Virus record (IMG/VR): IMGVR_UViG_3300045988_135886
Direction: 5' to 3' (one strand)
Source of the DNA: a virus
DNA length: 64,000 nucleotides
Part shown: piece by piece, positions 1 to 64,000 of the stretch
How the letters are laid out: each line of letters starts with the position of its first letter
Numbering within the stretch: the stretch's first letter is position 1
The notes under the pieces: generated by a model
Told to the model about the DNA's origin: nothing
Database searches by the model: none
Seen by the model: only the letters and a program-made list of their open reading frames with translations
Translations under genes and position numbers: made by a program

Positions 1-61
1 CTAAGGCTGGATTAATAATTCTCTGCATAGGTTTATACCTCCTACAGAGATTATAAATTAT

Positions 62-526
62 CTAGTTCCCTTGTGCAAGTGAAAAGATTCCTGTTTCAGC
101 ATTGTAAAAATATCCTTTGCCTTGATATTTTCTCTGACAGAGATTTTGGAATCTTTCCAAAGACATAAAACTTTCACCGATTAATATTGCTCGATCATCT
201 CCAGCACATCCTACATAGTAACTTTCGCCTAGTACCATTGCCAAGCGTTCCATTGCTCCTGGATAGAATAAAGTTATTGCTCCTTCGTCTCCGACAGAAG
301 TAGTCACTATCCACCATGGATAATCTGATTTTCTCATTTCTGTTGTGTAGAATCCTTCATCTTCATAAGGTTCACCTGTTAATTTCACTTCCATACACTG
401 ACCAATGGAACAAAGAATTCCTGGATACATTTTCTCTAATGACTCAAGATACACTGACTTTCTGTCCTCTGGTGTTTTGAATGAATCATTGCCAGAGAAC
501 TGTTTATATAATACTTCTAAGTTCAT
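62..526 (-). CDS. hypothetical protein (154 aa)
   Basis: Intact ORF. RBS gaaagaagg lies upstream of the ATG, and the gene is tightly packed against its neighbour at 528. No motif recognised. Confidence 0.6.
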   Translation of the reverse strand: MNLEVLYKQFSGNDSFKTPEDRKSVYLESLEKMYPGILCSIGQCMEVKLTGEPYEDEGFYTTEMRKSDYPWWIVTTSVGDEGAITLFYPGAMERLAMVLGESYYVGCAGDDRAILIGESFMSLERFQNLCQRKYQGKGYFYNAETGIFSLAQGN

Positions 527-527
527 A

Positions 528-932
528 TTAATACCTTCTTTCTAAATACCATGTTTCGCTTGCGAAGTGGGCTAAAGCCCCTTCTTCAGCTGCTTCTATT
601 TCTATTGGTTGTCCTTCGCTCACAACAGCCGATTTGATATAATCATCTACTGTTTTGGATGTGCCATTATTAGACACAACACAAGATACTGTGTCACCTA
701 CTGTGAAGCCTTTTCCTTTGTAACTCCAAGTGCGCTTATCAGGAGAAACTATTGAGATACTTCTCCCTGAAACAAAATATACAGTGCCTATCATTGGACG
801 GGTACTGTCTTCTGTAGCTCCTGTAGGCTTTACTACAGCTAATAAAAAAAGGAGTGCTATTAACACTCCTAATAATGAAGGAATTACTACTTCCTTGATT
901 AATTTCTGCTTTACTTTGTCTGCCTTGTTCAT
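528..932 (-). CDS. membrane-anchored hypothetical protein (134 aa)
   Basis: RBS ggagg lies 7 nt before the ATG. N-terminal hydrophobic segment VVIPSLLGVLIALLFLLAVV. Confidence 0.65.
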   Translation of the reverse strand: MNKADKVKQKLIKEVVIPSLLGVLIALLFLLAVVKPTGATEDSTRPMIGTVYFVSGRSISIVSPDKRTWSYKGKGFTVGDTVSCVVSNNGTSKTVDDYIKSAVVSEGQPIEIEAAEEGALAHFASETWYLERRY

Positions 933-1090
933 AATGATTTCCTCCTAGCTGCAATTTCAGCCGAACGTTTTTCATACATTTCCTTGCTGATAGTCTTTTT
1001 AATCCAATATGCTTTGCGAACTTCTTCCCAGATACAGGAAAGTTCGAAGGATGTTTTCGCTTGCGCAATTCTGGTCTTATAATTTTTCAT
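929..1090 (-). CDS. small hypothetical protein (53 aa, MKNYKTRIAQAK...)
   Basis: Not in the ORF track (<60 aa). Strong RBS ggaggaaattact before ATG 1090. Its stop overlaps the ATG of the next gene (ATGA coupling). The listed ORF 739-1068 is in another frame and lacks an RBS. Confidence 0.55.
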   Translation of the reverse strand: MKNYKTRIAQAKTSFELSCIWEEVRKAYWIKKTISKEMYEKRSAEIAARRKSL

Positions 1091-1123
1091 AGTAATTTCC
1101 TCCAATCAAAAAGACAACCGGTA

Positions 1124-1639
1124 TTAAACCGATTGCCTTATTTTCCATTTCATATCTATGTTTCGTACAATAAACGATTCATCAATTAAAAAGAAGAAAT
1201 CTGCATAGTTGAACAGACCAACAATTTCAGCTTCGGTGAACTCTTCTTTTCCTTCTGCTTCCAGAATTTTAACTTCATACGAAGCAATTTCCTTTTTGAG
1301 TTCTTTGATTCGTTTACCTAAGAGGTGTGACATTTTTTCATCTATATCTGAGAGAGATTCTCGGATTTTTCTAAGTTCCCATGTTTTGTTTTCCAGAAAT
1401 TTGATTTCCTTTTCACATACGTCTCTGATCGTGACAACTTCATAAATTGCAGATAAACGTGAGTAGAAAGTTTCTAAAATGAATGCCATATCCTTTGGCT
1501 CGTAGTTAAAAGGGAATAATTCCCCTTTCTGATGCCACAATCCATCAACGAATACATAGGTTTCGCTTCCGAAAATCCCTGTCGTTACTGTGAACTCAAG
1601 AAGTAAATTGTTAAGAACCTGATTAATTAATTTTTCCAT
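1124..1639 (-). CDS. hypothetical protein (171 aa), distant paralog of 2086-2661
   Basis: RBS gggagg. Shares the motif G.E.Y....G.W.....F.F.Y.P with ORF 2086-2661. Confidence 0.65.
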   Translation of the reverse strand: MEKLINQVLNNLLLEFTVTTGIFGSETYVFVDGLWHQKGELFPFNYEPKDMAFILETFYSRLSAIYEVVTIRDVCEKEIKFLENKTWELRKIRESLSDIDEKMSHLLGKRIKELKKEIASYEVKILEAEGKEEFTEAEIVGLFNYADFFFLIDESFIVRNIDMKWKIRQSV

Positions 1640-1653
1640 TGTAGTTTCCTCCC

Positions 1654-2073
1654 TTATGCAAACGTTGTGAATTTGTCACAACGCATTCTCTTCTGGTCTG
1701 GTGCTACACGCTCAAATCCTTCTACAGGTGTCATAGCTGCTACTTCTCCAGGGTATGCCTGTGCAGCTATAATACTACCGACAATCACAAGGGTTCCATT
1801 GGAGAACTGTCTGTTGTAAACAGACTTGATTCTCTCTATTGTTTCTTTACCTTCTTCTGTTCCTACGAACTCTGTCCGGACAAACAGATTAGAGACTTTC
1901 CGCTCTTCTGCCTTGGCATTGATCAGTACAGAAGTAGGTACAGTGATTAGTGTACCATCCATGTCCTGTATTGTTACAGGATGTGGAGTTGTGTTCACTA
2001 CTACTACGTTGTTGCTGAATGCTACGAAGTTGATTCCTTCCAGTTCCTTTGTTGTTTTCTTTAAGTTAATCAT
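1654..2073 (-). CDS. hypothetical protein (139 aa)
   Basis: RBS aggagg before the ATG. Compact operon spacing. Confidence 0.65.
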   Translation of the reverse strand: MINLKKTTKELEGINFVAFSNNVVVVNTTPHPVTIQDMDGTLITVPTSVLINAKAEERKVSNLFVRTEFVGTEEGKETIERIKSVYNRQFSNGTLVIVGSIIAAQAYPGEVAAMTPVEGFERVAPDQKRMRCDKFTTFA

Positions 2074-2085
2074 GATATTTTCCTC

Positions 2086-2661
2086 CTAAAAATTTCCTTC
2101 TATGATGTCCATGTCCACATAATCTACTACTTCGCCTGTGAACAGGTTGATAGTATACTCGTAGTTATCTCCTATCACTGTGATCAGCAGATTTGCTTTG
2201 TGCTTCTGTTTCTTTACAGAAGCTTTCCAGAGAAGAGAGAGTTCGCTTGTTGATGGACACATTAAGTTCGCATATGCGTACTCAAAGATTTCACTGTACC
2301 TAAGAACAAGAACGACAGCTTCCTTCTGCCTTGCTGAAAGACCAGAATACAATGATTTAAAATCATCAAGCTCATTATTCTCAAGCCAGTCTTTCAGAAG
2401 GTCTTTGGCTTCATTAATTGATTGCCTAAATTCTGCCTTGCCTTCTGTAATTTCTACATAGACATTGTTGAGTTCCGCCCATGCTTCATAGTTGGCAATA
2501 TACTGGCAGAACTGTTCTGGTGTGTAGCTGAAAGAAAATTCGTTGAGAACATCTGTCCAGTTTCCATTGTTACAGATGTAGAGTTCTCTGCCTAAAACAG
2601 ATTTCAGCTCTACAGATGTGGTTTTCTTGTTGATGATTCTTGTGTAGATAGTCTTTGTCAT
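2086..2661 (-). CDS. hypothetical protein (191 aa), distant paralog of 1124-1639
   Basis: RBS aggagg. N-terminal region can be aligned by eye to ORF 1124-1639. Confidence 0.65.
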   Translation of the reverse strand: MTKTIYTRIINKKTTSVELKSVLGRELYICNNGNWTDVLNEFSFSYTPEQFCQYIANYEAWAELNNVYVEITEGKAEFRQSINEAKDLLKDWLENNELDDFKSLYSGLSARQKEAVVLVLRYSEIFEYAYANLMCPSTSELSLLWKASVKKQKHKANLLITVIGDNYEYTINLFTGEVVDYVDMDIIEGNF

Positions 2662-2699
2662 AATTTTTCCTCCTGCCTTTTAGAGTGGCATAACTCATA

Positions 2700-3284
2700 T
2701 TATTTTTTTGCTTGTGTTTCAACAACATAGACCTTGCCTGGTCTGCACTTAATCTGTTTAATCTTCATGCCATCTCTACGACGTGCTTCTGGCGTGTCGG
2801 TGTAACCTTCGAAGCTATTAAAGCCCACCGGCGGTAATCTGTGACCTTCGGAATACTTGACAGGTAAACCATGACCGAATACAGGTTTGGAATCTTCTTC
2901 CCATGAGATGTTATAGCCCTGACCGTCAACTCGTGCCTGTGAGTAACAGCCGCTTTTTGAGCCATACATAGGTTGTGGATGCTTCTTCTCACGTGGAAGC
3001 ATGGAAGCTATAGCTCTAGTATCTCTACGACATTTTACAGGTTCTTCACTGATAAAATCAGCAGAGTTCATGAAAGCTATAATGAAATGTCTAATATCTG
3101 GATGGTCTTTAGTAGTGGTGTCTACCCATCTGTAGCCATTCCAGACTTTGAGCCGTGACACTCTGTAATGTGGTCTAATACACACGTAAAGTGTGCCATT
3201 GACATTACCAAAAAGGCTGTAAAGAGGTAACACATAGTTGTGAAAGTTAGTGCCAAAACCTCTGACCTGTGAACATGGTTTCAT
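2700..3284 (-). CDS. hypothetical protein (194 aa)
   Basis: RBS taggagg before the ATG. No motif recognised. Confidence 0.6.
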   Translation of the reverse strand: MKPCSQVRGFGTNFHNYVLPLYSLFGNVNGTLYVCIRPHYRVSRLKVWNGYRWVDTTTKDHPDIRHFIIAFMNSADFISEEPVKCRRDTRAIASMLPREKKHPQPMYGSKSGCYSQARVDGQGYNISWEEDSKPVFGHGLPVKYSEGHRLPPVGFNSFEGYTDTPEARRRDGMKIKQIKCRPGKVYVVETQAKK

Positions 3285-3354
3285 AGTTAATTCCTCCTAT
3301 CATATTGATATGACTACCTACGACCGAAGTCATAGGCAGAGCATATCAGTACGA

Positions 3355-4134
3355 TTAAGCCATACGAGTCTCCATAGATTCCTCTGCTGATACTTTGATA
3401 GCGTCATCTACTGGAATACCTAAGTATTCAAGATAAGACAGAATCAGCTGTCTGGATGCTTCGACTTCTTTACCATAGTTACGCTTTAAGCCCTTAGAGC
3501 CTGCCTGTAATTTACCCCAGATGAATGCACACAAGTTGTTAGCAACCCATGCTGGTGTAGCACCTAATGTGAAGTTTTTATACATGGAATCATCTGTACC
3601 GTCATTGGCAGTATTGAATACTGGTGACATGATGTCTTTACAGAGTTCTTTCACATATTTGAAATCACGTTGTCTATCAGCGTCGAATGACTCAACGTCA
3701 TTGTAAGTAGCCTGATAGTCTTTAGCATTGACATAGAGTGAATGAAAGCCTGTCAGTGTGAATGTACCGCCTGTCTGGAAGTAAGCCCATACATAGACGG
3801 AAGCAATGCGATTGCTAGTAGGCTTAGGGCAGAAACTGTCCTCTGAATATCTTTCAACAAGCTCTGATTTGAAAGTGTCAAGTGCTTCTTTAGCAGACTC
3901 AACTTTAGCGTCAAGGTCAGCTTTTTTAGCCTTAGATACTTCACCCTTTTCAAGGGCTTTTGTTCTTGATGCAACAGCTTTAGAATATTTATCAGACAAC
4001 TGTAAATAGTGCTGTCTGTCGTATTCTAACTGTACATCTTCACCAAACCGCTGTACATTGACAACCTGTTTTGGTGCAAATAACTCTTTCTCATTCTTTC
4101 CTGTGATTGTAATTTTAAAAGTTTTGTTTGACAT
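3355..4134 (-). CDS. hypothetical protein (259 aa from the internal ATG)
   Basis: The ORF track starts at 4173, but ATG 4134 (MSNKTFKITI...) is preceded by caggaggaaattatt. This is the first gene of the leftward block. Confidence 0.6.
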   Translation of the reverse strand: MSNKTFKITITGKNEKELFAPKQVVNVQRFGEDVQLEYDRQHYLQLSDKYSKAVASRTKALEKGEVSKAKKADLDAKVESAKEALDTFKSELVERYSEDSFCPKPTSNRIASVYVWAYFQTGGTFTLTGFHSLYVNAKDYQATYNDVESFDADRQRDFKYVKELCKDIMSPVFNTANDGTDDSMYKNFTLGATPAWVANNLCAFIWGKLQAGSKGLKRNYGKEVEASRQLILSYLEYLGIPVDDAIKVSAEESMETRMA

Positions 4135-4266
4135 AATAATTTCCTCCTGTGGATTTATTTTATTGTTTATCACTTAAAAAAATATATAGTTAGTCCGTAG
4201 ACTGTTAATAAGCATATGTAATATAGACAGCACTCTTGCGCTCTATTACTAGAGATTCCAGACAAT

Positions 4267-4312
4267 CCCATCAAGGTGAAAGTTTGGACGTGGCAAGCTA
4301 CCCATCAAGGTG
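4267..4312. repeat. two copies of the 12-mer cccatcaaggtg, 34 bp apart
   Basis: Exact copies at 4267-4278 and 4301-4312, inside the 285-nt untranslated leader between the 37-codon ORF and gene 4134. On the leftward RNA they read caccuugauggg (anti-SD-like). Confidence 0.5.
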
Positions 4313-4351
4313 TAGACGCACTAACTATATATGATTTCAAGGAACGTACTC

Positions 4352-4380
4352 TTGCATCATGCAAGGCAATATGGTATAAT
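4352..4380 (+). promoter_or_regulatory. sigma-A-type promoter, rightward (TTGCAT-17-TGgTATAAT)
   Basis: -35 ttgcat at 4352-4357, 17-nt spacer, extended -10 tggtataat ending at 4380. No plus-strand coding ORF with an RBS lies downstream before the terminator at 4562. Confidence 0.55.
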
Positions 4381-4420
4381 AGTTACAATAACTGTTTAGG
4401 GTTTAGGGGGCAAAAGCCCC

Positions 4421-4534
4421 CTATGGCTCAAGGTATTCTCTATAGTCACGGTATGAAGCAAAAAGCATATACCGCTGGATAGAGTCCACCCATCCCATGA
4501 ACCCATCTGGAACGTCAAAACCTTTAAGGTTCAT
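4421..4534 (-). CDS. small ORF (37 aa, MNLKGFDVPDGFMGWVDSIQRYMLFASYRDYREYLEP)
   Basis: RBS ggaggtg lies 5 nt before ATG 4534. The stop overlaps hairpin gggggc-aaaa-gccccc (4406-4421). Below the ORF-track size cutoff. Confidence 0.45.
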   Translation of the reverse strand: MNLKGFDVPDGFMGWVDSIQRYMLFASYRDYREYLEP

Positions 4535-4561
4535 GTAATCACCTCCTATTCAGTTATCTCT

Positions 4562-4587
4562 GCCCTTGTTAGCGCAAGGGCTTTTTT
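4562..4587 (+). terminator. rho-independent terminator (plus orientation)
   Basis: 7-bp stem gcccttg/caagggc, 6-nt loop, then tttttt (4582-4587). There is no U-tract in the minus orientation. Confidence 0.65.
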
Positions 4588-4622
4588 GTTACTCAACAAG
4601 TTGTGCTCTTGTTGATGATTGT

Positions 4623-4651
4623 ACTTTACCACAACTGTTTGGTTGTGTCAA
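4623..4651 (-). promoter_or_regulatory. sigma-A-type promoter, leftward (TTGACA-17-TGgTAAAGT)
   Basis: The reverse complement gives ttgaca (4651-4646), a 17-nt spacer, then tggtaaagt. It faces the 4352 promoter. Confidence 0.5.
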
Positions 4652-4762
4652 GTACTTTTTAAAACTTTTTGAAAAAGTTTTATTTACTGTTTTAGGAATT
4701 TTTCTGTGGATTCCAGAACCATTGTTTGAACTTGTCGACCGCCTTTCCTTATCGACACGCTT

Positions 4763-4791
4763 ATCATACTACTGTTACAGTAGGTTGTCAA
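4763..4791 (-). promoter_or_regulatory. sigma-A-type promoter, leftward (TTGACA-17-TATGAT)
   Basis: The reverse complement gives ttgaca (4791-4786), a 17-nt spacer, then tatgat (4768-4763). Confidence 0.5.
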
Positions 4792-4968
4792 TACTTTTTT
4801 TGAAAATATTTTTATTTACACGTTTACGAAAGCCTGCAAACCCGCATAAATACAGGCTTTTTGGCATGAAAAAAAGTTTTTTCGTGAAAAATTACTTCCT
4901 ATTAAAGCGAAAAATAAAGGTCGTCAGGAGCAGGCAGATTGCATACATAGTGTAATACATAGTTGTTA

Positions 4969-5019
4969 GAATATTTAGAATAGATTAAATATTTAGAATA
5001 GTTTAAATATTCAGAATAG
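4969..5019. repeat. three tandem 18-bp direct repeats (core ATATTYAGAATAG)
   Basis: Cores at 4971-4983, 4989-5001 and 5007-5019 with an exact 18-bp period. They lie immediately 3' of the RHH gene and upstream of the leftward promoters. Confidence 0.7.
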
Positions 5020-5037
5020 AGTGTTAATTAGTAAAGT

Positions 5038-5214
5038 TTAATCAATTATATCTGCAATACGTGATTTAATGAAAGTTGCTACTGCAATATTGTTAGAATC
5101 GCAATATTGTTTGAGTTTTTCGTATTCGTCAATACGCAATGCGACACCTATACGTTTTAAGTTCTTTTTATCCCACTCTTTTACATATTTCTTGTTATAT
5201 TCATAATTTGACAT
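5038..5214 (-). CDS. ribbon-helix-helix (CopG/Arc-like) DNA-binding protein (58 aa)
   Basis: Hand-translated: MSNYEYNKKYVKEWDKKNLKRIGVALRIDEYEKLKQYCDSNNIAVATFIKSRIADIID. This fits a beta-strand (KRIGVALR) followed by two helices. RBS aagagg. Below the ORF-track cutoff. Confidence 0.6.
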   Translation of the reverse strand: MSNYEYNKKYVKEWDKKNLKRIGVALRIDEYEKLKQYCDSNNIAVATFIKSRIADIID

Positions 5215-5440
5215 AAATCATAGCCTCTTTTCTATTCAATTTGTTGAGTTGTATATACAATTAAACTTCTAGTAAAAATTATTAGATAATTCAGTGCATA
5301 AGAAAACAATTGTCTGAAACATTGAATTTTAAAGCAAAATTGTATTCACAATCTTAAAAACACTATGGCTCGAGCAGAGAAAACAGACACAATTCAATAC
5401 AATTCGTTATATTGACTGAATACTCTGATTACTTTAGTAC

Positions 5441-5505
5441 TGTAAAATTCTGTAGTGTTATCACTGTAAAATTTTTCAATTGTAAAATTTCAATACTATA
5501 AAATT
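5441..5505. repeat. cluster of four TGTAAAATT-type boxes
   Basis: tgtaaaatt at 5441, 5465 and 5481; tataaaatt at 5497. A fifth copy at 5934-5942 abuts the -35 of the consensus promoter. The 13-mer tgtaaaattctgt is identical at 5441 and 5934. Confidence 0.6.
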
Positions 5506-5945
5506 TTGCTACGGTACGAATGCTACACACTGATTTATTAAAGTATACTAGGGCTATCCACTTTTACACTGTGAAGCCTTGAAAACAGGGCATTTGTAAA
5601 ACGATACATCTTACCATTGCGTATTCCATAGCATTCCTACTACTTCAGTCAGAAACAGTCAAAATCAGCCCGAACTGTTCATATCTGCCCACTAAAGGTT
5701 TGAAAATAAGCATTTTCGCACGTTTTAGACCGGGGGTACTTATGCCCTGAAAGCCTTGAAAACGCAGTGTTTTCCGGGGATGCAGAGCTTTTTTGACACC
5801 AAGTTCAGATTTCGGATCCATGTTCCCAGATTCTCCGATCATCACATCTCTCTCACTCGATTTCCAGATCAGAGTTTCTTCCTTATTATATATGTTTTCC
5901 TGATTCACCTGTTTTTATTTTTCTAAACAAGTTTGTAAAATTCTG

Positions 5946-5974
5946 TTGACATTTTTCATGGTTAATGCTATAAT
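5946..5974 (+). promoter_or_regulatory. consensus sigma-A promoter for the rightward block (TTGACA-17-TGcTATAAT)
   Basis: ttgaca at 5946-5951, exact 17-nt spacer, tataat at 5969-5974 preceded by tgc. Followed by hairpin atccc-gaaa-gggat and RBS caggagg before ATG 6015. Confidence 0.8.
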
Positions 5975-6014
5975 ACACTTATCCCGAAAGGGATAGAAAT
6001 CACAGGAGGCACAT

Positions 6015-6284
6015 ATGAACGACATTACTTTTATTGGAGTCAATCTTACTCAAGAACTCCAGAAACAACTTGATTCTCACAAATCAGCCATTCTATCTAC
6101 TGCACCTCCAGATGCAGTAAAAGGCTACAATCTAGGTGTACAAAACACTCTTCTACTCTTAGACTCACTTCTCTCATCTTTCGAATCCAACGAATTCCTG
6201 ATCAATACTACAGATTCCCACTTAACTGAGTATGACTATGATGAGCTTGAAGCTTTAACCCGTAAACAAGTTTATAAATCATAA
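6015..6284 (+). CDS. hypothetical protein (89 aa)
   Basis: RBS aggagg. First gene after the consensus promoter. Confidence 0.7.
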   Translation: MNDITFIGVNLTQELQKQLDSHKSAILSTAPPDAVKGYNLGVQNTLLLLDSLLSSFESNEFLINTTDSHLTEYDYDELEALTRKQVYKS

Positions 6285-6296
6285 GGAGCATTTTAT

Positions 6297-7397
6297 ATGA
6301 AGACTTTTACTAATACACACACATTACTATACCACACTAATGATTCAATTTCAATCCCTCTCAGATACTCTATCATTGAAGGCACCACATGGTTCATCGG
6401 TAAAGATGTTGCAGCTATCTGTGGTTACAAAGACACCTGGCGAGCTATAAAATACCATGTTTCACCGGAAAATATAGATCATATCATCCTAGATGGCCAT
6501 AAACATATTATTATCAATTTCTCTGGATTCGAACAGTTGGCACCTGACAAGAAGCCAGTAAACTGGTTTGTAAATAATAATATTGCTACTTTTACAGAAG
6601 AAAAATCAGTATCAGAACCCCCAACAGTGTTCACTCACCCACAATTTGGCACTGTCAGAACAGTAGAAATTGATAACGAAGTGTGGTTTGTAGGTAAAGA
6701 TGTAGCAGAAGCTCTAGGTTATTCTGATCCTAGAAGTGCAATTTCAAAGAAGATTGAGAATGAAGATAGAGGTGTTGCTAAAATGGCAACACCTTCCGGA
6801 ACACAGCAGATGACTATCATCAACGAATCCGGTCTCTACTCTCTCATCCTTAGTAGCAAACTTCCATCAGCAAAAGAGTTTAAGCACTGGGTTACGGCAG
6901 AAGTACTCCCATCCATCCGTAAGACAGGGGGCTACGTTAACCCATCACAGTCCGACCTTTTCCTAAACACCTATCTCCCATTTGCGGATCAGAACACTCG
7001 ACTTCTTTTTAAAACTACTCTTGATACTATCCAGCAACAGAACAATACAATTCAGCAGCAGAATCACACTATTTCACATCAGGAAGACATCATTCGTAAT
7101 CTTACATCAGACATTCCATTAGCAGATAAACGTCAGATCCTCAATAGAATTGTACGCTTTGGAGGAAATCCTCATACACGTTGGCCATTCCTCTATAGAG
7201 AGTTCGACAATAAGTTTCATATGAATACTAAAGTACAGCTTGAACATTACAATGAGACACATAAGCCTAAGTTGCAGAATCGTTTAGATTACATAGAGCA
7301 CATTGGAATGTTTAATGATCTAGCTGAGATTGCATGTGTAATCTTCGGTCCAGACATCGAAAAGCTGTCTGCTCAGTATTATGAAATATGCAAGTAA
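6297..7397 (+). CDS. Bro-N domain protein (antirepressor-like), two Bro-N-like segments
   Basis: WFIGKDVAAICGY... and VWFVGKDVAEALGYSDPRSAISKKIENEDRGVAKMATPSGTQQMTIINESGLYSLILSSKLPSAKEFKHWVTAEVLPSIRKTGGY match the Bro-N signature. Confidence 0.75.
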   Translation: MKTFTNTHTLLYHTNDSISIPLRYSIIEGTTWFIGKDVAAICGYKDTWRAIKYHVSPENIDHIILDGHKHIIINFSGFEQLAPDKKPVNWFVNNNIATFTEEKSVSEPPTVFTHPQFGTVRTVEIDNEVWFVGKDVAEALGYSDPRSAISKKIENEDRGVAKMATPSGTQQMTIINESGLYSLILSSKLPSAKEFKHWVTAEVLPSIRKTGGYVNPSQSDLFLNTYLPFADQNTRLLFKTTLDTIQQQNNTIQQQNHTISHQEDIIRNLTSDIPLADKRQILNRIVRFGGNPHTRWPFLYREFDNKFHMNTKVQLEHYNETHKPKLQNRLDYIEHIGMFNDLAEIACVIFGPDIEKLSAQYYEICK

Positions 7398-7501
7398 ATT
7401 TTGATTCTACAGTGAGAGGCTTACAACTTTACAGTGAGCCTCTTACAAAAGAAATTTGATCCATATACTCAAATAAAACCATTATATAGGGGGTAAGAAA
7501 G

Positions 7502-8347
7502 TTGATTGACACCACAAAAATTTTACCGGGTCAAGAATTTAAAAATATGCAGGAACTGTCAGTAGCTCTTACTGGTCAGAAGATGCCTGCCGGAAACAGA
7601 TATGTTGTCAGAGTCAATGAAATGAAGAAGTATCTTTCATGGGATAAGATTCCTGGAAGCAACAGAATTATTATTACTGATGTTCATGCTAAACAAGAAA
7701 ATAAATATATTCCAAGAGGTAGATATAATTCACAGATTTTGTCCAATATGAAATATTTAGAATTAAATAAAAAATATACTATCTATGATTTATACGAATT
7801 GCTCGGTATGACAAGTGAACGTTTTACTAAACCTAAGTATTTTTTAGATAGCGTGAACAATACAAAGTTGTCTTTGTCTACTTATAGGTACTTCTATAAA
7901 AAGTTAAATGCTACTCTCACACAAATGTTATATATTAACTTAAATATATTCGCTGAAAAAGGATGCATCTCTTACTATAGAGATTATTCATATGAGTTTG
8001 AAAAAGGTTATAAACCTGTAGATATACCAAAAGGTTATATGGAAAGTGTTAAACAAGAAGCTTTGGCACAATTTTCTTATGATAATGAATGGTCTGTAAT
8101 TCATAGCTCCAAGAGTCAGGAATACAAGGATTATATTTTAAAGAAATTGTCGCCTTATCATGTTAAACATTTCAATAGATGTTTTGTTTTTACTGATATA
8201 AAAGAATTCATTCAATTGCCTGAGGCCAATAAAACAGCAATGAATAAGTTAATTTTGGAAAAGTTAACCAATTATAGCCATCATTTTGAACCATGTAATC
8301 AGAAAAAAATTCAATCCATTATTTTTTCCACTGTTCCCCTTCAATAG
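7502..8347 (+). CDS. hypothetical protein (281 aa), TTG start
   Basis: RBS agggggtaag precedes TTG 7502. No motif recognised. Confidence 0.55.
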   Translation: MIDTTKILPGQEFKNMQELSVALTGQKMPAGNRYVVRVNEMKKYLSWDKIPGSNRIIITDVHAKQENKYIPRGRYNSQILSNMKYLELNKKYTIYDLYELLGMTSERFTKPKYFLDSVNNTKLSLSTYRYFYKKLNATLTQMLYINLNIFAEKGCISYYRDYSYEFEKGYKPVDIPKGYMESVKQEALAQFSYDNEWSVIHSSKSQEYKDYILKKLSPYHVKHFNRCFVFTDIKEFIQLPEANKTAMNKLILEKLTNYSHHFEPCNQKKIQSIIFSTVPLQ

Positions 8348-8367
8348 AGCGAAAGGCGAAGCCTGAG

Positions 8368-8466
8368 GTCTGAACACATGAAAGTTTTTTCAGCGCTACT
8401 TTCTACACTCGGCGGTTAAGCGCCTCGCCTAAAGCAGCTGCTTCTGAAAAAATTTTGCGTTCAGAC
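8368..8466 (+). terminator. long compound hairpin followed by a T-rich tract (terminator or attenuator-like element)
   Basis: Outer stem gtctgaac (8368-8375) / gttcagac (8459-8466). Second stem ttttttcag (8385-8393) / ctgaaaaaa (8444-8452). GC-rich inner hairpins. Followed by gttgattgtttttgtt. Confidence 0.45.
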
Positions 8467-8628
8467 GTTGATTGTTTTTGTTGGTGAAAAGTTTTCCATC
8501 GAACATAATATAATTAATATGTTTTTATTTAATTACTATATCTCAAGTAGAAAAAATGGTTTTCTTGAAAAAGGACTGAGCGAAGCGAAGAACTTTTGAA
8601 ACCGTTATCTACGTTAAAAAAGAAAGGA

Positions 8629-10275
8629 ATGATTACAATAGCAAAGCAGAAAAAATGTAAAAGATACTTATTCAAGCTCCACAGTGAACGTCTTCGTAGA
8701 TCACGCTGGAAGCTAGAATATCCATTAGAGGAAGCTCTAAACACAGAAAACATTATTTCTCTGTCTGATAGCCAAATTCTCAGATTCATTGATGAACTCA
8801 ACGGAGACACCAGTGAAGCCAGAGAAGAAGAAGCTTCTTATATAAAGAAAGAAATCAAGCGTCTCAAAAAATCTGATTCTTCTAAGAAAGATACTCTCAT
8901 AGCAAATCTCTATAAAAGATTCTATAATCTTCAATTTGTTCCAGATTACATGTGTCTGATCATTGATAAAATGTCTGATTATAACAGAGCCAATAAAGGC
9001 TTTTCTATCAATGGAATTAAATATCACAGACTCCTAGGCACCAACGGGGGCATAAAGAATTCTACTATTGTTTATGTCTCTGAAAGGCTATATCCCCAGC
9101 TCTATGAGCGTCTCTGTTGCGGCAGGAACCTAGAACAAAAATTTGTGCCAGCTAAACTTGAAGCGTACCAGGCACTGATCTGTTCCGGTAGTATTCCAGT
9201 AAGTATGCCAAAAGGGATCATAGTCGTTCCTGACTGCATTACTCATTTCACAGAAGACATTATTCGTGTAGATGACTCTCAGTCTGATGAACCAATAGTA
9301 GAGTTCCTCAAGGATCAAGAAATAGAGCTTACGGAATCAGACGGTTACGGAATCATGCTTCCATCACTCTCTTACCGTTGGGCAAGAGAGCTTGACGAAG
9401 AAGAAGATTTTTTATCTGGCTGTAATCTCAGAGGACTTCCATGGACAAAGGGCATGGTTTTCACAATGGATTACTTAGCTTTTGGGGAATCTATAGCGAA
9501 AAACTTCTATATAAAAGATGCCTGGGGAGATATGAGAGATATCAGAGAGTCTGAACTGATTATTACTACTTCTATGCTTAAATTATGGGATTCCTACTCT
9601 TCTTTCGAAGATTACTGGTCCAATATAGAAAAATATCATTATCAAATATCTATAGCCAAGACTGCTCCTGCAAGACTTGATGAGTACAGAAGCACAAATT
9701 ACCAGTTCCTGCAGAATTACCACCTTACACCGGAAGAAGTAACTGAATTGGTCCGTCCTACAGTAGAAGAAATTCAAGAAATCCTTGGATTAGATTACAG
9801 GAAGTCACTCCTATTTCTGAGAGGAACAAATCTTACAGAAGATTCCTATATTGATGAAGAGCCATATATCAACGCTCTCATGATTGAGCCACAGATGATT
9901 CATGATCCTTACATCAGAGATAGAATCTACAATATGATAAAGAAAAAAATCAGACAGGCCAAGATTGGTGTACTCAAAGTGAGGGGTAACTTTGCCATCA
10001 TTGGAGGGGATCCGTATAGCTTGATGCAGAGTATCTTTGGTTTACCGGTCACAGGATTGCTCCACGCTGGGGAATGCTGGCATAAACATTGGCTTGATCG
10101 AGGAGTCAGCGAGGTCTGCTGCTTCAGAGCACCTATGACAAGCAAATACAATGTGCGTAAGCTTAAGATAGTAGGGACTCCTGATATGACTTATTGGTAT
10201 AGATATATAAACACATGCATGTTGTTAAACTCATGGGATAGTACTAAGGAAGCTCTTAATGGAGCTGATTGTGAT
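8629..10275 (+). CDS. YonO/RdRP-like two-barrel RNA polymerase, exon 1
   Basis: ATG 8629 has RBS aaaggaa (the ORF track starts at TTG 8596). The C-terminal part, VCCFRAPMTSKYNVRKLKIV...CMLLNSWDSTKEALNGADCD, resembles the RdRP/YonO catalytic barrel. It ends inside the DxDGD motif and runs on only 12 more codons before a stop. Confidence 0.7.
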
Positions 10276-11268
10276 AAAACTCTGTCACCTTATACAGCGA
10301 TGTATATGTAAAACTCGGTGAACTTACAAATGTAAGGTGTCCGGAAGTACCGGGCTAACAGTGGAACTCTTATTGGAAAAATAGATTATAAAAAAGAAGG
10401 TGAGAACAATAGAAGAAAGAATTTTAAATGTAAAAGGTATTGATTACATAGTTCGTGAAGATGGAAAAATATTTAGTACTCATAATCGTGGTAGAGCGAA
10501 ATATCATCAGGAAATAAAACAACGTATGAATTCAGATGGGTACATGTGTATTACTGTCGGTAAAACAGGAAACAGAACAGTTGCCAGTGTTCATAGATTA
10601 GTAGCAAAAGCATTTATCCCTAATCCTTTAAATTTACCGGAAGTAAATCATAAAGATTACAATCGCACAAACAACAGTGTAGATAACTTAGAATGGTGTT
10701 CACATAAAGAAAATATTGACTATACTCTCGCTGCTGGCAGACATGCTTCGCAGACGTTAGATTATAGTGGCAAGAAAAATCCCAACTACGGAAACACCAC
10801 ACTCAGTCAGAAGTACAAAGCTGATCCTGCATATTCAAAAGAAAAACAATCTCGTCCCGGAGGACAGAATGGAAGAGCTATTCCAGTATGTTTGTTAGAT
10901 AAAGACAAAAATGTAATAGCAACTTTTCCATACATGCAGTTATGCGCAGAATATGTGTTGAAACAACTGCACTCTTCTTCATCTCCGGCAGGTCTAGCAG
11001 GAAGAATCCCATATTATATAGAAACAGGTAACATATATAAACACACATACTATTTTTCCAAAGACAATACTGTGCTAAGTCTCAATAATGAGAAAAGTTC
11101 AACGACTATCGAAAGCATAGCTTAAGAGAAATACTTAAGTAAAGAAGCAAGTAGAGTACCTTGTGAGTGGAATCCTCGCAGGGGAAGTGCCGAGCATCTG
11201 TATCTTGGTGATAGAGCTACAGATGAAGATATAGTCTAGTCCTTATGGAAACATAAGGTGTTAAGTCG
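10276..11268 (+). mobile_element. group I intron (HNH-encoding) in the RNA polymerase gene
   Basis: U10275 precedes the 5' splice site and G11268 is the last intron nucleotide. Guide ctct-gtcac (10080-series 10280-10288): gtcac pairs with gtgat (10271-10275), and ctct pairs with exon 2 ggag (11269-11272). R box gttcaacgactat at 11097-11109. S box gaagatatagtct at 11225-11237. Confidence 0.8.
10400..11125 (+). CDS. HNH homing endonuclease (NUMOD4-like N-terminus)
   Basis: IDYIVREDGKIFS...VHRLVAKAFIPNP...VNHKDYNRTNNSVDNLEWCSHKENI is a classic HNH signature. GTG start. Confidence 0.85.
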   Translation: MRTIEERILNVKGIDYIVREDGKIFSTHNRGRAKYHQEIKQRMNSDGYMCITVGKTGNRTVASVHRLVAKAFIPNPLNLPEVNHKDYNRTNNSVDNLEWCSHKENIDYTLAAGRHASQTLDYSGKKNPNYGNTTLSQKYKADPAYSKEKQSRPGGQNGRAIPVCLLDKDKNVIATFPYMQLCAEYVLKQLHSSSSPAGLAGRIPYYIETGNIYKHTYYFSKDNTVLSLNNEKSSTTIESIA

Positions 11269-12354
11269 GGAGACTTAATGTTTACTACTAACAATACTAT
11301 CTTATTAAAACATACAGAAAACCTACCGCCAATCTATTGCATCCAACGTAAAGGAAACAAGGTAGTTCCGACTGAGACAGATATGATACAAGCTAATAAA
11401 GGTTCTTTCGGTGATGCGATTGGTCCTATTACTAATGTTATCACTTCACAGATATGCTTACAGGCAAGGTTCCCGAAAGACAGTGAGGAATATAAAGTCT
11501 TAGACTACAGGATATTGTGTGGGCAGCTGTTCCAACAGAACTCTATTGATAAAGCTAAAGGAATCATCGCTAAACCTATGCCAAAACATTGGTATGACAA
11601 TAGCTACAACCGTATAGAAGAAACAGATACACCAGAAGAAATATCTAAGAAGGAATTCAATCAGAGAATTTGTGCAGATAAGAAGCCGTACTTCTTCATC
11701 TACAACTACCCTACTCTTATGAAAGAATACAAAGACTACATCAAAACATCAGATGCCGTGAGCAGGTCCAGATTTAATATTCCGCTGGAAGAGCTGCTGT
11801 CATCACAAGAGTTGACTGAAGAACAGGCAGAGTTTCTTAAATTCTATAAAGAATTCTATCCAGTCAATGCAGAAACCTGTGTAGTCAATGAACTCTGTTG
11901 GGAAATTGAGAAAACACTGGCTGATGTAAAAGAAAGTAAGGTACCGTTTGACAGTTCTATTCTGAAGTCAGATGCCACCTACACAAATAAGGATAAGGCT
12001 TTTATAAAACGTATCTATGATAAATATAACAAAACTTATGCAAACAGAATGAGCCGCCATAGCTCTGTGTATGAAGATACTTCTTTAACTCCTATTGGAA
12101 TGACTTTTGAATCAGAGTGTGCAGAATATGTTCCAGACGCAGAAAAGCTTTGTAACATTCTGGTTGATTTGGGATATAACACAAAAAAGGGTAAAACTTT
12201 CGTCTGGGAGATGTCCGGAGATACTATTATTGATAACCTTCTTTCTCGAACAGATGGTTATGCGCAGTTTCCTGTAAAGGATCCAGACGGTGATATAGAG
12301 TTTTGCGGCGAACACTTCTCAATGAAAAAAGTAAAAATGAAAGGCGAAGAATAA
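11269..12354 (+). CDS. YonO/RdRP-like RNA polymerase, exon 2
   Basis: In-frame codons GGA GAC (G-D) at 11269-11274 complete GADCD|GD. The ORF continues for 362 codons. Confidence 0.7.
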   Translation, partial: GDLMFTTNNTILLKHTENLPPIYCIQRKGNKVVPTETDMIQANKGSFGDAIGPITNVITSQICLQARFPKDSEEYKVLDYRILCGQLFQQNSIDKAKGIIAKPMPKHWYDNSYNRIEETDTPEEISKKEFNQRICADKKPYFFIYNYPTLMKEYKDYIKTSDAVSRSRFNIPLEELLSSQELTEEQAEFLKFYKEFYPVNAETCVVNELCWEIEKTLADVKESKVPFDSSILKSDATYTNKDKAFIKRIYDKYNKTYANRMSRHSSVYEDTSLTPIGMTFESECAEYVPDAEKLCNILVDLGYNTKKGKTFVWEMSGDTIIDNLLSRTDGYAQFPVKDPDGDIEFCGEHFSMKKVKMKGEE

Positions 12355-13232
12355 TGGATTTAATACTCAACGAAAAACAATATATAGAAAAAATGTTAGA
12401 ACTCGGTGATTGTAGCCCTAAAGATTTAGGAGCAAACATAGCTCTTCTAACTAGATATATGTATCAGGAAAAGTATACTCAGAAAGAAATTTATAATGGT
12501 ATAGAAGAATTTGCTTCCAAAGTAGATTCTGATTTTGATATCAATAACTGGTACTCATTTATAGACAAATGTATTGGTAAAGCTAAGAAGAGAGATCTGT
12601 TGAACATTGATTATATACCTATTACGCAGAAAGAGTTAGATACCATCAAGGAAATCAAGAATCCTGCCAGGGAAAGACTTGCATTCACTCTTTTAGTCAT
12701 TGCCAAGTTTAACAATCTAAAATCAGAAACCAATAATAACTGGATCAATTATTCTATGGACGTATATTTCAACCTTGCCAGAGTAACTTGTAAAGTAGAT
12801 GATCGTCCGTACATAATTTATGACTTAAAGGAATTGGGGTTGGTTGAAGTGAGTAAAAAGATAACTCGCTTCAATATAAGAATCACATTTGTTGATAATG
12901 AGTCTGATCCGGTGCTTAAAATTACAGATATGCGTGAGTTGGGCTATCAGTATCAGAACTTGGGCCCGAAGTCTAAGATAAAGCTGTGTAAACGCTGCGG
13001 GAAGCCGTATAAAGTGAAATATTCTAAAGGCGGTTCACCTTATTGCACCGATTGCCAGAATAAAAGTGCCAAGGATGAAACAAAACTTATTACGTGTGAT
13101 TGTTGCGGCAAAGAATTTATTGCAGTATCTAAAAATAATCGTTCTGTACTTTGTTCCGAATGTCAAAATATTATTGACTTAGAAAAAACTCGTCAAAGAG
13201 TTGCTAAACATAGAGAAAAAAGGCATATGTAA
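12354..13232 (+). CDS. hypothetical protein with C-terminal multi-CxxC zinc-ribbon region (292 aa)
   Basis: ATG 12354 overlaps the preceding TAA (TAATG). RBS gaaagg. CKRCGKPY...CTDCQ...CDCCGKEF...CSECQ. Confidence 0.65.
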   Translation: MDLILNEKQYIEKMLELGDCSPKDLGANIALLTRYMYQEKYTQKEIYNGIEEFASKVDSDFDINNWYSFIDKCIGKAKKRDLLNIDYIPITQKELDTIKEIKNPARERLAFTLLVIAKFNNLKSETNNNWINYSMDVYFNLARVTCKVDDRPYIIYDLKELGLVEVSKKITRFNIRITFVDNESDPVLKITDMRELGYQYQNLGPKSKIKLCKRCGKPYKVKYSKGGSPYCTDCQNKSAKDETKLITCDCCGKEFIAVSKNNRSVLCSECQNIIDLEKTRQRVAKHREKRHM

Positions 13233-13253
13233 CGCTATCAAACTAAACCAATG

Positions 13254-13290
13254 TCTCCGCAAATGCGCTCTACAGGCGCGTTTGCGAGAT
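13254..13290 (+). terminator. imperfect long hairpin after gene 12354-13232
   Basis: tctccgcaaatgcgc / gcgcgtttgcgaga stem with loop tctacag, followed by tttcgtt. Confidence 0.4.
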
Positions 13291-13328
13291 TTCGTTGATT
13301 GAGTATATATGAAAGGGAAGGTATAAGG

Positions 13329-13559
13329 ATGAAAAACAACAATAGACTTTATTTTGCCAGACAGAAATTTTTAGGAAAATGTCCTGTCTGTGGAAAAACA
13401 TTGAAAAAAGTAGATGGAGTAAATATCCTCCGCTGTGACAACGCAGTCTGTTCCGGAGTGACTGTGAGAAGAAATGGGGAGTCTTCTCAGGAACCTTACT
13501 ACAGGATGCTGAATGACAGGGGTATGGAAATCTACGAACATCTATTTAATAAAAAATAA
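13329..13559 (+). CDS. small zinc-ribbon protein (76 aa)
   Basis: ATG 13329 with RBS gaaagggaagg. CPVCGK...CDNAVC. Confidence 0.6.
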   Translation: MKNNNRLYFARQKFLGKCPVCGKTLKKVDGVNILRCDNAVCSGVTVRRNGESSQEPYYRMLNDRGMEIYEHLFNKK

Positions 13560-13572
13560 ATTATAGAAAGAG

Positions 13573-13752
13573 TTGATTATTATTAAACCGATTTCTAAGA
13601 AAGAAATTGAAAAACTAATGGACAAAGGTATCATTAGAAACACGCACAAAGGTTACATTAACAAAAAAGGATATCATGTAGGATATTATAAGACCTCAGG
13701 CAACAACAGATATATTGAGGACTACTATGCTGATAAAGCAAAATCACTGTAA
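13573..13752 (+). CDS. small hypothetical protein (59 aa), TTG start
   Basis: Not in the ORF track. aaagag lies 2 nt before TTG 13573. Open to TAA 13750-13752. Fills an otherwise empty gap. Confidence 0.4.
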   Translation: MIIIKPISKKEIEKLMDKGIIRNTHKGYINKKGYHVGYYKTSGNNRYIEDYYADKAKSL

Positions 13753-13766
13753 AGGAGTGCCTAACT

Positions 13767-14978
13767 ATTACTAAATTTTATGATACCAATGCTCTCCTGA
13801 ATCTCCAGGAGGCAGCATTCAAAGAAAGATTCTTCATCTCTGATGAAACTCTTAGAGAAATCGAAAATATCAAAACATCCTCTCGGAAAGATGAGGATAT
13901 CAAATACAAAGCTAGACATATAGCTCGTCTTTTAGATCAGAATCATGATCAGTATTCCGTAATAAATTATAATTTTGAAATGGAAAAACAGCTGTTAAAT
14001 TTCGAATTGGATCCAGTCAGACCAGACAACAGGATTGTTTTTAGTGCTTATACTCTATCTAAAGCTCAGGATATTGAATTCATTTCAGATGATTTGTGCT
14101 GCAAAAATATTGCAAGGAAAGTCTTTAACCTGCCAGTGTATGGAATCGTAGAGCCTACTAACGAGATATATAAAGGATATAAAGTAATTAAAGGTGATAC
14201 TAATGCTATCAATCAGGCTATGGCTGAACTAGATTATTCAACTTGGTACACCAATGAGTATCTCATTATTGAAAATACTGACGATGGCACTACTAAAGAA
14301 ATGCGCTATGACGGTCAGGGGTTTGTGGCATTAAAACTGCCATCTTCCAAATTTATTAAAGCAAAAAACTCCTTACAACGTTGTGCATTAGATATCTTGA
14401 ATAACCCAGATATTACTATTGCTGCTATTCTCGGTGGTTACGGCAGCGGAAAAACTTATCTTTCTATGCAAATGGCACTATACAATGTAAAGGAGAAAGG
14501 CAGAAATAGTAAAATCTTAGGTGTACGAGAAGTTTCTGGTGAAGGTAAAGAGATCGGATTCCTTCCAGGCGACATGGAAGATAAAGTTGGGAGATTCTTT
14601 GAACCACTCTCTCAGTCTCTTAATGGCGGAGAGTTTGAATTACAGAGTTTGAAAGTATCTGGTGTGTTAGATACTAATGTACCGTTCTTTATGAAAGGTA
14701 CTACTTATAATGACACTGTTATTCTCTGTGATGAAGCAGAAGATTTATCAGAAAGTCAAATTAAACTTATTGGTACACGACTCGGAGAGAACAGTAAAAT
14801 TTATCTTGCAGGTGATTATAAACAATCCCTGTTAAGTAAAACGATTAATAATCCTCTCATTAAAATGTGCAATGAGTTTAAAGGAAATGAAAAATTTGGA
14901 TGTATCTATCTTGGAGAAGATGTGCGATCAGAAACCAGTAAACTCTTCGCTGATCTTTTCGAAAAGGATCACTTCTAA
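13767..14978 (+). CDS. PIN-domain / PhoH-like ATPase (YlaK-type), probable ATT start
   Basis: Walker A GGYGSGKTY and Walker B VILCDEAEDL. The frame is open upstream to 13737 and encodes the PIN N-terminus ITKFYDTNALLNLQ...ISDETLREIENIK...ARHIARLLDQ. The only start-like codon behind RBS aaaggag (13751-13757) is ATT 13767, at 9-nt spacing. Confidence 0.7.
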   Translation: MTKFYDTNALLNLQEAAFKERFFISDETLREIENIKTSSRKDEDIKYKARHIARLLDQNHDQYSVINYNFEMEKQLLNFELDPVRPDNRIVFSAYTLSKAQDIEFISDDLCCKNIARKVFNLPVYGIVEPTNEIYKGYKVIKGDTNAINQAMAELDYSTWYTNEYLIIENTDDGTTKEMRYDGQGFVALKLPSSKFIKAKNSLQRCALDILNNPDITIAAILGGYGSGKTYLSMQMALYNVKEKGRNSKILGVREVSGEGKEIGFLPGDMEDKVGRFFEPLSQSLNGGEFELQSLKVSGVLDTNVPFFMKGTTYNDTVILCDEAEDLSESQIKLIGTRLGENSKIYLAGDYKQSLLSKTINNPLIKMCNEFKGNEKFGCIYLGEDVRSETSKLFADLFEKDHF

Positions 14979-15005
14979 AAATATAAGGATTACAAGGAGA
15001 AACAT

Positions 15006-15623
15006 ATGGAAGAATTATTTGATTTTCCAATTATGAAAAGTGGAGTAGATGAATTAGTTGCTGATATCATCAAAAGCAACTATGACAATCGTAGATTAAT
15101 CATTAACGATGAAATCAATAACAATCTATTAGAGTCCATCTGTTTATATATTTTGAAATATAATCAGGAAGATAAAGATGTTCCTGAAGATAAAAGAAAG
15201 CCTATTTGGATTATTTTAAATTCAGTAGGTGGAGTCGTAAACTTCGGAATGGGACTCATTGATTGTATTAAACATAGTATCACACCTGTTTATTGCTTAA
15301 TAATTGGAATGGCTGCAAGTATGGCAAGTTATATTCCAATGGTTTGTGATAAATCATATATCTTTCCTAATAGTACAATTTGTATTCATGATGGACAAAC
15401 CGGTATTATGCAGACTTCCAGAAAAGCAAATGACATCATGAATTTTTATAATAAATGTGATGAACGATTAGCTGAACTTGTATATGCCAATACCTCTATT
15501 ACCAAAGATTTTTTAGACGGTATTGCTGATCGAGAATATTATATGTTCCCAGAAGAAGCTAAAGAATTGGGAATTGTTGATACTATTGTTGGCGTTGACT
15601 GCCCTATTGATGAAATATTATGA
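15006..15623 (+). CDS. ClpP-family (S14) serine protease-like protein
   Basis: ILNSVGGVVNFGMGLIDCI...VYCLIIGMAASMASYI...ICIHDGQTG...REYYMFPEEAKELGIVD follows the ClpP Ser/His/Asp pattern. Confidence 0.7.
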   Translation: MEELFDFPIMKSGVDELVADIIKSNYDNRRLIINDEINNNLLESICLYILKYNQEDKDVPEDKRKPIWIILNSVGGVVNFGMGLIDCIKHSITPVYCLIIGMAASMASYIPMVCDKSYIFPNSTICIHDGQTGIMQTSRKANDIMNFYNKCDERLAELVYANTSITKDFLDGIADREYYMFPEEAKELGIVDTIVGVDCPIDEIL

Positions 15624-15964
15624 AATATTCCAAAAAGGAATTGATTGCTAAGGTTTCAGAAAAAACAGGCTATCAAGAAGAAAATATAGCTGAAATATAT
15701 GAAGCTTTAGAAGAAACTGTGTATGATTTACTCCTGTCAGCAAATGAACATAAGGATGTAGAAATTCGACTGTTCACAGGATTTGGTATGTTTAGTAAAT
15801 TAGTACCAAGTCATGAGAAAAAGATGCCTGACGGAGAAATTAAAACAATAGAACCTACTTTAAAATTCTCTGCACGTTACAGTGCTCGCTGGAGGAAAGA
15901 TAATATTAAAGAGTACAGAGAAGCTTTAAAATTGTGGGAAAGAGTGAAAGGAAGAAAAGGATGA
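15620..15964 (+). CDS. divergent HU/IHF-family DNA-binding protein
   Basis: KKELIAKVSEKTG...VEIRLFTGFGMFSKLV...TLKFSA follows the HU fold pattern. ATGA overlap with the upstream gene. Confidence 0.55.
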   Translation: MKYSKKELIAKVSEKTGYQEENIAEIYEALEETVYDLLLSANEHKDVEIRLFTGFGMFSKLVPSHEKKMPDGEIKTIEPTLKFSARYSARWRKDNIKEYREALKLWERVKGRKG

Positions 15965-16152
15965 ATGGAGTAGAAATTAAAACAACAACTACTACCCAGA
16001 TGAAAATCAAGAAGGCTACAATTGATGAACAGGGAGCTGTTTACGTAGATGGCGAGGTAGTTGATCTTATCAATGCACTGAAGAATACATTTGAAGGCTG
16101 TATTTTTGATTTAGCTGTCACAGAAAAAACAGAGGTCCCTGTAGAGGACTGA
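15961..16152 (+). CDS. small hypothetical protein (63 aa)
   Basis: ATG 15961 overlaps the upstream stop. The ORF track starts at GTG 15934. Confidence 0.5.
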   Translation: MNGVEIKTTTTTQMKIKKATIDEQGAVYVDGEVVDLINALKNTFEGCIFDLAVTEKTEVPVED

Positions 16153-16158
16153 TGTTGA

Positions 16159-16932
16159 GTGTCCTGTGGTATATATTGCATTGAGAATAAAATAAATCAC
16201 AAAAAGTATGTTGGTCAATCTATTGATATTAAATCACGATGGACTCAGCATAGACATACAAGTTCTTTAGTAAGAGATACATTTCTTTATAGAGCAATGG
16301 ATAAATACGGTGTTGAGAACTTTGATTTTTATATACTTGAAGAATGCCAACCTGACGAGTTAGATATTAAAGAAATTTATTGGATAGCTACATTAGATAC
16401 ATATAATTATGGGTATAATATGACTCTTGGTGGATCAGGCTTGGTAGGTTACAAAGCTTATAATAGAAACTGTATTCCTAAAAATTTTGGAATGCTTTCT
16501 AATGGTGTAGACGAAACTGTACCTATTATAAAGTTAGATACTAACTATGAAGTGTTAGAGTATTATGTAAGCGTACAGGACTGTGCCAGAGCTAATGGCA
16601 TAGCTTCCACAAACATTTCTAAAACTGCATCAGGGAAAAACAATACATGTCATGGATATATTTTTATGTATTTCAATGACATTAAGGATATGACCACTGA
16701 TGAAATTATTTCTTATAGATTACATCAAAGAAAGAATTATAAAGATTCTACCCTAAAATCTATAGATCGAATCTCCTCTTCTGGAGAAATTATCAATAAT
16801 TATGAAAGTATTAGTCAAGCAGCTAAAGAATTAAATTTAGATCCATCTTCTATAAGCAAGGTGTGTAAAGGAAAACTAAAACAAACTCACGGCTATAAAT
16901 TTAGATATGCCGTAGTAAATAATAAAGAATAA
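16159..16932 (+). CDS. free-standing GIY-YIG homing endonuclease
   Basis: CGIYCIENKINHKKYVGQSIDIKSRWTQHRH...YNYGYNMTLGG. Paralog of the capsid-intron ORF 27459-28241. Lies between intact genes, not within a split gene. Confidence 0.8.
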   Translation: MSCGIYCIENKINHKKYVGQSIDIKSRWTQHRHTSSLVRDTFLYRAMDKYGVENFDFYILEECQPDELDIKEIYWIATLDTYNYGYNMTLGGSGLVGYKAYNRNCIPKNFGMLSNGVDETVPIIKLDTNYEVLEYYVSVQDCARANGIASTNISKTASGKNNTCHGYIFMYFNDIKDMTTDEIISYRLHQRKNYKDSTLKSIDRISSSGEIINNYESISQAAKELNLDPSSISKVCKGKLKQTHGYKFRYAVVNNKE

Positions 16933-16949
16933 AAGGAGAAATAATTATT

Positions 16950-17222
16950 ATGACAAAAGCAGAAGTTATTACAAAAGTAGCAGAAACAACAGGAATCACA
17001 AAGAAAGATACTGGAGCAATGGTTGACGCATTTCTTCAGGTTATCACTAATGAACTGGCAAGCGGAGGAAAAGTAGCATTCACAGGATTCGGTTCTTTCT
17101 CAGTTGTTGAAAGAGCTGCTAGAGAGTGTCGTAATCCGCAGACGGGAGAAACTATGATGACAGAAGCTCATCTTGCACCTAAATTCAAAGCCGGAAAAGC
17201 ATTAAAAGATGCAGTGAAATAA
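16950..17222 (+). CDS. hup: HU-type DNA-binding protein (canonical)
   Basis: MTKAEVITKVAETTGITKKD...VAFTGFGSFSVVERAARECRNPQTGETM...PKFKAGKALKDAV. Confidence 0.85.
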   Translation: MTKAEVITKVAETTGITKKDTGAMVDAFLQVITNELASGGKVAFTGFGSFSVVERAARECRNPQTGETMMTEAHLAPKFKAGKALKDAVK

Positions 17223-17263
17223 ATATTAAATTGCTGACCTGGTGAATTCCAGGTTGGCGATTT

Positions 17264-17335
17264 GTCCGGTTAGTCTAGCGGTTAAGACACTGCGCTTTCA
17301 ATGCAGTAACATGGGTTCAATTCCCGTACCGGATG
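17264..17335 (+). tRNA. tRNA-Glu (anticodon UUC)
   Basis: Hand fold: 7-bp acceptor (G1:U72), 4-bp D stem gtct/agac, anticodon stem ctgcg/tgcag with loop cuUUCaa, 4-nt variable loop, T arm atggg-ttcaatt-cccgt. No encoded CCA. Confidence 0.8.
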
Positions 17336-17426
17336 TTTGTATATTTGAGAGTTGTGGGTAATCTCAAATGTCATTTTCCGTATAGTTGTTTCTTTGGGGA
17401 GAACTGGAACTCCCCCCTCCTATTCT

Positions 17427-17509
17427 GCAAAGTAAATTCACAAGGTGTGGAACCGACCTGCTAAGTCGTGTGATCCGACAGGATTGAGTTTCGATTACTC
17501 TGCTTTGCG
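17427..17509 (+). tRNA. type II tRNA-Ser (anticodon GCU), atypical
   Basis: Acceptor gcaaagt/gctttgc, loop cuGCUaa, variable-arm stem atcc/ggat, T loop ttcgatt. The D arm is non-standard, and the anticodon and T stems each have one mismatch. Confidence 0.5.
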
Positions 17510-17576
17510 TTACAAGATATGTAGATTACAGCCCACCTCCTGTGGGAATTCGTAGGTGAAAATCCTACCATGTAAC
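17510..17576 (+). pseudogene. tRNA-like cloverleaf with a 5-nt anticodon loop (degenerate tRNA?)
   Basis: Acceptor ttacaag/catgtaa (one A:A mismatch), D stem tgta/taca with a 3-nt loop, stem cccac/gtggg closing loop ctcct, T arm gtagg-tgaaaat-cctac. Confidence 0.3.
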
Positions 17577-17638
17577 TCTTGGTTATGTGATTGTAGCATA
17601 TCATGAATATAAAGATAACCGGATTGATTCCGGTTGAA

Positions 17639-17663
17639 AGGCAGGACTACTCTCCTGCCTTTT
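17639..17663 (+). terminator. hairpin with a short U-tract inside the tRNA cluster
   Basis: 8-bp stem aggcagga/tcctgcct, 6-nt loop, then ttt. Confidence 0.45.
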
Positions 17664-17720
17664 ACTTATAATTAGGAAATGGCTGCGGAGCGGCCTAACA
17701 ATCTGGAAAGACAGATTAAT

Positions 17721-17804
17721 GTTGCGTGTCCGGTAGGTCGAGGGTGCAGTCTTGAAAACTGTCTGGGTGTAAAAGCCTCTGGGGTTCGAATCCCTAACGC
17801 AACG
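17721..17804 (+). tRNA. type II tRNA-Ser (anticodon UGA)
   Basis: Perfect 7-bp acceptor gttgcgt/acgcaac, anticodon stem gcagt/actgt with loop cuUGAaa, long variable arm, T arm tgggg-ttcgaat-cccta. Confidence 0.7.
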
Positions 17805-17807
17805 TCC

Positions 17808-17889
17808 GGGAGAACGGTAGAGATGGAGATCTACGGCGGTCTGTAAAACCGTTGCAATTGCTTTGAGTGTTCGAATCACTCTTCTCCCA
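17808..17889 (+). tRNA. type II tRNA-Tyr (anticodon GUA)
   Basis: Acceptor gggagaa/ttctccc, D stem gtag/ctac, anticodon stem gcggt/accgt with loop cuGUAaa, long variable arm, T arm gagtg-ttcgaat-cactc. Lies 3 nt after tRNA-Ser. Confidence 0.8.
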
Positions 17890-18030
17890 TGAGGTTGACA
17901 AATTAAATCAAAATTCCATAAAACAAGTAGATAAGTTTTACTATGAGATGTGTATACGCATGGATTAGGTTTATTAGAAGGTTTTGTCTCTGATTGCAAC
18001 AGATAATGAGCCTTTTGAGTCTACAAATAC

Positions 18031-18103
18031 CGCAGGTTACGTAGGATCGGTTCCTCGGAGCTTTCATAGGGCTTGTAGATGGGTTCAACTCCCATACCTG
18101 CTA
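18031..18103 (+). tRNA. tRNA-like element, possible CAU anticodon (Met/Ile2), atypical D arm
   Basis: T arm atggg-ttcaact-cccat. Acceptor gcaggt/acctgc with a C1:U72 mismatch. Best anticodon stem gagct/ggctt gives loop uuCAUag. The D region cannot form a standard 4-bp stem. Confidence 0.4.
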
Positions 18104-18108
18104 TTACT

Positions 18109-18130
18109 AAGATACTTCGGTATCTTTTTT
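18109..18130 (+). terminator. rho-independent terminator closing the tRNA cluster
   Basis: Stem aagatac/gtatctt with a ttcg tetraloop, followed by tttttt. Confidence 0.75.
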
Positions 18131-18155
18131 AATTGGATAAAAAGGAGGTGCTCTA

Positions 18156-19358
18156 GTGGCACAAGAAGTTGAAAAAAAGCCTGTACCAAGGGCAAAACCT
18201 AAAGCACCTGCTCAAAAAGTTATTGATCGTGCTATTGATGAAGCTCTCTATGAAGTAGGGCGTACTAAATTTACATGTAATATGTGTGGAAAGCTGAAAG
18301 ATGCTTCCGACTTTTATAAAAGTACAGATCCTCTATGTACTACTGGTGTGACAAGAATATGTAAAATGTGTGCAGCAAAGTTGGCATATTCTGAAGATTT
18401 AAAAGGCAATAAGAAAGCCCCTGATGAACAGAGTGTCCAGTTAGCGCTCAGATATTTAGACAAACCTTTCTTTCAAAAGCTTTATGATGAATCTATTCTT
18501 GAAGCTGCTAACACTATGTCTGGTCGGCCCAAAAATAATACCTGGACTAGTTATATAAAAAATATATCTATGCCACAATATAATACATTAACTTGGAAAG
18601 ATGGTGATTGTGGCAATAGTTCTACTCTTCTACCGTCTATTGGGTCTGTAGATAACTCTGATGAAGTAAAAAAAATGTATAAAACCAATAAAAGAACTGT
18701 TATTTCAGCTCTTGGTTATGATCCATTCGAATCTGCTGCTGATGCAGATAAACCATTAATGTATGGAAAATTAGTAGGTTTCCTCGATGAAAGTACGCAA
18801 GACGATGAATTGAAGTTAGGTGCCTGTGTAGAGATTGTACATAGTCTTAACCAATCTGAAAAAATCAATACTGTAATTAATGCTCTGCAGAAAACTCCAG
18901 AATCTATTATAAAAAATTCTGCTACTATCAAAGCTCTTGAAGCCACTAAAAAAGACATTATGAAAACTACTCTTGATTTGGCTCGTGATAATGGAATTAG
19001 TATTAAGCATAGCAATCATAATACTAAAGGTGCTAATACCTGGACCGGGAAAGTAAAAGAGCTTAAGGAAATGAAGCTTCGTGAACAGGAAGTAAATGCT
19101 TTTGATATAGGAACTTCTCAAGGTATGCTTCAGGTTGCGGAAGCCAGTACTGCTGCAATCATGAAACAGTTGGCTTTAGATGAAAATGACTATACTGAAA
19201 TGATATCAGCCCAACGTCAGAAGGTGTTGGAATTAGAAAATAAATGTGATGCTGCGGTTGAAGAAGCACGTATTCTTCGTAGAGAGAACGATGATCTAAA
19301 AAATTTCCTTAGAGATAAGAAATTGATTGATGAAAATGATGAGGTGATTGTGGAATGA
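18156..19358 (+). CDS. putative small terminase subunit (position-based), GTG start
   Basis: RBS aaaaggagg. Immediately upstream of, and overlapping, the large terminase gene (ATGA). Zinc-ribbon CNMCGK...CKMC and a C-terminal coiled coil. No family motif recognised. Confidence 0.4.
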   Translation: MAQEVEKKPVPRAKPKAPAQKVIDRAIDEALYEVGRTKFTCNMCGKLKDASDFYKSTDPLCTTGVTRICKMCAAKLAYSEDLKGNKKAPDEQSVQLALRYLDKPFFQKLYDESILEAANTMSGRPKNNTWTSYIKNISMPQYNTLTWKDGDCGNSSTLLPSIGSVDNSDEVKKMYKTNKRTVISALGYDPFESAADADKPLMYGKLVGFLDESTQDDELKLGACVEIVHSLNQSEKINTVINALQKTPESIIKNSATIKALEATKKDIMKTTLDLARDNGISIKHSNHNTKGANTWTGKVKELKEMKLREQEVNAFDIGTSQGMLQVAEASTAAIMKQLALDENDYTEMISAQRQKVLELENKCDAAVEEARILRRENDDLKNFLRDKKLIDENDEVIVE

Positions 19359-19906
19359 AACAGACTGATTCTGGTATATGGGTTCCAGATACACCTACTA
19401 TTTTTGTTAAGCCTACAGAAGAAATCATTTCTCAACGAAAAATGGAAGGAATGCAGAAACTTTCTGAAATTAAACAATGGGGATTAAGGAATCCAACTAA
19501 ATTTATGGAAAGATTCATAGGTGTTGACCTTCTTGATGTGCAGACCTATACATTTATGAATTCTTGGGATAAGATGTATGCTCTATGGCTATGTACCAGA
19601 AACTACGGAAAATCGACATTGCTTGCTTTATATTACATGACAAGAGGTATGCTTCTTAATAATTGTAGATGTTATATATGCGCTGGCACCAGTGACCAAT
19701 CCATAGAAACTTTTGAAAAGATTGTATCTATCGCTAAAAATGAAATTGAGTCATTCACTGGATTAACTGATGTATTTAGGAATGAAGTTGTCATTAATAT
19801 GACCAATAATGATGGTTTTATAAGAAATCCTGCAGGCTTTACTTATAGATTGTATAATGGTAGCTTCGTTAAAACACTTAACAGTAACGTCAACGCAAAA
19901 AGAGGT
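19355..19906 (+). CDS. terL: terminase large subunit, exon 1 (ATPase N-terminus)
   Basis: Walker A-like LCTRNYGKST. Ends ...NSNVNAKRG, then 9 unrelated codons and a stop. The boundary could alternatively be at 19913. Confidence 0.75.
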
Positions 19907-21176
19907 AAAAAATATAATACGGTTTTATATAAATAAATCTTAGGAGGAACGTATAATGCCAAACAAAAACTGGGACACTGCTGAAGTGTCTTTTTTAATT
20001 GCAAATTATAATACGCTTTCAAATGAAGAAATAGGTATTCACTTAAACAGAAGTACAGGTGCCATAACAGCTAAATGCTACCAACTTGGATTAAAAAAGA
20101 AACAGACTTGGTCAGACAGCGAAATTTCTTATTTAAAAAGTAATTATAATTTTCTTACGCAAGAACAAATAGCTAATTACTTAGGACGCACTAAAAGTGC
20201 TGTGAATATAAAGGCTAGTAAATTAGGATTAAAAAAAAGATATGAATATAACCATGATTATTTTGAATGTATAGATTCTGAAGATAAAGCTTATTGGTTA
20301 GGTTTTATTTGGGCTGATGGGGCTTTATTTAAAAATGAAAAAGCTAACTCAGGAGAACTGTCTATTGAATTGCAATTACAAGATAAAGAACATTTAAAAA
20401 AATTCAATAAAAGTATAGACGGAAATTTACAAGTAAAAGAGAGAACACGATCAAATTGTTTCAGTGGGAAATACAAAGATAATGTATATACTACTTGTTT
20501 TATTCGCGTACATAGCATCAAGATCGTCAATGACTTAATTAAATTAGGATGTACTCCAAATAAATCAGCAACTATTGGATTACCAGATTTGCCTGAAAAT
20601 TTAATGTGGCATTTCATTAGAGGCTACTTCGATGGTGACGGCTGTGTAGTTTATCAAGATCATAAAACCAATGTAAGATGTGACTTCACTTCTATCTCTT
20701 CTTCTTTAGTCAACCAACTCAGAACATGGTTATATCAACATGGAATCAATTCATATATTACACATGATAAAAATAAATTAAGATTGTGCATCGCTGGCAG
20801 AGACTATAATCTTCTATTCTTATCTAAAATCTATGACAATTCTACAATTTATTTATCTAGGAAATATCAAAAACAACTTCAAATCAGAAATCATATCATT
20901 CAAAAAAAAATCAGCTTAATTGCCTCGTTTATTGGTAACAATAAATTACGAAAGTCAAATGGGAAAGAAAACTGGAAGTGCTGAAATGCGAACCAGACTG
21001 GAAGGCTGTATTTAAAAGTACAGTCACAGGCAGAGCATAGAGAATGAACCTGTGAAAACAGAATATAATTTCTCCAAGAGTCCCCATCTCCTTACTAAGG
21101 ATGAAAAGGTATGCCGAACTTATAAGAAATACAATTATAAGAATTAGAAGATAAAAAGCTTCTAAGATAACATATG
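19907..21176 (+). mobile_element. group I-type intron (LAGLIDADG-encoding) in terL
   Basis: U19906 and G21176 flank it. Joining them gives RG-KRAEAVCF-DE. The alternative 19914..21183 (U19913/G21183, P1 aaaat/gtttt with G19922) gives RG-KKSEAVCF-DE, which has the same length. Tentative P7 boxes: ccagactgg (20993-21001) and aagtacagtcac (21016-21027). Confidence 0.65.
19956..20984 (+). CDS. double-motif LAGLIDADG homing endonuclease
   Basis: YWLGFIWADGAL and FIRGYFDGDGCV motifs. Own RBS taggagg. Two N-terminal helix-turn-helix-like repeats (...IGIHLNRSTGAITAKCYQLGLKKK / IANYLGRTKSAVNIKASKLGLKKR). Confidence 0.85.
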   Translation: MPNKNWDTAEVSFLIANYNTLSNEEIGIHLNRSTGAITAKCYQLGLKKKQTWSDSEISYLKSNYNFLTQEQIANYLGRTKSAVNIKASKLGLKKRYEYNHDYFECIDSEDKAYWLGFIWADGALFKNEKANSGELSIELQLQDKEHLKKFNKSIDGNLQVKERTRSNCFSGKYKDNVYTTCFIRVHSIKIVNDLIKLGCTPNKSATIGLPDLPENLMWHFIRGYFDGDGCVVYQDHKTNVRCDFTSISSSLVNQLRTWLYQHGINSYITHDKNKLRLCIAGRDYNLLFLSKIYDNSTIYLSRKYQKQLQIRNHIIQKKISLIASFIGNNKLRKSNGKENWKC

Positions 21177-22631
21177 AAAAGAGCTGAAGCAGTTTGTTTT
21201 GATGAATCTGGTTTCCTGGACGAAGAAGTATTTCAGGTTATTGAACCATATACAGCTCAGGATAAGAACTTTAAAATGGGTGGAAGTGTAAATGTAACTA
21301 CTCTTCCTAAAGAATTGCCTAACCAATTACTCTACACTTCAAGTGCCAGCACTACTGATTCTTACTTTTATAAAAAGTATAAAGAATACAGTAAAGCTAT
21401 GATCTGGGGTTCCAAAGACCATTTTGTAGCAGATATCAACTGTGAAATTATGTTTAATGCTACATATAGAGGTAAGATTTATCCAGCATCTCTGTTAACC
21501 AAAGAAAAGGTTGACAATGCAATGCGTGAAAATAAAGAAAAAGCTCTTCGTGAGTATTACAATATATTCACTTCTGATGGCGGTGCAGATGCCATCTTCA
21601 AACGTTCTATGATAGTAAAAAATTCTACTATCCGTCCCCCAATTATGTTTAATGATACAAAAGACAGACTTTTTGCCTTAGCATATGATCCAGCTAGATC
21701 TATGGATAACTCTTTTGTCCTTGTTGGAGAATATTATAAAGATTCTTCAGACAATTGGAGAATGCGTATTGCTAATGGTATTAATTTTATGGATCTTAGT
21801 AAAAAGAATAAAACTCCTATGCGTACACCTGAACAGGTCAAGAAACTGAAACAACTGATTCTTGACTATAACGGTGATGGAGTCGATGACTATACAAACA
21901 TAAGTAATATCTTTATAGATGCTGGTTCTGGTGGTGCCGGTGTTAATATTGCAGATTATCTTATGGAAGATTGGTATGAAGAAGGACATGAAGGTGAACA
22001 GAAATATTTACATAGAGGTCTTATAGATAAAGAACAGTCGTCTGATTATGTCAAAAAATTTCCTAATGCTGTAGATAAAATTAAATTATTACCGCCTACT
22101 ATGTATAAATCTATTATCTATGAAGCTGCTATTGAAATGATGAGACTTGATCTCATAGATTTCACTGCTGAGTATGATAATAAAGGATATTTAACAATGC
22201 TAGATATAGACGAAAAAGAAATGGCAAAAGCAAAAAAAGATTTAATTGCTAAGTATAAAGATAAATCTATGTCTAAAGGTGAATTAGATCGTTTAGTTGA
22301 AGAAGAACTTCAAGAAAGAAATTTGGCCTCAACTAAAATTTATAAACTATCTCCTGATGAGGAACTTGGTCTAGTACAGATCGACTCGCTAAAGGAGGAA
22401 ATGGTTAATATGGTACGAAAGAAACGAGAATCTGGTAAAGATGGCTTTGAACTGTCTACAGAGAAGCAAAACAAATTGCATGATGATCGTTCGTATTGTT
22501 TCTCAATGCTCTGTTATGGACTCTCAGAACTTCGTAGAGAACATATTAAAAATAAGAAACGTCCCAAAAAAGAAAATATAGCTGCTGCTATGCCTATTCG
22601 TAAAGGTGTAGTAAGAAAAATGTTTAGTTAG
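21177..22631 (+). CDS. terL: terminase large subunit, exon 2 (Walker B plus nuclease)
   Basis: Begins KRAEAVCFDESGFLDEE (Walker B hhhhDE). No SD before the listed ATG 21174 (aagataacatATG). In-frame stop at 21168. Confidence 0.75.
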   Translation, partial: KRAEAVCFDESGFLDEEVFQVIEPYTAQDKNFKMGGSVNVTTLPKELPNQLLYTSSASTTDSYFYKKYKEYSKAMIWGSKDHFVADINCEIMFNATYRGKIYPASLLTKEKVDNAMRENKEKALREYYNIFTSDGGADAIFKRSMIVKNSTIRPPIMFNDTKDRLFALAYDPARSMDNSFVLVGEYYKDSSDNWRMRIANGINFMDLSKKNKTPMRTPEQVKKLKQLILDYNGDGVDDYTNISNIFIDAGSGGAGVNIADYLMEDWYEEGHEGEQKYLHRGLIDKEQSSDYVKKFPNAVDKIKLLPPTMYKSIIYEAAIEMMRLDLIDFTAEYDNKGYLTMLDIDEKEMAKAKKDLIAKYKDKSMSKGELDRLVEEELQERNLASTKIYKLSPDEELGLVQIDSLKEEMVNMVRKKRESGKDGFELSTEKQNKLHDDRSYCFSMLCYGLSELRREHIKNKKRPKKENIAAAMPIRKGVVRKMFS

Positions 22632-22642
22632 GAGGTGAGACA

Positions 22643-24187
22643 TTGGCTATTAAAGAGGAAAAAACAACTCAAGAGATAAAAAATTATGCTCTTAAACAAC
22701 AGGCATTACAAGAAAAATTCGCTCAAGTAAAGCAAGCCGTACAGCTTATTGATTTAACTAAAACAGAAACAAGAACATTTACTGTATTTAGTAAAGATAA
22801 ATTACGTCAATATATGCAAAACCCTAAAACCAATGAATCTAACCTTCGTAATTTGAGCAGATTCTTATATAGAGTTTCTCATAATTACAGAAGACTTATC
22901 TCCTATCAGGCAGAAATGGTAGATTTAACAGCTCTTAATGTTATACCTCAGATAGATTTTACTGAGGATGCGCATGACGATGAAAAAATAAAGACTAGTT
23001 ATTTTAATACTTTAGTACAACTTGATAAGATGAATATGCAGTCAGAGATTTTAAAATGCCTATTGATTGCATGGCGTGAAGATACATTTTATGGTTATAC
23101 ATATGAAGATGATTCTGGATTCTTCATTTACCCTCTTGATGGAGATTATTGTAAAGTATCTTCTGTCAATTATGATGGCACTCTTAATTGTGCCTTTGAT
23201 TTCAGTTATTTCAGAAGTCATACTGCCGACTTAGAATACTGGGATTCTGAATTTAATTCTAAATACAATTCCTTTCAAAGTGACAATACTCTTCGTTGGC
23301 AAGAGTTGGATCCAGAAAGAACTTTTGTAATTAAAGTTAACATTGATGATCCAACGCTTAATATGCCACCTCTTTCTGGTTTGTTCGAACCACTTATTGA
23401 TCTTATTGATCTCCAAAGTATTCAGTCGGTAAAAGATGACTTATCAATCTATAAACTTCTGGTTGCAAGATTAGAAACACTTACTAACTCTGACGAACCA
23501 GATGATTTCTCAGTAGATATTGATACAGCCATTGAATATTATAATAGACTAGTTGAATCTCTTCCAGATTGTGTATCTGCAGCTATCTCCCCTCTTAAAA
23601 TTGAACCTATAGAGTTTCAAGGTGACCAGACTCAAGATGTTAATAGAATTGCTACTGCTACTTCGAATTTATTTAAAAATTCTGGTGGTGCACAGATTCT
23701 TGATAATGACAAAGTCTCAGGTACGACAGCTTTTACTGCTGCTATTCTTTGTGACACAATGATGGCTATTAAAACTGTCCTTCCACAGATAGAAGAACGA
23801 GTTAATAGATATCTTACTTTTGCTATTGGTGATGATCATGCTAGAGTAAAATATTTTGAGGTATCTCCTTATACAAAAGCTTCTAAAAAAGAAGAACTTA
23901 TGAAATCTGGAGAACGAGGTGTGCCAGTAAAGCTAGCCGTTGCTGCTCTTGATGGTATCTCACCTCTTGAAGCTTTATCTATGGATTATCTTGAGAATAC
24001 TGTTCTAAAACTTCACGAAACATGGATTCCTTTTAGTACTTCTTTCACATTGAGTGGATCTGCCTCACAGCAAGTTATTGATGGTAAAACAGATGATACA
24101 AAAGGTGGAAGACCTCAATCCGACAACCTTACAGATGAAGGTGAAAAAAGTAGAGAATCAGAAAAGTCCAGTGAACAGGAGGGATAA
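22643..24187 (+). CDS. putative portal protein (position and size), TTG start
   Basis: RBS taggaggtg. 514 aa. Directly downstream of terL. Confidence 0.55.
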   Translation: MAIKEEKTTQEIKNYALKQQALQEKFAQVKQAVQLIDLTKTETRTFTVFSKDKLRQYMQNPKTNESNLRNLSRFLYRVSHNYRRLISYQAEMVDLTALNVIPQIDFTEDAHDDEKIKTSYFNTLVQLDKMNMQSEILKCLLIAWREDTFYGYTYEDDSGFFIYPLDGDYCKVSSVNYDGTLNCAFDFSYFRSHTADLEYWDSEFNSKYNSFQSDNTLRWQELDPERTFVIKVNIDDPTLNMPPLSGLFEPLIDLIDLQSIQSVKDDLSIYKLLVARLETLTNSDEPDDFSVDIDTAIEYYNRLVESLPDCVSAAISPLKIEPIEFQGDQTQDVNRIATATSNLFKNSGGAQILDNDKVSGTTAFTAAILCDTMMAIKTVLPQIEERVNRYLTFAIGDDHARVKYFEVSPYTKASKKEELMKSGERGVPVKLAVAALDGISPLEALSMDYLENTVLKLHETWIPFSTSFTLSGSASQQVIDGKTDDTKGGRPQSDNLTDEGEKSRESEKSSEQEG

Positions 24188-24190
24188 TAG

Positions 24191-24376
24191 ATGAACAAAC
24201 ATTTTATCCGAACTGCTGACCAGGAAACAGCAAATATTTTAAAATCTATTGGCTTTCCTCAGGTCGGCTATACTAAAGGTATCTATACATTTGCAAATTG
24301 TTCATCTCTTTCTTTTGCAAATGTAAATATAGATATAAACAAGCTAACTTATACCGATATTTATTGTGCAAGTTAG
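24191..24376 (+). CDS. small hypothetical protein (61 aa)
   Basis: RBS caggaggg before the ATG. Confidence 0.5.
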   Translation: MNKHFIRTADQETANILKSIGFPQVGYTKGIYTFANCSSLSFANVNIDINKLTYTDIYCAS

Positions 24377-24424
24377 TACTCCTCTTCTATGAGGATAAAA
24401 ATACACAATAGAAAGGAGGCTAAC

Positions 24425-26017
24425 ATGAAGAAAAAAGTACTTACATTAGATGATCTCTATTCTTTTTTTGAACAGAGGAATCAGACAACTGTATTCAGTG
24501 CCAAAGAGTCTGGATATAATATTGCAGTTCAGGTTCCGGCAAAATTTGAATTAGAAGATTCTGATGAAGATGATGGTTTTTTACGAACTAAATTCAAAGT
24601 AAATCATTTATATGAAAATAGAAATAAATCTTATATATCTGAAGAAGCTCAGTTAGAAGCTTTACCGTCTTTACACTATAGACCAGTTCTGGCCGCTATT
24701 ACCACTTTATCTGATGGAACTACTGATTTTACTTCTCATGCTATGGAATTTGATGATGAAGGAAACATTACATACATTGAACAACCTATTGGTGTTTTTG
24801 TCAATCCTGAAGGATATCATCTTGAGTATGATAAAGAACATGATAAAACATATGTTATTGCCGATGCGGTAATTTATAACGATTATTGTGCTCCAGCATG
24901 TGAAATTATTCAGCGTAAACAAGGAAGTAAAGTAAGTTGTGAATTAAGTATTTCAGAACTCTCTTTTGACACTAAGGACAAAGTGCTTCACTTAGATAAA
25001 TTCAGATATAATGGTGTAACTTGTTTAGGCACTGATCCTATCACCGAGAAACCCGTTGAAGAAGGTATGGAGGGTGCCAGATTAGATATTGCTGATTTCA
25101 GTGAAGAGAATAATAGTCTTTTTACTAATACAGAAGAAAAATTACTAAAGGTTATTCAGTCTTTGCAGGAGACTCTTGCTAAGTTTGAAATTGAAGAACC
25201 AACGAAAGGAGGAAACCAAACGTTGAAACTCAATGAATTATTAGAGAAATACTCTAAAACTGTTGAAGACCTTGACTTTGATTATGAGTCTATGTCCGAT
25301 GAAGAGTTAGAGGCTAAGTTTGCTGAATTATTCGAAGGTACAGAAGATCCAGACGAACCGGTAAAAGAACCAGTTGCTGATCCGGAAGCTGATCCAGAAT
25401 CAAATGACAATTCAGAGTTTAGCAATAAAAAAAGATATACAAAAAAAGAAAATGGTAATACTGAAGTTACTTTTGAAATTAGTCATGAAGATGTAAGAGG
25501 TGCATTATATACTCTTCTGTCTACTTGGGAAGAAAATGATAATGAATGGTATTTTATTAATGCTACATATGATGACCATTTTGTATATAGCAACTGGGAT
25601 GAAAGTAAAATTTTCCGTCAGGGCTATACAAAAGATGGCGATGCAGTATCTCTCTCAGATGAAAGAACAGAATTATTTAAAGAGTATCTTACACTTTCAG
25701 AAAAAAGTGAATTAGAAGAACTCAGAAGTAACTATGCTGCTCTTCAGAATAGAGTTAATGAGTATGAATCAAAAGATAAAGAAGCTGTTCTTGGTGCTGA
25801 AATTTACACTGAACTGAAAGATAGAGAAGATTTTAAAGAACTGATCAAAAATCAGGCTATCTACAGTGTAGAAGAAGTACAGACAAGAGCCGATGCTATT
25901 TTAGGTAAATATGTTAAAGAAAAAGGCACTTTCAACTATCAGCAGAAACCTAGTGCTATTGGTTTTACTGAACCTAAGAAAGCTAAGAAACCATATGGAA
26001 GTTTATTTAAGGATTGA
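24425..26017 (+). CDS. putative scaffolding protein, possibly with an N-terminal prohead-protease-like domain
   Basis: ATG 24425 with RBS gaaaggagg. Acidic linker EDPDEPVKEPVADPEADPES and a C-terminal coiled coil. Lies between the portal and capsid genes. Confidence 0.4.
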   Translation: MKKKVLTLDDLYSFFEQRNQTTVFSAKESGYNIAVQVPAKFELEDSDEDDGFLRTKFKVNHLYENRNKSYISEEAQLEALPSLHYRPVLAAITTLSDGTTDFTSHAMEFDDEGNITYIEQPIGVFVNPEGYHLEYDKEHDKTYVIADAVIYNDYCAPACEIIQRKQGSKVSCELSISELSFDTKDKVLHLDKFRYNGVTCLGTDPITEKPVEEGMEGARLDIADFSEENNSLFTNTEEKLLKVIQSLQETLAKFEIEEPTKGGNQTLKLNELLEKYSKTVEDLDFDYESMSDEELEAKFAELFEGTEDPDEPVKEPVADPEADPESNDNSEFSNKKRYTKKENGNTEVTFEISHEDVRGALYTLLSTWEENDNEWYFINATYDDHFVYSNWDESKIFRQGYTKDGDAVSLSDERTELFKEYLTLSEKSELEELRSNYAALQNRVNEYESKDKEAVLGAEIYTELKDREDFKELIKNQAIYSVEEVQTRADAILGKYVKEKGTFNYQQKPSAIGFTEPKKAKKPYGSLFKD

Positions 26018-26028
26018 GCTATCAAATA
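26006..26028 (+). terminator. rho-independent terminator
   Basis: Stem gagcta/tagctc, loop tcaaa, then tttttt. Confidence 0.6.
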
Positions 26029-26071
26029 GCTCTTTTTTATTGCCTAAAAATATTTAAAGGAGGAAATAAAA

Positions 26072-26545
26072 ATGGCATCTAATTTTCAGAAATTTATGGC
26101 TACTGCTGAAAAACACGCTGTTGCTGGTAGCTCTAAGCTGAAAGCTACTATTGCAGGTCATATTTATAACATTCAGATTGAAGAAGATCTGGACAACGGA
26201 TCAATTGTTGCAAAAGGCGATTATATCAAACCGGAGACTTATAAAGCTAAAGATTCTACTGGTTTTGCTGGTGTAGTACTGGATAAAGCAGCTAACGGAA
26301 ATTGGTATGTAGAAGTTAAAACACCAGGAGATGCTCTGTTACTGCTCCAGGTACCAATGTTATACGAAGAATATACTACCGCTCTTAAACATGAAAGTAA
26401 TTTCTATAACGCAAATGGTGACATCGTTCGAGCATATGAGCTTTATGTAGGTGATGTGTTTGAAGTATCATCTGAAGGATTTAGTGGTACTCCTGCTAAA
26501 GGTGCAACTGTAACTGTAGCAGACAAAAAGCTGACAATTGGTTAA
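26072..26545 (+). CDS. capsid-associated protein (decoration or accessory, position-based)
   Basis: Very strong RBS aaaggagg. 157 aa. Immediately upstream of the major capsid gene. Confidence 0.4.
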   Translation: MASNFQKFMATAEKHAVAGSSKLKATIAGHIYNIQIEEDLDNGSIVAKGDYIKPETYKAKDSTGFAGVVLDKAANGNWYVEVKTPGDALLLLQVPMLYEEYTTALKHESNFYNANGDIVRAYELYVGDVFEVSSEGFSGTPAKGATVTVADKKLTIG

Positions 26546-26563
26546 TGAAAGGAGGAATACATA

Positions 26564-27024
26564 ATGAAACTTAATTTTTCAAGTAATGAAGTAAGAAATA
26601 TTTTTGCTGAAAATGATTATGCAGAGTACTCCCAGCTTATGTTTGACACAGCTAAGGGAGAAGAAAAAGTATCTACAAAAGATGCTAATAATAAAATCAG
26701 AGAGATTATGTTCTCTGTACTTGGAGTAGATGAAAACTGCTCAAGAAAAGAACTTAGAAAAGCTATTCGTAGACATAAAATTGATGTATTTGAAATTATC
26801 GAAGAGACAGTAGAGAATCTGCTTGTTTCTGGTTGGGGAGAAAACCCATTCTTCAATGAATTTGTAGAAATCAAATCTATGGCTGACGGTGATACTAATG
26901 AGTTCTATGTACCGGATGAAGTTATTCTGACAGTGTCTGAACTTGCAGGCAATCATCATGACCTGATCAGACAGCGTCTGGCAGAAGGACAGACATTCTC
27001 TGTTAGAACTTCATGGTATGGGAT
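26564..27024 (+). CDS. major capsid protein, exon 1
   Basis: RBS aaaggagg. Ends ...FSVRTSWYG, then 3 codons and a stop. Together with 28265-28883 it makes a 359-aa protein in the capsid position. Confidence 0.65.
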
Positions 27025-28264
27025 TAACTTTTAGTCCCCAAGTACTGTAAAGTGCTTTGTACAAACTAACGCATTGAATTGCTGGAATTTCTTAAAGCTA
27101 ATTACACTACAACGTAAGTATGAAATAAAACTAAGCGTGAATGTTATGAAAATAGAAAGAAGTAATTAGATGATACAAGGTTAAATCCTAAATATCGAGA
27201 GCACTCAACACCTATAACAGGTGTTTTTATTATGCTTAAAATAGAGAATCAGCAGCCAAGATCCGAACAGGATAAGGTTCAACGACTATCTGGAAACAGA
27301 GTAGAACTACAAGCGATTGGTAGTTCGAAGTGGTGCGCACCCTCAATTAGGGTGAAGATATAGTCTAATCTTTAGTGAAAGCTAAAGGGCTTTTAGCCAA
27401 CACAGAGTAGCGTCTGAATTAATATCATTTTTCAAAATAATTATATAAGGAAGTATACATGAAAGAAAAACTATGTGGCATTTATTGCATAGAGAATATA
27501 CTCAACAATAAAAAATATATTGGTATGTCAAGAGATATAAAACGGAGATGGTCTGAACATAAAACAGAATTAAACTCTCATACTCATGTCAATCAGTATT
27601 TACAAGCTGCCTGGGATAAGTACGGCAAAGAAAATTTTAAGTTTTATATTATTGAGTTATGTGATGAAGAGAATCTCAGTGAACAAGAATGTCATTATAT
27701 ACGTTTTTATAAATCATTATCACATGAAAATGGATACAATCTGACTACTGGTGGAGAAAATACTTCTATCGGCAAATCAGTAATATCATTAAAAGATGGG
27801 GCTATCTACAATTATGTAAATGATGCAGCTCAAAATGCCAACGTTCAGTCAGCAACTATGATTTCATGGTGTCGTCAAAAACATAACTATATGTATTTAG
27901 ATGAGTATAACGCTCTTTCTCAAGATGAGAAAGAATATTGGAAAAATTTTGATTGGAAAAACTTTGATCATAAAAAATTAAGTCAAGTACATTCTCGAGA
28001 AAATCTCTCAACAACTACCCTGAAAAAACTAAGTCAAGCGACATCTGGAGATAAAAATCCAAGAGCGCTAAAAGTGTATTGCCCACAATTAAATGAAACA
28101 TTTGATTGTATAAAATATGCATCAGATAAGTATGGCGTTAATAGAGGAAGTATAACTTCTTGTATTAAAGGTAGACTTAAAAGTGCCGGTAAACATCCCG
28201 CTACCGGAGAAAAATTAACATGGGAACTAATTGAAAAATGATATTAAAGTGTTAAATATAAATG
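27025..28264 (+). mobile_element. group I intron (GIY-YIG-encoding) in the major capsid gene
   Basis: P box gaattgctggaa (27076-27087), Q box aatcagcagcc (27247-27257), R box gttcaacgactat (27277-27289), S box gaagatatagtct (27354-27366). Guide tttta-gtccc (27029-27038): gtccc pairs with gggat (27020-27024, U27024:G27034), and tttta pairs with exon 2 taaaa (28265-28269) after G28264. The join is in frame. Confidence 0.8.
27459..28241 (+). CDS. GIY-YIG homing endonuclease (intron-encoded)
   Basis: CGIYCIENILNNKKYIGMSRDIKRRWSEHKT...NGYNLTTGG. RBS aaggaag. Confidence 0.85.
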   Translation: MKEKLCGIYCIENILNNKKYIGMSRDIKRRWSEHKTELNSHTHVNQYLQAAWDKYGKENFKFYIIELCDEENLSEQECHYIRFYKSLSHENGYNLTTGGENTSIGKSVISLKDGAIYNYVNDAAQNANVQSATMISWCRQKHNYMYLDEYNALSQDEKEYWKNFDWKNFDHKKLSQVHSRENLSTTTLKKLSQATSGDKNPRALKVYCPQLNETFDCIKYASDKYGVNRGSITSCIKGRLKSAGKHPATGEKLTWELIEK

Positions 28265-28883
28265 TAAAATTTACGCAGAATATGAGCTGTTTATGGCAGG
28301 TCGTATTGACTGGGCTGGATTCGTACAGAAAATCTATGAAGCTTTTGACAAGAAAATTAATGATATGGTATATGCGGCTGTAATGGCAGCAGGTGAGAAG
28401 GTTCTCCCGTCTACACAGTTTAATAAGACAGGTACACTTTCAGCAGCTACAAAAGATGAGTTTATGACTCTAATCGAAGATGTACAGATGGCTACAGGTG
28501 ATGAAGTAGTTGTTATGGGTACCAAATCTGCTCTTGCAAAACTTTCTGCTATGGAAGATATTACTTGGGTATCTAATGCAATGAAAGATGAAAGACACAC
28601 TACAGGCCGTTTAGGTATGTTTGAAGGTATTCGTCTTGTTGAAATTCCACAGAGATTTGCTAATAATGACACAAGTAAAAAGTTAGTAGATAATACTAAA
28701 CTTCTGATTATGCCAGTAGCTGATAACAAATTTATCAAAATCTACAATGAAGGCGACGCTCAGATTAAAGAAGTATCTGATGGAAATACAAATATGGATA
28801 AAACTATTGAGTATGAATATCAGATTAAAATGGGTGTGGCCACAATTATTGGAAAGCGTTTCGGAGTTTGGACACTTAAATAA
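28265..28883 (+). CDS. major capsid protein, exon 2
   Basis: The frame is open from 28248. The junction reads SWYG-I-KIYAEYELFMAGRIDW. No SD before the listed ATG 28293. A strong hairpin follows. Confidence 0.65.
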
Positions 28884-28893
28884 AAAACTATTT

Positions 28894-28918
28894 AAAGAGG
28901 TGGAATTACCACCTCTTT
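28894..28918 (+). terminator. 10-bp-stem hairpin after the capsid gene
   Basis: aaagaggtgg / ccacctcttt with loop aatta. Weak U-tract. Confidence 0.5.
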
Positions 28919-28942
28919 AACTGATTAAAAAGGAGTAATAAC

Positions 28943-29479
28943 ATGGCAACAAGAAGAGCTGCAACAAAAACTGTTGCTACTACTGAAAATACTACAAAGG
29001 AAACAGCTCCTGTTAAAACTACTAAAAAGTTTGAACAGAACGAACTTATTGAATGTCGTTCTTTAGTGCAGGGAACATTATTTATGCCTGGTAAACAAAG
29101 TGATATTCTATACCGTTGGGATGGATATGGAGATGTTCGTGAAGTAGAATATAGAGATTTGTACTCTCTTAAATCTAGCCGATCACCATATATTTATGAT
29201 CCATGTTTCCAGATTGAGAATGATGAATTATTAGAGGATCCTAGATGGAAAGATGTAAAAGATCTTTATGATAATCTTTATGATGCTTCTGATATTAATC
29301 AGTTTCTTGCTCTCTCACCAGCTCAGTTTAAGAAAGCACTTGCTGAAGTTCCTAAGGGACTTAAAACAGCAATTAAAATTGAGGTAGCAACTAGACTGGA
29401 TAATGGTACATTTGATTCTATTCAGAAAGTACGTGCTGTAGATGAAATTTGTGGTACAGAGTTAGAAAAAATGATTTAG
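28943..29479 (+). CDS. hypothetical head/neck-module protein (178 aa)
   Basis: RBS aaaaggag. No motif recognised. Confidence 0.55.
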   Translation: MATRRAATKTVATTENTTKETAPVKTTKKFEQNELIECRSLVQGTLFMPGKQSDILYRWDGYGDVREVEYRDLYSLKSSRSPYIYDPCFQIENDELLEDPRWKDVKDLYDNLYDASDINQFLALSPAQFKKALAEVPKGLKTAIKIEVATRLDNGTFDSIQKVRAVDEICGTELEKMI

Positions 29480-29489
29480 GAGGTGTTCT

Positions 29490-29939
29490 ATGACCTCTTA
29501 TGAAACAGTATTTAAACGATTTGAAAATAAAGTTGAAGATATAAAAGTATTAAAATTAGCGTCTGATGACTGGACTGAATTGTGCTTAGAATGGCTAAAT
29601 AGTGCTATTGCAATGATTGAATTAGACCAGTTAAAAATAGAACATGATTTAACGAAAAAAAATGATGTTCTGTTCGAATTCGAGGACACCCTTACTAATG
29701 GTGAAATAGAAGTCGTTGCTTTATATATGGTCGTTGCTTGGTATGATATTCGTTTGAATTCTTTAGAGCATACTAATATGTTTTATGGTTCAAAAGATGA
29801 AAAATGGACCAGCCAAAAAGAACATGCCAATTATATTATGAGCATTCAAAAGAAATATAAAAAGGAAGCCAGAAAATATTTTAGGAATCACTCTTCCAGA
29901 AGTAATTCTTATCTGGATGGTGATCAGAATGAAGTATAA
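29490..29939 (+). CDS. hypothetical head-tail joining module protein (149 aa)
   Basis: RBS taggaggtg. Position only. Confidence 0.5.
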   Translation: MTSYETVFKRFENKVEDIKVLKLASDDWTELCLEWLNSAIAMIELDQLKIEHDLTKKNDVLFEFEDTLTNGEIEVVALYMVVAWYDIRLNSLEHTNMFYGSKDEKWTSQKEHANYIMSIQKKYKKEARKYFRNHSSRSNSYLDGDQNEV

Positions 29940-30243
29940 ATATGGAACTTTTAATGACAATCAGTTCTCTGATTATATAGAATTACTACATAATAAAATT
30001 CATTGGCTTTTAATCTATCAAGAAAACTCTTATCCAAAACTTGACAATTATTTTAATAACTTGCAATTATATATTGCAGCATTAGCTGAATTAATCCCAT
30101 CACCTTATATAATTGATTTGGCTAATACAATAGAATGCGCCAAACTTGAATTTAATAATCCTAATTTCAACCATCAAAAATATAGAAAAATAATTTTTGA
30201 TGCTCATTCTATCATAGATAAAATAGGTGATAACCATGAGTGA
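29929..30243 (+). CDS. hypothetical neck-module protein (104 aa)
   Basis: The second ATG (29929) has ggtga upstream. The ORF track starts at 29917. Confidence 0.5.
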   Translation: MKYKYGTFNDNQFSDYIELLHNKIHWLLIYQENSYPKLDNYFNNLQLYIAALAELIPSPYIIDLANTIECAKLEFNNPNFNHQKYRKIIFDAHSIIDKIGDNHE

Positions 30244-31294
30244 TATTTTCAAAAAAAGAATGGCTTTATGCGGTAATACTGTATCAGACAGTATTCGTAC
30301 TCAGTCAGACGAAATCATGCAGAAAACTTTCACCAATGACTTAGGTTACAGACAATGTAAGCTATATTCTAGGACTATGGAATACTTAGAAGATGTTGAA
30401 ATCAAATATCAGTATTCTCAAACCTATACAATCAATAAGGACCAGGTTGAGTATCTAGCTCAATTCAGACCTGGCTATTTCCCTGAAAAGAAATATATGG
30501 ACCAAGATAGTATTGAACGTTTTGGTTTTTATCTTGAAATACCGGATAAGAACACAGGTGTTCATGAGCTATGGCTTATTTTAGGGAAGAATGATAAAAA
30601 CTCTTTCATAAGATATAACATTCTTAAATGTAATTGGATGTTTAAATGGATAAAGAATAAACAAATTTATAGTTGTTTTGGTGTATTAAGAAACCGCAAC
30701 AACTACAACAGTGGCGTATGGAGCGATGGTTTCTTTACATCGGTAGATAATCAGTCACAGTTTATTGTCCCTACTACTCCAACTACGCAAACAATTGATT
30801 ATAATGATCGGTTCATGTTGAGTGATTCTATGATTAGGCCTTTAGTTTTTGAAGTGTCAAAACTAGAAGATACGTTCCCATGCGGAGTAACTAAAGTAAC
30901 GCTTAAACAGGATCATTTCAATAAAGTTACAGATAATGTTGAATTAAAAATATGTGACTATTATGACTCTCCGGTTATTCCTCAAGAGCCAGAAATAGAG
31001 GACATTGTTTTATCATGTTCAGGTACTAATAGAGCTTTACGTGTTGGAGGCTCTAAAAGAACTATTTCAGTTGCGAATGATATTAAAGATAAATCTGTCA
31101 TTTGGTCTTATGAGTTCAATGGAAACAAATTATCTGTAGAAGAATTATCTAATGACTTTGAAATCTCTGAAGGTAAGAATACGTTAAGTATCAAAGCTTT
31201 GTTAAATTATAATAATTTAGGAAAAGTAATAAAGATTATTGCTACTCTTCCAAATAAGCAACCATCTTCTATTGAATTGGAGGTGATGCGATGA
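30236..31294 (+). CDS. hypothetical neck/tail-module protein (352 aa)
   Basis: ATG 30236 with aggtga 6 nt upstream. The ORF track starts at GTG 30227. Confidence 0.55.
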   Translation: MSDIFKKRMALCGNTVSDSIRTQSDEIMQKTFTNDLGYRQCKLYSRTMEYLEDVEIKYQYSQTYTINKDQVEYLAQFRPGYFPEKKYMDQDSIERFGFYLEIPDKNTGVHELWLILGKNDKNSFIRYNILKCNWMFKWIKNKQIYSCFGVLRNRNNYNSGVWSDGFFTSVDNQSQFIVPTTPTTQTIDYNDRFMLSDSMIRPLVFEVSKLEDTFPCGVTKVTLKQDHFNKVTDNVELKICDYYDSPVIPQEPEIEDIVLSCSGTNRALRVGGSKRTISVANDIKDKSVIWSYEFNGNKLSVEELSNDFEISEGKNTLSIKALLNYNNLGKVIKIIATLPNKQPSSIELEVMR

Positions 31295-31857
31295 ATCAAG
31301 AGCGTATTGATAGATTATTTTCTTGTAGAAATGAACAGGGATTTGACAGTATTTCTTATGATAAGAGAAAAATCTTAGAGGATTTATACAAAGATTCAGA
31401 TATTATTGAAATCTTAAATAATAAAGAACTTCAAGCAGTTAATGCGTGTCCGGAAGATTATTATAATGTAAATATTTATTCTTTTTTAAAGATTCCAGAT
31501 GCACAAAGTAAAGTCAAAAACTTTATTTGTTTTGAAGTAAATGACACTGAAATTGTATACTCAAATAATATTATGGTTTCTAAACAAATTATTTTTAGAA
31601 CTATAGCTCACCAGGATGATGTCAGTACTATTTGGGGTATTGATCGACAGGATTTACTAGCAGCTTTAGTTAAAGAAAGATTTCAATGGTCAAACATATT
31701 AGGTACGCAGTTAATAAAAACATATGATTCTGGCAAAGTGGCTGAAAATGGTTATTACTATAGGAATATGTATTTTGAACAGACTGCTCCGAATGATATT
31801 CAAAATAGGCTTAAGAGTAATCGCTTAGATAAGTTAGGTCGTGATTATTATGGATAA
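31291..31857 (+). CDS. hypothetical neck/tail-module protein (188 aa)
   Basis: ATGA overlap with the upstream gene. Confidence 0.55.
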   Translation: MNQERIDRLFSCRNEQGFDSISYDKRKILEDLYKDSDIIEILNNKELQAVNACPEDYYNVNIYSFLKIPDAQSKVKNFICFEVNDTEIVYSNNIMVSKQIIFRTIAHQDDVSTIWGIDRQDLLAALVKERFQWSNILGTQLIKTYDSGKVAENGYYYRNMYFEQTAPNDIQNRLKSNRLDKLGRDYYG

Positions 31858-32641
31858 ACTTCTCATTTATTTAGGTGAGAATCTTAAAATTAATGATCAG
31901 ATTACTATTTATCAACCTTCTATTCTTGATATAGCTAAATATGGAGAAAATCATTATTTTAATGTAGTTTATAAAATATGTTCTATACCTTCTGATTATA
32001 AGTCTGAATTGTGGGATCTTGGTTATAACTATAGTAAGTTGGATGATTTTGATTTATTCATACTTCTTACTCGTGATATAGGTGTTGAAGATACCTGTCT
32101 TCTTTTAGGTGATACTATTTCATTGAAAGATATGACACCTTTAGTCGATCCGGAAACTCATAATATAATGCTTTATGATGAAAATACTGAATTAATAATT
32201 ACTCGTGATATATACATAGAAATGATATCTTTCATTCGTGAGATGCACAATATTCATCCTAAGCGTGAACGAGCTGCAAACAAAGAAACCTTACAGCTAT
32301 TAGTAGATGAAGATAGAAGGAAAAAAATTCAAAGAGTAAAAGAAGCTTCTCAAGAACCCTCTCCGGGTTCTTTTTTATTGCCTTTAATTTCATCTATGGT
32401 AAATAGTCCTGGTTTTAAATATGACATTAACAGTCTTAAAAGTCTTGGAATCTATGCATTTTTAGATTCTGTTCAAAGGATTCAGGCCATTAATACTGCT
32501 GCCTCCATCTCTGCAGGAATGTACAGCGGAATGGTTGATATGTCTAAGAATCCAAATCTACTTAAACAATTAAATTGGTTACGTGACTTATCTAATGAGT
32601 ACTCCTCTTCGAGCAATGTACGAGTCACTAAAACCGAATAA
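31841..32641 (+). CDS. hypothetical neck/tail-module protein (266 aa; alternative ATG 31850)
   Basis: Overlaps the upstream stop. Intact ORF. Confidence 0.55.
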   Translation: MIIMDKLLIYLGENLKINDQITIYQPSILDIAKYGENHYFNVVYKICSIPSDYKSELWDLGYNYSKLDDFDLFILLTRDIGVEDTCLLLGDTISLKDMTPLVDPETHNIMLYDENTELIITRDIYIEMISFIREMHNIHPKRERAANKETLQLLVDEDRRKKIQRVKEASQEPSPGSFLLPLISSMVNSPGFKYDINSLKSLGIYAFLDSVQRIQAINTAASISAGMYSGMVDMSKNPNLLKQLNWLRDLSNEYSSSSNVRVTKTE

Positions 32642-32662
32642 TAAATCAAGGAGGAAAATATT

Positions 32663-33463
32663 ATGGCAAATTTTGATTCTCTGGTTATTGATAGAGTCTT
32701 AGAAATTGTTGGTGAAAATAGCGATGGAGATTTACTCTATCTGTTAAACAATTTATCTAATGTTTCTATTAATACAACTTCTGAAAGTAAAGATAAAACA
32801 GATGCTCTTGGTGTACTGATTAAGAGATTCTATACATCCAAATCTGTAGAAGTATCTGCTGATTGTAACTTACTTTCATTCTCTATGCTGTCTCAGACAT
32901 TTGGCACAGATAAGATTATTGCTTCAAAAGAATCTAAGATTCTTGCACCAAAAATCTTACATATTGATACAACTGGCATTAAGGAATATACAATTCCTGA
33001 AAAGCTGAAACCGAAAGCTCCACTTACAAAGCTTTATGCTCTGGAAGCAAACGGCACATTAGGAAAAGCTTATACTGCTTCTACTACTGCTGCTCCTACT
33101 GCTGATACTTTTGTATACACTGAAGATAGCGGAAAAATTACTCTTCCTACTGGAGTAACAGGTACTCTTATTGCTAAATATGAATATGAGACAGAAAGTG
33201 GTGTTAAGGTTACTAATGAGTCTGATAAGTTCCCGGCCACATCTTCTATTACAATGAAAGTTCTTGTTGCAGACACATGTTCTGTAGATGTAGTTCGTGC
33301 AGCTTATATCGTATTCCCAAGTTTCCAGGTATCACCAGATTGCGATCTGACACTTGAAACAGATAGTACAATTACATTCTCTGGTGTAGCTCAGAGAGAT
33401 TATTGTCAGACAGGTTCTCCACTGTATTACATTGTAATGACAGAGGATGATGTAGAGGAATAA
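32663..33463 (+). CDS. putative major tail (tube) protein
   Basis: Strongest-type RBS aaggagg. 266 aa. Followed by a 10-bp UUCG-loop hairpin. Position upstream of the chaperone-like pair and tape-measure gene. Confidence 0.5.
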   Translation: MANFDSLVIDRVLEIVGENSDGDLLYLLNNLSNVSINTTSESKDKTDALGVLIKRFYTSKSVEVSADCNLLSFSMLSQTFGTDKIIASKESKILAPKILHIDTTGIKEYTIPEKLKPKAPLTKLYALEANGTLGKAYTASTTAAPTADTFVYTEDSGKITLPTGVTGTLIAKYEYETESGVKVTNESDKFPATSSITMKVLVADTCSVDVVRAAYIVFPSFQVSPDCDLTLETDSTITFSGVAQRDYCQTGSPLYYIVMTEDDVEE

Positions 33464-33476
33464 TCCTTGAATTGTT

Positions 33477-33504
33477 ATGCCCCGGATTCGTCCGGGGCAT
33501 TTCT
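33477..33504 (+). terminator. strong hairpin terminator after the tail-tube gene
   Basis: atgccccgga-ttcg-tccggggcat followed by ttct. Confidence 0.65.
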
Positions 33505-33528
33505 AATAAGGCAAAGGAGGAATACTCA

Positions 33529-33834
33529 ATGAAATCAAAACCAAGAATTTGTGTAACTTGTGGCACTACTTATGAGTATTGTCCTAAGTGCACTAAAGAT
33601 GCAGATAAACCTGTTTGGATGGTAGCTTTTCATACAGAAGAATGTAGAAAAGTATATAACATTATTGCTAAATACAATACTGGTGATGTGACCAAAGAGG
33701 ATGCAAAAAAAGAATTGGCTGATGCTGTTACTCATAAAACAAGATTTACTAAACCTATTCAGGATAAAGTAAATGAAATTATGAAAGAAGAACAGCCTAA
33801 AGCAAAAACTAAAAAAATAGTGACGGAAAATTAA
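33529..33834 (+). CDS. small zinc-ribbon protein (101 aa)
   Basis: ATG 33529 with RBS aaaggagg. CVTCG...CPKC. Confidence 0.6.
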   Translation: MKSKPRICVTCGTTYEYCPKCTKDADKPVWMVAFHTEECRKVYNIIAKYNTGDVTKEDAKKELADAVTHKTRFTKPIQDKVNEIMKEEQPKAKTKKIVTEN

Positions 33835-33846
33835 ATATTTTATTGA

Positions 33847-33888
33847 GGGGAAAGCCGCACTATTTTTGCAGTTTCCCCTTATTTTTTT
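33847..33888 (+). terminator. rho-independent terminator
   Basis: Stem ggggaaa/tttcccc followed by ttattttttt. Confidence 0.55.
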
Positions 33889-33900
33889 CGGAGGAATTAA

Positions 33901-34110
33901 ATGGAGATTGTAATACCTAACTTAAAAGGAGTTCCTTATGATCCTGTTCAAGCAGTAAAAATTATTGATCCAAATCAACAGAAACTCTACCTCAAACATG
34001 GATTAAAACCTTTAGATGTTTATTATAGTCCAGATGTGATTGTAATGTTGTTTGATAAAAAAGAAAGTTATCCGTATTACAAAGAATATCAAAATTATAC
34101 TTTGGAGTGA
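33901..34110 (+). CDS. small hypothetical protein (69 aa)
   Basis: RBS cggagg before the ATG. Confidence 0.5.
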   Translation: MEIVIPNLKGVPYDPVQAVKIIDPNQQKLYLKHGLKPLDVYYSPDVIVMLFDKKESYPYYKEYQNYTLE

Positions 34111-34114
34111 TAAC

Positions 34115-34597
34115 GTGAGGAACTATAAAAAAAGATCTAAATATGGTGTCGATCAAACTACTAAAGGTAAACAGAATCGTACTGTTATAGATAGAAAAAC
34201 AGAAAAAGAAGTATGTTTCGATTCTCTATTAGAGAAAAGATTTTATGAAGACATCGTATGCGCTGGATTGGACTCTGGTGAAATTGTAGATTATGAATTA
34301 CAAAAAAAATATAAATTGCAACCGTCTTTCAAACATAATGGAAAGACTATACGTGCAATAGATTATGTTGCTGACTTTTGGGTCAAATACTCAGATGGAA
34401 GCGAACGTGTCTACGACACTAAAGGTGGAATGGTTGATCCTTCTGCCAAGATTAAACGGAAACTGATGTATTATATCTATCCTGATTTGGACTATGTATG
34501 GATCACTCATACTAAGTCTACTGGTTGGATCGATTGGGATGAAAATGAAACTTTAAAAAGAGCAAGGAAGAAAGAGGGAAAAAAGGATGGAAATTAA
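34115..34597 (+). CDS. DUF1064-like PD-(D/E)xK nuclease (Holliday-junction-resolvase-like), GTG start
   Basis: FDSLLEKRFYEDIV...IDYVADFWVKYSDGSERVYDTKGG fits the S..E...pDF.v....E/D.KG pattern. ggag lies 7 nt before GTG 34115. Confidence 0.55.
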   Translation: MRNYKKRSKYGVDQTTKGKQNRTVIDRKTEKEVCFDSLLEKRFYEDIVCAGLDSGEIVDYELQKKYKLQPSFKHNGKTIRAIDYVADFWVKYSDGSERVYDTKGGMVDPSAKIKRKLMYYIYPDLDYVWITHTKSTGWIDWDENETLKRARKKEGKKDGN

Positions 34598-35102
34598 TAT
34601 TTTAGAATTTGTAAAAGAATATAAAGAGAACCCAGTAGGGGCTTTAGAAAAACTTGAAGTTGAAAATTATGTGCCGTTTGCTACTAAACGAGCACTTATA
34701 GATACAGTTATTGAAAGTATTATTGAATATGATACTTCTCTTCTTACATACGAACCAATGAATAAGCATTTAAACTTTTCTCTGACATGTGTGGTTATCT
34801 ATACTAATCTCACCTACGAAGACGAAGAAGGCCTTGATGCTTATGATGCCTTAGTATCTTCTGGTCTTTTAGATAAAATTATTGAAATGATTGGTGTTGA
34901 TTATGGAGATATGGTTGCTATGTTTGAAGAAACACTTTCTGCTCGTATTTCATTTACTAACTCTATGTCTAATAGATTAAGTGCATTATTTGGGATATTA
35001 GAAAATGTTTTTAAAGAAGCTACTCCGGAACAGTTAGATTATTTACGAAAGTTGGCTGATGTAAAAGATGGGGACAATTCCACAGTTAAGAAAGCTGATT
35101 GA
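34587..35102 (+). CDS. putative tail assembly chaperone (position-based)
   Basis: Acidic 171-aa protein directly upstream of an overlapping ORF and the tape-measure gene. Confidence 0.4.
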   Translation: MEINILEFVKEYKENPVGALEKLEVENYVPFATKRALIDTVIESIIEYDTSLLTYEPMNKHLNFSLTCVVIYTNLTYEDEEGLDAYDALVSSGLLDKIIEMIGVDYGDMVAMFEETLSARISFTNSMSNRLSALFGILENVFKEATPEQLDYLRKLADVKDGDNSTVKKAD

Positions 35103-35523
35103 CCAGGGAATAACTATTGGTTTACAGCAGTTTGTTAATGACTACAAGCCTAAGATGGAAAGAGATGCACAACAGTCAGAAGAAAAATATTATAATGACT
35201 ATTCCTCTTGGGCGGATGGTTATAGACTTTATGATTTAAAAAATATTCATACAATTACAGGCTTTGCTTATAGTCGAAGTGCAGAGCTTAGAGCACGATT
35301 TGATTCAAGCCATATGTCTGGAGGACATGGCATATGGGAACCATTGGAAGGTGATCCAGAAATAGTTTTTTCTTGGGGATTTGAAACAGGTAATCATGGA
35401 TTTCGTAAAACAATAACTCCTATCAGAAATTATTGGGAACAATATTTTCGTGCTAGAAAAATGCATGCCAAAGGGCAAGCAACAAAATTCGTTATCAGCG
35501 GATTACATTCTGTTGGTTTATAA
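35068..35523 (+). CDS. hypothetical protein overlapping the chaperone 3' end in the +1 frame
   Basis: No SD before ATG 35068. The frame opens at 35065, and the overlap contains A-AAA-G motifs. Confidence 0.45.
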   Translation: MGTIPQLRKLIDQGITIGLQQFVNDYKPKMERDAQQSEEKYYNDYSSWADGYRLYDLKNIHTITGFAYSRSAELRARFDSSHMSGGHGIWEPLEGDPEIVFSWGFETGNHGFRKTITPIRNYWEQYFRARKMHAKGQATKFVISGLHSVGL

Positions 35524-35537
35524 AGTGAGGTGAGAAA

Positions 35538-38069
35538 ATGGCTGATTATATAATAAACGTTGGTGTACAAGTCGAGGACAGTGCGCTAAATGCATTAGAA
35601 ACACGAATTAATTCTTTAAAAGAGAAGCACATTAAACTAGGTGTGGAATTAAGTAATACTAAACAGCTAACTAAAAATGCACAGACAGCGGTAAAGACAA
35701 TAAGTAAAGCAACTGCCAAAGCCGCTAAAAATACTCCTGTTATTAAGGGATCTAATCTTGTAGAACAGATGGTAAATCCTGAAGAAGCTTTAAAATCTAT
35801 GGCTAATACAGTCAGTAAGCTGTCAAGGTATCAGGACAAGCTTGATCTAGGAGAAGTAAAACTTTCCGTAAATCAAGGTATTATGGGGGAGCTTGATGGA
35901 CTTTTAGCCAAACTTAATGAAATAAAATCTACAGCTAAAAACATGGGCTCTATTAAGCTTACTGTTGGAGACAATATAAAAACTAAAGACGGTAAAATAG
36001 TTGTTGGAGAAACTACTAGTTCTTCTAATACTGCAAGATCTACAGGCATTACTCTTAGACAAGCTCAAGCTGAAATTAAGAGAAATATGAAGACAATAGG
36101 AACCCTACAGGAACAGTATATAAGTGGGATTATTGATGAAAGTACTTATAAACAGTCAAAGAGAACTATAGGACATAGAAATTCTCAGCTGGCTAGACAG
36201 ATACAAAATCAAGGTACTGCTTCTGATTGGGTTACTTCTGCATCTGACATTCGAGGAGCACAGGCTAAGAATCAAGAAGCATACAAAGCAATGACTCAGA
36301 GTGCTTCAGAATATGACAAAGTTATCACTAATTTGGGTGAGAAACAGAAGACATTCAATAAAATGGCTCAAGTATATAATCCTAACAATGGTAAACCATT
36401 AGATAAAACTCTAGGACAAGGTTATGATGAAAGATTAAAATCTTTCAATGATACATATGAGCAATTAAAAAAATCTCGTGATAGTCTTGCGACTCTTACT
36501 GGAGACGAAAGAGACACTGAGCAAGTACGTTTTGCTGCTCTTCGCTCTGAAGCCAATCGTCAAGCTAGATATCTCGGTAATACTAATCAGTTTTTCTCAC
36601 GTACTCCAAATAGATATAGCCGTTCAGAATATATTGGTACAGATTTAGATCCAGCATCTGATAAGGTCCGTCTTAAGATGGAACAAATGTCAGCAGATCT
36701 GGCAAAAGGAAGCAAATACACAACAGAGTTTAATGCAGCACAAGGTAAAATGTATGCTACTATTGATAGAGGGTCTGGTGTATTTGAAAAATATCAATTA
36801 GCATATAAAAATGGTCCAGGTAATATTGACCAGTCTCTTACTAAAGTTACACAAAGTGTAAAACCTTTATCTAGTTATCTTTCTGAAATGGGACAAAAGT
36901 TCCGTAGTCTTAGCCAGTATCTTGTAAGCAATTTTGGATTCCAAGCATTAACAACGGGTGTCAGATCCGGTGTCGAATCAATAAAAGAATTAGATTCAGC
37001 GATGACTGAACTTAAGAAAACATCAGATGGTACAAAACAAGAATATAGAGACTTTACTACTCAGGCCAGAACTGATGCCAAAGACATTGGTAGTACAACA
37101 ACTCAGATTACTAGTAGTGCTGCTGATTTTTCTCGTCTTGGATATAGCTTAAATGAATCTCAGACTTTAGCTAAAAATACAGGTATTTTAAAAAATGTAT
37201 CAGAATTCGGATCTATAGATGATGCAACAACCGCTATGATTTCCATGATGAAAGCATACGATGTAAAAGTTGATGATTCTATGGATCTCGTTGATAAAAT
37301 GAATCTTATTGGTAACAACTATGCAATTTCTACAGACGGAATTGCCACTGCTTTACAAGATTCAGGTTCAGCATTAGTAGCAGCGGGAAATGACTTCGAT
37401 AAATCAGTTGCTCTCGTTACGGCAGCAAATAGTGTAGTGCAGGATCCATCGAAGGTAGGTGCTGGTCTTAGAACAATTGCATTACGACTTAGAGGCACTT
37501 CTGCTGAAGAATTATCTTCTATGGGTGAAGATACAGAAGGTCTTGTAGAGACCACTTCTAAACTTAATTCAAATATTAAATCTCTTACTGCCGTTAACGG
37601 TAAGGCTGGAGTTTCTATTCTTGATATGAATGGAAACTATAGAGATACTTATGATATTTTAAAAGATATCTCTCAGGTTTGGGATGATATTGGTAAACAA
37701 GATTTGGCAGATGGTCAGAATAGACAGGCTGCTCTGCTTGAAATGATGGCAGGAAAAAATAGAAGTAATATTCTTGCATCCATATTGCAGCATCCTGAAT
37801 TGCTTACAGATGTTTATAATGATTCCGCAAATAATTATCAAAATTCAGCTCAGAACGAGCTTAATACATACCTTGATTCTATCGAAGCAAAAACAACTAA
37901 AATTAAAGAATCTTGGTCACAGTTATGGCAATCAGAAGGTAGTACTAATACTTTTAAAGGATTGCTTGATATTGGCAACGGCGCTGTAGGACTCTTAAAT
38001 GGTTTGGGACTTAATAAATCCTTAGCCGGAGTCGGCGGTATGCTTGTTAGCCATGCTATGAACTGGGGT
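35538..38069 (+). CDS. tail tape measure protein, exon 1 (TP901-type core region)
   Basis: RBS gaggtgag. NLIGNNYAISTDGIATALQDSGSALVAAGNDFDKSVALVTAANSVVQDPSKVGAGLRTIALRL. The listed ORF runs 9 further codons to 38096. Confidence 0.75.
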
Positions 38070-38525
38070 GGGACAAATTATCAGTTGGTCCTTTAGAAAA
38101 CGCCCCATGTAACCTGGTGGTGACACGGAACGATCTCATATGAGAAAGGGGTTACTAAGCAAACAACCGAAACTGTCTTTATTCGAAGGAATAGAGAAAT
38201 GCTTTTAATTTAGCATTCAGGGTGAACCGAAGTATATACTACTCCCCTATTACAGCAATGTAATAGGTATAGTAACAACGTATATATATGGGTGATCTGC
38301 AGCGAAGCTTCTCTCTGAGAAGAACGTTCATCGACTATAATGGGAACTTGGTCTCTGGATCAAGAAGGAATAGTCAGGACTGTTAGGCAGCTTGCGCCGA
38401 ATAAATTAAAGGGTAAATACATCTTACTCTCGTAAGCAATCTTACCTTATGTGCAAAGGTGATGTAAGCACAAATCTTTACTTTATTATTCTTCTATGCT
38501 ATATTTCACATAGGAGGGTAAAACT

Positions 38526-38990
38526 ATGATAATAAATAATTCTATCAGAACTTATGCACCAATTGCTCCGCCATATTTTGACGGATGCTTATTTATGAAT
38601 GCAACTTATGAAATGCCAGAGGAACTGGCCAATTTGTTTACTAAAGGATTAGAATCCTTAAGCAAACATTTATATGAAAAAAATATTGATCCTACTAAAT
38701 TATTTCCTGTAAGTTTAATATTTACAAAAGATGGCAGTTTTTCTGTCACCGAAAATGAAGCAACCACTTATGGAAGATGTATGTCTTTTTTAGTATACTC
38801 CATGGAACGAATAATTACATCTAACAATCAACACATGCAGCTATTCGCATTTATTGAAGAATTAGTGCATTACTATTTTCAAGAAACAAATGAAACAAAA
38901 GTCAAACTAACTACTTTTTCTGTTGTCCAGAAAATATTCCCAGAAATAACTTTCGAGGAGGTAACATCATGGGGAGTAAATTGGAGTTAA
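38526..38990 (+). CDS. intron-cargo hypothetical protein (154 aa)
   Basis: RBS taggaggg. No homing-endonuclease motif. Contains FIEELVHYYFQE. Confidence 0.55.
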   Translation: MIINNSIRTYAPIAPPYFDGCLFMNATYEMPEELANLFTKGLESLSKHLYEKNIDPTKLFPVSLIFTKDGSFSVTENEATTYGRCMSFLVYSMERIITSNNQHMQLFAFIEELVHYYFQETNETKVKLTTFSVVQKIFPEITFEEVTSWGVNWS

Positions 38991-39254
38991 TGTTTATTAG
39001 CAAAGAGAAAAGTCAAATAATTAATTCTCCTATTATAAAAGGTATTACTTGTGATACTTATAAAACAAACTTACAAAATTCATCAAAAGAGCAAAAGACT
39101 ATTCAGTCTCCTGCTCTTTCTTAATATAATACGTACAATCTTCGTTTTCAAAGTACGGACATTCCTCTTCCCTGCACTCTTTATAAAGAGGACATTCTAA
39201 TATTTCCATAATCTTTAAACCTCCATAATATAGTTTTGAAAGTAGGTGTATTTA

Positions 39255-39425
39255 ATGGATAAAAACATTTTTGATAGATTAGTTCCTAAATATCTTCAAA
39301 AGCTAAGCTCAGACGAAATTACAGATTTACTTATAGAAATCAGTGATATTGGCAGAACAAAATTTATCAGTAATTACCCAAAAGAAATTGCTGATCAACT
39401 CCCAGGATATGACTTATACGAATAA
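39255..39425 (+). CDS. intron-cargo small ORF (56 aa, MDKNIFDRLVPKYLQKL...)
   Basis: RBS gtaggtg. Below the ORF-track cutoff. Followed by the hairpin at 39503. Confidence 0.4.
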   Translation: MDKNIFDRLVPKYLQKLSSDEITDLLIEISDIGRTKFISNYPKEIADQLPGYDLYE

Positions 39426-39502
39426 TCTTTTTCGGTTGTATTCAATGCAGTCGAGATTGTTAACTTTCCTATAGTATTGTGCAGAGTGTTAGTGTACAGA
39501 AA

Positions 39503-39526
39503 GGAGAACTGTGGTGGCAGTTCTCC
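39503..39526. terminator. bidirectional hairpin between the convergent cargo blocks
   Basis: 9-bp stem ggagaactg/cagttctcc. T-rich on both sides in the respective orientations. Confidence 0.55.
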
Positions 39527-39604
39527 TTCTATTAAATAAAAATTTTAAAAAGAGAAATACATATGACGAAGTAATTAAATGATAAAGTAGAACATTATTA
39601 GCGA

Positions 39605-39790
39605 TTAGTCAACTTTTTTATTCTTGTATTGTCTTTTCATCATTCCGGTGATAAATTTGACTTTCTCATCAGATAATTCTGGATGATTGCAAATTTGATC
39701 AACAGTATGATTTTTCGAGTTGTAATATAGACCAGCTAATATTACAACAAGTAAAAGACTACTAAGAGATATTATTATTCCAGTATTCAT
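39605..39790 (-). CDS. intron-cargo single-pass membrane protein (61 aa)
   Basis: ATG 39790 with RBS gggggtg. Transmembrane segment IIISLSSLLLVVILAGLYY. Confidence 0.55.
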   Translation of the reverse strand: MNTGIIISLSSLLLVVILAGLYYNSKNHTVDQICNHPELSDEKVKFITGMMKRQYKNKKVD

Positions 39791-40037
39791 ATTCTTCTTT
39801 TCACCCCCTTCCCTTATAAATTTCTTTATTGGGGAAGTGTATTGCCCAGAACGGGCAGATTCTTCGTCCACATCAACAATACAGAATGTATGCCAACACT
39901 TCTGCATGATCAAAAGAAATGATCAAGTATATTATCGTGCAGCGAGTTATAATGCAGCACCTATAACCATAATATACCTAGTAGTATAATAACAATATTC
40001 GACAACTTTGTATATACAGAACATTAGTTTATTATAA

Positions 40038-40547
40038 TCAAAACTTAGCTCCACACTTACAGCACTGATAAGTCTTACCAAGATCACCTGCTCCAAAAAG
40101 ACCAAACAGACCTATCTTCATTGCTTTTCTTGTTCCAGTGATTTTCTTAAGATTTGTGCTGCCGCAGATTGGACACTTAGGCCCAGTAGAGAATTTCTGA
40201 GCATTCTGTTTGGCATACCACTGGTCTGTGTTTTTGTTTCGTTGCTCTACTCCTTCAGGAGATTCCCAGTATTTTCTTTCTGCAGTGGCTGCTTTGGTAA
40301 CATCAGAGTCTAGCTTGCCATAGAAATATTTCTCTCGGAGCATTTCATCAGATTCTTCTATGCTAGGATAATCACCATTATGTGTTTTTTTATACTCTTC
40401 TGTTACTTCTGCATAAGCTTTAGAAAAGTTTATTGTTGTACCTATAAGATTACCCTTTAAACAACTTGAACATAAATCACCTATAGTATTTGAACAACTC
40501 ACTGCTCCACATTTATTACAAAATAAAAGTTCACTCATAATTTTCAC
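40038..40547 (-). CDS. intron-cargo double zinc-ribbon protein (169 aa)
   Basis: RBS aaaggtg. CNKCG...CSSC at the N-terminus and CPICG...CCKCG at the C-terminus, with a G-rich hydrophobic patch IGLFGLFGAG. Confidence 0.6.
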   Translation of the reverse strand: MKIMSELLFCNKCGAVSCSNTIGDLCSSCLKGNLIGTTINFSKAYAEVTEEYKKTHNGDYPSIEESDEMLREKYFYGKLDSDVTKAATAERKYWESPEGVEQRNKNTDQWYAKQNAQKFSTGPKCPICGSTNLKKITGTRKAMKIGLFGLFGAGDLGKTYQCCKCGAKF

Positions 40548-40575
40548 CTTTTATATAGTTTTTAAGATGAACTAT

Positions 40576-40604
40576 ATTATATCACAGTATCTGGTTTTTG
40601 AAAA
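40576..40604 (-). promoter_or_regulatory. leftward promoter for the antisense cargo block, straddling the predicted 3' splice site
   Basis: The reverse complement gives ttttca (40604-40599), 17 nt, then tgatataat (-10 at 40581-40576). About 30 nt upstream of ATG 40547. Confidence 0.5.
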
Positions 40605-43600
40605 GAACGATCAAGGTGGAATTTTACCAGAAACACGTTGGAGTAGAAGAACAAGATTGTACAACGAAGGTCGTGCGGAGGCTTTATCAAATTGGAAAGA
40701 ATATGATAATGACACAAGAGCATTGACCCAGCTTAATAATGCACTTCAGAATAATGGTCAAACTATTACCGATAACGCAGAAAGACAGAAAATTGCTGAT
40801 AAAACTCTAAAAAATGCCAGTGAAAGAGCGAAAGAATATGGTAACCAAATTGTAGCGAATACGAAAACTCTTAGTGACTTTAAGAAAGAGAATGAAGTAG
40901 AGGACCCCAATAAGCAAGTAAAACCTAAATTTACTGATGGATTAAAAAGTTTTGCTTCTTCTGCACTTTCATCAATTGGTAATGCTGTTGTTTCTGCCGG
41001 TACAGCAATGATTGCACAGCAATTAATCTCATGGGGACTTCAAGGTATTGATGCTATTGTTCATTGGAATGATAACATTATTGCTAAAGGAAAAGAAGCA
41101 AAAGAAACAATCCTTGAGCAAAATCAAACTTATAAAGATCAGAAGTCTCAATTAGAAGAGCTCCAAGAACAATATACAAAATACGCTTCAGGTGTCAAAA
41201 TCTCTGGTAATATTATTAAAAATGCCACTCTTTCGGATGAAGATTTTCAAGCGTTTCTCGATACAAGTAATCAAATTGCTAACTTAGCACCTTCTATGAT
41301 TGATGGTTGGGACTCTGAAGGCAATGCTATTCTTAAATTTGGAACGGATACCAAAGAAGCTAATCAGCAAATTTCAGATTATATTCAACTCCAACGTGAC
41401 GTAACACATCTATCCATTAGAGATAATCTACAGGATGAGTATAAGGGTGTAGTTAAAGATGCAGAGAAAACTGGAAAAGAAATTTCTAATAAAAAAGATC
41501 AAAAAAAGGAAGCAGATACTATTACATCTGGATGGACCGCATTAAAAAATGCAACCGAAACAGATGGACCTATTACTTTTACTACAACTGCACCACAAAA
41601 AGAAGTTGAAGAATTACTAGATAAATATAAAGTTACATCGTTAATAACTAGCGATGTAAATGGTGATACTTATACAGTAGATATGTCAGAGCTTTCTGCG
41701 GCAGATAAAAATGCTCTTAAAACGTCTCTTGAATCTAAAGAAGCATTAGCTCAAGGTAATGCCAATTTAATTGAATCTGAAAAACTTGCTCAAGAAGCTG
41801 TACAAGCATCTAAATGGAAAGATTTACTTCCAAGTTTACAAGCATATGTTGAATCATCAAATATGTTTGATAACATGGATTCAGATGTTGCAGAAAGAGC
41901 TAAAAATGGCATTAACACAATGCTATCCAATATTGATATTTCTAAAATGACAGATCAAATAAAAGATGCTGGTGGTATTGATGATTGGATTGATAAGACT
42001 TTAATCGCTCCTATGACATCGGGTTCGAAAGATGTTCAAAAAGCTTGGGCTGACCTTTTTTCATTGGAAGACTCTTATGGTTCCGAAGATTCAAAGATGA
42101 CAGTTGGAGAATGGTCCAAACAGCGAAATGATTATCTTAAAACAATTTCTGAAGGTACTGGTGAAAGTTTTGATAGTCTTGCTAAAAAATTAGGATATAA
42201 AACTGATGAAGGTTGGACTGTTAGAGAACAGATTAACAATGCAGCTGCTCGTCTTTATGGAAAAAACTATGATAGAGATCAAAGAGCGGAAATAGGTAGT
42301 TATTTAAATGGATTGACCAAAGATAATTATGAAATAGCTATTGATTTACTTATTAATGGTGATAAAGCATTTTCTTCTTTAGATGAATTTAAAGAAAAAG
42401 TTAATGAAGCAATAAGCAATGCTAAGAATCAGGCAGATGAAGCTGCTGTTTCTTTAGATTCAATGGAAACGAAAGTATCAACTGCTAAGTCTACTCTTTC
42501 TTCTATGGGAACTATTCTTACAGAGACTACTTCTGCAGGTGGAATTTCTAAAGACAATGTTAAGATCCTTTCTACTGCTTTCAAAGATGTGAAAGATCCT
42601 CGTGGCATTGAGCAAAATGTTAATGATTTATTCACCACTACTTCTGATGGTATCAAACTAAACATAGATGCTTTGAAAACCTTTACGGAATATCAGGCTG
42701 AAGCCACTGATGGAGATTTCGAAAAGGGTATTAAGTTACAGACTAAAGCTATTGCCGAGCAAGCAGAAGAAACAGATAAAGCTTGGAAAGCTATTGCTAA
42801 AGCCGATGACAAGGAAGCAGCTAGAGCAACTTATGACGCAGAAAAAGATAAATTAAAAGATGCTAGAGACGAATATTTATCCTATATGCAATCTCAGTCT
42901 GAATGGCAAGCGACTAAGAAACAGCAACAGGAACTTCTCTCCTATTATTCTCAGTGGCAACGTGCTCAGAGTACGGAGAATGCCGGAGATAAATATAATA
43001 ACATTGTCGCAGGACTAAAGAATGCTAAAGATGCATATGATAAAGGTCTTGTAGGTACAGATGATTTTAAATCATTTGCTGCTCTTATTTCTCCTACAGG
43101 TTCAGATGATAGAGCAAACTTTGCAGAGAATTATGGTAAAGCTGTAAGATACCTCACAGAAGATAAGACAGGTGTTAATAATTTCTTAGCTGATCTTAAA
43201 TCTAAGGGTATGGCATCTTATGATGATGCAAGTAAAAGATGGTCATTTGACATAGATGATATGAGTAAAGCCGCTCGATCAATGGGAATCAGCAAAGAAT
43301 TCATGAGTGCTAACTTCGGTCGTCTTCGTGATTATGGCATTGATAATAACTTTATATCATCTATAGAGGAAGGTATAGACAGAACTCAAGAACTTACTTC
43401 TGCCCTTTCAGATGAACAGAAACGACTCGAAGAACTGAAAAATACAGATAGTACTAACACTACTGCTATTTCTGCTTCTGAGGATAAAGTTAATAAATAT
43501 AAACAGGATTTAAAAGAAACCTATGATAACATGGAGTCTTATTCAGAAGATGCTGCTCAAAATGCTGTTGATAATTTCAATTCATCTGCCATGGGAGCGC

Positions 43601-46600
43601 AAGCCTACGAAGAAGAGATAAAAAGAGTTCAAAAAAATGATCAATTGACAAATGATCAGCGAAATGCAGCTATTAATCAATTAAAAGCTAAACAAGAAGA
43701 GCTAGCTGCTTCTGCCGGTACAACTGTTGAAGCTCTTTTAGGAACAGATGTATCTTCATTAATGGATGGTATCATAACAGATTCTGCTTCTGTTACTACA
43801 GCTCTTGATGGTATCAATAAAGCATATGAAGAACAGAACACAGATGTTACTTCTTTAGTAGACACTCTTGGAAAATATACTTCTGAACAGTTAGAAGGTA
43901 TAGATTTCAATGATGGTAAATGGGACACTGAATTAGGTGATGCAGAAAAAGCTGTTGAATCTTTATGCGAAAAACTCGGTTTAACTAAAGACCAAGCTCG
44001 TTCTGTTATTGAGGCTTTAAAAGAAGCTGGTAAATTAAAAGATTCTGAGAAAAGTAGTGATTCCTCTAAAGAAACTACTAAGGGGTCTTGGGAGAAACCA
44101 CAGACTGCTGAACAGATGGGATTCGGTGATGATCCTGATAGGGCTGCTGAATATACACATTCATTGGAAGCTCTTACTGCTGCCCATAAAGAAAACGATG
44201 CCGCTACTGAAAAGTCATTTGAAACCCTTTCTAAATATAACCGTACACAATTAGAGGGCATCAAATTAAATGATGGTGCTTATAATGTTGAGGGTATGGA
44301 ACAGGCTGAAGATGCCATACAACAGTTAGCAGATAAGACTCAGTTGTCTAAAGATCAGATCCTTACTGCTCTTGAAGGTCTTGGTGTTTTGAAAGTTAAT
44401 GCTCCTACTATGGATGCGACAAAAGGTTTGGAAGATTTAGTTTCTGAGGCTAAAGATGCACAGGACGAATTGTCTGACCTTACTGGTAAAACATACACAT
44501 TTGATTTTGATACTACTGATTTAGATACTGCTCATAAACAGGTAGCTGACCTGCAGGAAGAAGTAAATAAATATAGAGATCGTGATGGTAAATACCATCC
44601 AGAGATTACTGGCGGAGAACAGGTGCAATCAATGTACAAAGCCGCTATTGCTCAAGAACAGAATGCTGAATATAGTTCTTCTGCTATTGGACAGTCTAGC
44701 TTATCATCAGATGTCGTACAAGCTGCTCAAGATTTCATGCAAGCCAAGAATGAAATGGATCAACAAACACAACTCTATCAGAATGGTATGGACAACACCC
44801 TTGATCAGGCTACTCAAGATGCCAATGCAGCTTTTGAAACCTTACAACAGGCTCAGACTGATTCAGGTATCAAATTAGTAGATACAGACAATATTCAAAC
44901 TGCCGAAGATCAGTTATTACAATTATCCAATGAAGATATTGGTGATAAAATCAAAATAGATGTTGATACAACTTCTGTTGATGACGCTCTTGCCGATGTA
45001 CAAGCACTTGCAGCAGACGGAAAAATGGGAAGTATTGACTTAGATTTTAATGTTAATACGATGTCTATTGATGATATAGATTCTAAGATAGAAGAATTGA
45101 CAAATCAACAGAAAGTATTAACTATTCTAGGAGATGTTGAGGGAGCAGATAAAGTACAAGCTCTTATTGATGCCTTGCAGCAAGTACATGACAAACAAGT
45201 TGAAGTTGTTGCACAGACCCAAGGTGCAGATTTAGTAGACCAACTTCAGTCACGAATAGCCGAATTGCAAGATAAGAATGTATCTATTGATGCAATTGTT
45301 CAAGATGATAAAGTTCAAAGTCTTATAAGTGAAATTGCTGCTCTCCCACCAGAAGTCCAAATAGCTATTGGTGTAAATGAAAATAATGTAGGAAATGCAG
45401 AAGCTATCAAAGCTCAGATTGAATCCGATCCTGCAAGTATTACTGTAAATTATGTTAAAGGTGAAGAACCTGAAAAAGCGGATGACATTGAAGGAAAAGC
45501 TAATTTTACTCTTGGAGAACATCCTACAAAAGCTCCAGACATTTCAGGTACAGCTAATTATAGTCTTGGTAGTTATCCTAAAACTGCTCCAACTATTTTT
45601 GGTACTGCTGTTTATACTAAAAAGATTCAAGCTTCTGGCACAATGACATCAGTTGCTCACGCTTCTGGAACAGCTTATAACGTTCTTAATATGAGACCTC
45701 TCTCTTCTGCTCATGCAAAAGGTGATGTAGCACTTAAACATGATGAGCAAGCACTTATTAATGAGGTATGCATCAACGGTCATTCTGAATCCATAGTGCG
45801 TGATGGTGTATGGTCGCTTATTCCTGGTGGTGCTCATATTGAGAATTTGAAAAAAGGTGACATCATCTTTTCAGCTACTCAAACAGAGGATTTATTAAAA
45901 CATGGTGCTACACATGGTCATGCTAGAGCATATGCACAAGGCACTGCTTCCAGTGTAACCCTTGCTCCTGCCTATGCAGACGGTACATCAGAATTAGATG
46001 ATACAATTAAAAAAGTAAGTACTCAAGCTAAAGACTGGATAGAAACTGCTCTTGATCGTTTAGAGAGAATCGTTGAAAAGTATCAAGATATCGCTGAAAG
46101 CGATTATAGTAATTATAAGTCTTCTGAGAAGAATTATGATAAAGCACTTAAAAATCTGAATAAACAATTACAGACACAAAAAGATTCCAGAGCAAAATAC
46201 GTAGCTAAAGCAAATGAAGTTGCTTCTGCTGTTGGTTTATCTGACGAACTGAAAAAGAAAGTCCAGAATGGTACAATCAATATTGAAAGTTTATCCGAAG
46301 ATGATAAGAAACGTGTTGACGCATATCAGGAATGGTATGAAAAAATCTTGGATTGTGACAAAGCGATTCGTGAACTCACTAAGTCACAGAAAGATTTAGC
46401 TAAAGCAAAGGTCGAACGTGTTATTGAAGCTTATGACACCGTCATAGGTAAACGTGAGAATAAAGCTGACTATTACAAAGCTAAACAGGAATTGAGAATC
46501 TCACAAGGGTATAATCAGAAACCTGGTTCTAAATATGAAAAATACATGAAAAAGGAACTCTATTATACCAATGAACAGAAACGTCTTACTGATAAAGAAA

Positions 46601-49179
46601 TAAAAGAATATAAAGGTAGGATGAAAGAATATCTTAAGGTAAATGGACATAAAACTGTCGATCCAGAATACCAAAAGATGAAGAAACAGCTTTATAGTCT
46701 CCAGACAGAGGCTGTTAAGTTAGAAAATGAAGCTGCTGAATTAGTTCAGGCTTTACAAGATAATCGTGAACAGATAAAACAATGGGCTGTTGACCGCTGG
46801 GATCGTGCAGGTTCCAAGCAGGATGCAGTAATTGATTACGCAAAAGCAAATGATAATCCTGAGTATCAGATTAACGAAAAGATTTATCAGGAGCGCATTA
46901 AATCTAATGCGAGACAGATCAATGCACTTCAAAAGCTTCGTGCAGAAAAAGCCGAATACTATGATACTCATTTTTCTTCTATGAATAATGAAGAAGCCCA
47001 GAAATATCTTAATTCTATAGCACAGATTGACGAACAAATTTTAAAAATCGGCAGTGATATAGAAAATCTGAAAAATGAAATCATGGAACTTCGCTGGAAA
47101 CCATTTGATGATGCACAAGATAAACTATCAAATGTTATCACTGAATATCAGACTATGCAAAAACTTCTCGGTGACGCTGAAAGTTTTTACAATGATGATG
47201 GTTCATTTACTACAAATGGATTAACTAACATTTTATTAACTCAAGAATCTATAGATGCGACAAAACAGAAGATTGCTAACTATAGGGAAGGTCTTAATAA
47301 GCTTGAAGAACAATATAAAAATGGTTGTTACAGCTTAGACGAATACAATGAGAAAAGCAAACAACTTCTTGATGGTATTCAACAAGAATCTACTGCTCTT
47401 TCTGAACTGAAACAGAATATGCTTGATATGTATGAGACTCAAATTAAGAAAGAGAATGATTTACTTCAGGAAAATATTGATAAGCGTAAAGACGCTCTTT
47501 CTGCTAAAGAGAAATATTACGATTATGACAAAACTTTAAAAAAGAAGTCTAAAGATATTAATACTCTTAAATCCCAGATAGCTGCCCTTGAAGGAACCAG
47601 TAATGCTGCCGCCAAAGCTCGTCTTGAGAAATTACGTGCGGAACTTGCAGATGCCGAAGATGATATGGCAGATACCATGCATCAACACGAAGTCGATATG
47701 AAAAATACCGGCTATGAGAATTTCTCTAATGAAGCGAATAAAGCTCTTGATAATACACTTGATGCAGTAAAGAAAAATTCTTCGTTTCAGGAAGCTATTA
47801 TTAATGGAATGCTTACCAATGTAACCACTAATTATGATAACACATATAAACATTTACATACTGTGATGGATCAGTATGGTGTTAAGGTGTCTGGCACATT
47901 TGATACTATGATAGGTAAGTCTGCTGATTTCAATACAAGTTTAATTCAACAGATAAAAGCATTAGAAACCATTTCTAATATGAAAGTTACTCTTCCATAC
48001 GGAACAAGCAATGGACAAGGTGGTTCTACAACTGGTAATAATACATATACCGGTGCTGAGAATGGTATTCACAATACATTTAATAGCAATAAAGACTCCA
48101 CTGGTGCTGGAAATGAAACTCCAGGTACAGTTAATAACAAGAAATACAGTTTAAAACTAAACGCTACTGATATTTATTTAACTTATGACCATATTAAACA
48201 GCAGCTTAAAGCAACATGGTCACCAAGCAAACCGGAACACTCTGATATTGAGTGGAAAAGTTCTGATGAATCTATTGCAAAAGTTTCTTCTGATGGTACA
48301 GTTCGTGGTGTGTCTTCAGGTCTTAATAAGAACGGTTTAATGGCGCGTGATGAGTCTAAAACAAGAAAATGTATCATTACTGCTATTGGCGGTGGTGGTC
48401 TTGCTAAAGCTACTTGTACCGTTCATGTAATGCCAAATGCTCATTACGAAGCAATTAAATCCTATGCAGCTAATGCAGGGATTGATGTTACTTCTGGAGA
48501 TAACTTAAGAGCCGCCATGCAATATGCATATCAAAATGGGGCTAATCATAGCTACCAGTCTGATGTCGCAGTTGAAGGATTCAAAAAGGCATATCTGAAG
48601 GATTGGACAAGCTCTCTACCTAATCGTCCAGATGGAGCAACTGATATTCCATCTGGTGTTAGTCAGTTAGTAGGTTACTTCAATTCCAAAGGTAAAAAAG
48701 TCGGACCAAAAGAAATGCAACAGCTTGCAGATATTCTTGGAATTAGTACTCCAGGTGTTAAAAAATATGATTCATGGGGTTCTGCTTTAAAAAATCAGAT
48801 ACTTCAAAAGTATAAATCATATGGTTTTGCTACTGGTGGAATAATAAATAAGCTAATACCTGCTGATATGAGTACTCTTTTAGGTAAAGCTATTATTAGT
48901 AATGGAGATCAGGGATTCATTGGTGCAAAAGTTGGCGAATCAGTAATGACCGAGGAATTTACTCGTCTGCTCAAACCTTCTATTGCTGCAATGAATGACT
49001 TTACCAATATGTTTAACCCGGTTACTCCTACTGCCACAAATAATGATTATACTATCAACAACGAAGTGAACATTAATGTAGCAAATATGAGTAATGATTT
49101 AGACATCCAAGATGTCGCAAACAAAGTTTCTACAATTATTAATAAAAATATGACTAGAGACTGGAGAAAGCTTAGATGA
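40594..49179 (+). CDS. tail tape measure protein, exon 2 (2861 aa)
   Basis: Long coiled-coil protein directly before Dit and Tal. The listed ATG 40567 has no SD. Has hydrophobic segments, a C-terminal Big_2-like Ig domain and repeated A[HY]AxGT motifs. Confidence 0.7.
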   Translation, partial: VFEKNDQGGILPETRWSRRTRLYNEGRAEALSNWKEYDNDTRALTQLNNALQNNGQTITDNAERQKIADKTLKNASERAKEYGNQIVANTKTLSDFKKENEVEDPNKQVKPKFTDGLKSFASSALSSIGNAVVSAGTAMIAQQLISWGLQGIDAIVHWNDNIIAKGKEAKETILEQNQTYKDQKSQLEELQEQYTKYASGVKISGNIIKNATLSDEDFQAFLDTSNQIANLAPSMIDGWDSEGNAILKFGTDTKEANQQISDYIQLQRDVTHLSIRDNLQDEYKGVVKDAEKTGKEISNKKDQKKEADTITSGWTALKNATETDGPITFTTTAPQKEVEELLDKYKVTSLITSDVNGDTYTVDMSELSAADKNALKTSLESKEALAQGNANLIESEKLAQEAVQASKWKDLLPSLQAYVESSNMFDNMDSDVAERAKNGINTMLSNIDISKMTDQIKDAGGIDDWIDKTLIAPMTSGSKDVQKAWADLFSLEDSYGSEDSKMTVGEWSKQRNDYLKTISEGTGESFDSLAKKLGYKTDEGWTVREQINNAAARLYGKNYDRDQRAEIGSYLNGLTKDNYEIAIDLLINGDKAFSSLDEFKEKVNEAISNAKNQADEAAVSLDSMETKVSTAKSTLSSMGTILTETTSAGGISKDNVKILSTAFKDVKDPRGIEQNVNDLFTTTSDGIKLNIDALKTFTEYQAEATDGDFEKGIKLQTKAIAEQAEETDKAWKAIAKADDKEAARATYDAEKDKLKDARDEYLSYMQSQSEWQATKKQQQELLSYYSQWQRAQSTENAGDKYNNIVAGLKNAKDAYDKGLVGTDDFKSFAALISPTGSDDRANFAENYGKAVRYLTEDKTGVNNFLADLKSKGMASYDDASKRWSFDIDDMSKAARSMGISKEFMSANFGRLRDYGIDNNFISSIEEGIDRTQELTSALSDEQKRLEELKNTDSTNTTAISASEDKVNKYKQDLKETYDNMESYSEDAAQNAVDNFNSSAMGAQAYEEEIKRVQKNDQLTNDQRNAAINQLKAKQEELAASAGTTVEALLGTDVSSLMDGIITDSASVTTALDGINKAYEEQNTDVTSLVDTLGKYTSEQLEGIDFNDGKWDTELGDAEKAVESLCEKLGLTKDQARSVIEALKEAGKLKDSEKSSDSSKETTKGSWEKPQTAEQMGFGDDPDRAAEYTHSLEALTAAHKENDAATEKSFETLSKYNRTQLEGIKLNDGAYNVEGMEQAEDAIQQLADKTQLSKDQILTALEGLGVLKVNAPTMDATKGLEDLVSEAKDAQDELSDLTGKTYTFDFDTTDLDTAHKQVADLQEEVNKYRDRDGKYHPEITGGEQVQSMYKAAIAQEQNAEYSSSAIGQSSLSSDVVQAAQDFMQAKNEMDQQTQLYQNGMDNTLDQATQDANAAFETLQQAQTDSGIKLVDTDNIQTAEDQLLQLSNEDIGDKIKIDVDTTSVDDALADVQALAADGKMGSIDLDFNVNTMSIDDIDSKIEELTNQQKVLTILGDVEGADKVQALIDALQQVHDKQVEVVAQTQGADLVDQLQSRIAELQDKNVSIDAIVQDDKVQSLISEIAALPPEVQIAIGVNENNVGNAEAIKAQIESDPASITVNYVKGEEPEKADDIEGKANFTLGEHPTKAPDISGTANYSLGSYPKTAPTIFGTAVYTKKIQASGTMTSVAHASGTAYNVLNMRPLSSAHAKGDVALKHDEQALINEVCINGHSESIVRDGVWSLIPGGAHIENLKKGDIIFSATQTEDLLKHGATHGHARAYAQGTASSVTLAPAYADGTSELDDTIKKVSTQAKDWIETALDRLERIVEKYQDIAESDYSNYKSSEKNYDKALKNLNKQLQTQKDSRAKYVAKANEVASAVGLSDELKKKVQNGTINIESLSEDDKKRVDAYQEWYEKILDCDKAIRELTKSQKDLAKAKVERVIEAYDTVIGKRENKADYYKAKQELRISQGYNQKPGSKYEKYMKKELYYTNEQKRLTDKEIKEYKGRMKEYLKVNGHKTVDPEYQKMKKQLYSLQTEAVKLENEAAELVQALQDNREQIKQWAVDRWDRAGSKQDAVIDYAKANDNPEYQINEKIYQERIKSNARQINALQKLRAEKAEYYDTHFSSMNNEEAQKYLNSIAQIDEQILKIGSDIENLKNEIMELRWKPFDDAQDKLSNVITEYQTMQKLLGDAESFYNDDGSFTTNGLTNILLTQESIDATKQKIANYREGLNKLEEQYKNGCYSLDEYNEKSKQLLDGIQQESTALSELKQNMLDMYETQIKKENDLLQENIDKRKDALSAKEKYYDYDKTLKKKSKDINTLKSQIAALEGTSNAAAKARLEKLRAELADAEDDMADTMHQHEVDMKNTGYENFSNEANKALDNTLDAVKKNSSFQEAIINGMLTNVTTNYDNTYKHLHTVMDQYGVKVSGTFDTMIGKSADFNTSLIQQIKALETISNMKVTLPYGTSNGQGGSTTGNNTYTGAENGIHNTFNSNKDSTGAGNETPGTVNNKKYSLKLNATDIYLTYDHIKQQLKATWSPSKPEHSDIEWKSSDESIAKVSSDGTVRGVSSGLNKNGLMARDESKTRKCIITAIGGGGLAKATCTVHVMPNAHYEAIKSYAANAGIDVTSGDNLRAAMQYAYQNGANHSYQSDVAVEGFKKAYLKDWTSSLPNRPDGATDIPSGVSQLVGYFNSKGKKVGPKEMQQLADILGISTPGVKKYDSWGSALKNQILQKYKSYGFATGGIINKLIPADMSTLLGKAIISNGDQGFIGAKVGESVMTEEFTRLLKPSIAAMNDFTNMFNPVTPTATNNDYTINNEVNINVANMSNDLDIQDVANKVSTIINKNMTRDWRKLR

Positions 49180-49183
49180 TAAA

Positions 49184-49206
49184 AGGACTGCTTCGGCAGT
49201 TCTTTT
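49184..49206 (+). terminator. rho-independent terminator after the tape-measure gene
   Basis: 8-bp stem aggactgc/gcagttct with a ttcg loop, followed by tttt. Confidence 0.65.
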
Positions 49207-49241
49207 ATTGTATGAAATTATAAAATGAAAGAGGTGAATAA

Positions 49242-50186
49242 ATGTTACAATTTGAATTTGATGGACATAATTCTAGTGAATACGGGATTATAATGACTGG
49301 AATCACAGACAATGATAATCTTGAAAGCAGATCTTTACAGTTAGGAGAAAAGAATAGATATAGAGCAAGAGAAAATCATTTCGGAGCAGTGTACGGTGAT
49401 AATTATAGCTTTACACTTAGCATCATGAAAAATCCTTGTCACAATACAAATGTGACACCTGAATTATCTAGTGGAATCATCACATATCCAGAAAAATGTA
49501 CTCCTATATTGAAAAATGGTATTATTACTTTCCCATTGGAGTACATTCCAGATGTTAAATTAGGTGTTATACAGATGAATGATACGGATTACCTTTCTTC
49601 AAGCAATATCCGTATTATTAATGGCTGGTTAACTTCTCCACAAACACCAAAATTATTTAAGATAATTGGTGGTGACTACTTCTACGAAGATATAGAGTTC
49701 TTTGCTACATTCACAGAAATTACTACTGATCATGTTGTGTTCCCATATGAAATGAATTTTACAGTCACTTGCGACAGTCCATATGGTTACACTCCTGAGA
49801 TTACGCATAATATCACCTCTTCTTCTACTCTTCCAAAAACTTATATAATTAACAACACTTCTGACTGTCATGAAGATTACATCTATCCTCTTATTAAAAT
49901 TTCCCCTAAAAGCCATGGCACTATTACAATCCAAAATGTAACAGACAATAACGGAACAATGAAAATAAATGCTTTAAAAGATGATGACTTTTATATTGAT
50001 TGCCAGCATTTAAAAATATATGACATTACTAATTCAATTATAAGTTTTGAAGATTTGGGTGTAAAAGATATAGATAATATATACTGGCTTAGATTGGCTT
50101 ACGGTGAAAATGAATTAAGATTCACTGGTGATGCTACATTTGAGCTTATTTATAGAGAACCAAGAAAGGTGGGTGCGTTTGGGTGA
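49242..50186 (+). CDS. distal tail protein (Dit-like)
   Basis: MLQFEFDGHNSSEYGIIMTGI... is a typical siphovirus tail-family N-terminus. Lies between the tape-measure gene and Tal. Confidence 0.6.
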   Translation: MLQFEFDGHNSSEYGIIMTGITDNDNLESRSLQLGEKNRYRARENHFGAVYGDNYSFTLSIMKNPCHNTNVTPELSSGIITYPEKCTPILKNGIITFPLEYIPDVKLGVIQMNDTDYLSSSNIRIINGWLTSPQTPKLFKIIGGDYFYEDIEFFATFTEITTDHVVFPYEMNFTVTCDSPYGYTPEITHNITSSSTLPKTYIINNTSDCHEDYIYPLIKISPKSHGTITIQNVTDNNGTMKINALKDDDFYIDCQHLKIYDITNSIISFEDLGVKDIDNIYWLRLAYGENELRFTGDATFELIYREPRKVGAFG

Positions 50187-53100
50187 AAATAAATCATAAG
50201 TATGATATTTATGGACGTACTGAGCCTTCTATTATTTATTTAGCTAAACCTGGCAAAAGATTATATTGTGCGCTAGGAGGCATTGATACATCTACCGTTT
50301 CATTGTCATTAAAAACTAATAATACAGCTGAATTAACATTTACTGTTGATAAATACATAAACAATACTGTTACTGACGGGTATGAAGAACTTGATGAGCT
50401 AATGGAGCTATACTGTGATGGCATTTGGTTCAAAATAGTAGATCCGCCAACTATTAATAACGATGGTTTGCGTGAAACTAAAGAGATTACTGCTGAGTCT
50501 TATGAAATCATGCTTACTCAATATAAACTGAAAAACTTTAAAATTAATATGGGCGAAGAAGATTCCTATGAAATGATGTATCAGGCAACTCATGATACAA
50601 ATAAGTTTTATCAGATTAAGTTTTATGATTCAGAAAATGAAGATCTAAGTTTTTTACATTTAGTATTAAAACATGCAGATGTTCCTGGTTGGCATATAGG
50701 TTATGTGGATAATATTACTCCTGATGACGACGGAAAATTACTCCCTAATAATATATGTAACTTTGAAGTAGACGATCAAAATGTATATGCTTTCTTAACA
50801 CAAGAGGCCGCACAAGCCTATAAATGTGTGTTTGAGTTTGATACTGTAAATATGACCATAAATGTTTATAGACCTGACAGCTTAGGTAAAGATACAAATG
50901 TAGTTTTGGGTTTTAGAAACATTCAGAATAGTATAACTATTTCCAGAGATGAAAATTTAGTTACACAATTTTATGTTGAAGGCTTAGATGATTATAATAT
51001 TGATGCAGTCAATTTTGGTGATTCTGTAATTACTGATCTTTCCTATTTTGTATGTGAGCCTTACATGGACACTTCACTACAAGAAAAATATAATGCATGG
51101 CAAAGCTACCGGGAGTCCCGCAGAGAAGAGTTTATTAATTTATCCAAAGAATATAATAAAAATCTGGAAGTTCTTACTGAATTAATGAATAGAGTCCCAA
51201 TTGATACTGCTCAAACAAATTGGTTCGGGAAAAAAGTTGAAGATTTAAAAGATGCATATAATGCTAACATGGCAATCATTAAGGGTTTAGAAGCTCTATA
51301 TGTTGACGATGAAAAGAATTTTGATTTAGAAGCTTTAAAAAAGTCACATGATTGGCCTTTATATGAATCAATTATGAACTACACTCTTCCATCTATTGTG
51401 GCTGCATTACAAGCTCAAGACGAAACCGTAGAAGGATTCGGTAAAGGAAATATTATTTCATGTGTAAATCCGATTGTATTGGGCCAAGATTGGTATATGG
51501 TAAACCCTGGAACTTCTTCTTTTCAAACTATACAAATTGATGATGCTCCTGCTTATGGAATCACTCGTGGAGTTAAAGTAACTGGTACTAATGGAGGAAT
51601 TTATCAACACAATATTAGTATTGAACCATCTCAGAGATATACTCTTAGTTGTTTTGTAAAAGGATCCGGTACATTTTATCTTGGTTATAATAACACCGGA
51701 GAGGACAGAAAGAATATTTCTTATAACATCACATCTTCTTGGACCAGAGTTTATACTTCTTTCAATCTTTCTTCTCGTTTAATTGATGTAGCATTCACTG
51801 GAACTAATGATTTCACTATATGCGGTATGCAATTAGAGATGGGCGATTCACCTAGCCAGTTTGGGTATTTCACGCAATCTGAAAATATTATAAAAGCTTA
51901 TGAAACTGATTGGAAGTTATATGGAATCTCAGAATTAAAAGTAAAGATTTCAACTTACGATAGCTGTATTAAAGAATTAAAAAAGAGTGGTTATGCAGAT
52001 GGGTATAATCCTTTATCTGGATATGAAGAAGCATATTTTACTCAGATGCATCAAAAATATCTGGATTATCTGAATTTAAAAGATCAGGCTGAGACTGCTT
52101 TAAAAGAACGCCAGGCTGAATATGATAAGGCTAAGAAACCTGAAATTCAAGAGAAACGAAACCAGATTGCAAAAGATGTATTACTTGAAAATTTTGGTAA
52201 AGTACAGAACAAATACTCAGCTTTTACTGATAAAGAAACATATATTATTAAGAGTTTATATAGCCAATCCACTTATACAAATGAAAATATTATTATTACT
52301 ACTCTTGACAGTACTGCTGATGCCGTAGATAAGTCTAAAGTTCTTTATGACGATGCATTGGAAGAATTGTATGTGGAATCACATCCACAATATACATATA
52401 CTGATGATGTAGAGAATGTATACGCTCTTCCAGAATTTAAGGAGTACCATGAACAGCTTGCGGTAAATGATTTTGTACGTGTAGGAATCACTGATACTAA
52501 TTATATTAAACTAAGAGTAATTGAGATCACATATAATCCTTGTGATTTAGATGAATCTATGGAAGTTACTTTTAGCAATATGATTCAGTACAAAGCTAAA
52601 AGGAATGATTATAATACTCTTTTAAACGATGCTCTTAATACTTCCAACCGTAATGGTGGTCGTGTTAACTCAGTCAACAAATCTTCTACTTCTGATTATG
52701 TCATCACATCAGAAGCTATCAAACAAATCTTTTCAAATCCTCTATTCAATTCAATGTTAGGTGGAACTGTCACTGGAGGATCCGGATCTGGTGGAACCAT
52801 TACCGCTGATACAATTATTGCAGAACTCGTGAAAGCAAAAGAAGGTATATTTGATAAGCTTACTGTTGACACTGCTTTCATGAAATATCTCGATGTAAAA
52901 CTTATTTCCGCAGATAAGATCACAACTCGTATTCTCGAAGCGGAACAGGCAAATATTGAAAAGCTGTCAGCTAAGATTATAGAATCTAATCAGATTAATG
53001 CTGATATGATTAATGTAAAAAATCTTCTTGCAGGTCATGCAGGAGTTGGAGAATTACATACAATTCATCTTACTGTAGAAAATGCAGAAATTGATCAGGC

Positions 53101-56100
53101 TGTTATTACTAATCTCATCGCAAAGAAAATTGCAGTTGGAGATTTAATGGCTCAAAATGCTCTTGCAAATCAAATTGTACTTATCTCTAAAGACAATAAA
53201 CCTACTATTGCATTTCAAGAAAGTACTCAACAGTTTTATGATTCCAAAGGAAATGTTCGTGTGCAGATTGGTATGGACGGTAAAGGGGATTTCAACTTTA
53301 TTGTTAAAAATGGAGACAGAGCCGCTTTATTTGATGAAAATGGTATTACCCAGACAGGTATTCCAGATAATACAATTCTTGGAGACATGATTAATAACGC
53401 CACCATTACCAAAGACAAACTTGGATTTCAAATCATAGAACCAAATGAACAAGGTGGTATTGACATCACTAATATTTATGATGGCAAAGGAAATCAATGG
53501 TGGGGAATAGAAAAGACGACTATTACAGATGACTACACAAAGCAGATTAAGAATGTTACAGATACTCTGACCGGACAAATCGAAACTAAGGTTAGTAATA
53601 CTCAATATCTTAAAGATCAAGAATCTATCCGAACAGATTTTTCTGATATCAAACAAAATGTTTCTGGGATTACATCTACTGTAAGCAGTATGCAAACAGA
53701 TCTTTCTGAAGCTCAAGAAAAAATTAAAGCAAACACCTCTTCTATTACTCAGAATTCAGATAAAATCAGTTTTATGGTAACTGGTGACAAAGAGTCTGAG
53801 TTCACAGTTACTGATAAATTTATTCAGATGATTTCTGACCATATTAGCATTGATGCCAGCACCATTGACATTAATGGTATTATCACTGCAATGAATACAC
53901 ACACTGGACCAGGTAAAACTAAAATCGACGGTGGTATTATTGAAACCAATACTATTACTGCTGATTCTATTAAAGTTGATGCAATCAGATCAAAAATATT
54001 TGAAGATGATCTGACATCTAATTATTCACTAAAAGGTATCTGGTTTGATTTATCAGAGAACGGTGCTATTAAAGGTAAAAATTTTGCTGTTGATTCTAAT
54101 GGTAATGCTTATATTCGTGGTGACAGCACTGTTGAGGGAACCATTATAGCTAATAAAGGTTATATTGGTGGTATTGGCGGTTTCCATATTGAAGCGGGAA
54201 AATTGTATTCTGGTATGGATAGCCTTCCTGAACAACCAACATCAGTATCAAAGGATAAAAATGTATATATTGGTACAGACGGAATTGCTCTTGGTAGTGG
54301 AAACTTCAGAGTTGATTCAAATGGTAAGCTTTATGCTAACTCTGGTACATTCTCAGGAACTATTTACGCTGATGGAGGAACTATTGGCGGTTGGAATATA
54401 TCTGCAAATTCATTAAGCAACAGAGACGGATCCATAAGTTTAAATCCTGATGGTTTAAAACTTGGCAATCAGTTAAATGTAGATAATCAAGGGAATGCAA
54501 CTTTTGGTGGTAAACTATCAGCTGCTACCGGAAGTTTTTCTGGTGAATTAGTTGCAGCAACAGGTAGCTTTTCTGGAGAATTAAAAGCTGCAAGAGGTAG
54601 TTTTAAAGGAGAACTTTCTGGTGCAACTGGAAGTTTTACAGGTAGTGTTATTGCTACATCTATTACTGCAAAGCAATCATATTCTATTTATTATAACGAT
54701 GTTGGAACTGGTGAACCAACTGATTCAGTACAAGTAATTACTGCATTTGACTGGGGAACTAATACAACTCAAATTGGATTTGGGTTGATAGATTCATCTT
54801 TAGACTCTTCAAAAATGCATGGAATGCTTCTGATAAAAGAACAAGGCGCAAGAGTTCTAACATTAATTGCAGATGATATTAATACAAATGGATGGTTAAA
54901 TGTTAATAAACTTAATATTACTGATTCATTCGGACAGTATAAAGGAGTGCCATATAAATCAATTATGTGGAAACCAACAGACACATTTGACTTTAATGGT
55001 TATAATCATCATCACACTATTCTTCCTTATAAAAACGGTAACTTTGCAGTAGGTATGGAAAGTACGACTACAGGAATGTTATCTATTAGTTTATTACCAT
55101 ATTTGTTATCAACTGAAACCGATGCATATGGTAATATTACAGTAAGTAAAACTAAAGATACTACTTCTCAGATAAGCATTGGAGCAACAGCTAATCCATA
55201 TGCATGTATTTATGTAGATGCTATTTATCTTACTGGTGATAAAAAAACTTATACTTCACTGGCTAATTTAGGTGAAGGCGGCACAACTAATTATAATGGA
55301 CTTACAAATAAACCTAAAATTAATAATGTTGAATTGGCAAGCGGAAATAATACATTATCTAATTTAGGGATCGCTGCACGATCACATTCCCATTCAAATT
55401 CTGACATTAATTGGAGTACTACGTTAGGGTATAAAGGATTTGGTCACAACCATACCATGATTTATGATGGAAATGGTAAAAAAGCTATTGCTATTGCAGG
55501 TTCTGGTTCAAATACGGGGTTGATTCCATATGATGTGTCATATAATAATGCGGATAATATTTCTCTGACTCGTGGCGGGACTATGTATCTTGGTGCGGCT
55601 TATTATTCTAATAAATTAACTGCTTATCCTTTTGAATGCGGATATTTTAAAAACATTAAAGTTTACAAAGGTAGTGGAGATGCAAGTGATATAGATAATT
55701 ATATTACTCCATCTGGTAGTGATTCTTCTATCACTGGTGGATTGACTATTAAACTAAATGGAACACCGAAAATTAGTTCGTGGAAAGGGGCATCAGATGT
55801 CTCTGTGAACATAACGGCAAGTAGTATTGGAGCTGCAACTTCTAACCATTCACATGATATGAGTAGTTATGCTACTACAAGTTGGGTTAAAAGGGCATTT
55901 GGAAGTACAATAGATGTTTCTAATGGATATTTATACTTATATAACAATAATGGTACTCAATTAAGCTCCGTACAATTACCAACAAGTTCTGGTGGAAGCT
56001 CCATTCCTTCACACGCTATTGCATCGGATGGCACAACTAGACCTATTGTTACATCTGGAACAGCGGGCAGCAATACCTATACTGCATGGATCGGAACATA

Positions 56101-56536
56101 TTATGAAAGTAGCAATTATGTATTAAAAGTCAATGGTAGATGGGGTTCTTCATCATCGTGGGAAACACATGGATTCAAATCAAATTATTCGGATATTAGA
56201 TTAAAAACAAATATTTCAAATTCAAATAGAAAAGCTTTAGATATTATTAATTCTATAAAAATTCGTCAATTTGATTGGATACGAAGTGGAGAACATCAAG
56301 ATATTGGATTCATAGCAGATGAATTAGAAACTCTTGATCAACATTTTACATTTGGTGGAGGATATGAAGAAGATGGATCTATGAATATTAAATCTGTGGA
56401 TTCCTTGTATCTTCAAGGTTATGAAGTAAAAGCTATTCAAGAATTATCTCAAGAAAATCAAAAACTTAAAAACACTATTCTCTCATTGCAAGGAGAAATT
56501 GCAATCATAAAACAAAAATTGGAGGAATTAGCATGA
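50183..56536 (+). CDS. tail-associated/fibre protein (Tal-like, 2117 aa) with a C-terminal S74 intramolecular chaperone domain
   Basis: GTGA overlap with Dit. C-terminus SDIRLKTNISNSNRKALDIINSIKIRQFDW...GFIADELE...YEVKAIQEL matches the endosialidase-chaperone (peptidase S74) pattern at about 56189-56533. Contains Gly-rich fibre repeats. Confidence 0.7.
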   Translation: MKINHKYDIYGRTEPSIIYLAKPGKRLYCALGGIDTSTVSLSLKTNNTAELTFTVDKYINNTVTDGYEELDELMELYCDGIWFKIVDPPTINNDGLRETKEITAESYEIMLTQYKLKNFKINMGEEDSYEMMYQATHDTNKFYQIKFYDSENEDLSFLHLVLKHADVPGWHIGYVDNITPDDDGKLLPNNICNFEVDDQNVYAFLTQEAAQAYKCVFEFDTVNMTINVYRPDSLGKDTNVVLGFRNIQNSITISRDENLVTQFYVEGLDDYNIDAVNFGDSVITDLSYFVCEPYMDTSLQEKYNAWQSYRESRREEFINLSKEYNKNLEVLTELMNRVPIDTAQTNWFGKKVEDLKDAYNANMAIIKGLEALYVDDEKNFDLEALKKSHDWPLYESIMNYTLPSIVAALQAQDETVEGFGKGNIISCVNPIVLGQDWYMVNPGTSSFQTIQIDDAPAYGITRGVKVTGTNGGIYQHNISIEPSQRYTLSCFVKGSGTFYLGYNNTGEDRKNISYNITSSWTRVYTSFNLSSRLIDVAFTGTNDFTICGMQLEMGDSPSQFGYFTQSENIIKAYETDWKLYGISELKVKISTYDSCIKELKKSGYADGYNPLSGYEEAYFTQMHQKYLDYLNLKDQAETALKERQAEYDKAKKPEIQEKRNQIAKDVLLENFGKVQNKYSAFTDKETYIIKSLYSQSTYTNENIIITTLDSTADAVDKSKVLYDDALEELYVESHPQYTYTDDVENVYALPEFKEYHEQLAVNDFVRVGITDTNYIKLRVIEITYNPCDLDESMEVTFSNMIQYKAKRNDYNTLLNDALNTSNRNGGRVNSVNKSSTSDYVITSEAIKQIFSNPLFNSMLGGTVTGGSGSGGTITADTIIAELVKAKEGIFDKLTVDTAFMKYLDVKLISADKITTRILEAEQANIEKLSAKIIESNQINADMINVKNLLAGHAGVGELHTIHLTVENAEIDQAVITNLIAKKIAVGDLMAQNALANQIVLISKDNKPTIAFQESTQQFYDSKGNVRVQIGMDGKGDFNFIVKNGDRAALFDENGITQTGIPDNTILGDMINNATITKDKLGFQIIEPNEQGGIDITNIYDGKGNQWWGIEKTTITDDYTKQIKNVTDTLTGQIETKVSNTQYLKDQESIRTDFSDIKQNVSGITSTVSSMQTDLSEAQEKIKANTSSITQNSDKISFMVTGDKESEFTVTDKFIQMISDHISIDASTIDINGIITAMNTHTGPGKTKIDGGIIETNTITADSIKVDAIRSKIFEDDLTSNYSLKGIWFDLSENGAIKGKNFAVDSNGNAYIRGDSTVEGTIIANKGYIGGIGGFHIEAGKLYSGMDSLPEQPTSVSKDKNVYIGTDGIALGSGNFRVDSNGKLYANSGTFSGTIYADGGTIGGWNISANSLSNRDGSISLNPDGLKLGNQLNVDNQGNATFGGKLSAATGSFSGELVAATGSFSGELKAARGSFKGELSGATGSFTGSVIATSITAKQSYSIYYNDVGTGEPTDSVQVITAFDWGTNTTQIGFGLIDSSLDSSKMHGMLLIKEQGARVLTLIADDINTNGWLNVNKLNITDSFGQYKGVPYKSIMWKPTDTFDFNGYNHHHTILPYKNGNFAVGMESTTTGMLSISLLPYLLSTETDAYGNITVSKTKDTTSQISIGATANPYACIYVDAIYLTGDKKTYTSLANLGEGGTTNYNGLTNKPKINNVELASGNNTLSNLGIAARSHSHSNSDINWSTTLGYKGFGHNHTMIYDGNGKKAIAIAGSGSNTGLIPYDVSYNNADNISLTRGGTMYLGAAYYSNKLTAYPFECGYFKNIKVYKGSGDASDIDNYITPSGSDSSITGGLTIKLNGTPKISSWKGASDVSVNITASSIGAATSNHSHDMSSYATTSWVKRAFGSTIDVSNGYLYLYNNNGTQLSSVQLPTSSGGSSIPSHAIASDGTTRPIVTSGTAGSNTYTAWIGTYYESSNYVLKVNGRWGSSSSWETHGFKSNYSDIRLKTNISNSNRKALDIINSIKIRQFDWIRSGEHQDIGFIADELETLDQHFTFGGGYEEDGSMNIKSVDSLYLQGYEVKAIQELSQENQKLKNTILSLQGEIAIIKQKLEELA

Positions 56537-56757
56537 TTAAAATTAATACAACAACTAATGTAAGTGCAAATATTTATGTTGGGGAAGCAGAAAATCAAAA
56601 GAATGTCGCTTATGCAAACGCATCTGTAAGTAAGAATGGTGACGTTTCTATTAACAAATCCATTCAAGATGGTGAAGCATTCAAAGCTAATAAAGAATCA
56701 GTTCTGAAAGACTTTACAGAGTTTGAAACATACGTATATGGAATTATTCCTGAATAA
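56533..56757 (+). CDS. small hypothetical protein (74 aa)
   Basis: RBS ggagg. ATGA overlap with Tal. Confidence 0.55.
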   Translation: MIKINTTTNVSANIYVGEAENQKNVAYANASVSKNGDVSINKSIQDGEAFKANKESVLKDFTEFETYVYGIIPE

Positions 56758-56810
56758 ATAAGAGGCCATGAGCAATCGTGGTCTTTTATTATGTAAAGAA
56801 GGTGAAATAT

Positions 56811-57185
56811 TTGACCAGTCGAGAATATGAACTTGAATTAAAGAAAATTAAAGCCCAAAATCGGCAGATTGAAATGAAACGAAATCTGAAGGCAGCAAAG
56901 GTTAAGAGATTCAATATTCCAAGAGTCTCTACAAGTAAATTGATACTTGTTGCTGTACTTTTACTTAATCTACAGATTATTCATTTTGTAGAAAAAGCAA
57001 TCATGACCTATGGAGATTTATCTGCTCTCTACGCTCTCATTGCTATTCCAGCAACACTCGTCCCTACAGTTTGGGCTTATTATGCAAAGGCTCGTGCAGA
57101 AAACTGCACAGGAGGCATTACTTATGATTCTGCAATGGAACAACTTAGACAGTCATCTTCAGAAAATGATGAAGCTGTCGGTTAG
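56811..57185 (+). CDS. two-TM membrane protein (holin-like?), TTG start
   Basis: gaaggtg lies 6 nt before TTG 56811. Hydrophobic segments LILVAVLLLNLQII and LYALIAIPATLVPTVWAYY. Confidence 0.4.
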   Translation: MTSREYELELKKIKAQNRQIEMKRNLKAAKVKRFNIPRVSTSKLILVAVLLLNLQIIHFVEKAIMTYGDLSALYALIAIPATLVPTVWAYYAKARAENCTGGITYDSAMEQLRQSSSENDEAVG

Positions 57186-57194
57186 GAGGAAATT

Positions 57195-57593
57195 ATGAAT
57201 ATTAAACAGGGTATTCAGGACGTATTATATCTGATCATTACTGGTATTCTTCCACTTCTTATTACTTATGGAATCCTCTTCCTAAAAGTAAAGATTAAAG
57301 AACAGGAAAAGAACTTGGAGAATGATCAGCTCGTAAAATATATAGACGCTGCTACTGATGCTATTAGTAAAGCAGTGCTCACAGTTAATCAGACTTATGT
57401 AGATGCTTTGAAAAAGGAAGGTAAGTTTGACGCAGAAGCTCAGAAAACTGCTAAACAGATGGCTATTGATAAAGCTAAGGCGTTGATTACAGAAGATTCT
57501 AAAGCGGCTATCGAAACATTATATTCTGACTTTGAAGCATATCTAAATGATGCTATTGAAGAACTCGTCAGAGAAAATAAAGTTACATATTAA
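57195..57593 (+). CDS. N-terminally anchored membrane protein (132 aa)
   Basis: RBS taggagg. Transmembrane segment VLYLIITGILPLLITYGILFL. Confidence 0.5.
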   Translation: MNIKQGIQDVLYLIITGILPLLITYGILFLKVKIKEQEKNLENDQLVKYIDAATDAISKAVLTVNQTYVDALKKEGKFDAEAQKTAKQMAIDKAKALITEDSKAAIETLYSDFEAYLNDAIEELVRENKVTY

Positions 57594-57614
57594 TATAAAA
57601 GGAGTACAAGGATT

Positions 57615-58058
57615 ATGAAAAAAGTTATTGTAAATGCAGACATTATGGCAATGTATAAAACATTAAATTCTATGAAGAGTCGTGCGGATTTAATCGCAGG
57701 AGATGTTGATGTATTCTGGGCGAATACAATGAATCTAAAGGCTCTTAAGGCGCAGGTAGATAAAATCTCAGAGGTCGAGCAGGAGTTAGTTGATTCTTAT
57801 TTTACAGAGGAAAACTCACATCCTATTGTTGACGAAAACGGTAATGAAACAGGAAATCGTGTTCTTAATGATGACATAAAAGATAAAATCATCCCTGAAA
57901 TCCAAGAAAGTCTGCAGAAAATTTATGATAAAACATGTGAACTTGATGTTGAGATGATTCCAGAGGAATCTCTCAAGAAAATGCTTAAATCTAATGAAGA
58001 CAAACTGTCTATGCTTGATATGACAGTACTATATGAATTTGTAGAAAAAGGTGAGTAA
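57615..58058 (+). CDS. hypothetical protein (147 aa)
   Basis: RBS aaaaggag. Confidence 0.55.
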   Translation: MKKVIVNADIMAMYKTLNSMKSRADLIAGDVDVFWANTMNLKALKAQVDKISEVEQELVDSYFTEENSHPIVDENGNETGNRVLNDDIKDKIIPEIQESLQKIYDKTCELDVEMIPEESLKKMLKSNEDKLSMLDMTVLYEFVEKGE

Positions 58059-58060
58059 TA

Positions 58061-58507
58061 ATGGCAACATATATTCAGGGAATTCAAACCTCTGTTGGTG
58101 TTGTTAAGTATGATTACAATTATCTGGCTAATCTCCCTGAATCAGATATGACATTATCTAAACAGGGTGCATTCGCTGATGCCCTTGTTGTTGGAAGAAA
58201 ACTTACTCAGCTGGGAGCTGATGTGGATAAATTGAAAGAATCTATGACTGCAGTACAGAAATCTATCTCTGATCTGCAGTCTGCAGATTCTTCTTCTAAC
58301 ACTTCAATTGAACAGATCAATACATCATTACTTAGCATGACCAATAATATCGAAACAATACAGAACAATATTACTACTTTGACTCAGAATACTGCTGAGA
58401 TCAAGAAAAGTGCTGATAATGCGAATTCATCAGTCACAACACTGCAGGAAACTATTAAGTCACTACAGACTAGAATTGAAGCTTTAGAAAAAACTCAGAC
58501 TAAATAA
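58061..58507 (+). CDS. coiled-coil fibre-like protein (148 aa)
   Basis: RBS aaaggtgag. Heptad-rich, Ser/Thr/Asn-rich C-terminal half. Confidence 0.5.
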   Translation: MATYIQGIQTSVGVVKYDYNYLANLPESDMTLSKQGAFADALVVGRKLTQLGADVDKLKESMTAVQKSISDLQSADSSSNTSIEQINTSLLSMTNNIETIQNNITTLTQNTAEIKKSADNANSSVTTLQETIKSLQTRIEALEKTQTK

Positions 58508-58521
58508 GGAAGGAGGCAGTT

Positions 58522-59229
58522 ATGTATACACTAAAAATTACAGATGAAAATACTGTTGTAACAACAGTCAAAGAATCAATTGTGGAAAGAAGTAACTATG
58601 TAGATAAGATTCAGATTGTGACAAGCAAACTATACAGAGAACAGATTGATATGACTGATACTACTGTTTATATGAAATATAAGCTTCCGATATCAAATAA
58701 AATCAAAATGACACAGCTGATTCCGAATGATCTTGCATATGAACAGAATTATATCCAGTATTTAATTCCCGTTGATGCCGGACTTACTGCTGAAGCTGGT
58801 GATATTGAAGTATCTTTCACATTTTTAAAACTGATTGCAAATGAAGACAAATCTTACACTTCTTATATTCGCAAGACCACATCAGGTGTTATCCATATCA
58901 CTCCACTTGTACAATTTGATAAATATGAACCTTCAGAAATGTTTACTGAAATTGATCAGAGACTTCTTGTTATGGAAGGAATGATTAAAGATTTAGATGC
59001 TCAGAACAAAGCTGCTTATGAAGGTATGGTAAAAGATATTCGTCTGGATACAGATGGAAGAAAGATTACGCTGACAGACAGAAACGGTGATGACACCGGA
59101 GATGGTATCGTTGTAAAAAATCTTTCTGCTATGGTAGCCGAAGATATGACAGGTAAAGATCCTGATGGAACACAGGATGGAGTTGTCCATCTTGATCAGG
59201 TTGTTGACCTGGATAAATTATTAAAGTAA
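58522..59229 (+). CDS. hypothetical structural-module protein (235 aa)
   Basis: RBS aaggaaggagg. Confidence 0.55.
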   Translation: MYTLKITDENTVVTTVKESIVERSNYVDKIQIVTSKLYREQIDMTDTTVYMKYKLPISNKIKMTQLIPNDLAYEQNYIQYLIPVDAGLTAEAGDIEVSFTFLKLIANEDKSYTSYIRKTTSGVIHITPLVQFDKYEPSEMFTEIDQRLLVMEGMIKDLDAQNKAAYEGMVKDIRLDTDGRKITLTDRNGDDTGDGIVVKNLSAMVAEDMTGKDPDGTQDGVVHLDQVVDLDKLLK

Positions 59230-59241
59230 AGGAGTCATGAT

Positions 59242-62200
59242 ATGTCATTTAAAGATTCTAAAATTGCTGCTGCGGCTAATTCGGCAATGACTTTGAGTGC
59301 TGAGTTAGCCGTAGACACTGAGGAATATACATTATGTACTGATGGTCGTTATGAAGTATATACCAAATATCAAGACAATGCATATTCAACAGTGGATAAC
59401 TTAAAAAATATTGCCGTTGATGCTACACAGATTAATATTATGCAGGAAGAAAACAGCCAGTATATGCCATTTAGGATTCCAAGATATTGGGATGGTATGG
59501 ATCTTATGGATATGCTCATCCAGATAAGATATGAATCTGTAGCTGAGAAAAAAGGTAAAGTAGCGACAGTTATCAATGTAGCTTCCAACAATACTTATAT
59601 TCGATTTGGTTGGTTGATTGATGCTGCTGTTACAGCAAATGCCGGAGATATAATTTTTGAAATTATGGCTACTGGCGTAAATGAAAAAGGAAACAATTAT
59701 ATTTGGAGAACCAGACCAAATGGTAAGTTTACTGTTCTTCAAGGATTAAATTATGACGGAATCATTGAACCTTCTGAAGATTGGTATACAAGTTTTGTAA
59801 ATATGATTCTTGGTCATGTAGCCGAAGCAAAACAATACGCAGATGAAGCAAAAGCTTCCGCTGCTTCTATTAATGTAGATGATATAAAAGCAGATGTAAA
59901 AACATCTGTTATGAATGATCTTAATGGAACAGTAACTGAATCTCTGAAAGCATATTATACAAAAACAGAAGTTGATACAAAAGTCAAAGAATTAAACACT
60001 GCTATTTCTGGTATTGACAGTTTGAAGAACTTAAAAGTTGAATATGACAACACAACTGGAAATTTAGTGTTTAAAGATGGAACGGAACCTATTGGAGAAC
60101 CTATTACTATTAACAGTCTTGCAAACCTTATAGTTGAGTATTCTGTTGTCAATGGAAAAGGTTCATTAGTATTCAAAGATGGAGAAACTATTATTCAGAC
60201 TGTAGAACTTAGTTCTATTGAGCCATCTGCTGAGTGGAGAGCTGCATTGAAGCAGGAACTTGAAGCAGAAATGGACGAGAAAGATACAGTAATCTCTAAT
60301 CGAATTGGTCCACTTGAAACAGCTAAAACTGAAATCGAAAAGAATGTAAATGCCAATACTGCTGCTGTCTCAGAGATAAAAACTACTATTTCAAACATTG
60401 AGAAGAAAGTAGAAAGTGCTACTACAAAATCTGATGAGGCCAAAAATGCTGTAGATATCTTGAAACAAAATATGACTTCTTATGATACTCAGTTTGAAGG
60501 AATTAATACAGATATTACAGATGTTAAGGCCGCTATTGAAGAAATCAAGAAAAATCCTGCGGCTGCAGAGTACGATGTTACATACGAAAATAGTATTTTT
60601 ACATTTTTAAAGGATGGAGAAATCCAGAAAAGCTTTAAAATTGAAGGTGGTGGAGGATCTTCCTCAGATACTACTACTATTACTATTAAAAGAATCACAA
60701 ATGCAGATGCTATTTTCTTACTTGGTTCAAAAGCAATTATTGAATATAGTTTTTCATCTGTAGATAATACTGGTGATACAACTGGAGCCGGTACTGCTGT
60801 GTGGAAAGTTGGTAATACTATTGTAGCTACGAATACGGCTGCGCAAGGAAACAATAGTTTTGATATCACTGAATATCTTAATGTCGGTGCAAATACTATT
60901 AGATTAACTATTACCGACAGTTTTGGGACACTTGCCACTAAGACATGGACTGTTACTATTGTAGAATTCAAACTTGAAAGCACATTTGATGATACTTTGT
61001 TATATACAAATACAGATGTAGTATTTAGGTATACACCTTACGGAAATGTCAATAAGACTCTTCATTTTATTCTTGATGGAAAAGACTTAGGCACTGTTGA
61101 AACTCAGTCTTCAGGTAGAATTATGTCTTATAATATTCCTAAACAGGAACATGGCAGCCATTTACTCAAAGTATATATGACTGCGACAATTAACAATAAA
61201 GAAATAACCTCAAATACTATTTGTAAGGATATTATTTGTGTTGATCCTACAAATAGAACTCCTATTATTGGATGTGCTCAACAGGAATTTACAGCACAAC
61301 AGTACCAGGCAACAAGTATTAAATATGTTGTATATGATCCTGATCACAATCCAGCCTCTGTAAAACTATCAATTGATGGTAAAGTACAGAGCACTCTTTC
61401 TGTAAATCGTTCTGCTCAAATCTGGAGTTATAAGTCATCCACTGAAGGAAAACATAACCTGACCATCTCATGTCGTAAAGTGACTAAGATTTTATCAGTT
61501 AATATCACTAAACTTGATATTGATGTTGAACCAATCACAGCCAACTTAGCATTTGATTTTAACCCTGTTGGAAAATCCAATGGAGATACCGACAGACTCT
61601 GGACCGATAAAAATAACTCTGCTATTACTCTTTCAGTATCAGATAACTTTGACTGGGATAATGGTGGATACCAGATTGATGCTTCTGGAAACCAGTATTT
61701 CTGTGTAAAAGCTGGAACAACTGCTCAGATTAATTATAATCTCTTCGGAAAAGACCCGAAACAGACTGGTTCTGAATTCAAATTTGTATTTAAGACTCAG
61801 AATGTTCGCAATGCTTCTGCTACTTTCTTATCATGTATTGATGGTACTGAAGGCTCTGACGTAGGTATTAAAATGGATGTTCACGAAGCATACGTGAACA
61901 CTTCTACTGACAGCTTATATTTTCCATATAGCGAAGAGGATATTATTGAATTTGAATATAATATCAATACAATTGATACAAAAGACACATCTGCAACTTC
62001 TATCATTATGACTTATGAAGACGGAGTTGGAGGAAGACCTCTTATTTATGATAATTCTCATAGACTGCACCAGTATTCTCCTGTTCCGATTACTATCGGT
62101 TCTCCGGATTGTGATGTGTTGATTTATAGAATGAAAGCTTATTCTGCTTCTCTCACAGATTCTGACATTCTTGCTAACTTTATTGCAGATGCTAGAGATT

Positions 62201-64000
62201 CAGATGAAATGATTGCAAGATATAATAGAAACCAGATCTACAATGACAATAATGCTCTTACTCCAGATTCTGTAGCTAATGCTTGCCCGAATTTAAGAAT
62301 TATAAAAATTGAAGCCCCTCACTTTACAAATGATAAGAAGGATTTTGTTAAAAATACTTCTATGGAATGTATTTATAAGAATGGGGATCCTAAATTAGAT
62401 AACTGGAAATTTATTAACTGTTTCCACGCCGGACAGGGAACTACAAGTAATGAATATGGTTTTGCTGCCAGAAATATTGATGTTATTTGTTGTGCGGATG
62501 GTGTACATCAGATCAATAGTAAGATTCCTCTTGATCCTAACTATAAGACAGAGTTAGTTCTTGGTGATGGCACAAAATATGAGGACGGAACTGGTAAGAT
62601 TAGTCTTACAAGAAACTCTGTTCCAAATAATTGGTGGAATTTTAAAGTAAATGTAGCATCTTCAAATATGGCAACTAATGCATTAGGACAGAAGAGATTC
62701 AACGACTTTTTACCATATGAAAGTCCTGCGGTACGTAGAGATCCTAAAGTTAAAAACTCTATGGAATTTGTCAACTGTGTAATCTTTATTAAAGAATCTG
62801 ATCCTGATATTACTACTCATAGAGAATTTCAGGATACAGACTGGCACTTCTACTCTCTCGGTAATATGGGAGATTCAAAGAAGACTGATATTACAAGAGC
62901 TTATGATCCAGAGGATATGAAAGAATTCTGTATTGAAATCAGTGACAATACTCTTCCAAACTCTGCATTCCAGACCGGTATAACAAACCAAGATGGAACT
63001 ATGAAATATCCTATCAGTAAAGCTGAATGGAAAACTGGTAATACAGCATATGATGCTCTGTATAATAACTGGGATGGATCATTTGAATTCAGATATGATT
63101 GTTGCGGCGATTCTAAGGATGGTTCTGCTCTTACTTCTGATGAAGCAAAAAAGAAAATACGTACAGATAATAAACAGATTTGGAGAGACTTCTATGAGTT
63201 TGTAATTACGTCTAGTGATAAAGAATTTAAAGATGGCTTGAAAGATTGGTGTATTCAGGATGCAATGCTCTATTTCTATTTAGTTACACTCAGATATAGT
63301 ATGATTGATAATAGAGCCAAGAATGTTTTCCCGCATTGGGCAAAACATTATATCACTCAGGAAGAAGCTACAACTATGGGTGATAAAGCTAAATATTATA
63401 CTATAGATGATGATGCGGCTGCTCTGCATAATGGTTATAGATTTGATCTATGGGCATATGATATGGACACTCAGCTTGGTATTAATAATTCAGGTGAGCT
63501 GTCATTCCCATATGGTAAGGAAGATACTGACTATAAAGAAGAAGGAAATCCTTCATCTGGTTATGTTTTCAATGCTGCTGAATCTGTATTGTGGTGCAGA
63601 ATACGTGATGTATTTACACAAGAATTAAGAAACATGTATCAGTCTGTAGACTCTAACTGTTGGTCAGACTCCCACTTAATCAATGAGTATGAAGCATGGC
63701 AGAATCAGTTCCCAGAAGAACTGTGGAGAATCCACTATGAAAGATTGTATATAAGAACATATCGTGCTGGAACAGTAAGATTCCTTAATGAGATGATGAA
63801 TGGACGTGGAAAATATCATCTCAGACAATGGGAACGTGACCAGCATATTTATATGGGAACGAAATTCTTACATACAGATGTAAAGTCTGATCAGATTATG
63901 TTCAGATGTAATACACCTAAGAAAGTTGTAGTTAAACCAGATTATACTCTGAAAATCATTCCTTATTCTGATATGTATATTTCTGTACTTTATGGTAATT
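59242..64000 (+). CDS. giant structural/fibre protein, 5' partial (at least 1586 aa, open at the window end) with a CotH-like C-proximal region
   Basis: Absent from the ORF track because no stop is reached. ATG 59242 with RBS aaaggag. I read the frame continuously to 64000. Only short antisense ORFs are listed across it. LHNGYRFDLWAYDMDTQLGINNSG and IDNRAKNVFPHW resemble CotH kinase-fold motifs. Confidence 0.7.
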   Translation, partial: MSFKDSKIAAAANSAMTLSAELAVDTEEYTLCTDGRYEVYTKYQDNAYSTVDNLKNIAVDATQINIMQEENSQYMPFRIPRYWDGMDLMDMLIQIRYESVAEKKGKVATVINVASNNTYIRFGWLIDAAVTANAGDIIFEIMATGVNEKGNNYIWRTRPNGKFTVLQGLNYDGIIEPSEDWYTSFVNMILGHVAEAKQYADEAKASAASINVDDIKADVKTSVMNDLNGTVTESLKAYYTKTEVDTKVKELNTAISGIDSLKNLKVEYDNTTGNLVFKDGTEPIGEPITINSLANLIVEYSVVNGKGSLVFKDGETIIQTVELSSIEPSAEWRAALKQELEAEMDEKDTVISNRIGPLETAKTEIEKNVNANTAAVSEIKTTISNIEKKVESATTKSDEAKNAVDILKQNMTSYDTQFEGINTDITDVKAAIEEIKKNPAAAEYDVTYENSIFTFLKDGEIQKSFKIEGGGGSSSDTTTITIKRITNADAIFLLGSKAIIEYSFSSVDNTGDTTGAGTAVWKVGNTIVATNTAAQGNNSFDITEYLNVGANTIRLTITDSFGTLATKTWTVTIVEFKLESTFDDTLLYTNTDVVFRYTPYGNVNKTLHFILDGKDLGTVETQSSGRIMSYNIPKQEHGSHLLKVYMTATINNKEITSNTICKDIICVDPTNRTPIIGCAQQEFTAQQYQATSIKYVVYDPDHNPASVKLSIDGKVQSTLSVNRSAQIWSYKSSTEGKHNLTISCRKVTKILSVNITKLDIDVEPITANLAFDFNPVGKSNGDTDRLWTDKNNSAITLSVSDNFDWDNGGYQIDASGNQYFCVKAGTTAQINYNLFGKDPKQTGSEFKFVFKTQNVRNASATFLSCIDGTEGSDVGIKMDVHEAYVNTSTDSLYFPYSEEDIIEFEYNINTIDTKDTSATSIIMTYEDGVGGRPLIYDNSHRLHQYSPVPITIGSPDCDVLIYRMKAYSASLTDSDILANFIADARDSDEMIARYNRNQIYNDNNALTPDSVANACPNLRIIKIEAPHFTNDKKDFVKNTSMECIYKNGDPKLDNWKFINCFHAGQGTTSNEYGFAARNIDVICCADGVHQINSKIPLDPNYKTELVLGDGTKYEDGTGKISLTRNSVPNNWWNFKVNVASSNMATNALGQKRFNDFLPYESPAVRRDPKVKNSMEFVNCVIFIKESDPDITTHREFQDTDWHFYSLGNMGDSKKTDITRAYDPEDMKEFCIEISDNTLPNSAFQTGITNQDGTMKYPISKAEWKTGNTAYDALYNNWDGSFEFRYDCCGDSKDGSALTSDEAKKKIRTDNKQIWRDFYEFVITSSDKEFKDGLKDWCIQDAMLYFYLVTLRYSMIDNRAKNVFPHWAKHYITQEEATTMGDKAKYYTIDDDAAALHNGYRFDLWAYDMDTQLGINNSGELSFPYGKEDTDYKEEGNPSSGYVFNAAESVLWCRIRDVFTQELRNMYQSVDSNCWSDSHLINEYEAWQNQFPEELWRIHYERLYIRTYRAGTVRFLNEMMNGRGKYHLRQWERDQHIYMGTKFLHTDVKSDQIMFRCNTPKKVVVKPDYTLKIIPYSDMYISVLYGN

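Follow-up and report, generated by a model that had tools for sequence, protein, structure and literature searches.

What does the interrupted locus at 8596-12354 of this viral DNA encode, and are its two reading frames one gene? The window, i.e. the whole 64,000-nt stretch that was analysed, contains an ORF at 8596-10311 that terminates in ...NGADCDKTLSPYTAMYM and a second ORF downstream of it at 11278-12354; gene callers split the region into two ORFs of 560 and 358 aa. We consider it highly probable that an uncultivated phage of gut Clostridia here encodes a two-barrel RNA polymerase of the YonO family, and that a mobile group I intron carrying an HNH gene interrupts the gene within its catalytic motif. 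The polymerase is a member of an already known enzyme family, the relatives of SPbeta YonO. All features described here are on the + strand.

Exon 1 (8629..10275, residues 1-549) ends at the first two catalytic aspartates (...ADCD), and exon 2 (11269..12354, residues 550-910 and the stop codon) opens with GD and contains the third. They are separated by a 993-nt group I intron (10276-11268) with an HNH homing-endonuclease ORF. Joining 10275 to 11269 gives the in-frame sequence ...STKEALNGADCD/GDLMFTTNN... and a protein of 910 aa with the junction ...NGADCD/GDLMF (the slash marks the splice point). A natural intron-less allele with 95% identity reads ...NGADCDGDLMFTTNND... and has the same junction, as do the natural intron-less alleles in IMG/VR and ENA generally, which bears out the joined reading of the first-pass annotation. 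The peptide strings quoted there were found in the ORFs of the window, and its estimate of about 910 aa for the spliced product was correct. A start at TTG 8596 was rejected: the gene calls in relatives, in which the exon-1 product has 560 aa and starts MITIAKQKK, favour ATG 8629. Since the start is most likely ATG 8629, the product has 910 residues.

The similarity of the joined protein to YonO was seen directly. BLASTP against SPbeta YonO gave an E-value of 4e-23 with 25% identity over 509 aligned positions; DCDGD of the window protein aligned with DNDGD of YonO, and FRAP with LRSP. By tblastn, yonO was detected in SPbeta-like phages, with SPBc2 yonO matched at E 6e-17. Across 53 diverse aligned homologues, YonO among them, D547, D549 and D551 were invariant, and so were R500, P502, K274, G275 and K318. 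The conservation of the DxDGD aspartates proposed in the first-pass annotation thus holds for all three. In a family profile they also aligned with DLDGD of RDR2.

The connection to the eukaryotic enzymes was visible with profiles and structures. The joined window protein had no match in a Pfam search, including PF05183 (RdRP) at E-values up to 1, and plain phmmer of the window protein found no match among PDB sequences. PF05183 was matched by 28 of the 53 aligned homologues (best E 1.1e-21), and a precomputed match to it exists in many homologues of 48-56% identity. With the family profile, every PDB match below E 0.01 was RDR2 or QDE-1. An AlphaFold model of the 910-aa polymerase (pLDDT 90.1, pTM 0.84) was compared with the PDB by Foldseek, the check named in the first-pass annotation. 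The 21 best matches were RDR2 or QDE-1 (E 1.9e-15 to 3.4e-11, TM 0.38-0.48, probability 1.00), followed only by weak beta' chains (E 0.02-0.1). The predicted overall fold is therefore like that of QDE-1 and RDR2 and, more distantly, like beta'. In the viral structure library BFVD, the matches were phage 'RdRP' entries and crAss-like polymerases. BLASTP, invariant motifs, family profile and Foldseek together support the assignment to the YonO/eukaryotic-RdRP-like two-barrel polymerases.

The YonO-type family comprises 1757 clusters at 50% identity and is spread through gut Clostridia. A scan of GTDB genomes with the single window protein gave no match, whereas a scan from the alignment did. Split copies of the gene are annotated in databases as two or three unrelated ORFs. 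Megablast against phage genomes found no close relative of the window; only 62 nt of the intron matched, in Yersinia phage phiR1-37, where they fall in the gap between two DNA-polymerase fragments. This is probably a related intron core within a different gene.

A conserved partner gene of 292 aa (12354..13232) follows the polymerase gene, its ATG overlapping the polymerase stop codon as TAATG. A homologue lies 3' of the polymerase gene in 78 of 80 related genome loci, with a gap of 0-42 nt, or 71-253 nt in four loci, and the partner profile matched c-st, BUCT082, CB457P2 and PMBT24 (E 1e-52 to 1e-34). Its product is helical at the N-terminus and probably contains a winged helix; it also has two Cys4 zinc ribbons, whose cysteines are invariant in the family alignment, and a basic tail. 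Foldseek gave no significant match (best E 0.065); we read a winged helix because of many weak matches to PerR, MarR, the winged-helix domain of ORC2 and RepA. The profile matched generic zinc fingers in the PDB, and by hhalign the zinc ribbon resembled the C-terminus of YonO (E 7.6e-5). SPbeta YonO and the Perkons enzyme instead carry the zinc ribbon on the polymerase chain itself. From gene order and sequence, we infer that the partner works with the polymerase. Because the two genes are so tightly linked, the label 'single-subunit' used in the first-pass annotation may need qualifying for the clade of the window.

Bacillus phage BUCT082 (genus Spbetavirus) has a polymerase only 25% identical to YonO, together with a partner gene and its own HU gene, yet a stretch of about 1.5 kb from the HU gene to yonK shares 95% identity with SPbeta. 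More tentatively, and with a chance of being right that we put below even, the enzyme of this clade may not be a lone chain but the core of a small portable transcription cassette, seemingly swapped as a whole, in which the 910-aa catalytic chain works with the coupled 292-aa winged-helix/double-zinc-ribbon protein and with HU. The 292-aa partner would then bind DNA or confer promoter specificity, and splicing within the Asp triad would gate the appearance of active enzyme.

The HU-like gene noted in the first-pass annotation is real (16950..17222; Pfam Bac_DNA_binding, PF00216, E 1e-33; PHROG phrog_379, E 8.5e-35) and is the counterpart of SPbeta yonN, but it does not adjoin the polymerase gene, being located 4.6 kb downstream. 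YonO-type genes and HU are likewise linked in SPbeta, BUCT082, TR-TP1, Perkons, PMBT24 and c-st. A second, weak HU-like ORF of 114 aa is present at 15620..15964 (phrog_379 E 1.3e-6, residues 2-59); weak precomputed Bac_DNA_binding matches exist in relatives.

The rightward operon containing the polymerase gene is headed by a predicted sigma-A/sigma-70-type promoter (5946..5974: TTGACA, a 17-nt spacer with TG, TATAAT), which matches the consensus at 12/12 positions with an extended -10 and is the sole 12/12 site in the window. Both hexamers are invariant in relatives and the spacer is variable. At the end of the operon is a hairpin (13258..13286; 12-bp stem, 7 G-C pairs) that may act as a terminator; its T-run is weak. 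A simple scan of the + strand from 13.3 to 59 kb found no strong intergenic sigma-A consensus. This agrees with the earlier suggestion that late promoters here need not be sigma-A-like, and we regard it as weak evidence. Farther along the same strand, downstream of the polymerase gene, are the genes for portal and tape measure.

By analogy with YonO, the polymerase would transcribe the late genes and be specific for them. A different role, e.g. priming of DNA replication, synthesis of a regulatory RNA or transcription of middle genes only, seems improbable to us. It could account for the PhoH, ClpP, tRNA and homing-endonuclease genes that intervene between the polymerase operon and the head genes, and for the fact that a promoter motif for the phage polymerase was not found in the window: a search for repeated promoter-like motifs returned chance families only, plus two intron cores, and the intergenic regions had no similarity to the HU-yonK region of SPbeta or BUCT082. 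The way in which YonO itself locates promoters is an open question according to its discoverers (PMC5467207). Against such a role, deletion of yonO in SPbeta silences exactly the set of 37 late structural and lysis genes (PMC5467207), and PMBT24, Perkons, BUCT082 and TR-TP1 all keep the order polymerase, HU, structural genes.

It is the analogy with YonO, at 25% identity, that suggests a DNA template for the late polymerase, and its closest solved structures are RNA-dependent polymerases. The enzyme might then copy or amplify RNA instead of transcribing phage DNA, a reading that we hold to be very improbable. Eukaryotic RdRPs are indeed also the only Pfam family matched, and public databases name the relatives 'hypothetical protein' or, misleadingly, 'RNA-dependent RNA polymerase', the latter in GenBank for PMBT24, TR-TP1 and Perkons. 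These names derive from that of the Pfam family and not from experiment. YonO itself is a processive, DNA-dependent enzyme that is required for late genes and is inactive as a triple Asp-to-Asn mutant (Forrest et al. 2017, PMC5467207); moreover, the phage genome is dsDNA, and the polymerase gene heads a long co-directional late cluster, as in SPbeta. A DNA-dependent late polymerase is the reading that we prefer.

We then come to the interruption itself. Rfam RF00028 matched the insert (10276..11268) with 49.7 bits (E 2.2e-11), 0.3 bits short of the curated cut-off of 50; in the alignment the 3' half of the intron fits well and the 5' half is displaced by the ORF. P1 is formed by GUGAU (10271-10275) and GUCAC (10284-10288) with a U.G pair at the splice site, P10 by CUCU (10280-10283) and GGAG (11269-11272), and the intron ends with a G at 11268. 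GAAGAUAUAGUC is part of the P7/P9 core. These elements identify the insert as a putative self-splicing group I intron, and it interrupts the catalytic Asp triad at the boundary between a D and a G codon. In seven IMG/VR loci the polymerase gene is uninterrupted (2,697-2,730 nt matched), whereas 16 others have an insert of 992-993 nt at the same point, as do five further contigs. All loci compared share the exact junction, with the reading frame restored. The intron is polymorphic in the phage population.

That the polymerase gene is dead, broken by an HNH endonuclease element with the two ORFs as remnants, would fit the separate 560- and 358-aa gene calls and the existence of PHROGs families of exon-1-only products (phrog_25339, matched by exon 1 at E 1.6e-191) and exon-2-only products (phrog_35857, matched by exon 2 at E 3e-58), but is hardly credible given the group I core with its P1, P10 and terminal G, the invariant motif restored by in-frame joining, exons almost identical between intron-bearing and intron-less alleles outside a co-conversion tract, and different introns at the same site in c-st and CB473P3.

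The intron is predicted to encode an I-HmuI-like HNH homing endonuclease of 241 aa (10400..11125), and the 3' end of this ORF overlaps the intron core. The product matched Pfam HNH_3 (E 7e-8; 32.4 bits, cut-off 24.8) and PHROG phrog_59 (E 1.7e-35). By tblastn it matched 1,912 phage records, and the matches listed are mostly annotated as HNH or homing endonucleases. Compared with the window, intron-less alleles have 16-17 nt differences in the 90-nt bin with the junction and 0-3 in most others. This divergence spike extends only from about -19 to +81 relative to the insertion site, and its changes are almost all synonymous. Judged by this pattern, it is a co-conversion tract.

These observations can be combined into a proposed course of events. 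Host sigma-A RNA polymerase would initiate at 5946-5974 and transcribe an early rightward operon consisting of an 89-aa ORF, a Bro-N anti-repressor gene and a 281-aa ORF, followed by the genes for the polymerase and the 292-aa partner, terminating near the hairpin at 13258-13286. The group I intron would excise itself from the message in vivo; unspliced message would be read to the stop at 10311, yielding a 560-aa protein without the third aspartate. In the 910-aa enzyme, D547, D549 and D551 would bind the catalytic Mg2+ as in YonO, and the enzyme would serve as the DNA-dependent RNA polymerase for the downstream co-directional structural and lysis genes. It would probably cooperate with HU and with the winged-helix/zinc-ribbon partner, which is coupled to it in translation. 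In co-infections, the intron endonuclease would promote homing into intron-less alleles.

Several points are new relative to the first-pass annotation: a polymorphic intron that splits the Asp triad and has a co-conversion tract, occupation of the same site in c-st and Enterocloster phage CB473P3, and a partner gene overlapping the polymerase stop codon. Phages and prophages of gut Clostridia contain very many members of the YonO family. Since the partner gene in this clade is almost always 3' of the polymerase gene, and since its terminal module is fused to YonO, it is a concrete candidate for the factor, so far missing, that would provide YonO-type enzymes with specificity or DNA binding. 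The polymorphic intron within the Mg2+-binding triad provides a clean natural case of a homing element aimed at the codons under the strongest constraint in an essential gene, and it may influence competition between co-infecting phages.

To our knowledge, no bacterial or phage relative of the two-barrel polymerases other than YonO has been characterised, the multi-subunit enzymes aside. The homology of YonO to the window protein extends over about 500 residues, among them the Asp triad and the motifs of both barrels. Both are single large catalytic chains encoded upstream of co-directional late genes, with an HU gene nearby and a stem-loop or terminator after the operon. YonO is shorter (839 versus 910 aa), and only the window gene is split by a group I intron. 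YonO carries a zinc ribbon and a basic tail at its own C-terminus, whereas the window has both on the separate 292-aa protein. The SPbeta HU gene adjoins yonO, unlike that of the window.

The closest relatives from isolated phages, with 36-38% identity, are those of Clostridium phage c-st (CST179 and CST178, with CST177) and Enterocloster phages PMBT24, CB457P2 and CB473P3; in these phages, too, the partner gene follows downstream and an HU gene is close by. The polymerase genes of c-st and CB473P3 are interrupted at the same D/G codon boundary, but by introns of 317 and 433 nt, respectively, that lack an ORF and resemble the window intron in the P7/P9 core only. Rfam did not call the interruptions in the c-st and Enterocloster loci; we recognised them by hand from the exon junctions and the shared P7/P9 core. 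CB457P2 and CB473P3 have an additional intron near residue 643, and PMBT24 has none.

Neurospora QDE-1 (2J7N) and plant RDR2 (7EU0, 7ROZ, 7W82) share with the modelled enzyme the overall two-barrel fold over about 900 Foldseek columns and the motifs sDGxG...KG and DxDGD. Their identity to it is only 12-14%, and they use RNA templates in silencing pathways, whereas the DNA role proposed here comes from YonO. The intron itself has its nearest parallel in PhiPA3 gp210 (Birkholz et al. 2024, PMC11620839), a phage RNA polymerase gene that also contains a group I intron with an I-HmuI-like HNH gene. There, too, the intron lies just after conserved aspartates and is polymorphic among related phages, and silent changes near the intron site alter recognition (PMC11620839). 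The PhiPA3 intron is in the beta (RpoB-like) subunit of a multi-subunit virion polymerase. The two introns do not occupy the same site: that of PhiPA3 is in the RpoB D675 region, outside the DxDGD Mg2+ triad that is split in the window.

The 910-aa product of the split gene is a YonO-family two-barrel polymerase. Neither a Pfam search with the joined protein nor a PDB search with the single protein gave a match, and the PHROGs matches were three families of 'unknown function', one covering the full length, one exon 1 only and one exon 2 only. Tblastn against phage genomes returned Clostridium phage c-st (38% identity), Enterocloster phages (36–37%), BUCT082 (31%) and yonO of SPbeta-like phages (25%, E 6e-17). 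In a BLASTP alignment with SPbeta YonO (E 4e-23, 509 aligned positions), DCDGD fell on DNDGD of YonO and CCFRAP on ILRSP. Residues D547, D549, D551, R500, P502, D238, G239, K274, G275, K318, D643 and K646 were invariant in an alignment of 53 diverse homologues, YonO and PMBT24 among them, and 28 of the 53 matched Pfam PF05183 (RdRP). When the family profile was compared with the PDB, the only matches with E < 0.01 were RDR2 and QDE-1, through sDGxG...KG and DxDGD. The AlphaFold model (pLDDT 90.1, pTM 0.84) gave the same picture in Foldseek: 21 RDR2/QDE-1 chains (E 1.9e-15 to 3.4e-11, TM 0.38–0.48), followed by beta' chains only (E 0.02–0.1). Matches in a viral structure library were phage 'RdRP' entries, crAss-like polymerases and LEF-9. 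The first-pass annotation had proposed such a polymerase, with similarity to two-barrel enzymes and conserved DxDGD aspartates as its two points of exposure; because profile and structural similarity were found and the three aspartates are invariant, both came out in its favour. In published work, YonO transcribes DNA processively and is needed for the late genes of SPbeta; a mutant with a triple Asp-to-Asn change has no activity, and what specifies YonO promoters was left open (PMC5467207).

The region carries three plus-strand ORFs in a row: one at 8596–10311 that ends in NGADCDKTLSPYTAMYM and a stop codon, an intron-internal ORF of 241 aa at 10400–11125, and one at 11278–12354. Joining base 10275 to 11269 is in frame and reads ...STKEALNGADCD/GDLMFTTNN..., which recovers exactly the string quoted in the first-pass annotation. 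The junction agrees with natural alleles: P0001 (900 aa, 95% identity), from a gene without interruption, reads ...NGADCDGDLMFTTNND... across the same point. Among IMG/VR loci, L002–L007 and L025 carry the insert-free form, a single reading frame of ~2,730 nt, and L008–L016 and L018–L024 carry a form of 3,722–3,723 nt with a 992–993-nt insert at the exact junction, as do five more contigs (L029–L033). Gene calls in the relatives begin MITIAKQKK; the start is therefore most likely ATG 8629 in place of 8596, which gives a product of 910 aa.

The interruption is, as judged from its sequence, a mobile group I intron. The Rfam model RF00028 matched 10843–11258 (49.7 bits, E 2.2e-11, 0.3 bits below the curated cut-off), with a convincing alignment in the 3' half (P3', P7, P8, P9) and a 5' half displaced by the ORF. 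Further pairings could be read from the sequence: in P1 the 5' exon end GUGAU pairs with GUCAC at 10284–10288, with U.G at the splice site, and in P10 CUCU at 10280–10283 pairs with GGAG, the opening bases of exon 2. The last intron base is G (11268). The ORF at 10400–11125 encodes an HNH endonuclease of the I-HmuI type (HNH_3 of Pfam, above cut-off; phrog_59, E 1.7e-35). In most 90-nt bins of the gene, the intron-less loci L002, L003, L005 and L025 differ from the window at 0–3 positions; the bin that holds the junction has 16–17 differences. Those around the junction are almost all synonymous and span about −19 to +81 of the insertion site, the footprint to be expected from homing co-conversion or from selection acting on the target of the endonuclease. 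Among the intron-less changes, a U-to-C substitution at 10272 would disrupt P1. In contig L033 (4628–5352) a frameshift breaks the endonuclease ORF into parts of 66 and 193 aa and the intron measures 992 nt, which looks like the usual decay of homing elements, here in some members of the population. The 992-nt intron occurs in some intron-bearing relatives (L033, L021). A 62-nt stretch of the intron core (11097–11158) is 89% identical to Yersinia jumbo phage phiR1-37 (4001–4061 of locus L038), where it sits between two annotated DNA-polymerase fragments, g167 and g164. The phiR1-37 stretch probably belongs to a related intron that interrupts another gene in a very different host.

An exhaustive HMMER search (E up to 0.001) gave 1757 cluster representatives, clustered at 50% identity. 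The top relatives in GTDB genomes are 44–50% identical and lie mostly in gut and rumen Clostridia (Lachnospiraceae, Oscillospiraceae, Lacrimispora, Frisingicoccus, Hungatella, Ruminococcus, Roseburia), and a few are in bins named Prevotella, Odoribacter or Alistipes. Copies that are nearly identical came only from metagenomes, and any name given was 'hypothetical protein'. About 12 of the best 150 representatives end at query residues 547–552 and about 10 at residues 638–647, which suggests two recurrent interruption sites, although some ends may be truncations at contig ends. The first site, between D and G, is occupied in c-st by a 317-nt insert without an ORF (exons ...NGMDMD/GDAVIST) and in CB473P3 by 433 nt (exons ...NGCDFD/GDAIYST); the three introns at this site, that of the window included, have an ACGACUA...UAUAGUCUAnUCC core in common and little else. 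The second site, close to the invariant IDxxKG motif (D643, K646), is borne out by CB457P2 and CB473P3. It falls around residue 643 in the numbering of the window protein and was noted across the family, with 2073–3197 of locus L035 and 3060–3524 of locus L036 as the regions concerned.

The start codon of the partner gene (12354–13232), an ATG, shares bases with the stop codon of the polymerase gene (TAATG). Its family alignment has four invariant cysteines, three more shared by 90% or more of its members, and a basic tail, a pattern that fits two putative zinc ribbons followed by that tail. The structure model (pLDDT 87.7) had no significant structural match; the weak matches were mostly winged-helix domains. 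A partner homologue lay 3' of the polymerase in 78 of 80 GTDB loci: 74 homologues start 0–42 nt from the polymerase match and the other four 71–253 nt from it. The partner profile also matched the downstream genes of c-st (CST177), BUCT082, CB457P2 and PMBT24 (E 1e-52 to 1e-34). Beside SPbeta YonO and the Perkons enzyme no separate partner gene was found, and the C-termini of both enzymes carry CxxC...CxxC and a basic tail, resembling the partner C-terminus; hhalign placed the partner family on YonO residues 797–827 (E 7.6e-5, probability 62%). This fusion/fission pattern suggests, with moderate strength, that the partner physically works with the polymerase.

Only one site in the whole 64 kb matches the sigma-A-type consensus perfectly (5946–5974; TTGACA-17-TATAAT, with TG upstream). 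It precedes a plus-strand run of the 6015 ORF, a Bro-N anti-repressor, the 7502 ORF, the polymerase and its partner. Both hexamers are invariant in relatives and the spacer varies. A match-count scan at 11 of 12 promoter matches revealed no further intergenic plus-strand site, which agrees weakly with the first-pass proposal that late promoters need not be sigma-A-like. A strong hairpin (13258–13286) lies 3' of the partner gene, and PhoH, ClpP and a free-standing GIY-YIG endonuclease follow on the same strand. The nearby HU-like gene noticed at first is real (16950–17222, plus strand, E 1e-33), with the PhoH, ClpP and GIY-YIG genes intervening. Past HU and three tRNA genes, the same strand carries portal, head and very long tail genes to ~59 kb. 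We consider it highly probable that the complete sequence of events is as follows: host polymerase would transcribe the early operon, the intron would remove itself by splicing, the phage polymerase would be translated, and this enzyme would transcribe the late cluster. The anatomy is observed directly, and the activities are those that we infer from YonO. The model is firmest in the homology to YonO and least secure in the DNA-dependent transcription of the late genes, which is predicted solely by analogy with YonO.

Several other features were seen in this region. Directly 5' of HU, 16159–16932 is a free-standing GIY-YIG and I-HmuI-NUMOD homing endonuclease gene, and related contigs vary here, with an endonuclease of 257 or 211 aa. 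The tRNA genes right behind HU (17263–17889) are Glu-UUC, Ser-UGA and Tyr-GUA; SPbeta has a late promoter region and a non-coding RNA at the equivalent position (PMC5467207). A second split gene, in the structural module (26564–28883; phrog_4088, function unknown), has pieces at 26564–~27014 and ~28293–28883, a group I intron core at 27015–27387 (Rfam 72.3 bits) and, 3' of the core, a GIY-YIG/NUMOD endonuclease ORF (27459–28241). Its intron is 82% identical to the polymerase intron in the P7/P9 segment. The tape-measure-like sequence (35538–49179) begins with an 852-aa ORF (35538–38096), is followed by a gap region of ~2.4 kb with a short plus-strand ORF (38526–38990) and two minus-strand ORFs (39605–40547), and continues with a 2870-aa ORF (40567–49179) and then a 2117-aa ORF.

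BUCT082 (genus Spbetavirus) has a partner gene, its own HU and a polymerase just 25% identical to YonO. A stretch of ~1.5 kb between its HU gene and yonK nevertheless shares 95% identity with SPbeta, so that polymerase, partner and HU together look like a block that can be swapped as a cassette. In c-st a RAGATH-18 RNA motif (10965–11025 of locus L034, 64.3 bits against a cut-off of 44.9) lies 3' of the YonO-type gene and just 5' of the HU gene CST174; Rfam detected no counterpart in the window. Since the YonO-type family and its mechanism are already known and the split c-st copy was previously annotated as a YonO homologue, we class the window gene within this family. Its added interest lies in the partner gene, in a polymorphic intron within the Mg2+ triad, and in the reuse of the D/G intron site in distant relatives. 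The closest precedent is the gp210 intron of PhiPA3, where a phage polymerase gene likewise carries an HNH intron; that intron lies in a beta subunit and outside DxDGD, whereas the intron described here splits DxDGD itself.

What the first reader, a model, noticed from the sequence alone, without database searches (positions are those of the whole stretch)
8596..49179. Four introns in four essential genes within about 40 kb
The RNA polymerase, large terminase, major capsid and tape-measure genes are all interrupted, and a fifth, free-standing homing endonuclease is also present. Expression of the late programme, packaging, the capsid and the tail would all depend on self-splicing. This makes splicing a potential global checkpoint, for example one sensitive to GTP level or to the host translation state.
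Basis: inference. Interest (0 to 1): 0.7.

Follow-up and report, generated by a model that had tools for sequence, protein, structure and literature searches.

The report
Four group I introns in phage genes
An uncultured gut (Clostridia-type) phage has self-splicing group I introns in its RNA polymerase, terminase, capsid and tape-measure genes: three are ordinary optional mobile introns, while the tape-measure intron is present in every relative examined and carries a variable island of backward-facing accessory genes.

Summary
All four genes are interrupted, and every insert follows a U and ends in G.

- **RNA polymerase (YonO-type):** 10276-11268, HNH gene. It splits the catalytic NGADCD|GD motif.
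- **Large terminase:** 19907-21176, LAGLIDADG gene.
- **Major capsid:** 27025-28264, GIY-YIG gene.
- **Tape measure:** 38070-40593, no recognisable homing endonuclease.

For the first three, 98-100% identical relatives carry precisely intron-less alleles. These confirm the junctions to the base. Among 20 typed relatives there are 8 occupancy patterns, and two lack all three introns. They are therefore optional selfish elements, not a built-in checkpoint.

The tape-measure insert is the unusual one. Its 5' ~400 nt hold group I core motifs. One guide sequence pairs with the end of exon 1 (P1) and the start of exon 2 (P10), and both pairings co-vary in three diverged intron types. Exon 2 has no ribosome-binding site. 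Distant tape-measure proteins run uninterrupted across both parts. Between the core and the 3' splice site lie 1.2-5.6 kb of variable cargo, largely antisense, with a predicted antisense promoter straddling the 3' splice site.

No splicing was measured here, and the GTP or translation checkpoint idea has no support.

The parts
8596..10275 (+). RNA polymerase (YonO-type) exon 1; the likely true start is ATG 8629
   Evidence: phrog_25339 at E=1.7e-192. Homologues of 900-950 aa are continuous across the joint and many carry PF05183. tblastn reaches SPbeta-like phages.
10276..11268 (+). Group I intron in the RNA polymerase gene. P1 pairs GUGAU (10271-10275) with GUCAC (10286-10290). The core 3' half lies at about 11090-11268.
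   Evidence: RF00028 scores 49.7 bits, E=1.2e-9. The 993-nt insert is absent from 8 relatives. T at -1 and G at the last intron position. Core motifs at 11097 and 11225.
10400..11125 (+). HNH homing endonuclease gene inside the RNA polymerase intron
   Evidence: PF13392 at E=7e-8; phrog_59 at E=1.7e-35.
11269..12354 (+). RNA polymerase exon 2, beginning GDLMF
   Evidence: phrog_35857.
16159..16932 (+). Free-standing GIY-YIG/NUMOD homing endonuclease gene (intergenic)
   Evidence: PF01541 and PF22083. Present in nearly all relatives.
19355..19906 (+). Large terminase exon 1 (Walker A region)
   Evidence: The intron-less allele matches phrog_9 across the joint at E=1.3e-8.
19907..21176 (+). Group I intron in the terminase gene. 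The guide sequence UUGCCUC (20923-20929) pairs with exon end GAGGU plus AA, so the endonuclease gene sits in the P1 loop. The rest of the core is 20930-21176.
   Evidence: Precise intron-less alleles in 25 relatives and a 280-nt ORF-less form in L068. The minimum-energy fold gives P1, P2, P3, P4-P6, P8 and P9 in group I order, z=-2.67. P7 G[A]GCAUA/UAUGCC was read by eye. No Rfam match.
19956..20984 (+). LAGLIDADG homing endonuclease gene inside the terminase intron
   Evidence: PF14528 at E=3.5e-15; phrog_4645 at E=3.2e-52.
21177..22631 (+). Large terminase exon 2, beginning KRAEAVCFDE (Walker B)
   Evidence: No ribosome-binding site before the in-frame ATG at 21174.
26564..27024 (+). Major capsid protein exon 1
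   Evidence: phrog_4088. HK97 fold of the 99%-identical intron-less protein P0121.
27025..28264 (+). Group I intron in the capsid gene, with the core at 27015-27387. A 17-bp helix closes the loop that holds the endonuclease gene; its arms lie just 5' of the ORF start and across the ORF's stop codon, ending 9 nt before the 3' splice site.
   Evidence: RF00028 scores 72.3 bits. Intron-less alleles give the exact junction. The helix scores -20.1 kcal/mol against -8.7 for shuffles.
27459..28241 (+). GIY-YIG homing endonuclease gene inside the capsid intron
   Evidence: PF01541 at E=9e-12; phrog_314.
28265..28883 (+). Major capsid protein exon 2
35538..38069 (+). Tape-measure exon 1 (844 codons, ends ...HAMNWG)
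   Evidence: PF10145; phrog_4211 at E=1.6e-64; tblastn to annotated tape-measure genes.
38070..38475 (+). Conserved ribozyme part of the tape-measure intron. It includes a hairpin just after the 5' splice site; the guide sequence GAAAAC-GCCCCA (38096-38107); P2 at 38110-38155; a long hairpin with a GNRA loop at 38232-38287; P6 at about 38298-38328; J6/7-P7 GUUCAUCGACUAU at 38326-38338; P8 at 38348-38364; and J8/7-P7' GAAGGAAUAGUC at 38364-38375.
   Evidence: Conserved in all relatives, with divergence starting at about 38475. Core motifs occur only at the three ribozymes in the window. Weak RF00028 alignment of 15.2 bits, E=0.18. P1 is recovered by free folding in three types.
38476..40593 (.). 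Cargo part of the tape-measure intron. Plus-strand ORFs are 38526-38990 and 39255-39425. Minus-strand ORFs are 40038-40538 (double zinc-ribbon protein, present in all relatives), 39605-39913 (membrane protein) and 39099-39209. A minus-strand terminator lies at 39085-39120. The last intron base is G at 40593.
   Evidence: Cargo length and content vary among relatives; the intron spans 1174-5613 nt.
40576..40604 (-). Predicted sigma-70-type promoter for the antisense cargo genes (TTTTCA, 17 nt, TG-TATAAT). It spans the 3' splice site.
   Evidence: Best promoter-like site in the region, 10 of 12 matches with an extended -10. The motif is conserved at nucleotide level in relatives whatever the reading frame.
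40594..49179 (+). Tape-measure exon 2 (2861 codons, begins VFEKNDQGG). GUUUUU at 40594-40599 pairs with GAAAAC of the guide sequence (P10).
   Evidence: It is the only site in the 25.7 kb downstream where a G is followed by six bases pairing with GAAAAC. There is no start codon with a ribosome-binding site in the first 220 codons of the ORF. Continuous homologues cover both exons. The spliced frame is open for 3705 codons.

Best explanation
The window comes from an uncultured phage of gut Clostridia-like hosts that carries four group I introns in essential genes.

**Three ordinary mobile introns.** The RNA polymerase, terminase and capsid introns each carry a different homing endonuclease gene (HNH, LAGLIDADG, GIY-YIG). 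They spread by homing into intron-less alleles during mixed infection. They are tolerated because the RNA removes itself: the 5' exon ends in U paired with G in P1, guanosine attacks there, and the exons are joined after the terminal G of the intron.

**A cargo-carrying tape-measure intron.** The fourth intron has the same chemistry but a different lifestyle. Its catalytic core occupies the first ~400 nt. A single guide sequence holds both exon ends: GCCCCA pairs with the last six bases of exon 1, and the adjacent GAAAAC pairs with the first six bases of exon 2. Everything between the core and the 3' splice site is a variable cargo region of 1.2-5.6 kb. Genes there, mostly on the opposite strand, have accumulated and are exchanged between phages. 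Splicing of the late transcript would yield a 3705-residue tape-measure protein. The cargo appears to have its own antisense promoter and terminator.

**Shown versus inferred.** Shown here are the exon junctions, the optional nature of three introns, the P1/P10 co-variation, the core motifs, the absence of translation signals on any exon 2, and continuous tape-measure homologues. Inferred are that splicing actually occurs, that it is efficient, and that the cargo is expressed from the antisense promoter.
For: **Junctions and boundaries**
- Precise intron-less alleles exist in near-identical relatives for the RNA polymerase, terminase and capsid genes.
- All four inserts have U at -1 and G as the last intron base.

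**Ribozyme evidence**
- RF00028 scores 72.3 bits for the capsid intron and 49.7 bits for the RNA polymerase intron.
- The ORF-less 280-nt terminase intron folds in group I helix order.
- The motifs GTTCANCGACTAT and GAAGRWATAGTC occur without mismatch only at the RNA polymerase, capsid and tape-measure ribozymes. For the first motif, 3 were found against 0.17 expected.

**Mobile-element behaviour**
- Three different homing endonuclease families are encoded.
- Occupancy among relatives is combinatorial.
- Synonymous changes cluster at the insertion sites. The intron-less terminase allele has A at -1 where intron-bearing alleles have T.

**Tape-measure intron**
- P1 co-varies in four types: UGGGGU/GCCCCA, GAUGGU/GCCAUC, GUCGGU/GCCGAC and AUAGGU/GCUUAU.
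- P10 co-varies in three types: GUUUUU/GAAAAC, AUAUUU/AAAUAU and CAGUUU/AAACUG. Each is preceded by G and falls on a codon boundary.
- The window has exactly one such site in 25.7 kb.
- The ORF has no ribosome-binding site, and relatives have no canonical start codon at the homologous position.
- Six distant proteins (P0327, P0364, P0379, P0442, P0429, P0397) align in order with both exon 1 and exon 2 in one chain.

**Precedents**
- A phage capsid intron with a leftward-transcribed endonuclease gene is spliced efficiently (PMC3706429).
- IStrons combine a 5' ribozyme with up to about 2.6 kb of 3' cargo (PMC4227781).
Against: - No RNA data: splicing of none of the four was observed.
- Rfam's group I model does not reach its threshold for the terminase intron (no match) or the tape-measure intron (15.2 bits, E=0.18).
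- I could not assign P3-P5 of the tape-measure ribozyme with confidence.
- No significant helix closing the cargo loop was found for the tape-measure intron, unlike the capsid intron. The candidate GUGAUGUAA/UUAUAUCAC is no better than shuffles.
- No intron-less tape-measure allele exists among close relatives, so its junction rests on P1/P10 and on distant homologues.
- Splicing across up to 5.6 kb that includes convergently transcribed genes is untested anywhere.
- Weak plus-strand terminator-like hairpins lie inside the cargo.
Confidence: 0.8

Rival explanations
1. One reading: the four introns together act as a regulatory checkpoint. Splicing efficiency, set by GTP level or by translation, would gate the late programme, packaging, and head and tail assembly.
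For: All four genes are essential, and unspliced RNA gives truncated products. The RNA polymerase intron splits the catalytic Asp triad, so late transcription would depend on splicing if this enzyme acts like YonO of SPbeta, which transcribes the late structural operon (PMC8270828). From general knowledge, efficient splicing of the T4 td intron needs translation of the upstream exon.
Against: Three of the four introns are missing from near-identical phages in every combination, and two relatives lack all three. The phage does not need them. Each carries a homing endonuclease gene and shows homing footprints, which explains their presence without any regulatory role. Nothing in the sequences suggests a sensor. 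Guanosine binding by group I ribozymes saturates far below cellular GTP levels (general knowledge, not tested here).
Confidence: 0.07
2. The tape-measure gene is truly split. An 852-aa protein and a ~2870-aa protein are made separately and assemble, and the ribozyme-like RNA after the first ORF is a decayed intron remnant or serves another purpose such as transcript processing.
For: No close relative has a continuous gene. The insert holds independently transcribed genes with their own promoter and terminator. Rfam does not recognise the RNA at threshold. In the window the ORF happens to begin with ATG.
Against: The ATG at 40567 has no ribosome-binding site, whereas the genes used as reference have one scoring -7 to -16 kcal/mol. 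Relatives have ATT or ATA at that position, and L084/L091 carry a 1-nt indel just after it, so those 27 nt are not coding. The guide sequence pairs with both exon ends and co-varies in independent types, which a dead remnant would not preserve. The 400-nt RNA is far better conserved than the flanking cargo.
Confidence: 0.1
3. The tape-measure insert is an IStron-type element, a group I ribozyme fused to a transposon. On this view it moves by transposition rather than being an old resident intron that collected cargo.
For: The layout is the same: ribozyme at the 5' end, cargo at the 3' end, and a distant 3' splice site (PMC4227781). All exon 1 ends read GGU, reminiscent of the GG-ending targets of group B IStrons. 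One relative (L166) has a TnpB-type gene (PF01385, PF07282) directly after the ribozyme.
Against: The window's insert has no transposase; none of its ORFs matches a Pfam, NCBIfam or PHROG transposase family. The cargo is mostly on the opposite strand, whereas IStron ORFs are on the forward strand (PMC4227781). The element sits at one homologous site of one gene in phages whose exon 1 identity is as low as 38%, which suggests vertical persistence rather than transposition. It ends ...CUG, not CGG or TCAG.
Confidence: 0.05

Closest known systems
Homing-endonuclease-bearing group I introns of phages (T4 td/nrdB/nrdD, SPO1 DNA polymerase, Staphylococcus phages Twort and K, Cluster J mycobacteriophage capsid and tail introns; PMC3984707, PMC3706429)
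   Same: Inserts follow a U and end in G in conserved parts of essential genes. They carry HNH, LAGLIDADG or GIY-YIG genes and are present or absent among close relatives. Several introns per genome is common. The endonuclease ORF can be looped out of the core by a long helix, as in the capsid intron here.
   Different: The particular hosts are new to my knowledge and to the literature searches run here: a YonO-type single-subunit RNA polymerase cut inside its DxDGD motif, and all four of RNA polymerase, terminase, capsid and tape measure interrupted in one 40-kb stretch.
IStrons: group I ribozyme fused to an IS200/IS605 or IS607 element (CdISt1, BcISt1; PMC4227781)
   Same: For the tape-measure intron: the catalytic core is at the 5' end, kilobases of protein-coding cargo lie before a remote 3' splice site, and the cargo content varies between copies.
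   Different: The window's copy has no transposase. The cargo is mostly antisense and has its own promoter and terminator. The element occupies a single conserved site in one gene. No long AU-rich inverted-repeat stem could be shown.
T4 nrdD (sunY) intron, whose core is activated by a remote 3' terminal domain beyond the ORF (recalled from the literature, not checked here)
   Same: The core sits upstream of a long ORF-containing segment, and the 3' splice site lies far from the core.
   Different: Here the intervening segment is up to 5.6 kb, holds several genes on both strands, and varies between relatives.
Accessory-gene ('moron') and defence hotspots of temperate phages
   Same: This is a fixed genomic position where unrelated small gene cassettes are swapped between otherwise near-identical phages. 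Examples here are zinc-ribbon proteins, a membrane protein, a PemK/MazF-like toxin, a DUF5067 lipoprotein and a GmrSD-like nuclease. The cassettes have their own promoter and terminator, oriented against the late operon.
   Different: Known hotspots lie between genes. This one lies inside the coding region of the tape-measure gene and is tolerated only because it sits within an intron.

Membership tests
Group I intron - capsid insert 27025-28264 | Match to the Rfam RF00028 covariance model at its gathering score | tested here: met
   72.3 bits against a cut-off of 50, E=2.1e-16, full model.
Group I intron - capsid insert 27025-28264 | Precise removal restores a continuous, conserved gene; U before the 5' splice site and G as the last intron base | tested here: met
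   Intron-less alleles L100-L110 have exactly the predicted junction; U and G confirmed.
Group I intron - RNA polymerase insert 10276-11268 | Match to RF00028 at its gathering score | tested here: inconclusive
   49.7 bits against 50, E=1.2e-9. The 5' half of the alignment falls in the HNH ORF. P1 GUGAU/GUCAC was read directly from the sequence.
Group I intron - RNA polymerase insert 10276-11268 | Precise removal restores the gene; U at -1 and G as the last intron base | tested here: met
   Eight uninterrupted alleles. The DxDGD motif is rebuilt and continuous in homologues. U and G confirmed.
Group I intron - terminase insert 19907-21176 | Match to RF00028 | tested here: not met
   No match even at E<=10, on the full insert and on the 280-nt ORF-less form.
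Group I intron - terminase insert 19907-21176 | [quoted passage not shown] | tested here: inconclusive
   The minimum-energy fold of the ORF-less form gives P1 (GAGGUAA/UUGCCUC), P2, P3 enclosing P4-P6, P8 and two 3' hairpins, z=-2.67. P7 G[A]GCAUA/UAUGCC was found by eye. No co-variation data are available because the copies are nearly identical.
Group I intron - terminase insert 19907-21176 | Precise removal restores the gene | tested here: met
   Twenty-five relatives have an uninterrupted gene 100% identical across the joint.
Group I intron - tape-measure insert 38070-40593 | Match to RF00028 at its gathering score | tested here: not met
   No match in a 2.8-kb search. In a 426-nt search the score is 15.2 bits, E=0.18, with the 3' core aligned at high posterior probability.
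Group I intron - tape-measure insert 38070-40593 | An internal guide sequence pairing with the 5' exon end (P1, U-G at the splice site) and with the 3' exon start (P10), and a terminal G | tested here: met
   P1 has six pairs in four diverged types. P10 has six pairs in three types, each after a G and in frame. The window has a unique site in 25.7 kb.
Group I intron - tape-measure insert 38070-40593 | Catalytic core: P7 with its flanking J6/7 and J8/7 segments, plus P3 and P8 | tested here: inconclusive
   GUUCAUCGACUAU, P8 (UUGGUC/GAUCAA) and GAAGGAAUAGUC match the two Rfam-supported introns of the same window. P3-P5 could not be assigned with confidence, and the 3' halves of the L097 and L166 types differ.
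Group I intron - tape-measure insert 38070-40593 | Removal restores a continuous gene | tested here: met
   The spliced frame is open for 3705 codons. Six distant homologues contain both parts in order in a single chain. No intron-less close relative was found.
Self-splicing (all four inserts) | Excision and exon ligation observed in RNA | not testable with these tools
   No transcript data are available. RT-PCR or an in vitro splicing assay is needed.
IStron | An IS200/IS605 or IS607 transposase or TnpB ORF on the forward strand downstream of the ribozyme | tested here: not met
   No transposase family matches any ORF of the window's tape-measure intron. A TnpB-type ORF occurs only in relative L166.
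YonO-type single-subunit two-barrel RNA polymerase | Homology to YonO/QDE-1-type polymerases and an invariant DxDGD metal-binding motif | tested here: met
   Many full-length homologues carry PF05183. tblastn hits SPbeta-like phages at E=1e-17 to 1e-22 and phage genes annotated as RNA-dependent RNA polymerase. NGADxDGD is conserved. No solved structure was found by sequence.
HK97-fold major capsid protein | HK97 fold, and a position after the portal and scaffold genes | tested here: met
   The AlphaFold model of P0121 has pLDDT 71.5. The 50 listed Foldseek hits include 47 phage or satellite capsid proteins, 2 encapsulins and 1 engineered protein nanocage (E from 4e-7, TM 0.3-0.4). Synteny.
Tape-measure protein | PF10145 domain, a position between the tail chaperones and the distal tail protein, and great length | tested here: met
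   PF10145 at E=2e-18; phrog_4211; annotated tape-measure hits. The next genes downstream are a DUF6558 tail protein and a 2117-aa fibre protein.

The most novel reading that the evidence does not exclude
The tape-measure intron acts as a safe harbour for accessory and defence genes. Anything inserted between the ribozyme core and the 3' splice site is spliced out of the late mRNA. The middle of an essential structural gene has therefore become an exchange hotspot for cassettes that are transcribed backwards from a promoter straddling the 3' splice site. Plausibly this expression occurs when the late operon is silent, such as during lysogeny or early infection. Antisense transcription across the splice site might in turn dampen tape-measure expression.
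Probability: 0.45. Interest if true: 0.72.

Novelty: new variant of a known kind. Interest (0 to 1): 0.58.

Why it matters
Multiple mobile introns in phage structural genes are known, so the headline of four introns is not surprising in itself. Three things add value.

- **Annotation.** Gene callers split these genes. The protein databases hold hundreds of half-length capsid, polymerase and tape-measure fragments. Rfam's single group I model recognises only one of the four introns at threshold, with a second just below it.
- **A testable dependence.** A YonO-type phage RNA polymerase cut inside its catalytic motif makes late transcription depend on RNA splicing, and this can be tested directly.
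- **A new arrangement.** The tape-measure intron, present in every relative, shows that an intron can host a kilobase-scale, antisense-transcribed, rapidly exchanged gene island inside an essential gene. If confirmed, this links self-splicing RNA to the biology of phage accessory and defence hotspots, and it shows how far a group I 3' splice site can lie from its core (up to 5.6 kb).

Tried and rejected
- **Inteins.** Rejected: every insert has in-frame stops, and the endonuclease ORFs have their own ribosome-binding sites.
- **Group II introns.** Rejected: no GUGYG start and no reverse transcriptase. The AGC...GUU hairpin at 38298-38328 looks like domain V, but its AGC is not conserved in the L097 and L166 types.
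- **Split genes translated as two polypeptides.** Rejected: none of the four exon 2 segments has a ribosome-binding site.
- **First guess for the tape-measure 3' splice site (after UUAAG, exon 2 starting at ATG 40567).** Abandoned: L084/L091 would be out of frame, and the P10 pairing points to 40593|40594 in all types.
- **A helix closing the tape-measure cargo loop, as in the capsid intron.** The best candidates are no better than shuffled controls.
- **Full hand-assignment of P3-P6 of the tape-measure ribozyme, and RNAalifold on three diverged types.** Only P1, P2, the GNRA-capped hairpin and the P6 hairpin are consistently supported.
- **Near-identical cultured phage.** None found in INPHARED. 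The nearest cultured phages share only about 26-38% protein identity, and Enterocloster phage PMBT24 has a continuous 1508-aa tape-measure gene.
- **Sequence searches of PDB** with the polymerase, capsid profile and terminase found nothing useful.
- **Function of the cargo ORFs in the window.** No family matched.
- **Lifestyle markers (integrase or repressor) in the window.** None found.

Full report
**What the window is.** The 64-kb window is a phage with no close relative among 50,697 deposited phage genomes. IMG/VR holds dozens of contigs that are 96-100% identical over long stretches. The only named relative of a capsid homologue is a Clostridium sp. genome. The nearest cultured phages infect Enterocloster, Clostridium botulinum and Bacillus, at 26-38% protein identity. 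The finding spans a replication and late-transcription module and the head and tail module.

**Gene identities.**
- *RNA polymerase.* The two halves match PHROG families of unknown function. The joined protein has thousands of 900-950 aa homologues, many carrying Pfam PF05183. It reaches SPbeta-like phages at E=1e-17 to 1e-22 and phage genes annotated as RNA-dependent RNA polymerase. It is therefore a YonO-type single-subunit polymerase. In SPbeta, that enzyme transcribes the late structural operon (PMC8270828).
- *Terminase.* The intron-less form matches phrog_9, large terminase, at E=1.3e-8 across the insertion point. It has Walker A and B motifs and sits just before the portal gene.
- *Capsid.* The AlphaFold model of the 99%-identical intron-less protein has pLDDT 71.5. 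Foldseek returns almost only HK97-fold capsid proteins, plus two encapsulins and one engineered nanocage.
- *Tape measure.* It carries PF10145, matches phrog_4211 and hits annotated tape-measure genes. It lies between the tail chaperone-like genes and a DUF6558 tail protein.

**The three ordinary introns.** I predicted the junctions from reading frames and the group I rule (U before the 5' splice site, G as the last intron base), then tested them against relatives.
- *RNA polymerase.* Removing 10276-11268 gives NGADCD|GDLMF. Eight relatives have exactly this uninterrupted sequence, and about 20 have the 993-nt insert. Homologues down to 48% identity are continuous through the invariant DxDGD motif.
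- *Terminase.* Removing 19907-21176 gives ...AKRG|KRAEAVCFDE. Twenty-five relatives have an uninterrupted gene 100% identical over the 371 residues tested. One relative has a 280-nt version that keeps the last 259 nt and has lost the endonuclease gene.
- *Capsid.* Removing 27025-28264 gives ...SWYGI|KIYAEYELF. Twelve relatives show that exact DNA junction.

Rfam's group I model scores the capsid intron at 72.3 bits and the RNA polymerase intron at 49.7 bits, against a threshold of 50. It gives nothing for the terminase intron. The ORF-less terminase form nevertheless folds with the group I helix order. P1 contains the U-G pair, and a P7 with a bulged A can be drawn. In the window copy, the LAGLIDADG gene sits in the P1 loop.

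The three introns carry HNH, LAGLIDADG and GIY-YIG genes. In the capsid intron, a 17-bp helix loops out the GIY-YIG gene and brings the 3' splice site to within 9 nt of the structured part.

**Why they are selfish elements, not a circuit.** This gave eight occupancy patterns among 20 contigs, including two with no intron at any of the three sites. Intron-less and intron-bearing alleles differ by clusters of synonymous changes next to the insertion sites. The intron-less terminase allele has A where the intron-bearing allele has the U needed for P1.

Other relatives carry introns at further sites:
- a second capsid site near codon 135, and an ORF-less capsid intron scoring 79 bits;
- a second terminase intron scoring 85.6 bits;
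- extra tape-measure introns.

This is the usual picture of homing introns sweeping through a phage population.

**The tape-measure insert.** The first ORF (35538-38096) stops eight codons after ...HAMNWG. The giant ORF begins only at 40567. In between lie plus- and minus-strand ORFs, so this is not a standard intron.

Every relative has the same break at the same place, down to 38% exon 1 identity. The distance to the giant ORF varies. The first ~400 nt after the break are highly conserved, and similarity collapses at about 38475.

That RNA contains GUUCAUCGACUAU and GAAGGAAUAGUC. These are the J6/7-P7 and J8/7-P7' segments of the two Rfam-supported introns. In the whole window these motifs occur without mismatch only at the three ribozymes; for the first, 3 were found against 0.17 expected. 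In a 426-nt search Rfam aligns the region weakly, at 15.2 bits and E=0.18.

The last six bases of exon 1 pair with a guide sequence about 30 nt downstream, with U-G at the junction. This pairing co-varies in four diverged intron types: UGGGGU/GCCCCA, GAUGGU/GCCAUC, GUCGGU/GCCGAC and AUAGGU/GCUUAU.

**Finding the 3' splice site.** My first guess was a splice after UUAAG, with exon 2 starting at ATG 40567. It failed because two relatives would be out of frame.

The six bases immediately 5' of the P1 strand of the guide sequence (GAAAAC) should pair with the start of exon 2 (P10). In the 25.7 kb downstream there is exactly one place where a G is followed by six bases that pair with GAAAAC. That place is 40594, on a codon boundary of the giant ORF. 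The same holds in all variants with this ribozyme, including the two that had seemed frameshifted.

In the two other types for which exon 2 is available, the guide differs and exon 2 differs with it. AAAUAU pairs with G|AUAUUU in L097, and AAACUG pairs with G|CAGUUU in L098. Both are in frame. From the observed hit densities, the chance of three such coincidences at the right codon is roughly 1e-7.

The intron is therefore 38070-40593. The junction reads ...HAMNWG|VFEKNDQGG, and the product has 3705 residues.

**Independent support that it is one gene.**
- The giant ORF has no start codon with a ribosome-binding site in its first 220 codons. The reference genes score -7 to -16 kcal/mol against the anti-Shine-Dalgarno sequence.
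- Relatives have ATT or ATA where the window has ATG.
- In a search of 1.8 billion representative proteins, six distant homologues align with the end of exon 1 and then the start of exon 2 in a single chain. One example is P0327, where exon 1 residues 445-840 match 2085-2488 and exon 2 residues 111-571 match 2580-3050.
- The junction region aligns at residue level: WGVFEKND against KGIFNYDK.

**The cargo.** In the window, the intron holds the following:
- a plus-strand 154-aa ORF and a 56-aa ORF;
- a minus-strand unit with a double zinc-ribbon protein (present next to exon 2 in every relative), a small membrane protein and a 36-aa Cys-rich ORF;
- a strong minus-strand terminator closing that unit.

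The best promoter-like site of the region (TTTTCA, 17 nt, TG-TATAAT) lies on the minus strand at 40604-40576, across the 3' splice site. Its -10 box explains why the last 27 intron bases are conserved at nucleotide level whatever the reading frame.

Intron length in relatives ranges from 1174 to 5613 nt. Their cargo includes a PemK/MazF-like toxin, a DUF5067 lipoprotein, further zinc-ribbon proteins, a TnpB-type gene and a GmrSD-like nuclease.

The layout resembles IStrons, which have a 5' ribozyme and a 3' cargo (PMC4227781). There is no transposase in the window, however, and the cargo is mostly antisense. An antisense endonuclease gene inside an efficiently spliced phage capsid intron is documented (PMC3706429).

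**What remains open.** No RNA evidence exists for any of the four. P3-P5 of the tape-measure ribozyme are not assigned. No significant helix closing its cargo loop was found. How a 3' splice site 2-5 kb away is presented to the core is unknown. The checkpoint hypothesis cannot be excluded by sequence alone, but it is not needed and the population data argue against it.

**Verdict.** Three introns are new members of a well-known kind. The tape-measure intron is a new variant: a resident group I intron serving as a container for an antisense accessory-gene island.

Noticed in passing
window 40576-40604 (minus strand): The predicted promoter of the antisense cargo genes straddles the tape-measure 3' splice site, with the -10 box in the intron and the -35 box in exon 2. 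Its -10 motif is conserved in relatives even where the reading frame differs.
   Followed up: partly
window 27388-27460 and 28225-28264 (regions folded): A 17-bp perfect helix flanks the GIY-YIG ORF of the capsid intron, which would bring the 3' splice site close to the ribozyme core. It resembles the IR stem of IStrons.
   Followed up: partly
L126-L133 and L138 (capsid gene, about codon 135); L150 3468-3806: Relatives carry capsid introns at a second site, about 17 codons upstream of the window's site. A more distant relative has an ORF-less 415-nt capsid intron scoring 79 bits on RF00028.
   Followed up: partly
L068 2177-2512: The contig with the 280-nt ORF-less terminase intron has a second group I intron (85.6 bits) further down, apparently in the 3' part of the same terminase gene.
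   Followed up: no
L090 5145-5502; L099 about 6337-6810; L097 4713-5997: Relatives have additional introns, or endonuclease-like ORFs, splitting tape-measure exon 1 further. L090 scores 61.9 bits on RF00028 and L099 scores 23.5 bits.
   Followed up: partly
L099 7562-11622; L166 6084-8695: Cargo of the tape-measure intron in relatives includes a PemK/MazF-like toxin, a DUF5067 lipoprotein, several zinc-ribbon proteins, a TnpB-type (IS605 OrfB) gene and a GmrSD_N nuclease-like gene. This looks like a defence or accessory gene island.
   Followed up: partly
L084 and L091, last 27 nt of the tape-measure intron: A 1-nt deletion relative to other variants shows that the stretch between UUAAG and the true 3' splice site is non-coding. 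This was the clue that the giant ORF's ATG is not part of the exon.
   Followed up: yes
window 17263-17889: Three tRNA genes (Glu-UUC, Ser-UGA, Tyr-GUA) sit between the early/middle module and the packaging genes.
   Followed up: no
window 13980-14978, 15006-15623, 15620-15964 and 16950-17222: A PhoH-like ATPase, a ClpP-family protease and what look by eye like two HU/IHF-like DNA-binding genes (the latter not scanned against any family library) flank the free-standing GIY-YIG gene.
   Followed up: no
Enterocloster phages CB457P1/P2 and CB473P1-P3 (hits H6-H9, H11) and Clostridium phage c-st (H4): In these cultured phages the YonO-type polymerase matches in 2-3 pieces spread over 3.0-3.6 kb and several annotated hypothetical proteins. 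They probably also carry an intron in this gene and could serve as an experimental system.
   Followed up: no
window 50183-56536: A 2117-aa tail fibre or tip protein has a C-terminal Peptidase_S74 (intramolecular chaperone) domain, directly after the distal tail protein gene.
   Followed up: no
protein database clusters: Public protein collections hold many half-length capsid (193 and 163 aa), polymerase (about 560 aa) and tape-measure fragments from this phage group. These are gene-calling artefacts caused by unrecognised introns.
   Followed up: partly

Follow-up and report, generated by a model that had tools for sequence, protein, structure and literature searches.

It is well known that introns can interrupt conserved motifs in the polymerase genes of phages. 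The SPO1 and SP82 introns, which are of subgroup IA, interrupt a polymerase gene of Firmicute phages and home with co-conversion of flanking exon sequence, traits that we also ascribe to the element described here. Their host gene, however, encodes a DNA polymerase, and they differ from our element in the P3.1-like hairpins and in the position of the open reading frame (ORF), which here lies in the P5 loop. The T4 td intron (subgroup IA2) likewise sits in a conserved enzyme gene and has P7.1/P7.2 hairpins, an early in-frame stop and a P4-P6 sequence similar to ours (CUAAC-P4 ... CAAU-P4'-GCUAAG), but it lacks the hairpins that stand between P3 and J3/4 in ours, and its endonuclease, I-TevI, is of the GIY-YIG type and is encoded in P6.

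In the Pseudomonas jumbo phage PhiPA3, nicking and inter-phage interference by gp210 have been shown experimentally (Birkholz et al. 2024, PMC11620839). That system shares with ours a putative group I intron, an I-HmuI-like HNH protein and a phage two-barrel RNA polymerase gene as host, with the insertion directly after two conserved aspartates (PMC11620839). The PhiPA3 host gene encodes the beta-like subunit of a multisubunit enzyme, whereas ours carries the beta'-type DxDGD motif of a single-chain YonO-like enzyme; the two introns are not demonstrably related in sequence, and ours is known from sequence alone. The IA-type introns of Bastillevirinae carry HNH ORFs and fit the Rfam model RF00028 poorly, as ours does, but occupy a different host gene and insertion site. 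The DNA polymerase region of one such phage, phiAGATE, holds the motif GGUGAACYUACAAAUGUARGGUG, as does the intron family studied here. Its polymerase intervening sequence(s) are spliced in infected cells and not in vitro; the motif-bearing copy may not be the one assayed (PMC11878797).

Our locus lies in a stretch of viral DNA of 64,000 nucleotides (IMG/VR record IMGVR_UViG_3300045988_135886; hereafter the window). Here, a 993-nt element at 10276-11268 is very probably a mobile intron of group I (subgroup IA type), inserted in phase 0 in a YonO-like polymerase gene. A literature search turned up no account of an intron in the gene for a YonO-type polymerase.

Host gene and insertion point

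In the polymerase gene, the element separates the codons of the second and third catalytic aspartates, dividing D549 from G550. The features that define the junction are as follows.

8629..10275, + strand: exon 1 of the predicted YonO-like RNA polymerase gene; 549 codons, ending ...NGADCD and containing D547 and D549
10309..10311, + strand: in-frame TAA upstream of P3, where exon-1 translation ends after 11 sense codons of intron sequence
11268, + strand: terminal (omega) G; predicted 3' splice site 11268/11269, the junction being set by intron-less alleles
11269..12354, + strand: exon 2, GDLMFTTNN..., with G550 and D551; called by gene finders from ATG 11278; matches phrog_35857

Homology suggests that the host gene encodes a YonO-like single-subunit two-barrel DNA-dependent RNA polymerase. 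A tblastn search matches it to SPbeta yonO (25% identity, residues 122-608, E 6e-17) and also finds polymerase homologues in c-st and an Enterocloster phage; exon 1 matches phrog_25339 and phrog_8308, and its probable start, ATG 8629, agrees with that of the intron-less protein P0001. In an alignment of eight sequences including YonO, the aspartates D547, D549 and D551 are invariant, as are R500 and P502 of an upstream R..P motif that accompanies the DxDGD triad in a beta'-type barrel. A search of the spliced window protein for the Pfam RdRP family (PF05183) gave no Pfam hit, but a 56% identical homologue, P0023, matches PF05183 across the motif (residues 420-590; 29 bits against a cut-off of 23.8), and many homologues carry a precomputed PF05183 assignment. 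DNA-dependent RNA synthesis has been shown for SPbeta YonO only, and the homologous aspartate triad is essential for catalysis in that enzyme (PMC5467207). By this homology, the product is not a DNA polymerase.

A sequence-only reading of the locus had proposed a group I intron inside the DxDGD motif of a polymerase, and this is borne out in its particulars. Positions 10261-10275 read GGA GCT GAT TGT GAT (G-A-D-C-D) in the frame of the exon-1 ORF (8596..10311). Directly after G11268, the codons GGA GAC (G-D, 11269-11274) stand in the frame of the ORF called from ATG 11278 to 12354. The triad is thus split, exon 1 coding for D547 and D549 and exon 2 for D551, and U10275 precedes the insertion while G11268 ends it, as group I rules require. 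The reading had also predicted that an unspliced message would lack the last aspartate. Indeed, D551 is untranslatable without splicing, because exon-1 translation stops at 10309-10311 and the D551 frame is closed by a stop at 11254-11256, with no start codon before ATG 11278.

Alignment with intron-less homologues shows the unbroken motif at the predicted junction. Six intron-less alleles (P0001/L005, L097-L100 and L176), whose proteins share about 93-99% identity over the best tblastn segment, carry an uninterrupted GA(C/T) TG(C/T) GAT/GGA GA(T/C), so the insertion is exactly 10276-11268; one of them, L100, diverges strongly upstream at the DNA level. These alleles give NGADCDGDLMFTTNN, which matches the predicted ...NGADCD/GDLMFTTNN.... 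Across the best 80 IMG/VR relatives, the motif is NGxDxD[G/S]D, 76 of the 80 being tallied as uninterrupted there. The intron does lie in the most conserved motif of the protein, but to call this a textbook-extreme case, as had been done, overstates its novelty, because such elements normally insert beside catalytic residues.

The same codon boundary is occupied by related introns in relatives, either without an ORF or with an AntA-domain ORF; ORF-less versions at this point in other lineages measure about 330 nt. In Clostridium phage c-st, a member of the same gene family, the boundary is interrupted (NGMDMD/GDAVISTNN, CST179/CST178) by a group I-like element of about 335 nt that has neither ORF nor endonuclease gene and scores 25.4 bits with Rfam. 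Its 5' architecture differs from ours, with a conventional P3-J3/4-P4 arrangement and without the GGUGAAC... motif.

Ribozyme core and predicted splicing

All elements of a group I core (the P3/P7 pseudoknot, the P4-P5-P6 domain, P8, P9, J6/7 and J8/7) can be located in the element. "Fold" below denotes the unconstrained minimum-energy fold computed on the ORF-deleted intron.

10271..10288, + strand: P1, exon GUGAU (10271-10275) with guide GUCAC (10284-10288); in the fold
10280..10283, + strand: possible P10 guide CUCU, which would pair with exon-2 GGAG (11269-11272)
10291..10306, + strand: P2 hairpin, UAUACA GCGA UGUAUA; in the fold
10314..10320, + strand: P3 5' strand, CUCGGUG, pairing with 11188-11194; in the fold
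10323..10354, + strand: two extra hairpins, hpA and hpB, between P3 and J3/4; P3.1-like; in the fold
10358..10384, + strand: P4 5' strand (10358-10363), J4/5 and P5 5' strand (10368-10384); in the fold
10400..11125, + strand: intron ORF in the P5 loop, 241 aa, GTG start, I-HmuI-like HNH
11050..11098, + strand: P5 3' strand (11050-11064), J5/4, P4 3' strand (11068-11073) and P6 (11074-11098); in the fold
11099..11108, + strand: J6/7 and P7 5' strand, GACUA (11104-11108) pairing with UAGUC (11232-11236); Rfam alignment
11120..11183, + strand: peripheral hairpins P7.1 (11120-11140) and P7.2 (11159-11183); in the fold
11188..11194, + strand: P3 3' strand, UGCCGAG; Rfam alignment, family comparison and fold
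11195..11258, + strand: P8 (11195-11225), J8/7 with P7 3' strand (11225-11236) and P9 (11241-11258); Rfam alignment and fold

When this region is searched alone, the Rfam model Intron_gpI (RF00028) gives 49.7 bits (E 2.4e-11). This is 0.3 bit below the curated cut-off of 50, and the intron is therefore missing from a gathering scan of the whole window. The 3' half of the Rfam alignment is good and includes both the J6/7-P7 consensus 'UCAACGACUA' and the J8/7-P7' consensus 'GAAGAUAUAGUC', whereas the 5' half is misplaced into the ORF, because of that ORF and the extra hairpins. With the ORF deleted, the intron has a folding energy of -106.9 kcal/mol, compared with -77.1 +/- 4.7 in shuffled sequences (z = -6.3), and the fold recovers P1, P2, P3, P4, P5, P6, P7.1, P7.2, P8 and P9. 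Peripheral P7.1/P7.2 hairpins are typical of subgroup IA.

The proposal of a group I intron is also upheld by the relatives of the element, with compensatory changes in P1, P3 and P4 and a conserved hairpin across more than 80 viral contigs. The distal triplet of P3 is complementary in every one of the 29 distinct family copies, which use 14 Watson-Crick combinations (shuffles: mean 5.2, maximum 12). P4 pairs at six of six positions in many sequence-distinct members, for example as ACAGUG/UACUGU and ACGGGG/UCCCGU. Among the hairpins, hpA (10323-10336) lies within the invariant GGUGAACYUACAAAUGUARGGUG, and its Y-R pair occurs as U-A (58 copies), C-G (35) and U-G (one), but never as C-A. The variable hpB (10340-10354) is compensated in L009 and L010, as is P7.2 in L007, L009 and L010; the P2 stem is compensated in L009 (UCAUAUG GCGA CAUAUGA), and the P2 hairpin is absent from L010 and L017. 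Taken together, the ribozyme and junction evidence is far beyond chance expectation.

The guide sequence had been read as ctct-gtcac, serving both P1 and P10, and the two parts fare differently. The P1 part stands on complementarity, on the fold and on covariation: the guide changes with the middle codon of DxD in three polymerase lineages (UGUGAU/GUCAC, AAGGAU/GUCCUU and UUCGAU/GUCGAA), and the U10275-G10284 wobble marks the 5' splice site at 10275/10276. The guide co-evolves with the only codon that varies in this catalytic motif. P10 is possible but weak evidence, because it comprises four base pairs, one of them G-U, and is absent from the L017-type introns and not conserved in those of the NGCDFD lineage at the same site.

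In the splicing pathway that we propose, the final five bases of exon 1, GUGAU, would pair with the guide GUCAC in the pre-mRNA, so that the U10275-G10284 wobble comes to lie at the cleavage site. The attack after U10275 would be made by an exogenous guanosine held at P7, and the freed 3' OH of exon 1 would next attack after the terminal G11268. The joined exons would read ...NGADCD-GDLMF..., restoring the magnesium-binding DxDGD triad; as only exon joining restores it, active polymerase would come from spliced mRNA only. We infer splicing of 10276-11268, as we would any independence of it from protein help; the latter cannot be assumed, because the phiAGATE polymerase intron(s) spliced only in vivo and not in vitro.

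Intron ORF and exon polymorphisms

The intron ORF matches Pfam HNH_3 (32.4 bits against a cut-off of 24.8, 7e-8), phrog_59 (1.7e-35) and, over residues 18-114, the structure of I-HmuI (1U3E, E 2e-7), the endonuclease of the SPO1/SP82 pair I-HmuI/I-HmuII. These matches agree with the earlier view of the product as an HNH protein. We consider it a homing endonuclease homologue of I-HmuI type, with its activity and target predicted from this homology. The last ~75 nt of the ORF also encode P5', P4', P6, J6/7, P7 and the start of P7.1. The ORF is 66% identical to that of the diverged L009 intron, and the tail that overlaps the ribozyme is identical. Its GTG start has a poor ribosome-binding site.

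Among the best 80 IMG/VR relatives the intron is patchily distributed, and its presence is linked to the state of the surrounding exon sequence.

10218..11425, + strand: intron-linked exon polymorphisms, at exon positions -58 to -4 (10218-10272) and +6 to +157 (11274-11425)

At sites -10, -7, -4 and +6 to +42, intron-carrying alleles almost always show the intron-type state (the one exception is +24 in L081), which is found in none of the six intron-less alleles. There are 21 exon differences at -28 to +81, compared to none at +82 to +641. In more than 20 intron-carrying contigs, linkage is near-complete by the junction, and the distal sites and tract ends vary. Such variable-ended tracts resemble a co-conversion footprint of homing. 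We propose that the HNH enzyme encoded in the P5 loop would presumably nick or cut intron-less alleles nearby during mixed infection, and that repair from the intron-carrying copy would transfer the intron with a variable stretch of flanking exon. Near-identical alleles with and without the intron, together with mappable tract ends, make this an unusually clean natural data set on mobility.

An unlikely alternative is that the intron splices and is immobile, its HNH protein being inactive or repurposed for maturase-like help or inter-phage interference, and that the polymorphism block records old history or selection on P1 pairing instead of ongoing homing. Part of the linkage is indeed explained by a splicing constraint, because P1 pairing requires a U at position -4 (10272), but most of the linked sites lie outside P1 and P10, which speaks against this alternative. 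The weak translation start of the HNH ORF fits an immobile intron, but the reading frame is unbroken, and a diverged lineage conserves it at 66%. Two findings in other phages also fit this alternative: phiAGATE polymerase intron(s) needed in vivo conditions for splicing (PMC11878797), and the HNH protein of the PhiPA3 intron works in inter-phage competition (PMC11620839). Against immobility, nearly identical genomes with the intron differ in their tract ends, as expected from recombination that was both recent and repeated.

Alternatives to splicing and wider meaning

A decayed, non-splicing remnant, with the polymerase reduced to a pseudogene or to two separate non-catalytic fragments, is improbable. 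The Rfam score just below the gathering cut-off is in keeping with decay, and a search of IMG/VR and JGI metagenome contigs for joined exons with intron-type flanks had no match. In addition, databases list the halves separately, as 560-aa and 358-aa gene calls or, in c-st, as CST179/CST178, annotated 'YonO-homolog N-ter only' and a hypothetical ORF. However, both exons are intact, at 93-99% protein identity to uninterrupted alleles; all core helices are present, and diverged copies maintain them by compensatory change; more than 20 independent contigs share the arrangement; and neither fragment could carry D551.

Split beta' subunits occur in some phages and cyanobacteria. Although split two-barrel polymerases are known in jumbo phages (PMC2919709) and free-standing HNH genes are common in phages, a naturally split polymerase with such an HNH gene between its subunit genes and no RNA splicing is hardly credible here, since the break falls inside DxD/GD and leaves the GD codons outside any translatable ORF (stop 11254-11256, start 11278), the intervening DNA holds a full group I core, other lineages have ORF-less versions of ~330 nt at the same point, and the intron-less alleles are continuous.

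The mobile group I intron that we favor over these alternatives is a clean, well-supported and essentially textbook case of an essential gene interrupted at its most conserved motif. The DxD/GD boundary hosts at least two structurally different group I lineages and three cargo states (HNH in P5, an AntA-domain ORF in P6, or none). More tentatively, at rather less than even likelihood, it may be a long-lived and repeatedly invaded homing hot spot, with the HNH protein as a weapon and splicing as the timer of a transcription switch. If so, the HNH protein may disable the late-transcription polymerase gene of intron-less co-infecting competitors, like PhiPA3 gp210, and the intron could time the switch because the enzyme driving later phage transcription would exist only after splicing.

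Because the general Rfam model scores this family of phage introns too low, phage annotation is likely to be missing others like it. Public records split this gene into two or three unrelated 'hypothetical proteins' (~555-561-aa and 358-aa calls in metagenome catalogues). Once the intron is recognized, the gene again encodes a complete RNA polymerase of YonO type, as predicted by homology, in a widespread group of gut and Clostridia-type phages, and the pattern of introns with HNH nucleases beside catalytic aspartates extends from the multisubunit polymerases of jumbo phages to single-chain two-barrel enzymes.

Position and boundaries of the insertion

The exon-1 reading frame extends from 8596, probably with ATG 8629 as its start codon; it reads ...E-A-L-N-G-A-D-C-D, with the final GAT at 10273-10275, and runs 11 further codons before stopping at TAA 10309-10311. 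GGA GAC (11269-11274) shares the frame of an ORF called from ATG 11278 and ending at 12354, and a 241-codon ORF (10400-11125) lies between the two polymerase parts. This is the arrangement described in the sequence-only reading, which had also proposed a comparison with intron-less homologues. That comparison finds the motif uninterrupted in six alleles. A protein search returned a 900-aa protein, 95% identical to the conceptually spliced window product, that reads ...LNGADCDGDLMFTTNN...; the contig that encodes it carries GA(C/T)TG(C/T)GATGGAGA(T/C) without interruption, and so do five more from IMG/VR with proteins 93-99% identical to the spliced product. The junction of one of these alleles, L097, is ...GGAGCCGACTGCGATGGAGATTTAATGTTC....

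Because an A follows 10275, a G precedes 11269 and the intron-less alleles read ...GAT GGA..., the insert can only be 10276-11268, a 993-nt segment in phase 0, between two codons. By this comparison, the predicted splice boundaries are fixed independently of Rfam. The predicted ligated product is 993 nt shorter than the genomic sequence and would read GCTGATTGTGAT joined directly to GGAGACTTAATG. A search of IMG/VR and of JGI metagenome contigs for exact matches to the joined exons bearing intron-type flanks, as expected of either a spliced cDNA or precise intron loss, found none, which counts neither for nor against splicing.

By sequence similarity, the interrupted gene encodes a YonO-like RNA polymerase, a type with more than 4,000 homologues at E <= 1e-10. 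The spliced protein matched phage genomes in tblastn (Clostridium phage c-st, 38%; Enterocloster phages, 37%; Bacillus phage BUCT082, 31%; SPbeta-group yonO, 25%, E about 1e-17). Pfam gave no polymerase match for the separate exons or the spliced protein, so the identification was made through tblastn, PHROG matches and homologues; one homologue, 56% identical, matches RdRP PF05183 across the motif. Searching PDB sequences with the spliced protein gave no match. Aligning it with SPbeta YonO, PMBT24, BUCT082 and metagenomic homologues shows no variation at D547, D549, D551, R500 or P502, and the motif reads DNDGD in YonO, DFDGD in PMBT24 and DCDGD in the window phage. The RNA polymerase YonO is DNA-dependent and a distant relative of the multisubunit polymerases, and the triad homologous to D547/D549/D551 is needed for its catalysis (PMC5467207). 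The DxDGD, R and P positions are among eight residues common to all two-barrel polymerases (PMC2919709).

The intron parts D549 from G550-D551, so that the aspartate triad is split across the junction. The exon-1 stop at 10309, a stop at 11254-11256 in the exon-2 frame and the lack of a start before 11278 together make D551 untranslatable without splicing, which bears out the claim that an unspliced message lacks the last Asp. Both the observation and the interpretation of the sequence-only reading are supported. An intein is rejected because the reading frame is broken (stop at 10309), and a group II intron because neither group II features nor group II Rfam matches are present.

Separately, the last ~100 codons of exon 2 (12000-12354) are sharply diverged from L005, L099 and L176, three intron-less alleles that are otherwise near-identical to the window allele; about 25% of compared exon-2 bases differ, mostly past about +700 from the junction. 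This suggests mosaic recombination of the polymerase C-terminus, not connected with the intron.

Ribozyme fold and intron family

With curated thresholds, scanning the whole window against Rfam yields a tRNA and another group I intron (27015-27387) but passes over the 10276-11268 intron. Searched alone, 10150-11400 matches RF00028 with 49.7 bits (E 2.4e-11) against a gathering score of 50. J6/7-P7, P3', P8, J8/7-P7' and P9 are well aligned, and the 5' half is misplaced inside the ORF. We folded the intron without constraints after swapping the ORF-containing loop for GAAA. The fold energy is -106.9 kcal/mol, compared to -77.1 +/- 4.7 in 100 shuffles (z = -6.3), and the core helices are recovered.

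Helices in the unconstrained fold (window coordinates, 5' to 3')
10271-10275 / 10284-10288, P1
10291-10296 / 10301-10306, P2
10314-10319 / 11189-11194, P3
10323-10336, extra hairpin hpA
10340-10354, extra hairpin hpB
10358-10363 / 11068-11073, P4
10368-10384 / 11050-11064, P5 (long)
within 11074-11098, P6
11120-11140, P7.1
11159-11183, P7.2
11195-11225, P8
11241-11258, P9

P7 (GACUA 11104-11108 / UAGUC 11232-11236) forms the usual pseudoknot with P3. The presence of P7.1 and P7.2, together with td-like P4-P6 sequences, places the intron in subgroup IA. A td-like position of the ORF in the P6 loop is ruled out: 10374-10384 forms a long helix with 11050-11060 and P4' lies at 11068-11073, which puts the ORF in the P5 loop.

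The proposed P1 is confirmed: GUCAC (10284-10288) pairs with GUGAU (10271-10275), the U10275-G10284 pair being a wobble. For the proposed P10, CUCU (10280-10283) can pair with GGAG (11269-11272), but the pairing fails in introns of the NGCDFD lineage, and we therefore regard P10 as optional. The 3' splice site lies within a 7-bp hairpin, UUAAGUC/GACUUAA (11261-11278), whose loop holds the terminal G; L009, a diverged lineage with an intron at the same site, has a weaker version. This hairpin would be a competitor of P10 and might affect how the 3' splice site is used.

The invariant 23-nt sequence GGUGAACYUACAAAUGUARGGUG, which takes in the P3 end, hpA and the GGUG that comes next, is present at 84 loci of IMG/VR, distributed among several host genes. 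Sequence anchors allowed both P3 halves to be extracted from 29 distinct copies, and all 29 have complementary bases at the three variable P3 positions, in 14 different Watson-Crick combinations; shuffled pairings average 5.2 and reach 12 at most. The variable hpA pair is U-A in 58 copies, C-G in 35, U-G in 1 and C-A in 0, and P4 is fully paired in many sequence-distinct versions. In polymerase-site introns, the P1 guide tracks the single variable motif codon (UGU-GAU/GUCAC, AAG-GAU/GUCCUU, UUC-GAU/GUCGAA). The RF00028 match, the fold and this covariation uphold the assignment as a group I intron.

A natural ORF-less family member (L017, 6818-7143) scores only 21.7 bits against RF00028 with P3 mis-paired; in the model J3/4-P4 follows the P3 5' strand immediately, whereas in this family two hairpins intervene (10314-10357 in the window). 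Rfam gave no match at E <= 0.01 when four related loci were searched together; c-st and L017 give weak matches only if searched singly. Phage annotation probably detects too few introns of this family. We do not regard the two P3-P4 hairpins as a new structural class, since an optional 'P3.1' already belongs to standard group I nomenclature (PMC3873408); the family looks like a variant architecture.

The other group I intron in the window (27015-28290) has its ribozyme core at 27015-27387 (RF00028, 72.3 bits), followed by a GIY-YIG homing-endonuclease ORF at 27459-28241. It splits a phrog_4088-family gene between ORFs 26564-27034 and 28293-28883, with exon 1 covering profile positions 14-133 and exon 2 covering 144-331. 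The window also holds a plus-strand cluster of three tRNAs, Glu-UUC, Ser-UGA and Tyr-GUA (17263-17889).

Putative endonuclease, probable homing and repeated use of the site

The intron ORF matches Pfam HNH_3 above threshold, PHROG HNH families and, with E 2e-7, the structure (1U3E) of I-HmuI, the nicking homing endonuclease encoded by the SPO1 DNA polymerase intron. Every copy examined has the ORF intact, as does the L009 lineage. The last ~75 nt of the ORF double as P5', P4', P6, J6/7, P7 and the start of P7.1. The protein tail over the ribozyme is identical in the L009 lineage, while the rest of the ORF is only 66% identical, which fits this double duty. We infer both splicing at 10275/11269 and nuclease activity of the HNH protein.

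Compared to the intron-less alleles, the window exons differ at 5 sites in -28 to -4 and 16 in +6 to +81, all synonymous save in one codon (+28 to +30); the same block separates all six alleles from the window, and there are zero differences from L005 between +82 and +641. In more than 20 intron-carrying contigs, sites -10, -7, -4 and +6 to +42 are in the intron-type state, with +24 in L081 the single exception, whereas distal sites (-58, -19, +55 to +157) switch between states in at least eight tract patterns. This is the footprint expected of homing with variable-length co-conversion. Position -4 (10272) is also required for P1 pairing. The polymerase-site intron is sporadically distributed: NGxDxDGD is uninterrupted in 76 of the best 80 IMG/VR relatives.

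The DxD-GD codon boundary is used repeatedly, with insertions there in other lineages as well. L009, of the GADCD lineage (exon 1 80% identical), has an intron with a 237-aa HNH ORF there. L010, of the GSDKD lineage, has a related intron without P2 (4620-5581) that carries a 217-aa AntA-domain ORF in P6 (PF08346; anti-repressor PHROGs) and no HNH gene, an unusual cargo. ORF-less relatives of ~330 nt occur in the GCDFD lineage (L017 and about ten others), and c-st (GMDMD-GD) has an ORF-less group I-like element of ~335 nt with conventional P3-J3/4-P4 and without the family motif. CST179 and CST178 of c-st are two exons of one YonO-like gene (AP008983.1, 165503-167548); the public annotation, unchanged since publication, lists 'YonO-homolog N-ter only' and 'hypothetical protein' and no intron.

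A second, downstream site (...QQNxID) holds introns in L010 (ORF-less, after ...QQNAID, about 5860-6190) and Enterocloster phage CB457P2, whose YonO-like gene is broken after ...LFQQNELD by a ~1.15-kb insertion (L002, 2076-3230) encoding a 250-aa HNH/AP2-domain protein. The CB457P2 insertion gave no group I signal in the combined Rfam scan at E <= 0.01.

Relation to known phage introns

Phage genes for DNA polymerase, ribonucleotide reductase, thymidylate synthase and terminase are classic hosts of group I introns that carry HNH or GIY-YIG genes and lie in the most conserved motifs (e.g. PMC11878797, PMC2814812). In jumbo phages, 201phi2-1 gp273/274 is a beta-like RNA polymerase subunit gene with an intron (PMC2919709), and the PhiPA3 beta-like subunit intron lies directly after two conserved aspartates and encodes an HNH protein that nicks a competitor's gene (PMC11620839). 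Our literature searches found no intron in a YonO-type polymerase gene, and absence from the searchable literature is no proof.

The phiAGATE DNA polymerase gene holds a copy of the GGUGAAC... motif of the polymerase-site intron family. Its intervening sequences, which may include the motif-bearing intron, are spliced in infected cells and not in vitro (PMC11878797). By analogy, in vivo splicing in phiAGATE supports function of the family, and the lack of splicing in vitro advises caution in assuming protein-independent splicing. The polymerase intron is a good example with rich documentation, of use in annotation and in studies of homing; specialists would not be surprised by it.
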